Origin: Heterodontus francisci
Taxonomy: Eukaryota
DNA length: 64,000 bases
Direction of reading: 5' to 3'
Assembly: GCF_036365525.1 (NCBI RefSeq)
Contig: NC_090384.1
Span: 55,177,895-55,241,894 of the forward strand
In this document: positions 1 through 64,000 of the stretch, piece by piece
Layout: each line of letters opens with the position of its first letter
Position numbering within the stretch: position 1 is the stretch's first letter
Notes under the pieces: generated by a model
The model's input: only the letters and a program-made list of their open reading frames with translations
Databases searched by the model: none
What the model was told of the DNA's origin: nothing
Program-made: the position numbers and the translations under genes

Positions 1-400
1 CTATAGTGGCCTGCAGCAGTCCAAAACAGAATTCTACACTTTACAAAAGTTTTTGTGAACTGGTGATCTGAATTTAGGGATGGTCTAATTGAGCTGTTTA
101 AGTTGATTAACGGATATGAAAGAGGTAGAAACTATTTCCTCTGACTTCAGAACAAAGGGGCGTTACTTTAAAATTATAGCTGGGCCGTTCATTTCTTCAC
201 ATAAAGAGTAGTGAAAATCTTGAACTCTCTTCCCCAAAATGCTGTTGAGCTAGGTCAATCCAAAATTTCAAAACTTAAGTTGATATATTTTTGTTAGGCA
301 AGAGTATTGGGGTATATGGAACCAGAGGGAGTAAATGGAGTTAAGACAAAGATCAACCATAATCTAATTGAATGGTGGAACAGACTAATCCTGTTCCTGT

Positions 401-1239
401 TGTTACCACCCAGTGAGAAAGAGGTCCAGGATTCCCTTTCCGTCTTCACCTAGTCTTACTGTAACAAGGTTTAATTTTAAACATCTTATGTTTAAAGCTC
501 CCCCTTGGTGAATCCTTGTTCACTGCTTTCCAATTATAAGGCAAAGAAACTGGTACAAACAGGCTTTCTTAGGTTTAAAGAAGAAAAGTTGAAATTTATT
601 AGACTTAAACTCTAATTCAGTTGACGCCTGCGGATACATGGTACAACCATGTGAGCATGCATACACGATACGGACATGCAAATAGAAACAGAAAAGAGCA
701 GAAGAAATAAAGTGGATAAGTTTGAGGCAATATCTGAAGAGTTGTTACGGGTCTTCGAGCTCACTGTAGTGTCCTTGATTGTAGGTAGATCTTGCTTTTC
801 GTTGAGGCCAGTATTCTTCTTAAACCTTGTTTGCTGTAGGAGACTTTTCTCTCTTGAGGTTCATGTGTCTTCACTGGATTCAGAGGCTTGTGAGAAAGAG
901 ATGGGAGCAGGCAGACAGGAGAGGTTGCGTGAGCCAGCCAGGAGAGATCTTCTCAGTCCAAGAGCATTCTGCTTTCTGCCCAAACTGTTTGGACAAATTC
1001 AAAAAACTCAGGTTGTGACTAGCTGGCCTGACCATGTCCATTTGTGTATTTGGCCATCTTAGCAGTCAACCTGGAATGCGAGCTCCCCCACCTTTGATGT
1101 CTGTTAATATGTAAAAAAAATTCCAGCCATGGCTGATCTGTTTAACAAGTCACTTCCTCGCTCCAACAACAGTTAAAAATCAATATCCATGACAAAATTG
1201 ATGTGCCTCACTCTTGGCAGGTGGGGGCCTAGCATGACA
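401..1239. mobile_element. Solo LTR-like element (family A, TGTTAC...CATGACA)
   Basis: About 840 bp with TG..CA termini; clearly homologous to copies at 19446, 56364 and 59465. Confidence 0.7.
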
Positions 1240-3399
1240 ATTTACATTCACTCATTATGGTATTCAGGACACTTATATCACATCAAAGTATCTAATGCCA
1301 TTTGGAGGCGATGAGATGATTATCCTGAGCATTAGAAGATGAGGAAGGACCCAAGAAAGCTGAGGTTATCCGCCTTGAAAAGAGGTGAGCAAGGAAGGAT
1401 CTCAGAGGACATAAAAATATGAAAAGCTAAATCCAAAGCAATGACGTTTATTTACAGGGTAAGAATTACTTTTTTTTAAGAGAACAGTGATTAGTTCCTG
1501 CCTTTTAAAGATTTAGATTTTTAATTGTATTCAAGAATATACAGCTCTCTTCTGTTATGGTTCCAGCAAGGCAGGAGGCAGGCTACTTAAACACTGTTCT
1601 GCCTGTCTCAAACCCGAACCAGTTCTAGATAAGTGCATCCTCAGACTGTTATACTACCATAACGGTCTTAGGTCACTCTGAGCCTCATTTTGTTTCATGT
1701 CTTGTGGGCATTCAAGTACTAACTGCCAGCATTAAACAATTTCAGCACAAAAAAACATTTATCCTGATAGCTTGCTGCAACCTTAAATTACTGAAGCTCT
1801 GCTGCTCTTAATCCCCTTTTACAATGCAACTTTAGCCTCACTGCTGAGCGGGAGCCAAAGGTTGCAGTACAGGTGGAGAATCAGTGAACCCACCTAACCA
1901 TAGAAAGAAGCCTTTTTGAAGTGGTTCTCGCATACTATTCCAGTTCCATGACAAATGGGGTCCAGAGTGTACCGAGGCATGTTTTGTAAACCAACCTCCA
2001 GGTTCATTTAAATTGCCGTCCACTCCTCTGAACACATTTTATTTGCCTGGTAGGAAATGCCGCATGTGGTTGTAAACATACTTGCTCAGCATCCTTTCCT
2101 AGGCAGGAAAATTGAACTTGAAACCTGCAATACGCACATAGCTGGCAGAGCCAAGACCACCCGGGGGTCCCTTCACATAAATAACACTGGCTTGGATTTC
2201 ATGGTAAAAATAACGGGGAGGCCATCAATACTCATTGTTAAAGTATAACTTGGAACATAAACTTCCGGCAACAGCACATGTGTAGTTAAATGTGGAAATC
2301 AGAAGCTGTTGTTGCTTGGAATTGCCCTGCTCCTTTAGAAACTTCGCTCTAACAGTATCACGTGGAGACTCAGCATTGGAGCAGCAAGGAGTTGCTGTAC
2401 TTAACTAATAGATGCACACTAAACTCACCAGGAAATGTTAGGGCTTGTCCATTTCAGTGTAAGTAAATTTTTAAAGGTGTGGTAAGTCTTAATTACTGCC
2501 AAACACTTCTCTAACACTGAAAATACAGTGGCATACTTTTATAAGTATGGATTTTCTCCATCATATTTTAATTATTGGAGATTGAAAAATATGAAGCATT
2601 TCTTCAACCTTTTCTTTCATCTATCTCTTAAACCTATCTTGCTCTTTATTTCGTTTTCTGAACCTAATTTGATACTGAATTCACTCTTCCAAATTACACT
2701 TCCAGGTTCAGAAACCGGTTCTGCAAACTGACTAGTTAAGGAGATATACCTTTTCACACAGGTTCTAGATCTCTTTCAGAGGGAACCATGCTGAAGTGGA
2801 TCTCTAATTATCACAAATTACAGTGCAAAAGCTCATAGGAAGTCTGTGGGCAAATGTAATATATGACTGGCACTGTTGGTTCATCAATGACCACATCCCG
2901 GTCCAATAAATGTAATCACTACCTCATGACTAATCCCTCTGCTGTGCTCGCAGAGCTGGAGCTCACTGCTGACAGGCAGGTTCGAAATATCAAAGAGGGA
3001 AGTCCCACTGAGCCTGAACAAATTGTCCTGCCATTCAAACTCCGATGGACCACACCGGGCAGGAGATGGCCCGGATAGGCTGAGAAACCTCGGCTACTCA
3101 GCAGGTGTGGCAGCATCTGTGGAGCGAGAAACAGAGTTAATGGAATTTCAGGTCGGGGATCCTGGGTCAGAACGGACCTTTCTCTCCCAAGAGATGCCGC
3201 CAGACCTGCTGATTATTTCCCCATTTTCTGTTTTTATGTTTGCGTCAAGCGGGATTGCGGCATCTCCCCACCAATTCTCGATCGCCTTTTAAAAAGCAGG
3301 TTGCGCATTCGTGCGAATGATATTTAAAACACTGGAGGGAAAGTGTCCCACTCAAATGCACAGCCAGTGATATTCAGGGCAGATGGTTTATTGCTGAGC

Positions 3400-4990
3400 A
3401 GGAAATTAATTCCGTGTACACATCGAGCTACATGTTAAGAGCCCAGAGAGGATCTGCAGTAAAGCCCGGGTTAGGAGGCGAGGGGGGCGGCTCCCCCACA
3501 CCACCACCACCCTGGGGACAGGCTGGGAGGGGCCGGGAGCTGGAGCTGGAGCTGGAGCTAGTGCTGAGTCGGGCTCACTCTCCCCGCCGGCCGCTCCTAT
3601 CAGGTTACCGGTGTGATTGGCGGCGCCAGCCGGTGCGCTGCAAGCCGCGGAGTCCACCCCCTCCCGGTGACAGAGCGCTCGGCCGGGCGGAGCTGAGGGG
3701 AGTCTGAGCCGGGCAGCACCCGTTCGCTAAGCGGTCGCTCAGCCGGCCGGCGATGGGACCGAGATGCTGGCCAGGAAAGGCCTCGTCCCCGAGGAGTATG
3801 TGCTGCGGCTGGTGGAGGACGTGTCGCGGCCCCGCTACCGGGCCCGGCAGCGCAAGGTGCGCTTCGTGGCCAAGAACGGCGCCTGCAACGTGGCTCACAC
3901 CAACATCCGAGAGCAGGGCCGCTTCCTGCAGGATGTCTTCACCACGCTGGTGGACATGAAATGGCGCCACACGCTGCTCATCTTCACCATGAGCTTCCTG
4001 TGCAGCTGGCTGCTCTTCGCCATGATCTGGTGGCTCATCGCCTTCGCACACGGCGACCTGCACCGGCCCGAGGCCCCGTTCGTGCCGTGCGTCACCAGCC
4101 TGCGCTCCTTCACCTCGGCCTTCCTCTTCTCCATCGAGGTGCAGGTCACCATCGGCTTCGGCGGCCGCATGATCACCGAGGAGTGCCCGGCCGCCATCAC
4201 CGTGCTCATCGCGCAGAACATCGTGGGCCTGGTCATCAACGCCATCATGCTGGGCTGCATCTTCATGAAGACCTCGCAGGCCCACCGCCGGGCCGAGACC
4301 CTCATCTTCAGCAAGCACGCCGTCATCTCGCCCCGCAACGGCCGCCTCTGCTTCATGTGCCGGGTGGGCGACCTCCGCAAGAGCATGATCATCGGCGCCA
4401 GCATCCGCATGCAGGTGGTGAAGAAGACGGCCACGGCCGAGGGCGAGCTGCTGCCCCTCGACCAGATCGACGTGCAGATGGACAGCCCGGTGGGCGACGG
4501 CGGCATCTTCCTGGTCTCCCCGCTCATCATCTCGCACGTCATCGGGCCCGGCAGCCCGCTCTACCCGCTCTCGGCCGCCGACCTGAGCCGCCAGGACTTC
4601 GAGGTGATCGTCATCCTGGAGGGGGTGGTGGAGACCACCGGCATCACCACCCAGGCCCGCACCTCCTACCTGGCCGACGAGGTCCTGTGGGGACACCGCT
4701 TCGTGGCCGTGGTGAGCGAGGAGGACGGCCGCTACTCGGTGGATTACTCCAAGTTCGGCAACACCGTCAAGGTGGCCATGCCGCCCCTGGGCGCCGGGCG
4801 GCCGGGGCCGGAGCCCGAGCCCGACTCGGAGCCGGGCGGACAGAGCCCCCGCGCCGCCACCTTCGACATCTTCCTGCCGGAGAACTCGGTGAGGAGAAGG
4901 GCCTCGGCCCCGCAGTCGGAGCAAACTGAGCCCAGGGAGGAGGAGAGGAGGAGGAGGCCGTGAACACACACCCACACCCGCATCTCCCTC
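3400..4990. promoter_or_regulatory. CpG island covering the KCNJ11 promoter/5' region and CDS
   Basis: Abrupt switch to very GC- and CpG-rich sequence against an AT-rich background; GGGGCGG box near 3484 and (GGAGCT)x4 at about 3535-3558. Confidence 0.75.
3764..4963 (+). CDS. KCNJ11: ATP-sensitive inward rectifier K+ channel Kir6.2, single coding exon, 399 aa
   Basis: N-terminus [22 protein letters not shown] closely follows Kir6.2 ([20 protein letters not shown]). It has [18 protein letters not shown], the M1/M2 helices, the Kir6 filter TIGFG, ATP-site residues equivalent to R50/K185/R201/G334, and an RRR ER-retention-like motif. The intronless CDS and adjacent NCR3LG1-like gene favour KCNJ11 over KCNJ8. 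Confidence 0.93.
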
Positions 4991-5008
4991 CCCAGAGAGT
5001 TCTCAGCT

Positions 5009-5030
5009 TCACACACACACGCACACACAC
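5009..5030. repeat. (CA)n microsatellite in the KCNJ11 3' region
   Basis: Read directly. Confidence 0.85.
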
Positions 5031-8000
5031 TGGAAGCAGCTTTCTCAAATGGGATCTCTTTCAAATGGTTCCGTTCTTTGTATGAGTGGGCGAATCTATT
5101 TAAAATGGGTTAGTTTATTTATGTATAAAGTTGCTTCTGAAACACTGAGCGACGGGGAGATTTTAAAGCACTTTCTCGGGGCTCTGGGTATCTATGGCAG
5201 GGCCGGTGCTGAAGTTAACAGTTCCTCACAGTTAGCGCACTCACTACTGGATGGATTTCGTTATTGCTCGCAGTGTCTCAGACAGAAAACACAGTCACGG
5301 TTGGAGTGTAGGACAAGACAAAAGTCCAGATTCCGAGAGGGCAAAGCACCGTTAGATCTGTCAGAAGAACGCGGCAGCGTTATCATCATGCGGGTTTACA
5401 ATCAAAGAACCCCCATGGTTTAGAAAACAAATAGTCAATGTGTACATTGACTTTCTGTGGCTTTTTATGTCTTAAGTGAATGTTCTGATTGTGAACACAA
5501 TCTCAGTATCAACCAGATAGAGCTTATACATCCCACCTAACTACTGTACAGAATCACCCCGCCTCAAGCTCTAAAATATCATTTTTATTATGTATGCCTC
5601 AAACTAATATCACCCAATTAATAACACATGAAAAGCACATTTTTCGGACTGTTGCATTTTTGCCAACAGCATTGAAGAACTTCGGTCGTTTCCCTGTTCA
5701 AGTAGCTGATTTCCTCAGGGTGTATTAACAATTTACAAACCCACAGCAATGCAAGTGGCTGCACTCCTTGAGCGCATGGGTGCATTTTCATTCAAACCAC
5801 TGAACTTTTTAAATTATTGGAACGGCAGAGTAAATGTAAGATATATGAGCGTTCACCAGGTGCGATGTTGATAAGGTTTAATTCCTTCTCGTTATCGTTA
5901 AGTAAAATTACATTCACATGACCTATTAAGCTGCCAATTATGAAGAATTTACAAAAATTCATTTGGGACAAAAAAACCTGAAAGGAACGAACGAAAAAAG
6001 ACACCCTGTAAGTATTGAATCTATAGTCGAATAATTGAATGCAATTCAATTCTGTGGTTAATTCTTATCTTCACACTAAACCAGAATGACGAGATCATCC
6101 TGGAAAGTACCATAAATTTTTATTGTTTAAAAAAAAGTTCAGGGATACATCCTACCAACATCAGAGATTTTAATCTTTATTTCATTTTACCGCGAGTCCA
6201 TCTAAAACCAAAGAAAATCTTATCTGGTATGGAGCGAGACTTGTTTACAAGGCTCAGACCTCCAGCCAGATTGAATTGTATTACAGGGTGTTTGGCCTCT
6301 AATTCCTTAAAATCAACATCTTATTAAAGTAGTAACAGAATTAGCAGAAATTGATCAATCTTGATCAGTCTTGGCGACAATGGCCGTCCATCTAGATTCC
6401 CAGTATAAGCTTACTACAGTTGCTATTTTTTTACAATAAGTGACTGAATTCAGGACTCAAATTTACCCAGTCACTGAACCATACATTTTAGGAAAAGTTT
6501 CCCCAATTATTACTGATCTGTGAAACTGACAGTCTATGGTAATTAGGAGCAAATAGTTGAATGCAAGCGGGAGAGTTTACCACATGTTCCCAGGCCGATG
6601 CATATTTTTGGAGATCAGAATACTGGAGATGCTACCTAGTTCCATCATAACAACCAAAGATTGAAGCAAACTTTGGGAATTTATATCTGGAACCAGTTAT
6701 TCTGTCCGGCATCTGCAGAATATACAGTAGCAGTATTAGTGTTCTCATGTGGGAATAGAAACCCATTAAAAAAAAATAAGCTAAGCCAAGTGCACACCCT
6801 CTTACATGAACAGCAAGATTTGCAACTGAAACTACTTAGATGCAGTAATGGTGTGTTTATGGTGAAACTTTAGTGTCAGTACTTGCTTTGCAGCAATATT
6901 AAAGTTACAGTCTAACTTAGCTCAACTTCAGAATCCAGTCATGAGACTCCTGGAAGAGGTTGCTTGGATTTTGATACCGCATGAAATTCAACACCAGAGT
7001 GCAGTCAACCCTGGTTTAAAAAGTGCTCATAGGCCTCTTCAATCATTGAGTTTTTTTTAAACTTACCTCGAGTTGATTTAAAATGTTCAGAGAATTTAAA
7101 TGTTCTTGCTGTTCTCTGTAAACATTTAAAATGTAACTCCTATGAAGCACAGATGTACCAATCTCCCTTATGGACAGAACAAATGCATATTGGAGGCTGG
7201 TGCAATAAATTAGATACTGCCTAGAATCAGTAGCTACAGTATCAATGCACCAAAACATAAAGCAAATGATTTATGTTATTAATGGGAAAATGGACAAAAC
7301 TGTGGAATTTAATCCCCAAAATTCTGCAAAGAAAATTGGAATCCCATGTAATAAAATTAATTTATCAATGCTGGTAAATATAAATGAATTTTTGAAAAAA
7401 TCATTAGTTATTATTAAACATATGCATTAATTGCAAAGGCATAATGTAGTAATTTGTAGAAATAAAATCCTATGTTTCATATCTGCTGCATGAAACAAGA
7501 TCGAGAAATCATCCAGAAAGTCTTATATTTACATAACGTTTGGCATGACAGTTGTAAATAAAAAAAAACAAATTGGATTTGAAAATCTGACTGGTTTCTG
7601 TGTCCAACAAGTTTTGGACTCAAGGCCTCCAGGAAAGAGAAAATCTCTGTAAATTGAAAACACAACAACCTGGAAAAGCTGTGATACCTGTATTGAAAAT
7701 CTGTCCTTCTTGCAAGTAACCCCACCAACAGCAATGTTTAATGTCGCCACACGATTAATACTATGCATTTCAGACTTTCAGGTAGAGGTTTCTTTTGCAC
7801 CAGCAAACCAAAAATTAAACCCAACAGTTTTAAACACTTCATTTTTAAACGGAGCTCTTACCTGCTTCCAAATGGAAATCAGTTCATCTGATATTTCAAG
7901 TGAGGTTGTCCATGCAACTCAGATTTTTCTCCTGAATCATAGTTATTTAGACTTGGGCTACATAGCACATTCACAACTATATCAATCCACCATTATCCTC

Positions 8001-9499
8001 TTTATTCAACACCTAGGGTGTATTTGTGCATTATAATCAATGGATCACATTTCCACAGAACATAAATAGGGTTATTTTTAGTTAAATCATCAAGACTGCA
8101 ATTTAGATAGTTTAATCAACCTGCCTAATAGTCATTTTAATCTAATTTATATGTCACTCCAGTCTGACTACATCTGAGCTACTAAATACAGTCAGTTTGA
8201 ATGGGAAAAAATAAACGTCTAATAGATCAAGTGCTGGCAGTGTGTGGACTCAGAAAATCTGCCTTCTATAGAGTCAAGGTTTTCTAAGTACAGGTCAAAA
8301 AACTGGTCCAAAACCGTGGGGTTCCAGTCTACAATTTGGAGTGGAATAAAGAAAGATAACTTAATTCTAGTTATTTCTGAAACATGTTTATCATGTATAA
8401 CTAGACTCATAAAAATTATCAAAATCTCCCAAATCGTTATTTTTGTCTGTTCTTACTATTCAGAAATCAAACCCTCAGAAATACAAAGAAGCATTTTCTC
8501 TGCAGCCTTTAGTTTTGTTATTCAGCATCTAAAATTTATCTTTTCAACCTCACGCTATATGGTAAAAAAACGGAATGTATTCAACGTGCAAACATTAGAA
8601 TATAGCATGTGAAGCTATTATTGTCAGTTGGATTGCCAGCTATTACCCATGTATAAGGTCTTTGAGTGCATGGCGCCCTCTATTGTTTCCCGAGATAAAT
8701 TCATGCTTGAAAAGAATTACTCAAAAGAATAATTGACTAGAAGGAACTCGATTTGAAGTTTGTAATTCAAGGTTACATTCTATTATTCAGAAATATCTAA
8801 AAAATATATATTTAAATGAACATGGTTTTACATACAATGTAAAGGATCCCCAACAACAATCCTCCACTGGCATTCCCTCAGAAAGTAGAGGGGTATCTAG
8901 ACTCTGCTATGAGGCAGTTTGTAAAATATTTAACTGAGAAAATGACGAAAAACAGGGCAGCTACTATTAAGAGCATAAATAAAAATAGAACATACACCAT
9001 TTTCACCGGGATGAGAGAAGAAGCAGGTTTCAAAATCATGTCAAAATGTTAATCTATCTTTTAAAATTGAGCCTCTTTCATGCTTATGCATATTATGCAT
9101 CAGTCTGTACACCTTAACAATCCTGCGTCATTTATCATTGCAATTCATAAAGCAAACAATATTATGAGGCACACATTTAACTTGAACATTGTAATGATCA
9201 AGTTATTTTTATCTGACTTTGGAAGACGTAAAAAATAATTTTAACCAGGTGAATTACCAATACATATTTCAATGGGTTAAAGTAATCCAGATGCCGAGAA
9301 GGGGATGTTAAGAAATGTGAAAGCTAAATCTTGTACAATGTGACTGAAATATTCTCTTGAAAAAATCCAATATGCAGCCTATAATAGTTGGAAACATATC
9401 AAATGTATCTTCTCCCATCCCTTACGCACAAAATTAATTTTGTATTTGTTTATACATTTATATATGGTGCTTAAATTAACTTACTTTGAATCATCCTAC

Positions 9500-10400
9500 A
9501 ACAGTTACTTGCATTTATATAGTGCCTTTATTGTAGAATTATAAAACAAAATTTGACACCAAACCACATAAGGAGATATTAGGGCAGATAACCAACTGCT
9601 TGTTCAAAGAGGTAGGTTCTAAGAAACATCTTAAAGAAGGAAAGAGGGAGGGAATTCTAGAGCTTCAGGCCTTGGCAATTGAAAGCATAGCTGCCACTGG
9701 TGGAATAATTAAGATCAGGAATGCTCAAGAGGCCAGAATTAGAGGAGTGCAGATATCTCGGAGGGTTATAGGACTAGAAGAGATTACAGAGATGGGGGGG
9801 GGGGGGGGGGGGCGTGGAAACAATGGAGGGGTTTGAAAACAAGGATGACAATTTCAAAATTGAGGTGTTGCTTTACTAGAAGCCAGTGTAGTTGCCGAGC
9901 ATAGAGGTGATGGATGATCAGGACTTCATGTGAGTTAGAAACAGAGTTTTCAATTATCTCAAATTGGGAACTAAGTTTGTGGCAGAGACTGAAGACAATG
10001 GCTTCCCAATTTCTGTTCATCCAGTACTGGATGTCAGATAAGTAGTCTGAGAATTTGAAAGAGTGGAGGGGTCAAGAGAGGTGATGGCGAGGTAGAGTTA
10101 GTTGTGTTGCATCAGCATACATGTGGAAACTGACTGTTTTCAGATGATGTCACCAAGGGGCAGCATGTAAATGAGAAATACGAGGGGGTCAAAGATAGGT
10201 ACTTGGGGGATTCCAGAAGTAATGCTGCAGGAGGGAAAGGTAATTCTCTGGCTCTGATTCGATAGATTAGAATGGAACCAAGCAAGGGCAGTTCACCTAG
10301 TTGGATGACAAAGAGTTGTTGAAGGAGGATGATGTAGTCAACTGTTAAAGGCTGCAGATGGGTCAAGAAGGATGAGGAGGGATGGTTTAGCATGGTCAAA
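9500..10400 (-). mobile_element. L2 LINE 3' fragment
   Basis: acttgcatttatatagtgcctt tail in reverse; similar to 63395-64000 and to the plus-strand copy at 61440-61970. Confidence 0.6.
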
Positions 10401-10529
10401 GAATATCTCTTCTCTACATACACACATGCAAATACATGACAGTTCAAAAGATATTAACAATTGAAGGTGGCTAACTTTGTCGATAGAACCAAGAAAGCAC
10501 AACACTGAATTAAGAGCTCTTAATCTGTG

Positions 10530-11050
10530 TCAGCCATGGCCCAGCTGTTAGCACTTTTGCTTGAGTCAGAAAGTTGTGGATTCAAGTCCCATTCCAGAAA
10601 CTTGACAACAAAAATTTAGGTTGACATTCCAGTGCAGTATTGACCACTGATCACCTCCAGGCGCTTACCCATTGTCTCTCGAGACAAGGAGGCCAAAGAA
10701 GAAGAAGAATTGATGGAGTGCTGCACTGTTGGCGGTACCATCTTTCAGATGAGATGTTAAACCGAGGCCCTGTCTGCCTTCTCAGATGAATGTAAAATCT
10801 CATGCTGCTATTAAAAAAGTGAGGGAGTTAACCTTAGTGTCCTGGCCAACATTTATCCCTCAATCAACATCACACACAAACAAACTGATTATCTGGTCAT
10901 TATCACCTTGCTGTTTGTGGCATCCTGCTGTGCAAATTGGCTGCTGCATTTCCTACATTATAACAGTGACTATAGTTCATTGGCTGTAAAGTGCTTTGTG
11001 ATGTTTTGAGGTTGTGAAAGGTGCTATATAAATGCAAATCTTTCTTTTAC
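10530..11050 (+). mobile_element. Deu-domain SINE (SacSINE1/AmnSINE-related)
   Basis: tRNA-like head (GATTCAAGTCCC), CTTTCAGATGAGATGTTAAACCGAGGCCCTG Deu-like core, and L2-like tail GCTATATAAATGCAA. Confidence 0.7.
10644..10708 (+). mobile_element. 65-bp 3' tip of an RTE-like LINE with (GAA)n tail and ATTGA TSD
   Basis: attga|ccactgatcacc...ccattgtctctcgagacaaggaggcc aaagaagaagaaga|attga, interrupting the Deu-SINE. Confidence 0.55.
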
Positions 11051-12949
11051 AGAGGCCTCAATCCAAATCATACACAGATACATTACCTTCAACGATTTAT
11101 TTGGTTTATCTGTGGTAATACAATTAGAATCACAACAAACTTTGGTATCAGAGTGATTATGGTAAGAGTAAACGATTAGAAGCAATTCTAAACTATTATA
11201 AATGCATCAGTTCATTTAACTACATATATCTCATCACCAGCTCTGTGTGGGAAAATTGATTTTTGCCTATAATGAATTTTTTAAACTTAATATTTTGTAC
11301 TGCTCAAAAGATGTAAACATTTAATGCCCAAGATCTCATTAAAGGGTTCTTAAAGGAAAACATATTAGTTCATTTCCAAATGAGCTGGCTATGGTGGACT
11401 TCATCAGTGCAAATGGTTAAGGCTGGGGACAATTGTATATTCCAGGTTGGATGGATATTGGATGGAACTAGCACATTCAACGACTTGGGCCATTATCAGA
11501 GATTGCTCTCATTCAATATTGATGAATGCCTATTTGTTCTAATGAAATAATAAGCGGTATATCATCTGTTACTTTGGTGTCAGGATGTCCACAAACTACC
11601 TGGGTACTGATCAAATGGCAGGTCCCAGGTTGGGATAGTGACTTTGACAGTTTGCGAGCAGTTCAAAAGCAGGTAGGGTCACTGGGCTGAGTTCTTTGAG
11701 TTGAAAGCTCAGCAGGCAGTGTTGCCTCTCATAGAATTATTTTGGGAGTCAGAAAGCAATCAATAGGTGAACTGCAAGAATTGCAAGGCACCTTGGTTTT
11801 AAATCATTGCCAGCCTAGCCAGGGAGGCACACAAATTGGCATTTGGAATTAAGTGGATTTTTAGAATCAATGTTTGGAGAGAAAGTGAGTGGCTGCATTA
11901 TTTTTATAGTGTAATTGAAGAGTACAGGAATATATTTATCACTGTTATATTTACTGTTCAATCATCTTATGTAAATAAAGTGACTTGTTGGTCCAAAATT
12001 TGCATCTTGATTTGGTAAGTTTCTATTCAGGCCATTGTTTGAAAACAAAAGTCACGTGGTGGCACAACACACATTCCAATAGGCTGTGTTCAGATTAAGG
12101 GTTAATTGTTGCAATCCCCGGTCTCACTATAATTTACCTAAATATTGGATAAAAAATAGGTAGCTGAATTGTGGGAGACACATTATCTACTTATAGTGAG
12201 GTCAGTGAAACAATAACTGAGAAAGATGTATTGTAATAACTCAAAGATTGACACCAGATTTTGCTAAATTAAACTGGGGTCCCTAGAATACTGTGACACC
12301 TCAAATTCAATTCCTGTGACAAGCCCAACCAAATTGTGCAGCACATTAACAAATGCTCTAAACATTTATCAGCAATTTTACTTATAAGAACATAATTACA
12401 ATCATGACCATGTTTACAATCAAACATTAACCATTATAAACAATCAAATACTGATGGTTTAAAGAAAAGTGTAAGTTGGAACAATTAAAAAAAACTCAAA
12501 CATTTTTTCCCAATGGATTTTTTTTTTGTCAAGACTCTTCTATCTAGAAGCATAAATTACAAAAATGAGGCAATACATAACCTTAGGCTGGAGTTCGATT
12601 ACTGTGTAGCATATAATTGTGGGTGGATTTTGATTGGGTTAAAATCAGGCCCTCTAGTCACTAGGATGTTACCAGGGCTAAAGGGGCTACGAAAAGTTGC
12701 AATATATAGCACCTTGAATGTAGCAAAATATCCCAAGTATCTACAGTTATGAAAGGGAGCATGAGAAGCTCGGCCTTTTTTTTTGCTAAAACTGAGAAGA
12801 TTAAGATATGCTGCAAGGTCCACAACATTATGAAGGGTCATAAAGGTAAATAGTAGTAGATTGTTTTCAGTGGTCAACAGGATGGTGTTGAGAAGATACA
12901 CATTTAAACTAATCACAAAATTAAGCAAAGGTTAGAACAAATGTTTTAA

Positions 12950-13410
12950 AACAGCTCGAGGAACAGCACCTCATCTTCCGATTAGGTATTTTACAGCCTT
13001 CTGGACTCAACATTGAGTTCAACAATTTCAGGCCATGACCCCCATTTTGTGTTTTTTTTTACAATGTGTTAGTCTTAAACTTGTTTTTCATGCTTTCTGC
13101 TTTTGGACAGAGCTATTCATTATTTTGCCATTGACACTTTCACTGGACAAATGCTTTGTCTTTTAGCACAATTATTACCACCCCCTTTGCCTTTTGTTCC
13201 ATAACATCTTTGTCATTTAATCTGTCTCACCCTATCACACACCTCTTTTGTTCTTCCTCCCCCTCCCCCCTTTTAATGGCATAAAACCTATCACATTTCT
13301 ACCTTCCTTTAGTTCTGAAGAAGCCATATCCAAGTCGAACCGTCAACTCTGTTTCTCTCCACAGAAACTGCCAGATCTGCTGAGTATTTCCACCGCTTTG
13401 TTTTTGTTTT
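12950..13410 (+). mobile_element. Penelope-like retroelement 3' fragment
   Basis: Encodes LEEQHLIFRLGILQPSGLNIEFNNF (C-terminus of the GIY-YIG region), followed by the terminal repeat also seen at 3070-3260, 49757-49845 and 58625-58853. Confidence 0.65.
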
Positions 13411-14036
13411 AAACAGACGTTTATTAGAATACAAAATTCTCTGCCACAGCCCATTGAAGTAGAATCCATAATCCTTTAAAAGGAAAATTAGATTATTGCT
13501 TCAAAAGAGGAGAGTACCAGTGAACTAACAGAGGCCCGTCTACCAGTGAATCAATACAGCAACAGGCACCAGTGAAGAAAAAAAGGAACATGTACCAGAG
13601 AATAAATAAACAAAACCAAGCATTGGGCACATCAGTAAATCAACAAATTAAAAGAAGCAAAAGCATACCTTAATCCATCTGTCCAGAGGATCCTAACTAG
13701 AATGCAAAGTCAGAAGGAGAAGAAAGATCAGAGTTCTGAGGCTTTAAGTTGATAGATCCATTAGGGGAATAATTCTTTGTAGATCCAGTTCAAGGATCAG
13801 TCAGAAGGAAGCCTGGGCTATGCACAAGCCAAGAAGGGCCGGATACCCGAGATTTTTGAGCAGCACTGGATACCAGATTTAGACAGCAGGGGAGCAGGAC
13901 TTATTTTTAAAAAGCAATAGGTAGATTCACCATCAAAGGGAAGACATGTAGCAATATATCTAGTGCCAGAGTGGGGCTGACAAGCAAACAGTAATTTTGC
14001 TTTTGAAGCATTTTGACGCAACAATCTCATTTCCCT

Positions 14037-15720
14037 TGCTACGATAACGTGAGGAGGGGTCAAAGCGCTCCCCTCTTGTTTGACCGCAACAGAGTTTATT
14101 TCTTTTTTAAAAAGTGAACGTGCTTGCCAATTCAGTGAGTGTTTAACTATTTATGTGCTATGATCAAAAAAGAACCAAATCAGACAGGTTTTCTTGAGTT
14201 TAACAAAGAGGTTAGCTTTATTGTACTTAAACTGAATTAAGTGAAATAATAAACTACCCTCCAACTTTAACACACACATACAAATAGGTCACAGAGTAGG
14301 GAAGGATAGATGGGTTGGGTTAGGTTGGATTAGAGTCCAGAGCAATAAAAAAGGGTATACAGTCTGTGGAGTTTGGTGACTCATCCAGCTTCTGGCTGAA
14401 CCCAGTGGTCCTGAGGCTTCTGGCTTGTAGACGTGGACAGCAGATTCAGTGGTCCTCCTGGAAACAGTGATGCGGATGAATTCCTTCATGGGGTCTCTGT
14501 TTGCCACACTGATGAACTTAGATGGTTATGGCCAGCAGGCAGAGTTCAAAACCTGCTAGGTAGACTGGAGAGGGCCCCCACTTGGGTCTCTTCTGATCAG
14601 TATCCAGTTGCTTGTCTGCTGCAGAGAAAATCAGCTTAGAATGCACAGATGGTAGGCCTGTCACATGACGGCTGTGTCTATTTCCTCCTGCAACCTAATT
14701 AATTCATGTCCAGGAATTCCCTTCTCTCAATCAGGGTCCCATTGTTCAAGTGATTGCTTTTAGGTGGTTCATTTCTACCAGTTTAATGTTCCAAACGTTT
14801 GCCTTTAAATGTCTTATTAATGGGGACTGGCCAAGTGATTCACTCCAAACATCCCTAGTCATTGGTCTGGTGGGGACTGGCCAAACAATTCGACTTCCTT
14901 TGAATGCATTTGGCCTGTTCCTTTTTTTAAAAAAAAACTGTGTTAATCCATTGGCTGAAACCCTATCATTCAGCATAGCACGTGTTTGTGTCACCCTTTT
15001 AAAGAATGCTTATGGATTCTGCTTCAACAATGGGCTGTGGCAGAGTATTCTGTATCCCAACACTCATCGGACTAAAAACATTTGTTCTAACCTTTACTTA
15101 ATTATATTGTTCTTGTAATGGGGGTGGTGGACCAAAAGAATGATGTATGACAAGGTTAGGGATGAGCAGGGAATAGAATGGGCAAACTGGGGCTGACAAA
15201 TAGGAGACAGCAGGCCCTTACCTTATGGTATGGTGTCATGGGCAAAAGGCAGAATAACTGATAGAATTCCCTCTCCCTAACCTACAATCTCTTCTCTTTC
15301 TCCAAGATGGTTTGCCTGCTGCCCTTGATCTCTCCCCCACCAACCCCATGAAATATAGACAAAAGGGCCAGGACCACCATATTTCCCCTATTTGTTTCTC
15401 TCCTTATATCTCTTCAACCCGTTTTTCTTCAATGATCTCTTCCTCCATCTCCTATGATCTCATCCCCATCTGCATCCCTTTCTCTCCCCAACAACTGTCT
15501 TGTTAATGAAGACTGGCCAGGTGATTCACTCCAAACTTCCCAAATCATTGTTCTGGAGGGGACTGGCCAGATAATTTGACTCCCTCTCACTGCATTGGAA
15601 ATTTTGGTGGCTATTTTAGCTGCTAGTAATCAGCTTTTGGTCTGTTCCGTTTTTAATTTAATTCAGGTTTCCAGCCCATAGATTACAAAAATCATCATTC
15701 AGCATAGCACGTGTTTGTTT
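14037..15720. mobile_element. Diverged LTR-like element related to family A, with an internal duplicated segment
   Basis: Starts TGCTACG and has a family-A-like layout; 14815-14990 is repeated at about 15503-15720. 3' boundary uncertain. Confidence 0.4.
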
Positions 15721-18700
15721 TTTGCCTAGAATTGCAGATGAAAAGACCATGATGGATAGTCAGAATGGTCAGAAATCAAGCCAGGGGTCTGAGGACCAAA
15801 GAATGGGTCAGGATTTTAAAGAGGACCAGAAGTCAGGGCCAATTGACCCAAAAAAAAGTCAGGAAGCGACAGTTGGGTAACAACAACATACCAAGGATAA
15901 ACAGACCACAGCCAATTGATTGAAGATTGGAGTGGAGTCAAGGAGTGGTACTGAAGTCAGGGAGCTAGTAGTAATTTCAAATGACCAAGGAAAGGAGCAG
16001 CAGGCCCATCAGGAGTGGAAGCAGACAGGCAGTAACCTAGAGGACAAGAGGTCATAACCAAAAGCCTGAAGAATGGATTAGGGAGTGGAAGGGTTAGGCA
16101 ATGTTGCTTTAAGAGCTGATCAAGCAATGAAAATTTATGAATGAAAGTTGATACCAGAAGAGGGTACAGGCAGAAAGAAGCAAAGGTAAAAAAGGCACAG
16201 CAAAACTTAGAAAAAATAATTACTTTTATAGGTTATATATGCTACTATGTACTGCAAAAAAAACCTGCAGAATGCTACAAAGAATTCACAATTTCCATTA
16301 TAAAAAATCTCAGAATTCCCCACAAATAGAAATGAATAGGAAAATGAACAAGGAGATGCTAGAAGGGGCAATCAAAAGTACTATTTATATACTATAAATT
16401 GTCAAATAAAATAAAATACCAGGATTTTTTTCTTGAATACAAACCTTTTTCTGTTCTACATTAAAAGGAATCTAATAAAAATAATCCCAAACTATTACTT
16501 AGCAGAATTCAGTTTTTTTAAATTATCTGTTGGATAAAATGTATTGTATAAATTGATAGAAGAAATGGATATTTTATTACAAATTATATTACTTATAATT
16601 TGAAATTTTTGCTCATTTCTTTCTCTCAAAGGAAATTATTTGGGAATGAGCTGCATTTAAATATTTTAAGCCAAAGTGAATTTATATAAGTTTTAAAAAG
16701 AGCCAGAGGCCACAGGCATTAAAATGTTTATTAAAACCAGTTTATGGAACGTTGAAGCTCACAGTCTGTGGGCAAATTTTCCCATCCCAGGCCAATAATG
16801 CCAGTTTGAGAATAGCATATTTTTAAAAAAACACATGCATCTTGCTGGTTTGATGATAGGTAAGAACACTTGGTAGAGTTGGCTCTTTGATAACATAAAA
16901 AGCAAACAAAACTGTTTGCAATGTACTATCTGGGAACTTTTTAAATTCACATCCGAAAACAGTTAATAAGGCAGAGTGTGAAACTGATGCACTGTGGGAT
17001 TACCTCCGGAAGGTAGCTTCATATTTGTTGTGGCCAGGAATGAGTGGAGTCCTGCGTTATACTACTGATTTTGCATAACAACTGTTTCCATTTAATGCAA
17101 AAGCTATAGTGCCATAAAATCTGTGACAGTCTTCACAGATTCAAATGCTAAAGTCCATTCCAGAGGGTTTAAAGTTTGAAGGCTCTGCAATCTGAACTGA
17201 GTTTAAGTACTGAAACTGCAATGCATAGATATCTGTTGCTATTGTTTCTTGCCTTGCAATGCACATTTGATTATCTCCTAGAATCAGAAACAAGTACGAT
17301 AAAATAATTTAACTGCAAGAGCAAATATCAATGAGTGACAATGCAAAGTAATACTGCTAATAATTCTTTCCAGTGCTACCTACTATAACTAATGGCATTC
17401 TATTGTTTTTAAACATAGATTTCAATTTCTCAATTTAAAAACTATATAAAGCAATAACTAGGAAGTAATTAGTTTCTTTATCATGTACAGATCTTTCCTT
17501 GAAACATAATCTTTTGAAGACATACTATATACACACATCTTGTAAACCTCAAAAGGACACACTGGACATTAATCTGGACATCTGTCACTAATTTACATTC
17601 ATAGATAATATTTGAATTTATTAACAATGTTTCATTTATACCTCATGATACATCTGTGCACATGCAATTGCAATATTTCTGCTCGAGACATTACAAAATT
17701 TGGAGCCATCTTTGCTAAAAGTTTCAAAACAAACAACGAACCTTGGAACAATGACAATAGCATAAAATTCTACCAAAATGGTAGACAGAAAAATATAAAA
17801 TATCATAATTCTAAAATAGCAAATATGAAAAAAAATCACCTCACAATTGTACTTGAAACAAAGTGTATGTAAAATTACAAGATACCATCTCTTCGGCTGT
17901 CTAAAAATGTATTCACCAATTACTAAACACTTATTTTAATGATCTATACAACACAAGCATTAAGTTATTTATTGCTAAAATAAAAAATGAAATATTTGTA
18001 TTTCAGAAAAAGAAACTTCTTCAAAAAAAGAGAAAATCTTGGCACTAGGTTTATTAAAAATGCCTAAATGTTTTCAACAGTTTATTTGTGCTCAGAAAAG
18101 CTTTCAATTCAGTTCTCAAAAGAGTTCAGGTCTTTTTGGACATAAATTAGAACAGCTTGGCTACCTCACATCACAATCATAATTCAGGACTGACATCACG
18201 TACGTCAGACAGCCTGGATGGCTCATTTATGTAGTACTAACATTCTACAATGCAGCCAATTTTTGGAGCAATGCCTTCCATCTTGACTGGAGTCTCTGGC
18301 TCCGGTGTCTATCTGCCCTGTCACTGGCTGGCTGCCATTTTCACAGACTGCCTCCTATTATGAAGGGAAGTGGGTGTGCTGGATTGAAAATCCAGTTGGG
18401 GTTGGGAGAGTTCCTTAATTAAGCCCTCAAGGGGCTTAACTGGTTACCCGCCACATTCAGGCAGGTGGTCGGTATACAGGACCCACCGCCTTTTCCAAAA
18501 TCACTGGAAGACTGGACCACATCGGAAAGCCAGCATATCATTCAGGGACCTGAAGTTGTTGGCTCACCTGCCTCAGCCAAACAAAAAATCAGCCCTTTGT
18601 GTCTACTCTATCAAAACATTTCATAATTTTATATGTCTCTATTTGGTCACCCCTCAGCCTTCTCTTTTCAGGAAAAAAGAAACCCAGCCTGTTCATCCTT

Positions 18701-19445
18701 TCATTATTAAACAGTAGGCAATTTATGCCTGAAAGTTGAATTTGGTGCAGGAACTGCTGAATGTGGTTAAGGCAAACAAAGGCACAGAACATTTCACAAC
18801 CTGAATAATTATGAGGTTTCTGAAATAGCTTGTTTAAGATACAGTACCACATTAGAACATTATTCTCAATCCTTAAGCAATTTACACTCTCCTGTTGCAA
18901 ACATCATTTCAATTGTCAAACCAGTTAAGCTAATCAATTTAATCATAATTCCGTAATAGAAAATGGTCCAGGATTAAACACTCATGTGGAGCTTGATCAG
19001 GAATGTCTGGATTTATCTGGATAAGGAAAAAATAACCTACTCAGCCATATTTTCTTAAAAATTTATCAGCAATCATGGTAAGGCTACATTTAATATCAAT
19101 TCCTATTTTCATTGCCTTGCCATGCCACTTCAGAGAGCACTAAATGTATCACGGGAATACTAGATAAATTAGAGGGACCAAAGATCTTTTTAGGCCTAAA
19201 ACTGTTGGTATGTTACCAGGAATCAACCATTTATTGTGGAATTGAAGTCACATATCGGCAAGTCTGGTTCCCTGACAACCCAGTAGCTTCCATGGTCATT
19301 TTTCTTGTAGTACCAGATAAAAATCATTAGATTTGCTGAATTCAATTTCATGCTTGAATTTGAACTCATGACATTTACAGAATCCTTGCTGAGTTGGAGC
19401 TTCATGGGTCTGAGCAAGTCCTGGTACTTCAATAAAAGAGGCCAT

Positions 19446-21015
19446 TGTTACGACCAGGTGAGCAATGTGTCTAGGGGTCGCGTGGTGTCTTTACTGGTCT
19501 TATTGCAACAGGGTTTAATTTTAAACAGACCATGTTTTGAGCTTTCCCTTTTGTGAATCCTTGTTCAGTTTCCAATTATGAGGCAAAGAAATGAGCATAA
19601 CCAGGCTTTCTTTGGTTTAAAGCAGAATGATGAAATTGATTAAACGCTTAAACCTACTCTCTAATATGGTTCATTCCTATGGATATACGACGTGCCAACG
19701 CTAGAATGCACGTGATATAAACATGCAGATATGGACACAAAAAGAGCAGAGGAAAAGATAAGCAGAACAGTTTGAGGCAATATCTTGTAACTGTTTCTTG
19801 AGCTCACTGTAGTCCTTGATTAAAGATATGGTCTTGCGTTTCGTTGGGGCCCAGCAGTCTTAAAACCTTTTCTCTCTGAACTTACGGGTCTTCAATGGTT
19901 TCAGTTCCCCGAGAGATGAGCAGGCAGAAGAGGAGATGTTCTCAGCCCATGAGCACAGCGTTGAGTTCAAATCCTTTGTTGGAAGTTCAAATTCAAAAAT
20001 TCCAGCCAGCTAGTCACGTGACTAAAACTGGTTTGACCACTTCTGTGTATTGGAGAAGCAACTGCTGGGTTCCTATTGTTTCAACATCATCTGGCACTAG
20101 ACAAATGTCTTTCCAGTCAGGGCTTGTGAAAAGGGAAATAATTAATAATTGGTGTGGTATCGAAAAAGAATTTCTATACTAATAATAAATGGATAACGGT
20201 AATAAAAAGGGGAAGAACAAGGGAAAGAATAAGAAAGAAAAACTCATGACACAAAGAAATAAACTAAACGATACATGAAACAAAGAACAGATTCTAAACG
20301 GACCTCGAGTTTATAAAATTACTGAAACAGACAGGATCGGATGAGCAGGGGGGAGGTGTGACTTTCTGATAACAAATTGGTGCTCAGCAGATGTGTCTGT
20401 GTCGATTGTTAATTGGAACTTTGTTGTCAATGTGTACCTGTAGCCCCTCGGATAGGCTGACCTGATGACCACCGAGGGGCCCGTTTGCTTTTAATTACTT
20501 TACCATGATTATGTTAAATGTGGTGCAGGTATGTACGAGTCTTGATAGGCTCTTTAAATCACTCTGTATAATTTGATTGGTACATGAAAATAATGTTGGA
20601 CAAGAAATCCTATAAACATAGAAGACCATTGTGTTTCAGTGAGCTTGCACGTGTCAACTTGATTCGTGTAAGCTCCCCTGGATGCTTGAATAAAACGGTG
20701 TTCAAAGAAACTTGAGTCTTGAATCTTGACTGGCAATTATGTACGCGAAGGAGGAGAACCAACTCTCGCGTATAGCGAAAACTGGGGGAGGTACTTGAAC
20801 TCCCAGACTACAGCAGAGTGTTTGAGCTTCCGCAGGTACCAGGGGATAACAAATTGGGGAGGGTGTTTGAACTCCCCTAAGAGCAGAAAGAGAACGAGGG
20901 AAGGTATTTAAACTCCCCAGGGAGGGTGCTTGAACCCCCCTGTAACAGCTTGCAATTTTAAGTTTTAATGTTCATGTGGCGAAATAATGTCTTGGCAGGT
21001 GGGGTTTGCCTGACA
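19446..21015. mobile_element. Solo LTR family A with 4-bp TSD (CCAT), interrupted by a second element
   Basis: ccat|TGTTACG ... TGACA|ccat. A 4-bp TSD fits Gypsy/ERV-type integration. Confidence 0.78.
20125..20947. mobile_element. Unrelated LTR-like element nested in the family A LTR
   Basis: TGTGAAA...TGTAACA termini flanked by gct/gct; internal AATAAA at about 20689; sequence absent from the other family A copies. Confidence 0.6.
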
Positions 21016-22344
21016 CCATACTTAATTATGCACATCTCAACAGCAAGTGCAAGTAGTCCTTTTCGTTACAGAGAATACCTTTCGGTTAGATGTTTGTGTA
21101 GATAATCTGGAAAAATAAAATTGTTGTGGGTTATTATTTTACATATACGTAACAAAAAAGGCAGCAGAGAGAAAAAAAAAACATTGGACAACTTTTGAAC
21201 TTTCGTGTATAGCAAAAAAAGGATTCAATGTTGCGGTAATCAAAATGAAAATAAAGTAAAATTATGGGAGGCATGAGACTGTTCACAGAATCCAGAAGTA
21301 TGGATTATAATGAAGTAATGATGTCATGTATTCCAAACATTTTTTTCTTGTTCCCTATTCCCTTATCTACTGCTTGTTGTTGGATATATCTCCAACAAAA
21401 GCAAAGTAGCGTACAGACTATGATAGCTATGTGTTTAAAAAATTTAATATTTCAGAAAATTAATCACCATCGTATTTCTATTCCTACTGTTTACCAAGCC
21501 CCACCAGTTCCTGACAGTACACTGCTTCAGTTACAATAATTGCAGCATTGGCAGCCATATAAATATAGAGTTAAAATACAGATCAGCTATGATGAAATTG
21601 AATGGTGGTCAGGCTCAAGGGTTGAATGGCCTTTCTCTTGTTCCTATCAGTGCAACTAAGAAACAAGATTTAAATCCACATTTCTAGGAGCAGGAGTCTT
21701 TCCCTGGTTCAAGTTTCATTTGTTTACAAGTATCTAAAAATTAAGTATCTACCATCAGTACAATTTTCTTCATTCTCTGAACCCAAGTCAACTCTTGATG
21801 CCGATATATTAGCCCAGACAAAGAAACTGTGCAACTTTGAATTGGGGGCAATTCTATTTGTAATCATCCTCATCTAGTAGGTGGGGGAAAATAAATCACA
21901 GGTGCATACTACCAGTAAGACATTACAGAAAAAAAGAAATGCTTGGGTTGCAGCTCAGTGCACAACCTTCATACATGAAGGAAAGCAAAAATCCATCTAT
22001 GAAACTGTGTTAATTTACAAGAGGTGCAAAGTCTCCAATTTCTGGATAATGAGCCATATATGTAGATTAAATGAATAGTTAAGAACTGGGCCATATTTTT
22101 TGGATAATTTAAGCTGGATACAATGCTTAAACTTGAAAGTAAAAGCCTCGCCTTAGCTATCCAACTGCTGTAGTTTACATTTATTCTGAATTTTTTTTAG
22201 GGAATGTGTTGGAGAGGTGCCAGCATATGCATTCCTACATGGAGTTCTTAGTTGTGTCAACACATCTCAGGTTTGTATTTTGTTGGACATGTAAAACATC
22301 TTACCACCTGTCATTTCCCATGTAATGTCGCAGTCAAAACTGAT

Positions 22345-22775
22345 TTAAAGACTTATATTTATTAGCACCTTTCACGACCACTGGACATCCCAAAGCGCTT
22401 TACAGCCAATGAAGTACTTTGAAGTGCAGTTACGGTTGTAATATAGGAAACATAACTATCTGAGCACAACAAACTCACATAAACTGTTAAGTGATAATGA
22501 CCATTTAATCTGTTTTTTGTGATGTTGATTCAGAAATAAATTTAGTTCAGGCCACCAAGGATACTCTTCTTTGAAGCTGCGCCATGGGATCTTTTACGTC
22601 CACTTGAGGGGGCAGTCAGGACCTTTATTTAACTTCTCATCTGAAAGGTGGCATCTCTGACAGTGCAGCACTCTCTCAATACTGCACTAGAATGTCAGCC
22701 TTGAATGTTGTGCTCAAGTCCTGGGGTGGGACTGACTCAGAGGCGGAAGTGCCAACAACTGAGCCATGTTTGGCA
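22345..22775 (-). mobile_element. Deu-domain SINE, reverse orientation
   Basis: Reverse complement of the 10530-11050 element (CTCATCTGAAAG..CAGTGCAGCACTC). Confidence 0.68.
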
Positions 22776-23691
22776 CAGTACTGAATGATGAGGCAGGCAT
22801 TAGTTACTAAAGAACAAAAGCTGTATTGCAAGAGTTGATGGTCCAGCAGCTGTAGATATGCAGCAGCACCAACTTATATGAATAGACTATGCCCTGGAGT
22901 ATTACAAATGTTCTCTTTCACTAATTCAGAATGCTTGACAAGAACCCACTGGGGAGAACAAGACTTTAGCATATTTTTATTAAAAACTAAAACTATACCT
23001 AAAGAGTGAGGAACTATACATCCTAGAAATAAATCTTATTTAATTGAACTATTATTAAGTCACATTCTAAGATTTTGAGAATTTAGGGAGTCCATTTGAA
23101 AATATTTGAGGATTTCCACTGTTACAGGGAATACATAATTTACACCAAAATGTGATCACTAACACCATTTTTTTTTAAAGGCTTTGTTATCCTCCTCAGA
23201 TTGTGCGCTTCCTATAGCAACCTAGTGTTACATCATTTGAGTTAAGCTCCAGAAGTATGTGAATTCAGGTGATGATTCACCCTCAAAACTATTTCATTTC
23301 CAGTGAGAGACACCTGGCTTTCATGCTGCTACCCAATATCAGCAGCTTATTGGCAGTGGAATTAAACCAATTTTCCATAGAGCAGGGGCTGTACTCAAAC
23401 TGTAATTTTTAATGTATTTAATGCTATTCCACATAAATCAAAAAATTACCTGCTACATCTGTTAGTTATATTATACTTCGGAATAGAGGAGATTTGTAGG
23501 TTGGATGAAGACCACAATAACAAAATCTTGTGTTTACCTAGTGCTTTTAGACTAGAGAATGTCCCAATGAGCTTCTAAGGTAAATGCACGGAGTACTGTT
23601 CTGCACTTTTTGTAGTTGGATTTATTATACTCAGGTTTTTAAAAATAATTAAAAGAAAATTATTAAGGGGCACTGAAATTACAGAACATAC

Positions 23692-23999
23692 CTAAACCTT
23701 CACAGTGTACGTCTTCTCCACAATATCATTGGTTTTTGTGTGTCGAACTTCACAAGTGTATTCTGCTGAGCCTGCAGCAATGATGATAGGTAGTTTTGTA
23801 ACTGTAGAGTAAAGTCCCTTGGCATCAATTTTGGGCGTTTCTATGCTTTGTTTATCTTTCTGTTCCGTCCATCCCTTGCTCCAAATAACATGCATGTCCG
23901 CTGGACAAAAATGTTCAATGATGCAAGTAAGAGTAGCTTTTTCACCCTTTTTGGGATGAGCAGGGTCACACTTGATTTCTGATACTTTGGGAGGCACAG
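23692..23999 (-). CDS. NCR3LG1: Post-TM C1-type Ig domain 6, last coding exon, ends at TAG
   Basis: Acceptor ttttcacag|CT GTG CCT. Motifs LTCIIEHFCP..VIWSK..GLYST..EYTCEVRH. TAG at 23694-23692; minus-strand AATAAA at 23626-23621. Confidence 0.85.
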
Positions 24000-24759
24000 C
24001 TGTGAAAATGCAGGAACAAAATGAAATTCTCAAAAATATGAACTCCAATCAGACTCCTAAAACAAGAATTTTTGAATGGGTTCAAGAGTTCAAAAGCTTT
24101 TCAGTAACTGCTCAAGTTGAATATTTGAAATTCTAAAAAATGGTATAACCTGTTTATACTAAGTAATTTCCTCTGAACAAATGCCACAAGTGCTTCTTTC
24201 TTCAACTAACAGCCTGTATTTTGCTGTATTACTAACAGCGAGGCTGTCGGTACTTGCCATTATTACTGGGTAAAACTCAGCAATTTCTGGCATCCGCACA
24301 TGTCCAGTTAAACAGCGAAATGAGGAAGATGCTGTTAGTGATATCTTACCCCTCCGCAGGCTACACTGTTGTAGTCTCTTCCAATGGAATGTACACAGAA
24401 ATCACTGTCATGGCATAAATTTGAGCTAATTACCCATTATTCTCACTTTGAAAATGGATGAAAAAGTTGGCTTGTTCTATCAGGAGTAACAGAATTTTTA
24501 ACGGCAGAGTGTGGTAATCATTGCTGAACAACCTCTTTGACCCTGAAAAAATAATTTGACACGTGGACTCTCATTCCCTAAGAAAATTAATGTTGCAGAT
24601 TTTTTTTTTAATGTATAAAGTTTTCTTGTTTTGCTCTTCTATGTACTTTTAATCCCGTGTTTCTGTCCCAATCTTTATTTTGCTTCTTGTGCAATGATTT
24701 AAATGTGGATTATATTTCCTTTTTTTGCTGGATCTGGTGCTGGGAGACTGAAGTGGGCC

Positions 24760-26960
24760 AGGTGGACCAAGTATGGAGGAATGCTTGGGTATGGGCAATT
24801 ATATCATAGGGTTTAGATTAACAATGGAGAAGAGCAAGGAACAATCTGAAGTAGAATGTCTAAACTGTAAGAGGGCTAAATTCAATGGGATGAAAGGGGA
24901 TCGTGCCAGGGTAAAATTGAACCAAAGATTGGCAGGAAAAATTGGAATAGAACAATGGGTTATCTTTGAGGATATGTTTCAGGTACCGCTAGATATTTTC
25001 CAACAAGGGCAAAAGGTAAGGAAATCAAAGCCAGGGCTCCTTGGATGATGAGGGAAATAGAGAATATAGTGAAACAAAAAAAGGTGGTATATGATACATG
25101 TCAGGTGCATTTTTCAAGCGAGAACCAGGCCAAATACACTAAGTTGAGAGAGGAAAATACAACTGGCAAAGAGAGAATACGAGAGCAGAATGGCTGTTAA
25201 CATAAAAGGGAACCCAAAAATCTTCGACTGGCATGTAAATAGTAAGTGGGGCAGGGCCTATTAAGGATAAAGAGGATGATATATGCCTAGAGGCGCAAAG
25301 CAAGTCTATACTTTATATTGGTGTTTACTATGGAAGACTATGCTGACAAAATATTAGTAAAATCAGAGATTATAGAGGTAATGGATGAGGTGAAAATTGA
25401 TAGGCAGGATGCACTAGAAAGGTTGGCGATGTTTCAAGTAGATAAGTCACCTGGTCTGGATGTCTTGCATCCCTTGCCATAATCTTCCAATCTTCCCCAG
25501 AAACGGCAGGAGGTGGTCCAGAGGATTGGAGGGTGATAAATGTGACACGCTTATTCAAGAAACGATGCAAGGACATTCCTAGTAACTACAGGCCTGTCAG
25601 TTTAACATCTGTGGTGGGTAAGGTTTTAGAAACAATAATCAGAGGAAAGAAATCAACTGGCACTTGGAGAGCTTTGAGTTAATTAGGGAGAGCCAGCATG
25701 GATTTGTAAAAGGCAGATTGTGTTTGACTAATCTAATTGATTTTTTTGATGTAGTAACAGAGAAGGTTGATGAAGGGAATGCAATGGATGTTGTCTATAT
25801 GGATTTTTAAAAAGCCTTTGATGAAGTACTACATAAAAACACTAGTTACCAAAATTGAAGCTGATGGAATAGGAGGCTCGGTCTTGATTTGGGAAAAAAA
25901 TAGCTTAAGGACACAAAACAGCCAGTTGTGGTAAATGGTTATTTTTCAGACTGGAGGACGGTAGACAACAGTATTCTCTAAGGTTCAGTGCTAGGACTAC
26001 TGCTTTTTTGCTATATATAAATGGCTTGGATAGTGGAATACAGAGTACATTTCAAAATTTGCCAATGATACCAAACTTACAGGTGTGGCATATAGTGAGG
26101 ATGATAGCAATCAACTGCAACAGGACACAGGTAGGCTAGCAGAAAGGGCAGACAATTGGCAGATGGAATTTAATACAGAGAAATGTGAGGCGATAAGGAC
26201 AGGCAATAGAGACTAAATGGTACAGTTCTAAAGAGAGTGTATAAGGACAGAGAGACCAGCGGGGTATTCATGTGCAAAAGATGTTTAAAGGTGGCAGCAT
26301 ATATTGAGAGAATAGTGAGCAAAGCATATGGGATCTGGGCTTTCATAAATAAGGGTATTGAGTACAAAGGCAGGGAGGTCATGCTGAACATTTATAAAGC
26401 TCTGGTTCAGCCACAACTAGCGTACTGCATCCAGTTCTGGTCAACACACTTTAGGAAGGATGTGAGGGCCCTTGAGTGGGCGCAGAAGCGAATTACTAGA
26501 ATGGTTCCAGGGATGAGGGATTTTAGCTACAAGGTTAGGTTGGAGAAGCTGGGGTTATTTTCCTTGGAGCAAAGGCGATTGAGGAAAGATTTAATAGGTG
26601 TACAAAATTCTGACAGGTTTGGATAGGGTACACAAGAAAAAGCTATTCCCATTAACTGAAGGTACTAGGACTAGGGGACACAGACTGAAGGTTTTGGGCA
26701 GGAGATGAAGGGGTATGTGAGGAAGAGCTTTTTTTTTTAAAAAACGCAGCGAGTGATTATGACCTGGAACTCGCTACCTACGAGGATGGTGAAAGCAGAG
26801 ACAATAAATGATTTCAGAAAGGAAATTGGATGGCCACTTGAGGGAAATAAACTCTCAAGGCTGCAGGGATCAAGCCACTGAATGGGATTGGTTTGCTCTG
26901 CAGAGAGCTACTATGGACTCGATGGGCCAAATGGCCTCTTTCTGTGCTGTTATGATTACT
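24760..26960 (+). mobile_element. Degraded CR1 LINE (ORF2 RT region to 3' UTR)
   Basis: Frameshifted RT motifs (NYRPVSLTS, FANDTK), C-terminal YKALVQPQLAYCIQFWS..LEKLGLFSLEQRRLR, and a CR1 3' end. Confidence 0.85.
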
Positions 26961-26967
26961 TCCTTCT

Positions 26968-26992
26968 TTGGTGTGTGTGTGTGTGTGTGTGT
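26968..26992. repeat. (GT)n microsatellite
   Basis: Read directly. Confidence 0.9.
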
Positions 26993-27303
26993 ATATATCA
27001 GGAAAGAATCTTCATTGGTTGAAGAGCCTCCCTGCTACTTGGCCTGCTCAGATTCCACCGATCCCCTGCAGAAGGTGCCCATTTCAAATGCCATTGGATG
27101 AGAGGAAATCTCTGCTGACAAACCTGCTAGAAGTCTGTGAGCAACTTTATAAGGTGAATGGCAAAAACTGTTCCTTCGCCAATCTCAGCAAAATATGGGC
27201 CATTATCTCCAGTGCTGTACTATGCATATATTTTAAATGGAATTTGTCAGTTAAACCTGCCTTTTAAAACATATTTAAACAGCAGTGCATGAGATACACC
27301 TAC

Positions 27304-27615
27304 CTTTGAGAGGCAGCTGAATATGTCTTTTGAATACATCACATTTGTAATTGTCTTTATACTGAAAGATTAACTCTCTTTCAAAGTCTTCTGCAGTCAC
27401 TAAAAAATTCAGACAACTGTCTATCCAGTAAGTGTTTCCATGGGCAAGCACAGGCTGTGAATTTGTCACTCCATCTTTAATGTGCTCAGATGCTTTATAC
27501 CAGTCAACTGCAATATCTGTATGGGAAATTCCACACACTGAATAGGACACAGATAAATGTTTGCCGTACAAAGGGTTCTCTGGTTCCATTTTGAAATCTG
27601 AAAATATGGGTGAGC
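27304..27615 (-). CDS. NCR3LG1: Post-TM degenerate C1-type Ig domain 5 (312 nt, phase 1-1); both canonical Cys replaced
   Basis: Acceptor tgtttatag|GC TCA CCC, donor AAA G|gtaggt. EPENPLYGKHLSVSYSV..IAVDWYK..GNTYWIDS..ELIFQY has the same spacing as domains 3 and 4. Confidence 0.78.
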
Positions 27616-27769
27616 CTATAAACATATAGAAAACGATGCAGTTAATAAATGCAAAAGGCCAAATTAAGCCACATCCTATCTGTCAGGAATTTTATTCATT
27701 CATTCTTTGGATATGCGCATCACTGGTAAGACCATTTGTTCCCCACCTCTACTCACCCTCTAGAAGGTG

Positions 27770-30700
27770 ATAAACTGCAGCATGCCCAATCGACCCTGCA
27801 AAGTCCTCCTCATTGACATCTAGGGAGTTGTGCCAAAATTGGGAGAGCTGTCCCAGACTAGTCAAGCAACAGCCTGACAGTCATACTCACCAAATCATGC
27901 TTTACAGTCAGCTTCCCAGACTCTTCCATCACCATCCCTGGGTATGTCCTGTCTCACTGTCAGGATAGACCCACCAGAGGTTGGTATGCAGAGAGGAGGG
28001 AGTGACCCTGGGAGACCTCAACATTGATTGCAGACCCCATGAATGTCACATTGCATCCGGTCAAACACAGGCAAGGAAACCTCCTTTTGATTACATCTAC
28101 AGCCCTCCCTCAGCTGATGTATCAGTGTTCTTCCATGTTGAACACCTCTTGGAAGAAGCACAAAGGGTAGCAAGGGCACAAAATGTTCTCTGGGCAAGGG
28201 GCTTAAATGTACATCACCAAAGAGTGGCTCGGTAATAAAGGTCGGCTACCTGACCCGAACCCGACGGGACAGGTTCAGGTTGGGTCGCACCTCCGGGTCC
28301 GGCATTCGGGATCAGGTCAAGCCAGGTTGAACACGCTCTGTCACCACCTCCGGTAAGTGGCTCCAATGTTAATGTACTTTTTGGACTTGAAAGGTAGTTT
28401 TGTTATTTATTTTAAGCTTGTGCAGATAAGCAACAAGATGAAAAATGGAAGGTAGGTTAACTGATGATCGGGTCAGGCGAGGGAAAAAAATGATAGGGCT
28501 AGGGCTCGGGGTCCGATGTGGTTCTGTCGGGCTCAGGTCGGGTTTCATTTACAGACCCGAGCCGGGCTTTACTCGGTAACACCTCAACTGACCAAGCTAC
28601 CTGAAGGACATATCTGCCAGACTGGGCCTGTGGCAGGTTTTGAAAGAATCAAGAGGAAAAAAAAGTTACTTGACCGAGTTCTCACCAGTCTACCCATCCT
28701 CAGTGTTGTGTGGCACTACCATGGTGGTAAATGGGATAGACTCAAGACAGATATAGCAGCTCAAAACTGGGTATCCATGAGGTGATTTGCGCCATCAATA
28801 GCAGCAGAATTATATTCAACCACAATCCTCAGGGTAGTGTCCTAGTCCCAACTATCTTCAGCCGCTTCATCGATGACCTTCCTTCAATCATAAGGTCAGA
28901 AGTGGGGATGTACGCCGATGATTGCACAATGTTCAGCACCATTCATGACTCCTCAAATACTGAAGCAGTCCTTGTAGAAATGCAGCAAGACCTGGACAAT
29001 ATCCAGGCTTGGGCTGATAAGTGGCAAGTAACATTTGTGCCACACAAGTACCACACAATGAACAACTCCAACAAGAGAGAATCTAACCATCTCCCCATGA
29101 CATTCAATGGCATTACCATCGCTGAATCCCCCACTATCAACATCCTAGGGGCTACCATTGACCAGAAACTGAACTGGAGTAGCCATATAAATACTGTGGC
29201 TACAAGAGCAGGTCAGAGGCTAGGAATCCTGCGCCAAGTAACTCACCTCCTGACTCCCCAATGCCTGTCCACCATTTACAAGGCACAAGTCAGGAGTGTG
29301 ATGGAATACTCTCCACTTGCCTGGATGGGTGCAGCTCCAACAACATTCAAGAAGCTGGACACCATCCAGGACAAAGCAGCCCACTTGATTGGCACACCGT
29401 CCGACGCACAGTGGCAGCAGTGCGTACCATCTACAAGATGCACTGCAGCAATGCACCAAGGCTCCTTAGACAGCACCTTCCAAACCCGCGACCTCTATCA
29501 CCTCGAAGGACAAGAGTAGCAGATGCATGGGACCATCACCACCTGCAAGTTCCCAACCAAGTCACACACCAACCTGAATTGGAACTATATCGCCGTTCCT
29601 TCACTGTCGCTGGGTCAAAATCCTGGAACTCCCTTCCTAACAGCACTGTGAGTGTACCTACCCCACATGGACTGCAGCAGTTCAAGAAGGCAGCTCACCA
29701 CCACCTTCTCAAGGGCAATTAGGGATGGGCAATAAATGCTGGCCTAGCCAGTGAAGCCCACATCCCATGAATGAATTAAAAAAAATATATATAAATCTAT
29801 AACCTAATGGCCCAGCATATCACCCTATCATTATAATCAAGCCAAGGAACTAACACTGGTTCAATGAGGAGTGTAGGACAGCATGCCAGAAGCAGCATCA
29901 GGAATATCTAAAAATGAGGTGCAAACCTAGTAAAGCTACAGAACAGGACTATATGCGTGCTGAAACAGCGAAAGTAGCATGCTATAGACTGAGCCAAGCA
30001 ATTCCACAACCAACAGACCAGGTCAAAACTCTGCAGTCCTGCTACTGGAGTCTTGAATTGTGGTGGACAATGAAACAACTAACCAAAGGAGGCTCCAAAA
30101 ACATTCCTGTCCTCAATGATGGGGGAGCCCAGAATGTCAGTGCAAAAGACAAAGCTGAAGCATTTGCAACCATCTTTAGCTAGAAATACCGAGTGGATGA
30201 TCCACCTCGGCTTCCTCCTAAAGTTCTCAACATCATAGATGCCAATCTTCAGCCAATTCGATTCACTCCATGTGATATCAAGAAACGGCTGAAGGTATTG
30301 GATACAGCAAGGACTAAGGGACCTTGACAACACCTGTGCTCCCAAAATAGCCATGCCCTTAGCCAAGCAGTTCGAACACAGCTACAACACTGGCATCTAC
30401 CCGATAATGAGGAAAATGGCCCACAAAAAGCTGGACAAATCCAATCCAGCCTTTTATCGCCCCATCAGTCTACTCTAAGTCATCAACAAAGTGACGGAAG
30501 GTGTTGTCGACAGTACTAAATCAGCAACAACCTGCTCACCGATGCTCAGTTTGGGTTCTGCCACAGCCATTTAGCTCTAGACTTCATAAGAGTTTGTCCA
30601 AAGATGGGCAAAAGAGCAGAATTCCAGAGGTGAGGGAGAGTGACAGCAACTGACATCAAGGCAGCACTTGACTGAGTATGGCATGAAGGAGCCCTAGTAA

Positions 30701-31700
30701 AAATGAAGTCAATGGGAATCAGGGGAAAACTCTCCACTGGTTGGAGTCATACCTAACACAAAGGAAGATAGTTGTGGTTGCTGGAGGGCAATCATCTCAG
30801 TCTCAGAACATCACTGTAAGAATTCCTCAGGGTAGTGTCTTGGGCATAACCATCTTCAGCTGCTTCATCAATGACATTCCCTCCAACATAAGGTCAGAAG
30901 TGGGGGTGTTTGCTGATATTTGCACAATGTTCAGCACCATTCGCAACTCCTCAGATACTGAAACAGTCCATGACTGCAGGCATCAGCATCTGAACATTCA
31001 GGCTTGGGCTGATAAGTGGCAAAGAACATTCAAGCCATACAAGCACCAGGTAATGACCATCTTCAACAAGTGAGAATCTAATCATATCCCCTTGAGATTC
31101 ACTGGCATTACCAACGCTGAATCCCCCACCATTAACATCCTGGGGGTCATCATTGACCAGAAACTTAACTGGACCAGCACATAAATACTGTGGCTACAAG
31201 AGCAGATCAGAGGCTGGGAATTCTGGGGTGAATAGCTCACTGCCTGACACCCCAAATTCTACCCACCATCTACAAAGCACAAGTCAGGAGAGTGATGGAA
31301 TACTCTCCACTTGCCTGGCTCCAATAACACACAAGTTCAACACTATCCAAGCCCAGCCCACGTGATCAGGACTCCATCCACCACCTTAAACATTCACTCC
31401 TTTCACCACCTGCACACAGTGACAGCAGTGTATGCCATTTACAAGGTGCACTGCAGCAACTCACCAAGGCTCCTTAGACAGCACCTTTAAAACCCACAAC
31501 CTCTACCTTCTAGAGACACAAGGGCAGCAGACACATAGGAGCATCAGTACCTGCAGGTTCTACTCCAAGTACCCACCATCCTGGCGTGGAAGTATATCGG
31601 CGTACCTACACTATATGGATTGCACTGGTTCAAGGCGGTTGCTTACCACCACCTTCTTGAGGTCAATTAGTGATGGGCAATAAATGCTGGTACTCCCATA
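27770..31700 (+). mobile_element. Degraded CR1/L2-clade LINE (EN to 3' end) containing the hAT MITE and a younger same-family 3' copy (about 28828-29793)
   Basis: PQGSVL..P, YADD/FAD, WADKWQVTF and YKAQVRSVMEYS motifs each occur twice, with two 3' ends (GGGCAATAAATGCTGG). Confidence 0.82.
28236..28571. mobile_element. Non-autonomous hAT-superfamily DNA transposon (MITE), 336 bp
   Basis: Perfect 8-bp TSD CTCGGTAA (28228-28235 and 28572-28579); imperfect TIR TAAAGGTCGGCT / AGCCGGGCTTTA; subterminal CCCGA/TCGGG repeats. Confidence 0.82.
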
Positions 31701-31705
31701 GTATT

Positions 31706-32610
31706 GTTAGGTAGGGAATTCCAAAGTTTTTGACTCAGCTATAATGAAGAAACGGTATTGTATGTCCAATTCAGGATGATGAGTGACAGAGGGGAATTTG
31801 GTGGGGATGATGTTCCCGTGCAACTGCTGTCCTTGTCCTTCTAGGTGGCAGAGATGGAAATGGCAGAGGTAGTGTTGTTGAAGCCTTGGCAACTTGCTGC
31901 AGTGCTTACTGTACATAGTACAGACTGCAGCCACAGTATGCCACATGGTGGAGGGAGTGGATGCGTATGCTGGATTGGGAGCTGATCAAGTAGCCTGCCT
32001 TTTCCTGGTTAGTGCTGAGATTCTTCAGTGTTGCTGTAGCTCCATCCATCCAGACATGTGAAAAGTATTCAACTGCACTCCAGACTTGTGCTTTGTAGGT
32101 GGTGGAGAGACTCTGGCAAGCCAGAGGAGCCTCTGACCTGCTCCATGACTTTATGTTTAGTTTAGTTTAGAGATACAGCACTGAAACAGGCCCTTCGGCC
32201 CACCGAGTCTGCACCAACCATCAACCACCCATTTATACTAATCCTACACTAATTCCATATTCCTATCACATCCCCACCTGTCCCTATATTTCCCTACCAC
32301 CTACCTATACTAGGGGCAATTTATAATGGTCAATTAACCTATCAACCTGCAAGTCTTTTGGCATGTGGGAGGAAACCGGAGCACCCGGAGGAAACCCACG
32401 CAGACACAGGGAGAACTTGCAAACTCCACACAGGCAGTACCCAGAATTGAACCCGGGTCGCTGGAGCTGTGAGGCTGCGGTGCTAACTACTGCGCCACTG
32501 TGCCGTCCCGCTGGTCCAGTTGAGTTTCTGGTCATTAGCGGCTCCCAAGATATTGATGATGGGGATTAAATGATGGTAATGCCTTTGAACGTCAAGAGGA
32601 TGTGATTAGA
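31706..32610 (-). mobile_element. Reverse 3' fragment of the same LINE family, interrupted by the V-SINE
   Basis: Reverse-complement similarity to 29200-29700. Confidence 0.65.
32151..32510 (-). mobile_element. tRNA-derived V-SINE (HE1-like)
   Basis: Minus strand: A/B-box head GGCACAGTGGCGCAG..GGTTCAATTC, V-domain GTGGAGTTTGCAAGTTCTCCCTGTGTCTGCGTGGGTTTCCTCCGGGTGCTCCGG, (CTAAA)n tail. Confidence 0.88.
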
Positions 32611-33002
32611 TTTCCCCTTCATTTTCAAAAGTTAAATATATCAATATCCAGTAAGCACACTTTTCATTGTTGTAGCCGTTTTCCCCACCCTCCACAAGCC
32701 AAGATGAAGCAGAAAATGGTTGTCATTGTCAAATTGTTGAACGATTAGGATTATTTCTCAACAATGCTAATTAAGCAGCAAATACCAGTGGTAAATTGAG
32801 CTATCCTTATTCAGAACAAAGAAAAGGGAAAGAAATATATTATTGCACAATTAAGATGTTTCAGCACTTCAAATGCATTCCAATTAACCTCTCACAGGGC
32901 AAGCACAGATCCTGAAATCAATTCAGGATAGCCTCTTGATTATGATCTTTAAACAGTTGCCAGCAGAACTCATTTCATCTTCAGCAGAAAATTTTAACCC
33001 AC

Positions 33003-33329
33003 CTTTAAGAAATAGCTGGAAACATTGTTTAAAAGGTTTGGTTGAAGATTTGGAATGACAAACTTCAACTCTATACTCAGCTTGATGATCATCAGTACTT
33101 GGAGTCAAAGTTACTGTGGTGACTTTGTTGTGCAGACCATTTTCACAGAATGATTCTTCCATAACGTTTTCATACTTTGCAGCCTCGCTCATTCTCACTT
33201 CATTTCTGAACCATTCAACTTGAATATCCTCTGGATAGAAGTCTCTTATATTACAGGTTAAAATCAATTCCTTCCCTTGTTCAGGGGTGGCAGGATTGCA
33301 GGTAATTTCAGACACATTAGGGAAAGATA
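33003..33329 (-). CDS. NCR3LG1: Post-TM C1-type Ig domain 4 (327 nt, phase 1-1); F-strand Cys replaced
   Basis: Acceptor ttttatttcag|TA TCT TTC, donor AAA G|gtgggt. Motifs LTCNIRDFYPEDIQVEWFRN..AEYRVEVCH. Confidence 0.85.
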
Positions 33330-33654
33330 CTGAAATAAAAGGGAAACATTAAGAAAAGTTGAAATATATCTTTCCAAATTTTATTTCAGATATCAGTACC
33401 AAAAAATCTGTGTAACAGGTTATTGTGAATTTACCCAATGCTTGTAAGTTATTAGAAAGCATCAAATAAGTGGATTAACATTCATCCCTATTATATACTT
33501 TCACAAACGCAAACAAGCCGTAGTATTTTAAACGATCATTCTCAAGGCTAGAACTTACAATAAAAAAACTCCACAGAAAATAGTTACTTAGTCCTTTCCA
33601 ACTAACAATTACATTTTAAGCACCAGAACAGCTCAGCTTGTAAAGGTACAATGT

Positions 33655-36600
33655 CATAGAGCCACAGTCATTTACAGTACAGAAGGAGGCCATTCAGCTC
33701 ATCAAATCCATGCCGGCTCTCCACAGATGAATCCAGTCATCCCACTCCCCCACTCGATCCCCATAGCCTTGCAATTTGTTTCCTTCAAGTGTCCATCTGC
33801 TTCCACTACCCCTGTGGGCAGTGAGTTCCAGGTCATTACCACACACTACATAAAAAAAGTTCTTCCTCACATTCCTCCTGCATCTCTTGCCCAAAACCTT
33901 CAATCTGTCTCCCCTAGTTGTTGTACTTTCAGTTAATGGAAAGAGCTTTCCTTGTCTAACTTATGTTAACTTGTCTAACTTGCCTGTCATAATCTTGTAC
34001 ACCTCTATCAAATCTCCCCTCAATCTCCTTTGAACTAGGGAGAACCACCCCAGCTTCTCCAACTTGACCTTGTAACTAAAATCCCCCATCCCTGGAACCA
34101 TTCTGGTAAATCTCCTCCGCACACTCTCAAGGATCCTCCCAAGTTAAAGTATGGTGACCAGAACTGGACGTTATGCTCTATTTGGGGCCTAACCTGAGCT
34201 TTCTAGAGGTTCAGCATAACGTCCCTGCTTTGTACTGTATGCCTTTATTTATTCATCAAAAGTTTTCCTAAAATCCATATAGACACTGCATTTCCTTCAT
34301 CTCGGTTAATCATCAAAAAAAATTCAATTGGTAAAGCATGATCTGCCTTTTACAAATCTGTGCTGGCTATCTTTAATTAATTCAAAACTCTCCAAGTGCC
34401 TGTTGATTTTTCCCTGATTGTTTCTAAAACCTTATCCACCACTGATGTTAAATTAACTGGCCTGTAGACACTGGGACCGTCCTTACACCCTTTCTTGAAT
34501 AAGGGTGTTGCATTTGCCACTCTCCAATCCTCTGTCACCTTCCCTATTATCTCGGGAAGACTGTAAGATTATAGCAATCCCTTCAGCTATCTCCACCCCC
34601 ACTTCTTTTAGCAACCTGAAATGCAAGCCACCCAGACCAGGTGATGTATCTACCCTAAGCATAGCCAACCTTTCCAGTACCTCCTCACTCTCAAATTTTT
34701 TACTCTATCCATTGCCTCTACTCTCTCCATTTCTACCGATATTTTGTCAGATTCCTCTTCCTTAATAAACATAGAAAAATAGGAGTAGGCCCTTCGAGCT
34801 GCTCCGCCATTCAATACGATCATGGCTGATCATCCAAACTCAGTAACCTGTTCCCACTTTCTCCCCCTATCCCTTGATCTCATTAGCCCCAAGTACTATA
34901 TTAGAATTAGAACATTACAGCGCAGTACAGGCCCTTCGGCCCTCGATGTTGCGCCGACCTGTGAAACCATCTGACCTACACTATTCCATTTTCATCCATA
35001 TGTCTATTCAATGACCACTTAAATGCCCTTAAAGTTGGCGAGTCTACTACTGTTGCAGGCAGGGCGTTCCACGCCCCTACTACTCTCTGAGTAAAGAAAC
35101 TACCTCTGACATCTGTCCTATATCTATCACCCCTCAACTTAAAGCTATGTCCCCTCGTGTTTGCCATCACCATCCGAGGAAAAAGACTCTCACTATCCAC
35201 CCTATCTAACCCTCTGATTATCTTATATGTCTCTATTAAGTCACCTCTCCTCCTCCTTCTCTCCAACGAAAACAACCTCAGGTCCCTCAGCCTTTCCTCG
35301 TAAGACCTTCCCTCCATACCAGGCAACATCCTAGTAAATCTCCTCTGCACCCTTTCCATAGCTTCCACATCCTTCCTATAATGCGGTGACCAGAACTGCA
35401 CGCAATACTCCAGGTGCGGTCTCAAGAGTATATCTAACTCTTTCTTGAATACATTTGATTTTTTGGCCTCAACTGCTTTCTGTGGTAGAGAATTCCACAG
35501 GTTCACCACTCTCTGGGTGAAGAAATCTCTCATCTCAGTCCTAAATGGCTTACCCCTTATCGTCAGACTGTGACCCCTGGTCCTGGACTCCCTCACCGTC
35601 AGGAACATCCTTCCTGCATCGAGTCTGTCCAGTCTTGTTAGAATTTTGTACGTTTCTATGAGATCCTCTCTCATTCTTCTGAACTCTAGCGAATACAAGC
35701 CTAATCGACCCAATTTCTCTTCATACATCAGTCCTGCCATCCCAGGAACCTTCACTGCACTCCCTCCACAGCAAGAACATCCGTCGTCAGATAAGGAGAC
35801 CAAAACTGCACACAATACTCTAGATGTGGTCTCACCAAGGCCTTGTATAATTGCAGCAAGATATCCTTGCTCCTGTACTCTAATCCTCTCGCTATGAAGG
35901 CCAACATACCACTTGCCTTCTTAACTGCCTGTTGCACCTGCATGCTTACTTTCAGCGACTGGACACAAGGACACCCAGGTCTCGCTGCACCTCCCCCTTT
36001 CCCAATCTATCAGATAATAATCTGTCTCTGTTTTTGCCACCATAGTGGATAACCTCACATTTATCCACATTATGCTGCATCTGCCATATATTTGCCCACT
36101 CACTCAACCTATCCATATCACACTGGAGCTTCTCTGCATCCTCCTCACAGCTCACACTCCCACTCAGCTTGGTGTTGTCTACAAACTGGGATATATTACA
36201 TTTAATTCCTTCATCTATATCATTAGTATATATTGTGAATAGCTGGGGTCCTAGCACTGATCCCTGTGGTACCCCACTAGCCACTGCCTACCACTCGGAA
36301 AAAGACCCATTTATTCCTACTCTTTGTTTTCTGTCTGCCAACCAGTTCTCTATCCATGTCAGTAACTTACCCCCAATCCCATGTGCTTTAATTTTGCACG
36401 CTAATCTCTCATATGGGACCTTATCGAAAACCTATTGAAAGTCCAAATACACCACATCCACTGGTTCTCCCTTATCTATTCTACTAGTTACATCCTCAAA
36501 AAATTCCAGTAGATTTGCCAAGCATGATTTCCCTTTCGTAAATCCATGTTGACTTTGTCCGATCCTGTCATTGTTTTCCAAATGCTCTGCTATTACATCT

Positions 36601-39600
36601 TTTATAATGGACTCTAGCATTTTCCCCACTACTGATGTCAGGCTAACTGGTTTATAATTCCCTGTTTACTCTCGATCTCATTTTTTAAATAGTGGGGTTA
36701 CATTAGCTATCCTCCAATCCATTGGAACTGTACCAGAGTCTACAGAATTTTGAAAAATGACCAGCAATGCATCTATTATTTCTAGGGCCACTTCCTTAAG
36801 TACTCTGGGATGTAGATTATCAGGCCCTGGGGATTTATCAGCCTTCAATCCCATCAATTTCCCTAACACCATTTCCCCACTAATACTGATTTCATACAGT
36901 TCCTCCTTCTCACTAGACCCTATGTTCCCCAACATTTCTGGGAGGTAATTTGTGTCCTCCTTTGTGAAGACAGAACCAAAGTATGTATTTAATTGGTCTG
37001 CCATTTCTTTGTTCCCCATTATAAATTCCCCCGTTTCTGACTCTAAGGGACCCATGTTTGTCTTCACTAATCTTTTTCTCTTCACATATCTGTAGAAGCT
37101 TTTACAGTCAGTTTTTATGTTCTCTGTAAGCTTACTCTCATACTTTATTTTTCCCTTCTTAATCAATCCCTTTGTCCTCCTTTACTGAATTCTAAACTGC
37201 TCCCAATCCTCAGGTTTGCTGCTTGTTCTGGCCATTTTATATTTCTCCTCCTTAGATCTAATACTATCCCTAATTTCTTTTGTAAGCCACAGTTGAGCCA
37301 CCCTTTCCATTTTTTTTTTGCGCCAGACAGGAATGAACAATTGTTGTAATTCATTCATGAGCTCTGTTTGGGGGTCTATATATAACCCCCACCAACGTTT
37401 TCTGCCCCTTGGTGTTTCTTAGCTCCACCCATACAGATTCTCTGAGCAAATATCCTTCCTCACTACTGTACTGATTTCCTCACTGATACAAAGTGCTCAT
37501 TAAGTATTCTAGCCTTGCCCTATGCCTCTAAGCATATATTACCCTTTTTGTCCCTAATAGACCCCACTTCACCTTACTATTTACATGTCGATAGAAGATT
37601 TTTAGGTTCCCTTTTATGTTGACTGCCATTCTGTTCGCATATTCTCTCTTTGCCAGTCTTATTTTCTTCTTCACCTCCCCTCTCAACTTATTGTATTTGG
37701 CCTGGTTCTCACTTGAAGAATCAACCTGGCATGCATCATACACCCTTTTTTTTGTTTCATTATAACTCTACCTCCATCATTCAAGGAGCCCTGTTTTTGG
37801 TTCCCCTACCTTTTGCCCTTGTTGGAACATACCTAGCCTGTACCCGAAGTATCTCCCTTAAAGATAACTCATTGTTCTATTATAGTTTTGCCTATCAGCG
37901 TTTGATTCCATTTTATTCTGGATACATCCCTTCTGATTGCATTAATGTCCTTCAGGGAAGGAAATCCGCTGTCCTCACCTGGACATGCATCTCCAGATCC
38001 ATAGCGAAGCTGTTGACTTTTAACTGCCCTCTGAAACGGCCTAGCAAGCCACTCAGTTGTATCAAATCACTACAGAAAAGTTGAAAAGGAATAACACCAG
38101 ACGGATCATCTGGCATCGACTTGGGCACCAGAAATTACAATGGCACACGCAATCCTGCAATCCTTACTAATATCTGGGAGCCGGTGCCAAAATTGGGGGA
38201 GCTATCCCACAGACTGGTCAAGCAACAGTCATACTCACAGAATCATACCTTGCAGCCAATGTCCCGGACACCGGGATCACCATCACAATCCCTAGATATG
38301 TCCTGTCCCACTGGCAGGACAGATCCAACAGAAACGGTGGCACAGTGGCATACAGATGGGAGGGAGCTGCAAGGAAACCTCCTACTGGTTACTACCTACT
38401 GCCCTCCTTCAGCTGATGAATCAGTACTCCTCCATGTCGAACACTGCATGGAGGAAGCACTGAGGGTGGCAAGGTCACAGAATGTACTCTGGGTGAGGGA
38501 CTTCAATGTCATCGCCAAGAGTGGCTTGATAGCACCACTACTGACTGAGCTAGCCAAGTCCCGAAGGACATATCTGCCAGACTGGGCCCACGGCAGGTGG
38601 TGAGGGAACCAACAAGAGGGAAAAACCTACCAGATCTGGTCCTCATCAATATACCCGATGCATACATCTGTCCACGACAGTAGTTGTAAGAGTGCCCACC
38701 ACACATTCCTTGAGAAGACGGAGTCCTGTCTTCCCACTGAACATACCCTCCATCATGTTGTGTGGCACTACCACAGTGCTAAATAGGCTAGATTCAGAGC
38801 AGATCTAGTAGCTCAAAACTGAGCATCAATGAGGCGTTGTGGGCCATCAGCAGCAGCAGGATTTGACATTTCAGAAGGAGTGGAAGCTAGGAAAAGGTAT
38901 GGGGTAACTCTGTTAATTAAGGGTGATATTAACACAGTAAAGAGAGATGCTCTCAGTTCAAAGTATCAAGATATAGAATCAGTTTGTGTCGAGATAAGAA
39001 ATTGCAAAGGAATGAAGTCACTTGTGGGAGTAGTTTAAAAGGCCCCCTAATCGTAGCTACACTGTAGAACAGAGTATACACGAAGAAATAATGGGGGCTT
39101 TTAAGAAAGGTACTGAAATAATCAGAGGTGATTTTAATCTACATAAAGAATCAGATTGGCAAAGACCGCCTGGAAGATGAGTTCATAGAGTGCATTCCCA
39201 ACAATTTCTTACAGCAGTACATTTTAGTGCCAACCAGGGAGCAGGCCATTCTAGACCTGGTAATGTGCAATGAGACAGGATTAATGAATGACCTCATAGT
39301 AAAGGAGCCTCTAGGCAATACGAATCATAACATGATAGAATTTCACCTTCAGTTTGAGGGTGAGAAGTGTGGATCTAAGACTAGCGTTTCAAACTTAAAT
39401 AAAGGCAACTGCAAGAATATGAAGACTTAGTCAGCCAAAGTGAACTGGCAAATCAAATGATAAGGATAGGACAGTAGAGAAGCAGTAGCAGACATTAAAG
39501 GAGATATTTCATAACTTTCAAAGATATATTCCAGTGAGAAAGAAAGACTGTAGAAGGATGCGCCATCCGTGGCTAACTAAGGAAGTTAATACAGTATCAA

Positions 39601-42600
39601 ATTAAAAGAAAAAGCGTACAGATCTGTGAAGAATAGTGGTAGATTAGAAGACTGGACAGATTTTAAAAACCAGCAAAGAGTGACTAAAAAGGGAGAAATT
39701 AGAGTATGACAGAAAGCTAGCCAGAAATATAAAAACAGATAGTAAGAGCTTCTATAAATATTTAAAAAGGAAAAGAGTAACTCAATTGAGCATTGGTCCT
39801 CTAGAGAGAGTGTTTGGGGAATTAATAATGGGTAACAAGGAAGTGGCGGAAGCATTGAACAGGTATTTTGTGTCAGTCTTCACTGCAGAAGACAAAAAAT
39901 CCCAAATTTACTTGAAAAACAAGAGGTAAAAGGGAAAGAAGAACTTAATCACAATCACAAGGGAAAAGGTACAGAGAAAACTATTAGAACTAAAGGCAGA
40001 TAGGTCCCCAGGACCTGATGACCTACATCCTACAGTCTTAAAAGAGGCAACAGAGATAGTGGATGCATTAGTTGTGATCTTCCAAAATTCCCTAGATTCT
40101 GAAAAGGTCCCAGCAGATTGGAAAATAGCTAATGTAACACCTCTATTCAAGAAAGGAGGGAGACAGAAAGCAGGAAACGATAGGCCAGTTAGCCTAACAT
40201 GTCATAGGCAAAATGCTAGAATCCATCATTAAGGACATTTAGAAATTCATAATGCAATCAGGCAGAGTCAACATGGTTTTTGTGAAAGGGAAATCGTGTT
40301 TGACAATTTATTAGAGTTCTTTGAGGAAGAAGCTTGAGAAGCTCGACACCATCCAGGACAAATCAGTCCACTTGCTTGGCACCCCATCCACAAACATTCA
40401 TTCCCTCCACCACCAACATACAGTGGCAGCTGTCTGTACCATCTACAGGATGCACAACAGCAACGCACCAAGGCTCCTTCGACAGCACCTTTCAAACCCA
40501 TGACCTCTATCACCGAGAAGGTCAAGTGCAGCAGATGCGTGGGAACACCACCACCTACAAGTTCCCCTCCAAGCCACACACCATCCTGATTTGGAACTGT
40601 ATCTCCATTCCTTCACTAACATTGGGTCAAAATCCCGGAACTCCCTTCCTAACAACACTGTAGATGTACCTACCCTACATGGACTGCAGCGGTTCAAGAA
40701 GGCAGCTCACCAACACCTTCTCAAGGGCAATTAGGGATGGGCAATAAATGCTACCCACAAATAAACAACCCACAAATGAATATAAACAAGTAACAAGCAA
40801 CGTGGATAAAGGGGAACCTGTAGATGTGGTGTACTTGGATTTCCAAAATGCATTCGATAAGGTGCCATATCAAAGGTTACTGCACAAAATAAAGAGTTCA
40901 TGGTGGAGGGGGCAATAGATTAGCAAGGATAGAGGATTGGTTAGCTAACTGGAAGCAGAGACTAGGGGAAAATGGGTCATTTTCCAGTTGGCAGGATGTG
41001 ACTAGTGGAGTGCCACAAGGATCAGCGCTGGGGCCTCAACTACTTACAATCTACATCAGTGACTTGGATGACGGGGTTGGATGTATGGTAGCTACATTTG
41101 AAAATGACACAATGATAGATAGGAAGGTAAGTTGTCAAGAGGACATAAAGGGTGGAATTTTACACTGGCGGTGGAGGTCTCAATGTCAGGAAAATCGACA
41201 CCAAGATACCCGTGTAGCTTCTTCTCCGGAAGGCCTGCTGAATTACGTGCCAATCAAGCACTTAACTGGGTAGCAGCAGGCCTTCCACAGAATTTAGAAC
41301 CCTGTTGTTGGAAGTTCCAGCCTTGCAGAGCTGCCGGCCAAATCAGAGGCCAGCGCCTGCAGCACCACTGGGTGGCGGTCGCACAGGAGGGGTGAGTGGG
41401 GTCGGCAACAAGGGCAAGTGGATGGCCCTCAGCGGGCCCCCCTCTTCTCGATGCCAGGTTCCTCATTTAGGCACTAACTGCCTTTCAACGAGGCATCCCC
41501 TCCACCACCCCACCCCGCCCATCGGAGCCGGGTAGCAGCCCACACAGTTTTTCATGCATGCTTCCCATGCGACGATAGGGCAGGAAGAGGCCCTTAAATG
41601 GGCGTTAACTACTGAGTTAGATAGATTCTTGATAGACAAGGGAATCAAGTGTTATGGGGGACAAACAGGAAAATGAAGTTGAGGCTACATTCAGATCAGC
41701 CATGATCTTATCAAATGGCGGAGCAGGCTCAAGGAGCTGAATGGCCTACACCTGCTCCTAATTTGTATGTTCATAATTGTATTCAACCACAACCTGTAAC
41801 CTCATGGCCTGGCATATCCTCACTCTATCATTACCATCAAGCTATGGGATCAACCCTGGTTCAAAGAAGAGTGCAGGAAGGCATACCTAAAAATGAGGCG
41901 TTAACCTGGTGAAGCTACAACACAGGACTACTTGCAACCCAAACAACAGAAGCAGCCTGCAACAGACTGAGCTAAGCAATCCCACAACCAACAGATCAGA
42001 TCAAACCTGTACAGTTCTAGTTATGAATGGTGGCAACAACTGAACAACTGACAGGAGGAGGCTCCACCTATATCCTCATCCTCAATGATGGGAGCAGCCC
42101 AGCACATCAGTGCAAAAGACAAGGCTGAAGCATTTGGAACCATCTTCAGGCAGAAGTGCCAAGTGGGTGATCCATCTCGGCCTCCTCCTGAGGTCTCCAG
42201 CATCACAGACATCAATCTTCAGCCAATTCGAATCATTTAATGAGATATCAAGAAATGGCTCAAGGCACTGGATACTGCAAAGGCTATGGGAACTGACAAC
42301 ATCCCGGCAATAGCACTGAAAGCTTGTGCTCCAGAACTAGTTGCACCCCGAGCCAAGCTGCCCCAGTACAGCTACAATACTGGCATCCACCCAACAATGT
42401 GGGACATTGCCCAGGTATGTCCTATTCACAAAAAGCAGAACAAATCCAATCTTGCCAATTACCACCCCATCAACCTCCTGTTGATCATCAGCAAAGTGAT
42501 AGAAGGTGTCATTGATAGTAGCACGTCAAGCAGCACATACTCACCAATTATCAGCTCACTGATGCGCAGTTTGGGTTTTGCCAAGGCCACCTGGCTCCTG

Positions 42601-44940
42601 ACCTCATTACAGCCTTGGTCCAAACATGGACAAAGGAGCTGAATTCAAGAGGGAAGGTGAGAGTGATTACTCTCAACATTAAGGCAACATTTAACAGAGT
42701 ATGGCATCAAGGAGACCTGGCAAAATTGAAGTCAATGGGAATGGGGGAAAATCTCTTGACTGGTTGGAGTCATACCCAGCACAAAGGAAGATGGTTGTGG
42801 TTGCTGAAAGCTAATCATCTCAGTCCCAGGTCATCAGTGCCTGAGCTCCTCAGGGTAATGTCCTAGACACAACCATCTTCATCTGCTTCATCAATGACCT
42901 TCCCTCTATAAGGTCAGAAATGGGGACGTTTGCTGATGATTGCACAATGTTCAGTACCATTTGCAACTCTTCAGATACTGAAGCAGTTCAGATACTGAAG
43001 CAGTCCGTGACTACATGCAGCAAGACCTGGACAACATTCTGGCTTGGGCTGATAAGTGGCAAATAACATTCACGCCACACAAGTGCCAGGCAATGACCAT
43101 CTCCAACAAGAGAGCATCTAACCATCTCTGTTTGACATTTAATGGCAATACCAACATCCTGGGAGTTATCAATGACCAGAAACTGAACTGGACCAGCCAC
43201 ATAAATGCCATGACTACAAGAGCAGGAAATTCTGAGGCCTCCTGAGTCCCCAAAGTCTGTCCACCATCTACAAGGCACAAGTCAAGAGTGTGATGGAATA
43301 CTCTCCACTTGCCTAGATGAGTGCAGCTTTAACAACACTCAACAAGCTCGACACCATCCAGGACAAAGCAAACCGCTTGACTGGCACTCATCCACCAACT
43401 TAAACATTCATTCCCTCCAGCACCTACGCACAGCGGCAGCAGTGTGTACTATCTACAAGAACTGCAACAACTCACCAAGGATCCTCCGACAGCACCTTTG
43501 AAACCCACCTACCACCTAGGACGACAATGGCAACGGATGCATGGGAACACCAGTAGCTGCAAGTTCCCCTCCAAGCCACACAGTATCATGACTTGGAACT
43601 ATATTGCTGTTCCTTCACTGTCACTGGATCAAAATCCTGGAACTGCTTTCCCAACAGCACTGTGGGAGTGCCTGCACTAGATGAACTACAGAGGTTCAAG
43701 AAGGTGGTTCACCACCACCTTTTCAAGGGTAATTAGGGATGGGCAATAAATGCTGGACTTGTCAGCGATGCCCACATCCCATGAAGGAATAAATTAAAAC
43801 TGAAATTCAGCCCACTTCCAATCTAGCTGTTCTATCTTATACCATTCCTTGCTTATGATACAGTGATTCCCTACAGACACTTGGTCCAGTCGGCCTACCT
43901 AATTTCCCAGCACCAGATCAGCAATACCTGCTTTCTCCATGAGCCGAGAACACACTGATCAAGGAAGTTCTCCTGAACACAATGCAGAAATTCCTCTCCC
44001 TCTACTCTAAAATTATTCCAATCGATATTTAGGTAATATAGTCCCCCAATATCACCGCTCTGTTGTTCTTGCACATGATTTTCCTGTAGATTTGCCTCTC
44101 TCTCGGTCCCTATTTGGAGACTTACAGAATACGCCTAGTAGCATGATCATACCCTTTTTGCTTCTCACTTCTAACCAAATGGATTCTGTCCTTGCCCTCT
44201 CAAGGAAATCCTGTCTTTACAAAACCATAAATGACTTCCCCTCCCCACCCGCCCCCCCAAATCAGTACTAGGCCCCACTTCCCTTTTTACCTTCTCCATC
44301 TTTACTGAAGACTTTATATCCTTGTTTATTAAGCACCCAATCCTCACCATTTTTAAGCCAAGTTTCTGTAATTGCCACTACATCATATTCCCTTACTGCT
44401 ATTTCTGCTTGTAGCTCACCAACCTTATTCACTACGATTTGTTCTATTTACATACATGCATTATAATTCTGTCTTTGCATTCCTCAATGCCCTTCTCAGT
44501 TTGCTCCTATCTATATATGGAACTACTTCCTTCTCTAGTACTGTCCAACACTCTCATTATGCACATTGTTCCTCTTTTCTATTTCTAATGCTGGTGTCCA
44601 TCCCCTGCCAATTTAGTTTAAACTCTTCCCAACCACACTAGTGAACCTTCTCACGAGGACACTGATCCCAGTCCTGCTGAGTTGCAACCCATCCCTTTTG
44701 AATAGAGGCCTTCTGCCCCAGTACTGGTCCCAACTCCCCAAGAATCTGAAGCCCTCTCTCCTGCACCACGCATTGATCCTCCCTATCTTCCTATTTCTAC
44801 CCTCACTAGGGCATGTGCCTGGGAGTAATCCAGAGAGCATCACCTTTGAGGTCCTACTCTTTAGCATCCTCCCTAGCTCCTGCAAACCTGACCATAGAAC
44901 CGCAATACTTGCCATTGCTACGTCGTTGGTAATGTAGTAA
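33655..44940. mobile_element. Nested LINE cluster: old minus-strand CR1 (3' end about 33655; ORF1 SGNH-esterase region about 44613-44940) split by further minus CR1s (34770-37480, youngest 34901-35425), a plus LINE (37950-43800) and a plus CR1 (38860-41775)
   Basis: ORF track RT fragments (SGVPQGSVLGP, VDVVYLDFQ, KSPGPDNLHPRVLKE); ORF1 esterase-like ELGRMLKSRTSKV..WCRREGFRFL..KRDGLQL; host sequences resume across the inserts. Confidence 0.8.
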
Positions 44941-45851
44941 ATTACAGAGATGTGGAAAATCCAAGCTTCAACGCCAATACATGCTGACATCAGGATTTTG
45001 AAACATCATCTGGCATTGCATGACACTAACCAGCATTGCACTTGCAAGCTTTCAAAATCGGAGTATTTTGTGCTTTTATCTAATTTCAAACTATGGAAAC
45101 ATGCAGAGTGAAATAATTTTACTGCTGACACACATAAATCTACCATTCCATGGCAAAGAAACAATTTGCTTTCTTGTAATGCACTTCATATAAAATTTAC
45201 AAATCAAGAACTTAAGGCTTCATCAGGCACTATTTCCCAAACATCACTGTTTGCATTTGAGAAATAAGGTGTTTTAATGTCCCATATGATTTCACCAAAT
45301 CAGACCCATTCTGAATATGCCTAGTAATAATGTAACCCAACTTCTTCCACCCAATTGTGTCCCCTTCCCTCCAGCTGCATTATTCTAAGTATAGCTCTTC
45401 AATGTTTAAAATTTATGAACACTCGTATGTGGTCTGAGAACATAATGTCTCATCAATGCTCCACTAATACTAAAACTTAATTTTATGATTACAGTGAGCT
45501 GATTTTACCATGGTCAGAGTAATATGGCTACCAGTATAATGTGGATCTCAGCTAGAATCTTCTCCGAATAACTACTTCTAGTAGTGTAACTTTCTTACAA
45601 ACCTGTTAAGGGTACATTTATTAAGTTCACCTAACTATCTTTAGCATTAGAATACATTTAAAATCCAGTAATACTGTTTTGCACACCAGAAATAGCTGAC
45701 TGCTAAACTCAAGCGTCGTGGTGAAAGGTGGGAAATGATCACATACATTGGAGCAAATATAGTTTATGAAATTAGAACACAATATAGTTTAATTATAAAC
45801 AAAAAATTCCACATTTTCTACATTGCAGAAATGTTTTAAGAATATACGTAC

Positions 45852-46163
45852 CTAAATTCTCAGGAATATATTCTGCAAACCTTGGATACACAAGACTCTC
45901 ATGATGAACCTGGCATTTATATCTACTCTGTAGGTCTGATAATGCTGGAATAATTGTACATGAACTGGTAAGTTCATACAACTCATTATCAGGATTTTGA
46001 ACTATTTCAGATGTTTCAGCATCCTTAATAATGTCTTGATTTTTCAACCATTGGACAGTAATATTTTGAGGATAAAATGAATGCACTTTGCAGTTCAGAG
46101 TCAACTCTTTTCCAATTACAGGGTTCACTGGTTCACTGAAGATGGCATTAAGAGAAGGAAAAG
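45852..46163 (-). CDS. NCR3LG1: Post-TM C1-type Ig domain 3 (312 nt, phase 1-1)
   Basis: Acceptor cttattttatag|CT TTT CCT (AFPSLNAIFSEPVNPVIGK), donor TTA G|gtacgt. Motifs LNCKVHSFYP..WLKN..YKCQVHHESL. Confidence 0.85.
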
Positions 46164-46661
46164 CTATAAAATAAGAAACAGTAGATTATTACATACATAC
46201 ATACATATATATATCCTTCATATTTGTGATAAATTCGCTCATCTTTCCAAACAGAATCCTTTTTGGTTGTATAGGTTAAACGAGGCACCGGTGTTTTTCT
46301 TTACAGTAGTTCAATAGGATCTTTAACACCCACCTGAACAAGAATGTGGGGTCTCAGTTTAATATTTCATCCAAAGAATGACACCTCCAGCAGTGCAGTG
46401 CTGATTCTGTATGTGGTTTGAACCCAAAACCTTCAACTATCAACTGAGCCAAAATATTGCAACAGGAAATGGTAAATTTGTGTAAAATATGAAAGCAACT
46501 AAATTCCCAGAAGTGCTAAATGCTGACAACAGATGCCCAGAATGGAAAGTTATTCTAGTGCTGAAACTCTTCACATCAGTATCAATGTGAACAGAGGAAA
46601 AAAAGACACCAACGCATTTTAAAAGGTACCGAGTGAAACAAGACCTATGGATTTGGCTTAC

Positions 46662-47024
46662 CTTTTACTTCTAGTTGAACCTGTTGCACTGCTGGATTTC
46701 TCAAACCAATGTGTTCAACTTCACAGGAATATTCACTGTTATCATCTTCTCGGATCGTCGCATTAAAGAGCAACATGCTGCAGACGCTGTATGTGTGGTC
46801 AGGATAACTAAACTTGCTCATGCTATGGGAATATTTGTCCGAATAAATATTTTTTTCAGCTTCATTCTTGTGCATCAGCAAACGACGTTTGGATCCATTC
46901 ATTCGTTTATACCATGTGATCGTTAAAGGACGTGGCTTGAAAAAATTTATCGGACAAGTCAGGATCACTGAATTGTTATGATGGACGATAGGAGGTGTAA
47001 TTATGTTAGCCAATTTAGGAGGAA
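46662..47024 (-). CDS. NCR3LG1: Post-TM C1-type Ig domain 2 (363 nt, phase 1-1)
   Basis: Acceptor cccctctag|TT CCT CCT, donor AAA G|gtaagc. Motifs LTCPINFFKP..ITWYK..DHTYSVCS..EYSCEVEH. Confidence 0.85.
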
Positions 47025-50000
47025 CTAGAGGGGGGGAAAAAGCACAAAACATGCAGTTTTGATTATACACAACTTTTGAAGATAAATGTTATTGATTTAT
47101 CTTTTATCACACGTTATTCACAAAATTAAACGTCATCTCTATATGTATTAAGAAATCAAAGCTGTGTCCATTAATCTTGTGCCTTTTCAGTTCTCTCTGG
47201 GAATCACGCAAGGAGTCTGTTCCCTATCCTACTCTCGCCCTCTTAACCCATGCTGCAGTTCTAGTTTCTCTTTCACCCATAGCAACTCCTAGACATGCCA
47301 ACAATACAGTTCCAAATTCAGAACAAGTGTAACAAAAAGATATTACCCAGGGCAGAGGTCGGAATTTGGAAACAGCAGTAAGCAATTCAGCCCCACAAGC
47401 CTCCTCCGCTGTTCAATGAGATCGTGGCCTATCTGTATGTTAATTCCATCTATTTGCCCTGGTTCTGCAGTTTCCTACAACAATGACTACATATCAAAAG
47501 TATTTCATTAGATGTAAAGCACTTTGGCATGACCTGAGATTGTAAAAGTTATTATATAAAAATGTAAGTCTGTCTTTCTTTCCTTCTTACATTCAAACCT
47601 TTGCCTAACAAAAACCTATTAATCTCAGTTTTGAAATTTTCAAATTGACCTAGCCTCAACAGCATTTTGGGAAAGGAGTTCTAGAGAGGGTTGCATCTCT
47701 GCCCCATTTCTCCAAAGGCCCAGGCTCTCTCCTACATAAATAGGGAAAAATATATATTTTTACAGCTTTTAGTGGGTTAAAACCCCACCCCTGGCCCCAC
47801 GTCACTGACAGGAATAGGGGATTATAAGTGTGATGGAGAGAGAGTGAGCGAGAGTGAGAGAGGGAGAGAAAAAGAGGCTATACTGAAGCAAAGTAGCCTT
47901 CATCCTATCCAAAAATGACACTTATGTCCTTGTGAATAGGTCAGTCGGGAGAATGCAATGATTTTGTTGGGGGTGGGGGAAAAAAAATTAGGCTCGAGAC
48001 GAGAGAGACACACCAGGATTAATAAAGCTGTTGAAGTAGAAATAGAAGGCTTAGCTGATAGTGAGAAAATGTTACACAATAAAGGTAGTGGAAAGTAAAA
48101 ATATAATTGTAAAAGGAATAAAAGAAAACAAGGGGCTGGATTTTACCATCCCTCCAGGAACAGACTGGGAGGTAGGGGAAGAAGTTTGGGGGGAGGGTGG
48201 GGATGCCCATCATTTTCCTGACACCATGGAATTTTAATAATGGCGGGGAAGGTCAAGGACTGCCTTCCTGCCCAGAGGCCAAATGAGGCACTTAAGTGGC
48301 TCGGGAGTGGATGCCTCCTGATCTGGCAGCCTACGGCCCATACAAGGGCCGCCCCCAGCTGAAAGATCCCCATCCCCGGAACTCCACTTACCTAAATTCC
48401 GGGGCCTTCGCCATGGCTGCTGCACAAGGCCTCCGCCAATACCATCAGAATCACCCCCCTTGGTGGGCTGCTAGGACTGCTGAGCTGCCAGCCCTCTGAT
48501 TGGCTCGCAGCTCTTGGAGCGGGATCTTGTCCCCTAAAGGGGAAGGCATCCCAGACAGCAGGCAGTTAATTGCCTGCCCACCGCTGAATTCAGCAAGCAG
48601 TCCGGAAAATGGCTGAGGAGAAATGGTACAATCCTGCCAGTGTTGTAGTCCACCAAATAGTAAGGATAAGATACAAGAGGAAATATGCAGATATTTCAGA
48701 AAGTGTGCAATATAATTGGCGTGACTAAGTTAGAAAACAGGGCCTTAAATTGGCACTGAAGAATCTTCAAATGTTAGATGAAAGGTGTAGAAAATATATT
48801 TATATCAGGCACAAAAGAATAAAAGAATAGAGTTTGTAAATAAAAAGTAAACTGAAATTTAAAAAAGGAGGTATATGCTAAAACTAGGGCTAAGAATACT
48901 ACAGAAAATCAAAATATAGCAAGTATAGTAAGGTGAAAAGGGTAGAAGGGCAGAAAAATAGAAAAAATGTTTACAACATAGAAGTCGTAACATTTTTGTT
49001 TCAGTAAGTATATTGGAAGATAAATATTAAACAGAGTAGGACTTCTCTGCGATGAAGGAGGAAATCTTATTATGAAAAATGTAAGCATGGTGAGATATTA
49101 ATCAGAGCATTTGTCAACTTTTTTTAAATGATGGCAGGAGTGAGAATTCTTGTATTAGAGGAGGATGTGGAACAATTGCTGGGGATAACTAGAAAATAAA
49201 TCTGTGTTAGCAGAATTCAAGACGGCTAAGTCATTGAGCTCTTGGGGGGCGGGGAGGGGTGCTCCATCCTAGACCCTGATCACAATTTTTCAACCATTCT
49301 TAAACATGCAAATGGTGCCACAGTACCAGGTAAATATTGTTCAAGAAAGATAAATCAAGTTACTACAGACTCGCCAGTTGATCAGTTAAGGACAAATTTT
49401 TAGAATTTATAATTTGTGATTAAATTAACCAACATTTAAAGATGCAGGGGATAATCAAGGACAATGAGCACAGATTTGTTAAATGCAAGTTTTGTTTGAT
49501 AAATTTAATCGTTCTTTATTAAAAGGAGCTGATGGACTGTATTGATAAGGGAATTCAGTAATGTACTGCAAGTGGATTTTACAGAAGGAGATCGACGAGG
49601 TTTCTCAAGACCTTGGTTACAGAAATTGAGGTATATAATTGAAAAGGAAATGTAGCAAAAAGTTGGTTGGTGGGCAGCAATCAAGGATCAGCGTTAACAG
49701 ATGTTGCTCATATTGGAGAAGAGTCGTAAGTGATATATCGCAAGAACAATGCTGGAATAAAAGCAAAATACTGCAGATGCTGGAAATCTGAAATAAAAAC
49801 AAGAAATGCTGGAACCACTCAGCAGGTCTGGCAGCATCTGTGGACACAATGCTGGGCCCACTTTGTTCTACAATTATGTGCTAGTGAACTTAAGCGAGAC
49901 AGTAAGGGAGAGTCACCTTTTTGTTGATCTATGAACACTACCACAGGATATTGATTAGTTATTCTAAAAATGACCAAACCTTGAATTACTAACATGCTTT

Positions 50001-51055
50001 GTAAATCAGCGAAGAAAACTACTGCTTTTCTACAATAAGCTTCTGTCAATGCTTGGAAGAGTTGAAGAACATATCTGTAGAAAAAGAAAAATCTATCTAT
50101 CCCACAAATTATGAATTAAACATCATACCATCCCTACCACAAAAATAACACTTCTACAATAGCAAAACCACTCAAACATCCTATATTATAACAGAACCTG
50201 TACAATTACTGCCCTCTTATGGTGATATCTGATGCTTTTGTACTGCCAAGGGGCAGATATTTTGCAAAGAATTTCTTCAACAGTGATATTACAAAGGGAG
50301 AATACTTCTATCTTCATTCGTGTCATTACCAGAAAAACATCTTATAATGTTACGGATGGAAGAAATTCTACAAAACAATGTGTCTGCAAGCCACAAATAC
50401 ACTCTGAACTATGAAGCAACCTTGTTTTATACCATTTGTATGCGGCAACTTTCCATAAGGACCTTCCTTTAGTCTGCATTCAGTTCTCTGCTGGATTGTT
50501 GTAATTTCCTCCCATTCCCTCTGCATTCTTTCCCAACCTAGTTTTAGCCCCGATGTGTTCTCATCTATTGATGCTATTTGAACATTTCAATGTGACTGTG
50601 CCCTCTATTTTCCCTTTCACTTTCCTGCAGCTTTTTTCCTAAACCAGTAACCATATCATTTAAAAGCACTCAGATGGAGTTATAGATGGTGAATTTTACT
50701 ACAATGAATATAATTTTAACTAAGTTATCTATGAGAGGGCGGCAAACTTTGTCAAGAGGCCCATTCTCACATCTCACTGATACCTCATGGCAATGTTCAA
50801 CCACAGAAGTACAAATTTGTGAATTTCTCTTGGATGGAGCTGGTGGTATATTATACTGTTTAATGAATGCTGTGAGAATTACCATAAAGAACTAATTTTA
50901 CAACACAAAAAAGGCAGTTTTAGGCTACATGATTTGGGATTGCAACACTTAATGACTATAATCACAATATGGCAATGGAGACTGGATATGTGATCAAGCT
51001 GAACACATTCTACTTAACAGAATAATGATTTTTGATTGACTTATAAAAAGCTTAC

Positions 51056-51478
51056 TTCCATCAACTTGCAAATGGATCCTTCTGCAAATGCCTTCACTGA
51101 CAGATGGATGCATCACTTTACATATGACTTCTGCATTATTGTCCTCATTGATGTCAGGATAAACCTCAAGAATGCTAGAAATGCTGGATGTTCCATCATC
51201 ATTTTTCTGGAAACTGCCTAGCTTGACTTTCCATTCGCTGTCAGTTTCAGTCCTTCCGACAGCGCATTCTGTTTCCCTGTTCTTGCTGAAAGGGAAATGA
51301 AACATGTAGGCTTGTTGCCATTCAGCAATCAACTTCACTTCAGTGTCCTTCCGTCTCTTCAAATGCCAGCTGACAGTAATAATTTGAGGTCGGAATCCAG
51401 ACACTTGGCATATAAACTCTGCAGGTTCTTGGTGTACAATTCTAGCAGGTATTTGAATGTCTGACACTTTTGGTACAA
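51056..51478 (-). CDS. NCR3LG1: Post-TM C1-type Ig domain 1 (423 nt, phase 1-1), with a long insertion after the C-strand Trp
   Basis: Acceptor ttttattcccag|TT GTA CCA, donor GGA A|gtaagc. Motifs FICQVSGFRP..VSW..KNDDGT..VICKVMH. Confidence 0.85.
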
Positions 51479-52420
51479 CTGGGAATAAAAAAAAGAGAAA
51501 TTTCAAGATGAATTGATTCAAATGATCTTTGACACTAGCTGAAAATTCCTATCAGTTGTCTTGTCTTCATTGATTGTGAAATACTAGCAGTTGATTTAAT
51601 TCTCACATTTAATATTCACCATCTAGACTACCCAAAAGGCACTTTAAAAATTATAAGCACTAGCAGAACTCCTACAGTCAGATAAGGGATTTAGTCACCA
51701 TTAAGTAAACTCTATTTTAGGCTCTAAATTTAAAAGTAATCATGCATATTTAAATTCAATTAATCTGGCATGAGCTTGGATAAATTGATTAGTGGAGGGG
51801 AAGATTGTCGCTAGCTGCGAGATACAACAATATTGCAACATTTTTATGAAGAACAGAGTTACAATTTTACTACACCTAGTGCATGTAGGACATCTCCTAT
51901 GGTAATTTACCAATTCAGAGTTTACGGGAAGGTAGCGATCAAGTAAACAGATGAACACAAAAATGTACCAAGTGCAAAATGGAACTGAGCAAAAAGAAAA
52001 CTCTCAAAGTGTGGGATTGCAACAAGTCAGGGTCAACAATGGTTAACAGTGCAGTTCAAAATATTAGAAGTTTAGCAATGAGTCATAAAGTTATTACAGT
52101 ACAGAAGGAGGCCTTTTGACCAATTGAGTCCATGCTGGCTCTCCATAGAGGAATCCAATCAGTCCCATTCCCCTTTTCTATCCCCCTAGCCCTCTAAGTT
52201 TATTTCCTCAAGTCCCCATCCAATATCCTTTTGCAATCATATATTGTCTCCACTGCCACCACCCTCGTAGGCAGAGTGTTCCAGGTCATTACCATTCTCT
52301 GGGTAAAAGGTTCTTCCTCACATCCCCCCTGTATCTCTTGCCCAAAATCTTAAATCTGTGTCACCTAGTTCTTGTACCATCATCTAATGAGAACCGCTTT
52401 TCTTTGTCTACCCTATCTAA

Positions 52421-52748
52421 GGCGGCACAGTGGCACAGTGCTTAGCAACGCAGCCTCACAGCTCCAGGGACCCGGGTTCAATTCTGGGTACTGCCTGTGC
52501 AGAGTTTGCAAGTTCTCCCTGTGACCGCGTGGGTTTTCGCCGGGTGCTCCGGTTTCCTCCCACCACCAAAGACTTGCAGGTGGTAGGTAAATTGGCCATT
52601 GTAAATTGCCCCTAGTGTGGGTAGGTGGTAGGGAATATGGGATTACTGTAGGGCTAGTATAAATGAGTGGTTCTTGGTCGGCACAGACTCGGTGGGCCGA
52701 AGGGCCTGGTTCAGTGCTGTATCTCTAAGTAAATAAATAATAAATAAA
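52421..52748 (+). mobile_element. V-SINE (HE1-like) inserted into a CR1 3' fragment
   Basis: Same head and V-domain with a (TAAA)n tail; CR1 sequence continues on both sides (about 52085-53110). Confidence 0.88.
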
Positions 52749-53533
52749 CCTGTCATAATCTTGTACACCTCTATCAAATCTCTTCTCAATCTCCTTTGCT
52801 CCAAGTAGAACAAACGTAGCTTTTCCAATCTAACCTCGTAGCTAAATTTCCTCACCCTTGCAACCATTTTGGTAAATCTCCTCTGCAACCTCTCAACGAC
52901 CCTCACAGCCTTCCTAAAGTGTGGTGACCAGGACTGGATGAAATACTCTAGTTGTGGTCTAACCAGAGCTTTATAAATATTCAACATAACCTCCCTGCTT
53001 TTGTACTCAATGCCGCTATTTATGAAGCCCAAGATCCCATATGCTTTGTTAACTACTCTCTCAATATGTCCTGCCACCTTCAAAAGATCTATACACATGA
53101 ATCCCCAGAAGTGGAAAAAGAGGATAACAAAAAAGAGAGCAACTGAAAAGACTGCTAGACAGAGGGGACTTGGGTAATGGAATGCAGAAGAAATCGCAAA
53201 ATAGAACAGAACTTTTTTTTTTAAAAAAAAAGAGCACGTGGGAAATGACAAAATAATGATGTATCTGCATTCCAAGCCTATGGAATGGTTTCAAGCCACC
53301 AGAGTACCTGCACATCAACTTGAAGCTGTGCTTTCCAATGGAGTCACTGTGGAAAACACAAAATGTTCTCTAACTCATGTTTTTGGTACAGCTCAGCAGA
53401 TACAAAGACCCTACTTGAGGACCCTTATGTTAGCGAAAAAATTACATTTTGGAAATAATTAGAAATAAATTGAAAGTAAGCTCCTCACTCCTTTTTTGAG
53501 ATGTAGAGTAGTTTGAATCAACGATTAGTCCCT

Positions 53534-53667
53534 TTACAGTTTCCTTCCCTTCTTCACCCGCCCACTGACAATAAATTCCAGAATATACTCAGTAAAGTGG
53601 TACCAGATCAAAGATTGAAGTATAGTAAGAGAGTATAAAAGATCGGAGTAACAGTAGCGTTCTGTAG
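53534..53667 (-). CDS. Candidate alternative terminal cytoplasmic exon: ATERYCYSDLLYSLTILQSLIWYHFTEYILEFIVSGRVKKGRKL*
   Basis: Strong acceptor ttttctctttgcag about 400 nt after the TM exon; open in phase 1 for 44 residues to TAA. No transcript evidence. Confidence 0.3.
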
Positions 53668-54061
53668 CTGCAAAGAGAAAATCATTAAGGAGTTAATGAA
53701 GGTAAAACAAAGATGCTAAGCAGAAAATTATCCATCAAAATGCAAAATACTTGATGGCTAAACATTTCATATGTCATTTACATCTCAATTAAACACTCTT
53801 GTTTGCACACTAATCATTTCTGTTTAATAACAATTGATTGGTACTGCTAAAACCTGAAGCAAAAAAATTAAACAATTGTAACAAGTTTGAAGAAGCACTG
53901 GTTAACCAGCGGATACAAGAATTTGCTATAACAGCAGCAACAATGTGACACATTGCACAGTCTCTTGTCCCCCACACACCCCCATAACCCAAGTTTCCTT
54001 TGAGTCATTTTACTCCAAGTTTATTCCATAATTCGTCTGAACACCCAGAATATAGATTTAC

Positions 54062-54178
54062 CTTTGTAATAGAACCGCATATAGAGGAAAATTCCTAGTA
54101 TGATCAATGCAATAGAAATAATAATGCTTGTAATCACGCTTCCAACTATTGATCCTCTGGCCAGACGAATTTGTGCTT
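54062..54178 (-). CDS. NCR3LG1: B7-H6-like transmembrane exon (117 nt, phase 1-1): EAQIRLARGSIVGSVITSIIISIALIILGIFLYMRFYYK
   Basis: Acceptor ttttcttttacag|AA GCA, donor AAA G|gtaaat. In frame with both flanking exons; about 23 uncharged hydrophobic residues followed by basic residues. Translated by hand; not in the ORF track. Confidence 0.85.
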
Positions 54179-54339
54179 CTGTAAAAGAAAATTTACATAT
54201 TTCTCATACTGGATTTTTAAAAATAATTCTACAACTCATTAGTGCAAAAATGTGCAATCTCAAAGTACGGTCGAGAAATACTTAAGCATTTGTTTTCACA
54301 CCTGAACATATATTGTTTGCAACCCAGTTTTGCTACTTG

Positions 54340-55310
54340 GCAAACTGGTTATTGATAAGGCAAAATGCAGTGTTCCACAAGGATCAGTGCTGGGACCACT
54401 ATTATTTGTAATTTACATTAATGTTTAGGAATAAATAACTCACTATCAAAATTTGCAAACAATACCAAACTGGAGAGTGGGTATAACAAACACTGAGGAA
54501 GAATGCAACATAATGAGAAGACATTAGAAAATTTGCAGACCAGGTAGTAAAGTGGCAAATAATCTTTATCGTCAATAAATGTGAGGTACACTCTGGTCGG
54601 AAAGATCAGTAATGTCACCTATACCTTAAAAATATGTTTTAAAAAACTGAATGGAGTACAAGTGCCAAGAGATCTAGGGATACAGATGAGCAAATCATTA
54701 AAAACAACATTGCAACAAAGCCATTAAAAATGCCAGAAAAATTCATTTATTTATAGGGGTATAAAATGTGTTAAACTTGTATAGGAACCTAGTCAGGCTA
54801 CACTTGAAGCACCATGCACAGTTCTGGTCTCCTATGAGAAGGTCACAGAAGCACTGGAGAAAGTTCTGGTACCATCCTGTTTTACACTATGAGATCACAG
54901 CTATTAGGAAAAGATTAAATAGAGTGGGACCTTTTCCTTTGGAAAAGAGGAGATTTAGAGGGCTTTAAAATTACAAATGGGTTGGATAAGGTAGAAATGG
55001 AGAGAATATTTCCATTGGTGGGAGAATTCAAAACTGAGGGCCATAAATGCAAGATAGTTACTAATAAATTCAACAAGGATATGAGAAACTTCTTTACTTC
55101 GGAGAGTGGTTAGTATGAGGAACTCGCTATCAGAGGAAGTGACTGTGGCAACTTAGATGGTTTTAAAAGCAAACTAGTCAAGTCCACTAAAGTAAAGGGA
55201 ATAACAAAGGCTGAGATGAGACGAGGAGATTTGTGTGTGGTTATGAACACTAGCAGACTAATTGGGCCAAATGGCCTGTTTCTGTCCTGTATATTCTATG
55301 TAATTCTGTG
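54340..55310 (+). mobile_element. Old CR1 fragment in the C1-TM intron
   Basis: VPQGSVLGP, FANNTK and LYRNLVRLHL..QFWSP remnants, then a CR1 3' end. Confidence 0.65.
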
Positions 55311-55889
55311 TAAAAATCGTAGTCAAGTTTGGAACCAGGTCTATGCGGAACAATGGTCATAGGCTAATTTTCCACTAAGAAGGTTTGTTAATGGAATGAA
55401 GTGAAAAATTATTAAACAAACTATAAATCACCTTTCAAAAGCCAAGAAAATTATCAAGACGCACATGAAGGTCAGAACTGGAAGTTTGGTAAGGAAAATG
55501 TGTCCAGGTTATTGGATGGAACAACCTGGTACTTAAAAATGTGAATCCACAGATTCGAAAAAGCTCCCACAAAATGCTCAAAACCGTAGCAAAATAAGAG
55601 TTATTAATCACAATACACATGTATTCTAATTTATTTTCAACTGTAGGAAGAAGTTAAGAGTTTTTTTATTAACATCAATTTAAAATGTTTTGTAAAAATA
55701 CATTAAAAGTTCAAAAGGCCTTTGCCTGTCACCATCAAACTAATCCATACAAAAGCTTCATATTTAATTGTTTCCCCAATAAAAGTTGAAACTGCAATAC
55801 ATTAGTTAAAACTGAAGTGTTTTTCAATATGAACTTAACCAAAATGTTTTATACTTTGCATTTTAAAAGCTAAAACCACCACAACTGAC

Positions 55890-56216
55890 CTTTCACAGTC
55901 ACTGAAGCATTCACAGAGAATGGCTCTGAAAAAGTCCTGTGCGTGACACGGCATTCAAAAGTGCTGCCCATGTCTTCTATATGAGGTTCCAATCTAACTT
56001 CAGTGGTTACATTACATGTTCCATCAGGGTTTTTGACTGGCGGAGCAATGCAAATGTCAGTTAACAACTTTGTTTCTCTTCGTGATGGAGTTGACTGAAA
56101 CCATTCAGCATTGCTCTCGCAAGGATAATATCTGCTTAACTGACAACCCAAGACCATCTCTCCACCAGTGCCAACTTCCACAATTTTTTCCGAAAGCACA
56201 GTTACAGTGGGACGTG
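55890..56216 (-). CDS. NCR3LG1: B7-H6-like extracellular C1-set domain exon (327 nt, phase 1-1)
   Basis: Acceptor ttttggcag|CA CGT CCC, donor AAA G|gtcagt. CQLSRYYP..W..PPVKNPDGTCNVT..EDMGSTFECRVTH resembles B7-H6 C1 (CESSGFYP..PTIKNMDGTFNVT..EDPGTVYQCVVRH, recalled). Confidence 0.88.
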
Positions 56217-56363
56217 CTGCCAAAATAAACAGGTAGGTTAACATTAATAACAGTGGCTATTCGTCAAACGTAATGCATTGGATTGGATCTGTGCATATTA
56301 AAAGAAATTAGTGAATGGCTGAAGCACTATTAGATATACATAAAAATATTAGTAAAAGGCAAT

Positions 56364-57179
56364 TGTTACAACCGAGTGAGAAAGGTGTCCAGGGGTCCCT
56401 TTCAGCTTTCACCTGGTCTTACTGTAACAGGATTTAATTTTAAACATACTGCGTTTTGAGCTCCCTCTTGGTGAAGCCTTGTTCACCACTTTCCAATTAT
56501 AAGGCGAAGAAATGAGCACAAACAGGCTTTCTTAGGTTTAAAGAAGAAAGGTGAAATTTATTATAACTGAAACTACAAACTCTAATTCGGTTAATGCCTA
56601 CGGATACACGACGTGCCCCACGCTAGCATGCATACGCAATACGCACATGCAAATAGAGACAGAAAAGAGAAGAGAAATAAAGTGGAAAGGTTTGAGGCAA
56701 TCTGTGAGGAGGGTTTTTTGTTACTGTGCTTCAAGCTCGCTGTAGTCCTTGATTGAAGATATGGTCTTATTCTTCTTAAACCTTGTTCACTGTAGGAGAC
56801 TTTTCTCTCTTGGGGTTCACGTGTCTTCAATGGGTCTTGGAGGTCCATGAGAAAGAGATGGGAGCAGACAGGGGAGAGATGTCATCAATCCAGGAACTTT
56901 CTGTTCAAATTCTCTGTGGCAAGTTCAAAAAAACCTGCAACAGCCAGTTGGTCATGTGACTAAACTGGTCTGACTATGTCTTGTGTGTGTGGGGAGCAGG
57001 GACTGGTTCCTTTGTTCCAACACCGTCTGTTAGTATGCAAAAATGTCCTTCCAGCCAGGGGCTTGGCAACCCCTTTTAATAGCCCTTCTCTTCTTCCTAG
57101 CAACAATTTGAAATTTCATGTCAATGTGGCGAAATTAATGTTCCTCATTCTTGGCAGGCGAGGGAGGGCCTGCATGACA
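56364..57179. mobile_element. Solo LTR family A in the V-C1 intron
   Basis: TGTTACA...CATGACA; high similarity to 401-1239. Confidence 0.72.
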
Positions 57180-58611
57180 ATAGTACAGCTATGACAATGG
57201 AGGACAGCTAGGGTAATTCCTATATTTAAAAAGGGATCTGAACAGGTCTAAGGGGACTTACAGAACAGGTAGCTTAACATCGTGGTAAGGAAATCATGGA
57301 ATCTTTAACAAAAGATTTAACAGAAAAACATCTAGAAACTGAAAATATAATTAACAGCACATATTTCAATAGAGAAGGTCATGATTGATCCAACTTACTG
57401 AATTCTTTGAAGCAACAGAAAGAGTACACGAGGGTAATGTAGTAACTGAAATATATTTGAATTATCAACAGATCTCCGATAAGGTACCGAATCGTAGATT
57501 CATCACTAAAGTCAGAACATGTGGAATCAGGAGACAGGTTGCAGTGTGGAGGGGGTTAAGGGCAGCTAATCAGCCTGGCAAAAGGTGGATTGGTGTTCCT
57601 CAGGGATTGGTGCTGGGAGCACTGTTGTTCATCCCATTAAAAAAAAATCAGAAACACAATTTCAAAATTTGCAGGCAACACCAAATTGGGGGCTGTAGTT
57701 AAACGCAAAGGAAGAATGTGACAAAAATACAAGACATTAGTAAACAAGACATTAATGAGCATGCAATTGGCAAATAAATTTCAATAAGACAAGTATGAGG
57801 TGGTGCATTTTGGTAGGAAGAATAAGGCAGTCACATGCACGTTGGATAATGAATCATAATGGCTTAGAGGAGAAATGGATCTAGGGGGTGCAGATATTCT
57901 AATCACTGAAAGCAACGACGCAATAAATGCTGGCATAGGCCAGTTGGGCTGAAAGGCCAGTTTGTGCTGTGCACTCAATGTAACTCAATGGACAAGACAT
58001 CCTGAGAAAGTAAAAAGTGCTATATAAATGCAAGCTTTCTTTGATACAGTGTAACATTTAAAGAGAAGCATGACAGCTAACGTGAAGGACGATTTTAATC
58101 TATTTCAGTTCCACGTGAAAAACATTTAAATGGCTTTTACACATAATTGGTCATATTTAATGGTAGTTAAGTGTAATGTAACATGTTTATCCATGGACAA
58201 CAACGTACTTACTTGTGGCAAGAGCCACTTTTTCAATCAAGCATACACTTGTGTTTTATTTCTCTCTGTAAATGCTGCGTTACACAGCTGATACTTTTAA
58301 TTAGGTTAACTTTTACATCTCTGTTCTTGATTCAACTAATTAATAATATACAATAGTTTAAAAATTACAATTTGATACCAATATGTATTAGCTTGCATTT
58401 GTCACCGTTTTTTATATATATATATATAAAAAAAAGGAAGATGACTAGGGATACATCAGGCTATGATGTGAAGTTTATATTGATACAATTTTGTTCTGTT
58501 AGCTATAGTTCATTGCATATGCTGTACCCAAGGATTTTGAACTGTAAAAAAAAATGGAAGTTCCTTCATTGGTACAAATACATTGTGCAAAAACTTGATT
58601 ACTTAATCAAA

Positions 58612-58868
58612 TGATTTATTTTTTAATAAAAACAAGAAATGCTGGAACTACTCAGCAGGTCTGGCAGCATCTGTGGAAAGAGAAGCAGAGTTAACATTTC
58701 GGGTCAGTGACCCTTCTTTGGAACATTTCCGAAGAAGGGTCAATGACCCGAAACGTTAACTCTGCTTCTCTTTCCACAGATGCTGCCAGACCTGCCGAGT
58801 GGTTCCAGCATTTGTTTTTATTTCAGATTTCCAGCATCCGCAGTATTTTGCTTTGATTTATTTTTAAT
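58612..58868. repeat. Penelope-type inverted terminal repeat (about 100-bp hairpin arms) with about 15-bp direct flanks
   Basis: aaaaacaagaaatgctggaac..gacccttctt / aagaagggtc..ccagcatttgtttt; tgatttattttt(t)aat on both sides. Confidence 0.75.
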
Positions 58869-59464
58869 GTTTCTTTCATCCCACTATTAGAATTTGGACA
58901 ATATCAAGCAGAGAGTAGTGCGAATATTGGACAGGATTTATTGTTATTACTATTTTTTTTTTTATCGGATCAGCTGTAGTGTGCCAGAAGGATCAGATGA
59001 TCACGGTGTGCAAATGAAGGTAAAAGACCGTTACAACCTCCTTCTACTTCTGATAGGATGAAAGCTGCAAGAATGTTTTACAAACTTTAATTTTAATGCT
59101 ACAGCACCTAATGGTCAGCTTCAACCAAGTACCTTATTCCCACTAACACAAGCACCTTACTGAATCAGCTAACTTTGATCAGTCCTATTGATAAATCAAC
59201 TGAATGAGGTTTTACTATACATTACACAAATAAACTGTTTCAAGATCTGAATGAGGATTGATAGTACAGGTGGCAACTTCTACACATGTACTACTGGATC
59301 ATTATTAAAAGTACACTAATCAGGTCAGAAAGCATTAGACACTAAGTGCAAACCATTTTTTTAAACAATCAGCTCTGAGGAAAGGACATCAACCTGAAAC
59401 TTTTACTCTATTTCTCTCACCACAGATTCTGCCTGACCTGCTGAGTGTTTCCAGCATTTTCCAT

Positions 59465-60350
59465 TGTTACGATCAGGTGAGAAAGGGTTCCCTCTCAGTC
59501 TTCACCTGGTCTTACCGTAATAGGGTTTAATATTAAACACACCTTTTCTTTTTAGCTCCCCCTTAGTGAATCCTTGTTCACTAACCTCCAAAGTAAAGAA
59601 ACTAGCTAAACAGGTTTTCTTAGGTTTAAAGAGAAATGGTTGAACTTTATTAAACTTAAACTATGATTTGGTTAATACCTACGGATATGCGACGTGCCCA
59701 CGTTAGCATGCATATGTGATACACACATGCAGATAGAGACAGAAAAGAGAAGAAATAAAGTGGAAAAGTTTGAGGCAATATCTGAAGATGGTTTTGGTTA
59801 CTGTTCTTCGAGCTTGCTGTAAAGTCCTTGATTGTAGGTAGATCTTGCTTTTCGTTGGGGCCCAGTATTCTTCTTAAACCTTGTTCGATGCAGGAGACTT
59901 TTCTCTCTTGAAGTTCGTGTGTCCTCAATAGGTTCAGAGGCTTGTGAGAAACAGATGGGAACAGATAGGAGAGGTCTTCTCACTCCAGGTGCAAACAGTC
60001 TTTCTGAGTTCAAAAACTCTGGCTAGCTCAAAAAACCCTGGACCAGTTAATCATGTGACCATCTGGTTTAACCAGTTCTGGCTTTTGTGGATTGTATTAC
60101 CTTAGCAGTCTTCGGAATGCTCTTCCTTACAGCTTCAATGTCTGGTGAGCAAAATCCACTGTGGGTTGAATGTGTCAGGAAATGGTCCTTTGTCTCCACA
60201 AGCACTGTGTTAGTATGCAAATGTTTTTCAGCTAAATGTCTGGCAGCCCTTGTAACAGGCCTTCTCTTCTTCCCAGCAACAGTTTAAAATCAATGTTCAT
60301 GACAAAATTAATATGCCTCATTCTTGGAAGGTGGGGGGGCCTGCATGACA
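59465..60350. mobile_element. Solo LTR family A inserted into a Penelope-type repeat fragment
   Basis: TGTTACG...CATGACA; the host repeat (ccagcattttc...tatttcagatttctagcatctgcag) resumes after it. Confidence 0.72.
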
Positions 60351-60390
60351 ATTTCTATTTCAGATTTCTAGCATCTGCAGTATATTGATT

Positions 60391-60749
60391 AGATTTAGAT
60401 TAAGATTAGATTAGAGATACAGCACTGAAACAGGCCCTTCGGCCCACCGAGTCTGTGCCGAACATCAACCACCCATTTATACTAATCCTACACTAATCCC
60501 ATATTCCTGCCAAACATCCCCACCTGTCCCGATATTTCCCTACCACCTACCTATACTAGTGACAATTTATAATGGCCAATTTACCTATCAACCTGCAAGT
60601 CTTTTGGCTTGTGGGAGGAAACCGGAGCACCCGGAGAAAACCCACGCAGACACAGGGAGAACTTGCAAACTCCACACAGGCAGTACCCGGAATCGAACCC
60701 GGGTCCCTGGAGCTGTGAGGCTGCGGTGCTAACCACTGCGCCACTGTGC
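60391..60749 (-). mobile_element. V-SINE (HE1-like)
   Basis: Near-identical to 32151-32510; (CTAAT)n tail. Confidence 0.88.
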
Positions 60750-60900
60750 TTTTATATTTAAGGGCAGTTCCTTTGCAAGATTATGTTTCTAAAAGCTATT
60801 TTCATAGAAAGACAAACTGTTTTAATATATGAATGCTGATGGCATTGTGTTACACTGCAAAGTATAATAATTTACAGTAACTGTACATAAATCAACTTAC

Positions 60901-61245
60901 CTAAAACCTCAAGCTTTATCGTCTTAGATGCCTTATCATTTGGTGGAATAAAAACTTCACATTGATAATGTCCACTGTGTTTAATTGTGACACTTTTTAG
61001 CAACAGTGACATGTTTCCATTCAGAATGGAGCTTTCTGACAGCTCAGCTTCTTTCCATGGTTTAGATATTACTCCATTAGTGTAGATAAAGACTTTTTTT
61101 TCAGTGCCAAAAGACCATAAAACGCCCAAGTTCCCTGCGTCCAGTGTAGACCCAGCAAGTTCAGCAATTTCGCACTGCAAAAGTCCATTTCCATTAAACA
61201 TTACTTCCACAGGACTTTGACTCACATTCAACTCCAACTTGCCTT
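60901..61245 (-). CDS. NCR3LG1: B7-H6/NCR3LG1-like gene, V-set Ig domain exon (345 nt, phase 1-1)
   Basis: Acceptor ctgcag|AA GGC AAG TTG, donor TTA G|gtaagt. V-set Cys/Trp/YxC; LGVLW..EKKVF and SGHYQCEVFIPPNDKASKTIKLEVL resemble human B7-H6 (MGITW..[29 protein letters not shown], recalled). Convergent with KCNJ11 as in human. Confidence 0.85.
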
Positions 61246-61439
61246 CTGCAGGTTTAATAAGAACAAAAATATTTTGTTAGTATCCAAACAAGACTGTGCC
61301 TATATTTGCCTCAGCTTACACGGAATGCACAGCATAAAAAGACCATTTGGCTCAACTGCTTTACATCAGCCTCCTCCCACCTTTCTTCAACTAACCCCAT
61401 CAGCATAACTTTCTATTCCTTTCTCCCTCATGTGCTTAT

Positions 61440-61970
61440 CTAACTATTCCAATGCTCTCCTGGTCAGCCTTCCACCTTGCTCCCTCCATAAACTTCAACT
61501 CATCAAAAACTCTGCTGCCCAAATCCGAACTCATATGCCCTTTAACTAACTTCACCCCAGTGCTTGCTGACCGACACTGGTCCAACACCACCTCAATTTT
61601 AAAATTCTTATCCTTTACAAATTCCTCCAAAACTTTGTTACCTTCCTATTTCTGTAACCTTCTCCAGCCCTAACACCCTCCAAGATCACTGATTCCTCCA
61701 GTTTTGGCCTCTTGCTCATCCCCGATTTTAATCACTCCACCATAAGAAGCCGTTCCTTCATCTGGCTCAGCTTTAAGCTCTGGAATTCCTTCCATAAACC
61801 TCTCCACCTCTCCCTCCTCCTCTAAGACAGTCATTAAAATTTGAATCTTTGACCAACATTTTGGTCAACTGTCCTAATACCCCTATTATGGCCAAGGTAT
61901 TTGTGAGTGCCTTGGGAGATGAGACTACATTAAAGGCACTAAATAAATACAAGCTCTTACTATTCCCTAT
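61440..61970 (+). mobile_element. L2 LINE 3' fragment
   Basis: KLQLIKNSAA..TPVLADRHW-type C-terminal L2 RT remnants and an L2 tail. Confidence 0.6.
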
Positions 61971-63394
61971 TAACTAACTTACACCAACTTACTGCACTGG
62001 AGGGGGGGAGACGGGGGGGGGCGGAGACCGGGGGGGGCAGGGGGAGAGAGGTGGGCGTGCTGGCGGAAGAACGGTGGGGGAGAGGGAGAGCGGTGGCGAC
62101 AAGGGAAAGAGAGGGGGGAACTGGAATTTCAGCGAACTGGAGCTAGAGAGAGAGAGAGGATATCACTGCTTCAGTTTGAGATGGAGCATTTCTGGCAACA
62201 CACGTTTGGAAAGATATCAAGGCCTTGGACAGGGTACAGGGAAAACTGATTGGGATCATGTCTGGGATCAGCTATTTCAGTTATGGAGAGACTGCAGAAA
62301 TGGGGTTCTACTCCTTGGAACGGAGATTTGATAATTGCTATATATTATGAAGTGTTTTGATAGAGTAAACTGTTCCCAGTGGCAGATAGGTTGGTCTCCA
62401 GACAACACAGATTTCCAGTAACTGACAAAACAACAAAAGTGACATGAGAAAACAGGTACAGTAACAGTCGTTATATTACTGGTCTACTGATCTGGAGACA
62501 CAAGTTCAAATCCCACCACAGCAGCTGAGGAATTTAAATTCAGTTAATTAAATAGGATAATAGAATGGTGACAGCACAGGAAGCGGCCATTTGGCCCATC
62601 ACGTCTGTGCCAACTCTCTTTGAGAACTCACCTAGTCCCGCCCCCCTGCAAACTTTTTCTCTTCAGATAATTATCCAGTTTTCTTTTTAAGGCCTCGATT
62701 GAATCTACCTCTACTACACTCACAGGCAGTGCATTCCAGATCCCAACCACTCACTGCTTAACAAAGCTGTTGCTTCTTTCGCTGGAATTAAATCAGGAAT
62801 TAAAGGCTAGAATTCGTAATAGTGAGCACGGAACCACCCAAATAGTTGTAAAAACCCATCTGATTCACTAATGCCATTTACAGAAGGAAATCTGCTTACC
62901 TTACCTAATCCGGCTCATTTGTGACTCCAAATCCACAGCAATGGTATTGACTCTTAACTGCCCTCTGAGATGGCCGAGCAAGTCAACTCAGTTGCTACAA
63001 AATAGTCTCATAAGAATACAACCACACGGACCACCTGGTTATCAACTGAGTGCAGACCATCTACAAGATGCACTACAGCAACTCACCAAGGCTCCTTAGA
63101 CAGCATCTTCCAAACCTGCAACCTCTACCAACTTGAAGAACAAAGGCAGCAGGTGCAAGGGAACCCGACCACCTGCAAGTTCCCCAACAAGTCACACACA
63201 CACCATCCTGATTTGGAACTATATTTCCGTTCCTTCACCATCGCTGGATCAAAATCCTGGAACTCCCTCCCTAATGGCACTGTGAGTATACTTACTTGCA
63301 GCATTTAAAGGCGGCAGCTTACCACCACCTTCTCAAGAACAATTACAGTTGGACGATAAATGCTGGCCTTGCCAGTGATACTCACATCCCATGA

Positions 63395-64000
63395 CAACTT
63401 AGATTTATATGGCACCTTTAATGTAATAAACATCTCAAGATGCCTTACAGGAGCGTTATAAAACCAAGTATGACACCAAGCCACAAAAAGACATATTAGA
63501 TCAGATGACCAAAAGCTTTGTCAAAGAGGTAGGTTTTATGGACTGTTCTAAAGGAGGAATGTGAGGTGGAGAGGTGTAGGGAGGGAATTCCAGATCTTAG
63601 GGCCTAGGCAACTGAAGGCGCACCCACCAATGGTACAGCGATTAAAATCAGGGATGTCAAGAGGCCAAGGTTAAAGGAGCGCATCTACGTTACAGGGTTG
63701 TGGGGCTGGAGATTACATAGATAGGCCTGGCCATAGGGAGATTTGGAAATAAGGATGAGAATTTTAAAATCAAGGCATTGCTTGACAGGGAATCAATGTA
63801 GATCAGCAAGCACAGGGGGGAATAGAGGAACAGGACTTGGTGCGAGTTAAGACACAGGCAGCAGAGTTTTGGATAATCTCAAGTCTACAGACAGTAGAAT
63901 GTGAGACAGCAGCCAGGAGTGCATTGGAATAGCCAAGTCTAGAGGTGACAAAGGCATGAATGAGGGTTTCAGCATCAGATGAGCTGGGACAGGAATGAAG
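63395..64000 (-). mobile_element. L2 LINE 3' fragment (runs off the window)
   Basis: Reverse L2 tail and homology to 9500-10400. Confidence 0.6.

Follow-up and report, generated by a model that had tools for sequence, protein, structure and literature searches.

In Heterodontus francisci, we found a B7-H6-like gene in which six C1-set immunoglobulin (Ig) domains follow the transmembrane (TM) segment. The gene lies on the minus strand of a 64,000-nucleotide stretch of contig NC_090384.1, here called the window. We consider that it probably encodes a type I protein with a V and a C1 domain outside the cell and the six further C1 domains, about 680 aa, serving as a cytosolic rod and platform. 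The predicted layout is a signal peptide, V, C1, one TM helix and six C1-set domains up to the C-terminus. C1-set domains are known as extracellular or luminal modules of adaptive immunity, and to our knowledge they occur elsewhere only in Ig, TCR and MHC molecules and the partners of these outside the cell. If the reading is correct, the one to 14 C1 domains found behind the membrane anchor across the family represent a new use of this domain. The architecture is present, unnamed, in public gene models and has apparently never been characterised. Literature searches on shark B7H6/NKp30, UrIg, cytoplasmic or intracellular Ig domains and NCR3LG1/KCNJ11 synteny gave no description of the layout, although a mention may exist in Flajnik et al. 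2012 (PMC3709836) or in Ohta & Flajnik 2015 (PMC4594805).

The window contains nine minus-strand exons of the gene, all with an upstream polypyrimidine tract and AG, a downstream GT donor and an open frame in phase 1, just as had been predicted from the DNA; the leader exon falls outside the window, past its last letter. E1 (60901..61245, 345 nt) encodes the V-set domain of the ectodomain (Pfam V-set, 5e-9), and E2 (55890..56216, 327 nt) encodes the membrane-proximal C1-set domain. E3 (54062..54178, 117 nt) is a symmetric phase 1-1 cassette for the single TM segment, which has a basic C-side flank. The tail begins with E4 (51056..51478, 423 nt), which encodes D3, a C1-set domain with a long variable insert, and continues with E5 (46662..47024, 363 nt; D4) and E6 (45852..46163, 312 nt; D5, Pfam C1-set 2e-16). 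E7 (33003..33329, 327 nt) encodes D6, which lacks the F-strand cysteine, and in D7, encoded by E8 (27304..27615, 312 nt), the canonical cysteines are changed to Tyr and Phe; thus neither domain has the canonical disulfide pair. The final domain, D8, is encoded by E9 (23692..23999, 308 nt), which ends in a TAG stop at 23694-23692. A polyadenylation signal AATAAA, predicted from sequence only, follows on the same strand at 23621..23626, 65 nt past the stop codon. Introns reach 12.5 kb and are rich in retroelements.

The exons were searched individually, and full-length analyses were run on the database protein P0162. P0162, a 965-aa RefSeq model that carries no name, is 100% identical to all nine exon translations, in order (E1 corresponds to residues 23-136), and adds an N-terminal signal-like leader before the V domain. 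The C1-set matches of E2 and E4-E9 scored 28.5-60.6 bits against a Pfam gathering cut-off of 21. The C1-set hallmarks (FxP, Trp, CxVxH) were retained, with columns P50, W62 and H234 of the family profile conserved. When a C1 profile was run against the six-frame translation of the window, it recovered precisely these seven exons and no further C1 exon. Pfam gave no match to any family other than Ig in the tail.

The original prediction had placed one TM exon between the second and third Ig domains, with no second TM. This was borne out by hydropathy and by the AlphaFold2 model. By Kyte-Doolittle 19-residue means, only E3 contained a markedly hydrophobic stretch (2.77, compared with 0.97 or less in all other exons), the model placed a TM helix at residues 262-281, and neither the nine exons nor the model contained a second hydrophobic segment. 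All eight Ig domains were folded in the model. Tail pLDDT was about 85-94, also in the two domains that lack the disulfide, and D7 was still a confident beta-sandwich; residues 343-358, the D3 insert, were of low confidence.

The affinity of the gene with B7-H6 was supported by the ectodomain C1 match, KCNJ11 adjacency and the NCBI names of relatives. The top PDB match of the E2 domain was the C domain of human NCR3LG1/B7-H6 (E 9e-10; next 4e-7). The best PDB matches of the E1 V domain were of the B7 and CEACAM types, with CD276 (1e-6) ahead of B7-H6 (1e-3). An ORF for KCNJ11 (Kir6.2) was found on the plus strand at 3764-4963 (E 6e-178), convergent with the gene, which agrees with the predicted tail-to-tail neighbour; human NCR3LG1 and KCNJ11 lie in this same arrangement. 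The name NCR3LG1 is carried in NCBI by alligator and Rhinophrynus family members of the same layout. The gene occupies the B7-H6/NCR3LG1 position next to KCNJ11, and it shares with human B7-H6 the signal peptide (the leader of P0162), V-set and C1-set ectodomain and single TM. It differs in that its V domain scores better against CD276/B7-H3, and above all in its tail. Human B7-H6 has a short tail that is related to Gag and bears tyrosine motifs, whereas the shark tail consists of about 680 aa in six C1-set domains and gave no match to a Gag-related tail in Pfam.

A cleaved signal peptide followed by a single stop-transfer helix would leave V-C1 facing outward and the six C1 domains in the cytosol. 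We examined this topology in 85 representatives of the family. Both canonical cysteines were kept in 92 of 107 domains before the TM and in 221 of 477 after it (86% vs 46%; Fisher 1e-14; 75 of 84 proteins in a paired test), although these P values overstate independence because the statistics pool related sequences. Lost cysteines were replaced by L, V or I, and about 90% of domains retained the Trp, before and after the TM alike. In control C1 arrays that precede a C-terminal TM, the pair was kept in 36 of 37 domains. The density of N-x-S/T sequons per 100 aa was 1.28 before the TM (observed/expected 1.73) and 0.66 after it (1.18), and was higher on the pre-TM side in 73 of the 85 proteins. 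Ectodomain sequons were deeply conserved (16-17 of 24 sequences) and tail sequons were not. The net charge flanking the TM was +2.7 on the C-side and -0.45 on the N-side, with the same direction in 77 of 85 proteins. From the relaxed disulfide cysteines, the depleted sequons and the positive C-side flank, we infer that the post-TM array is most likely cytoplasmic.

These three family-wide signals support the earlier proposal of a type I protein with about 680 aa of cytoplasmic C1 domains, but part of the cysteine pattern does not fit it. In 24 relatives of the six-domain subfamily, covering about 450 My, the D5 pair was invariant and the D4 pair nearly so, and D8 mostly kept its pair. Such retention in D4, D5 and D8 appears to exceed what core packing would require, would fit a disulfide-forming compartment, and counts against a cytosolic tail. 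The slight excess of post-TM sequons over chance also counts against it.

A rival possibility is that the array is extracellular, the functional product being a secreted chain of eight Ig domains (V plus seven C1) that arises when the 117-nt TM cassette is left out of the transcript. The TM-containing form would then be a membrane variant with a cytosolic tail merely carried along, and the product would be likened to an antibody heavy chain or UrIg. Because the TM exon is symmetric, skipping preserves the frame, and RefSeq isoforms minus only this exon exist for Hemitrygon akajei, Microcaecilia unicolor and a Heterodontus paralogue. Besides the D4 and D5 pairs, the D3 and D8 pairs are mostly kept in chondrichthyans, the C1-set hallmarks persist, and a single tail sequon is conserved in 10 of 13 chondrichthyan sequences. 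However, the sole assembled transcript form includes the TM exon, with a contig depth of 127-166 and no break in the contig at the E2 end, and no isoform without it is on record for P0162; this RNA evidence comes from assembled contigs of two runs of one sample, from which minor isoforms could escape. Across the family, half of the post-TM domains lack the disulfide pair that the extracellular controls almost always keep, post-TM sequon density falls to about chance, and the F-strand position of D6 is V, I or M instead of Cys in 24 of 24 aligned sequences. We therefore regard a mainly secreted product as unlikely. A TM-skipped isoform would be a secreted all-Ig chain and may coexist with the membrane form. 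A combination of the two is a further proposal, less likely than not: in ancestral B7-H6 the cytosolic array might sense or scaffold and control NKp30-type display, while a splice switch at the TM cassette might secrete the same array as an antibody-like chain, in two opposite compartments.

With the membrane-anchored protein as the preferred reading, the V-C1 part on the cell surface would serve as a B7-type ligand whose receptor, by homology, would be NKp30-like. Hung straight beneath the membrane in the cytosol, the C1 domains of the tail would form a folded rod, whose role would most likely be that of a platform for docking or oligomerisation, linking the cell interior to ligand display or clustering; a scaffold or sensor function is speculation. 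In such a role the rod would have a counterpart in the B30.2 beta-sandwich that butyrophilins carry inside the cell. Butyrophilins such as BTN3A1 have the order V-C-TM-B30.2, with an intracellular PRY-SPRY module. The likeness, which is by analogy only, lies in a B7-related ectodomain, one TM and a folded cytosolic beta-sandwich module; the module is PRY-SPRY/B30.2 in butyrophilins and Ig in the shark protein. No exon or relative matched a SPRY or PRY domain in Pfam, and the protein is not a butyrophilin family member. If the reading holds, an intracellular arm akin to butyrophilin B30.2 may have been part of the ancestral NKp30-ligand system.

Foldseek of the full model returned only generic multi-Ig arrays, with titin I65-I70 among the top fold matches. 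Titin and obscurin resemble the proposed tail in carrying tandem cytoplasmic Ig folds that work under reducing conditions with no canonical disulfide. They differ in being I-set, soluble and cytoskeletal with no TM or ectodomain, while the best Pfam family of the shark tail was C1-set throughout. UrIg2, IgW and IgNAR have, like the shark protein, a single V domain ahead of a long C1-set run, and a TM-skipped shark form would resemble them. Identity with UrIg2 was considered after its structure (PDB 9dmx) appeared among the PDB matches of the exons. It was rejected, because the TM of UrIg2 comes after all nine C domains, with the whole array extracellular (PMC12227049), whereas in the gene described here, which occupies another locus, the TM comes after domain two and the V domain is of the B7 rather than the VJ type.

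Orthologues of 941-974 aa were found in 13 other chondrichthyans, with per-domain identity to the window exons of 43-85% in the 12 that were scored. Relatives with the same layout were found in bichirs, coelacanth, lungfish, amphibians and alligators, with gene models that include Xenopus and alligator, so the architecture extends well beyond sharks. A profile search of a word-indexed protein database, with a reach limited by its word prefilter, added only close orthologues. In a domain tree of eight species from shark to alligator, D3, D4, D5, D7 and D8 each formed one clade. This tree shows that no fewer than five of the six tail domains existed before the divergence of sharks from bony vertebrates, and in the six-domain subfamily each of these has held its own position ever since.

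It is very improbable that the tail is a functionless relic, in which phase-1 C1 exons were shuffled behind the TM exon and are translated since nothing stops them. Phase-1 Ig exons can indeed be inserted without breaking the frame, canonical cysteines are gone from several tail domains, and the number of tail domains varies widely across the family. Nevertheless, the 2,045 nt of tail contain no stop codon or frameshift. The tail domains of Callorhinchus are each 45-60% identical to the shark ones, on par with the V and C1 ectodomain, and neither the Trp nor the other residues that define the fold vary. The separate clades of five of the six positions across jawed vertebrates and the confident AlphaFold2 folds of the tail domains also argue against a relic.

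By these comparisons, the C1-tail layout is ancestral to jawed vertebrates, and the mammalian Gag-like tail would thus be a replacement. The original suggestion of a swappable B7-H6 tail is corrected in that the C1 array is the ancestral state of the family. The Gag-like tail appears to be a mammalian feature rather than one that defines the family, and, if this is true, the human tail is a late substitute for an ancient Ig tail.

The joining of E2, the TM exon and E4 was seen directly in RNA. Two contigs, 2981 nt and 2892 nt long (runs X1 and X3), contained 55890-56218, 54062-54178 and 51056-51478 consecutively with 0 mismatches, covering both the E2-TM exon junction and the junction of the TM exon with E4 (54062>51478) on which the prediction depended. 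Unique intron bins were at zero depth in X1 and X3, so these runs behave as RNA. Runs X5 and X6, from organism B, had coverage in intronic repeats alone and were uninformative about the gene. Two genes wrongly merged through the common Ig phase 1, or an assembly or annotation artefact, are effectively already ruled out: a phase-1 fit is generic among Ig exons and is thus no proof of joining by itself, and the introns are long and retroelement-filled, but the transcripts run from E2 through the TM exon into E4 with no leader-like exon between the last two, and the same continuous architecture was predicted independently in more than 25 species. P0162 and all orthologues read straight through with no separate leader for the six tail domains, and stop after D8 without a further TM. 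Past E4, the remainder of the contig was 1622 nt, which equals the summed length of E5 to E9.

The nine coding exons of the original prediction (E1-E9) were all present on the minus strand of the window, with the lengths, splice sites and phase that it had described. E1 (61245-60901, minus strand) encodes a V-set domain and E2 (56216-55890, minus strand) a C1-set domain according to Pfam, and each of E4-E9 on the same strand (E4, 51056-51478; E7, 33003-33329) also encodes a C1-set domain. E3 (54178-54062, minus strand, 117 nt) contains the sole strongly hydrophobic stretch, with a Kyte-Doolittle 19-residue mean of 2.77 versus 0.97 or less in every other exon, so the transmembrane (TM) exon does lie between Ig domains 2 and 3. 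Each of the nine exons has a pyrimidine tract with AG just upstream and GT (mostly AAG/GTAAG-like) just downstream, and all are open in phase 1. When a family-derived C1 profile was compared with all six translated frames of the window, it matched precisely seven C1 exons (E2 and E4-E9), and no further C1 exon was found elsewhere in the window. A TAG stop closes E9 (23694-23692, minus strand), and AATAAA is found 65 nt past it (23626-23621, minus strand).

Phase-1 compatibility is common to Ig superfamily exons generally, and by itself is therefore no evidence that these exons are joined. In X1 and X3, two public runs of one sample, single assembled contigs of 2981 nt and 2892 nt contained 55890-56218, 54062-54178 and 51056-51478 back to back. 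The contigs showed 0 mismatches to the window, and the skipped parts were bounded by GT..AG on the minus strand. Depth was zero in unique intron bins, for example 53434-53795, indicating that X1 and X3 are RNA-like rather than DNA with a retrocopy. Beyond E4, the X1 contig continued for 1622 nt, exactly E5+E6+E7+E8+E9, and the 490 nt ahead of E2 corresponded to E1 together with roughly 145 nt of 5' UTR and leader. Since both contigs join E3 to E4, the objection that the TM exon is never joined to the exon at 51478, which the original prediction had raised against itself, fails. This evidence comes from one sample and from assembled contigs instead of reads, over the region 50900-56300, and minor isoforms are possible. 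At the 3' end, the length of the X1 contig fits an end exactly at TAG, and the X3 contig extends 28 nt past that point. A donor-like consensus, GTATGT, abuts the stop codon (23686-23694, minus strand); transcripts may splice onward to a 3' UTR exon or read to the AATAAA.

The spliced gene model is already in public annotation. NCBI RefSeq holds a 965-aa 'uncharacterized protein' of Heterodontus francisci (P0162), to which the nine exon translations aligned with 100% identity, consecutively and one residue apart per split codon. P0162 has an additional 22-residue hydrophobic leader at the N-terminus, and this database protein was used for full-length analyses. A search of 1.84 billion representative proteins with the E4 translation gave 193 matches, mostly long multi-Ig proteins whose E4-like domain begins near residue 280-300.

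The gene probably belongs with B7-H6, as had been proposed, by its locus, by automated naming and, for the C1 domain, by its ectodomain. The closest solved relative of the ectodomain C1 domain was the human B7-H6 C domain (E 9e-10; the next, 4e-7). The V domain is B7-like, but CD276 scored better than B7-H6. The gene is convergent with KCNJ11, an ORF at 3764-4963 on the plus strand (Kir6.2, E 6e-178, with Kir6.1 behind), an arrangement shared by human NCR3LG1 and KCNJ11. NCBI gives the name 'natural cytotoxicity triggering receptor 3 ligand 1' to members of the same family in alligator (P0211, 965 aa) and Rhinophrynus (P0065), and a Polypterus family record carries the name NR3L1. The data show the gene structure, its splicing, the single TM and, at the B7-H6 position, an ectodomain resembling that of B7-H6. 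The KCNJ11 ORF itself is intact, single-exon and 399 aa long, and lies in a GC-rich island (50-54% GC at 2-6 kb versus about 40% elsewhere in the window). The last ~55 residues of its product form a low-complexity Pro/Glu/Arg-rich extension, which did not align to solved Kir6.2 chains; these match query residues 1-342.

Thirteen other chondrichthyan sequences proved to be orthologues, 941-974 aa long; among their sources are Pristiophorus, Cetorhinus, Scyliorhinus, Mustelus, Chiloscyllium, Stegostoma, Pristis, Hypanus, Rhinoraja, Mobula, Narcine and the chimaera Callorhinchus. The V domain shares 55%, the C1 domain 57%, the TM 50% and the six tail domains 45-60% identity with Callorhinchus, indicating that the tail is constrained as much as the ectodomain. 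A lungfish protein (P0019, 974 aa) aligned across the entire tail at 35%. By the names sampled, the wider family extends to sharks, rays, chimaera, bichirs, coelacanth, lungfish, frogs, salamanders, a caecilian and alligators, and nearly all of the sampled records are named 'uncharacterized'. In 85 of the 150 best representatives, a single internal TM had 1-14 C1 domains behind it.

We also compared the individual domains of eight species (shark, ray, chimaera, bichir, coelacanth, lungfish, newt and alligator) in a maximum-likelihood tree. The ectodomain C1 and tail domains D3, D4, D5, D7 and D8 (D3-D8 being encoded by E4-E9 in order) each formed one clade with support of 89-100, and the D6 clade was broken solely by one long lungfish branch. 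Judged from these clades, five or more of the six tail positions, hence a multi-domain array, predate the cartilaginous/bony vertebrate split; the six-domain tail is both ancient and constrained. Within the tail-domain clades, lungfish P0019 mostly grouped with the chondrichthyan orthologues, and alligator P0211 grouped with the newt, coelacanth and bichir proteins (the others being P0014, P0021 and P0035). This grouping suggests that two paralogue lineages already existed before the bony-vertebrate radiation. The Heterodontus chromosome record that carries P0162 has at least two more family genes (P0001, P0156-P0159, P0007, P0152), one encoding 792-797 aa with a four-domain tail and another about 1500 aa. 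The ~1500-aa paralogue and Callorhinchus P0013 have no canonical cysteine left in their post-TM domains.

A signal peptide followed by one stop-transfer segment makes a type I protein with a cytosolic C-terminal part, so the six C1 domains would be expected in the cytosol. We compared the two sides of the TM in the 85 representatives; as these are related sequences, the pooled statistics and their P values overstate independence. Mean net charge in the 12 residues flanking the hydrophobic core was +2.7 on the C-side and -0.45 on the N-side, and the C-side was the more positive flank in 77 proteins, the N-side in just 2. The density of N-glycosylation sequons per 100 aa fell from 1.28 ahead of the TM (observed/expected 1.73) to 0.66 behind it (observed/expected 1.18), and 73 of the 85 proteins had the greater density ahead of the TM. 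Among 24 aligned relatives, the P0162 ectodomain sequons N99 and N205 were kept in 17 and 16, respectively, and no tail sequon was conserved outside chondrichthyans; the tail sequons include N442, N468, N513, N580 and N655. The canonical disulfide cysteine pair of the B and F strands was present in 92/107 pre-TM C1 domains versus 221/477 post-TM, and its fraction was greater pre-TM in 75 of 84 proteins. Lost post-TM cysteines were mostly replaced by L, V or I, and the core Trp was present in about 90% on both sides. In control C1 arrays preceding a C-terminal TM, taken from the same match list, 36 of 37 domains retained the pair. In the window gene, the F position of D6 is V, and the B and F positions of D7 are Y and F. 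AlphaFold2 with a 24-sequence alignment folded all eight Ig domains (mean pLDDT 83; tail blocks mostly 85-94), with residues 262-281 of P0162 as a helix. The charge, sequon and disulfide signals agree with the predicted cytosolic C1 array. At the 3' end of E3, P0162 residues 279-285 read YMRFYYK (YMRLYYK in Pristiophorus), a YxxPhi-like motif at the membrane boundary that may be too near the bilayer for a sorting signal.

Part of the cysteine pattern points the other way. Across 24 sequences of the six-domain subfamily, from shark to alligator, the D4 and D5 pairs were invariant or nearly so, the D8 pair was mostly retained, and the B-strand Cys of D6 was invariant in 24/24 though its partner was absent in 24/24. 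This Cys is P0162 residue 676 (E7); the partner position is V, I or M in all 24, and horn shark D6 has another Cys close by (VEVCH). RefSeq isoforms of the stingray Hemitrygon (P0194), the caecilian Microcaecilia (P0154) and a horn shark paralogue (P0158) differ solely by loss of the TM exon (38, 37 and 31 residues). As this exon is symmetric, skipping it would leave one V and seven C1 domains in a secreted chain. All three isoforms are predicted secreted all-Ig chains, and that of P0194 is auto-named 'hemicentin-1-like'. The retained pairs and these isoforms keep alive the alternative that the C1 array works outside the cell. However, P0162 has no TM-less isoform on record in RefSeq and the X1 and X3 contigs contain the TM exon, and we consider the alternative unlikely; a minor TM-skipped form of the window gene is possible. 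The cytoplasmic array of the original prediction thus agrees with the three sequence signals, but the retained pairs and the TM-skipping isoforms speak against a purely cytosolic one.

Other identities did not hold. UrIg2 has its TM after all nine C domains (PMC12227049), so this difference in TM position ruled out a UrIg2- or Ig-like molecule; a butyrophilin was ruled out by the absence of a B30.2 domain, and a titin-type I-set array was rejected. A fold search with the full model returned generic Ig arrays only. In the literature searched, which covered B7H6 evolution in part, no account came up of B7-H6 relatives with C1-set domains after their TM; the gene models are public but unnamed.

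The tail of human B7-H6 is Gag-like, whereas the shark protein has no such tail, and the human one looks like a later replacement. Under the preferred type I topology with a cytosolic tail, the ectodomain would serve as a ligand for an NKp30-type receptor, and the tail, on the model of the butyrophilin B30.2 domain, might act as a rigid docking or oligomerisation platform that couples ligand display with the cell interior.

The introns are rich in repeats. One, at 52300-53100, 54339-54519 and 55244-55424, contains reverse-transcriptase-like ORFs (e.g. 52643-53275, minus strand), and its summed contig depth was enormous, up to about 9e5, in all four runs, including the two from a second organism. 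It appears to be a very abundant, transcribed family of retroelements common to both species. More reverse-transcriptase-like ORFs fill the long introns, at 28782-29519 (plus strand), 34976-35815 (minus strand) and 36678-37166 (minus strand).
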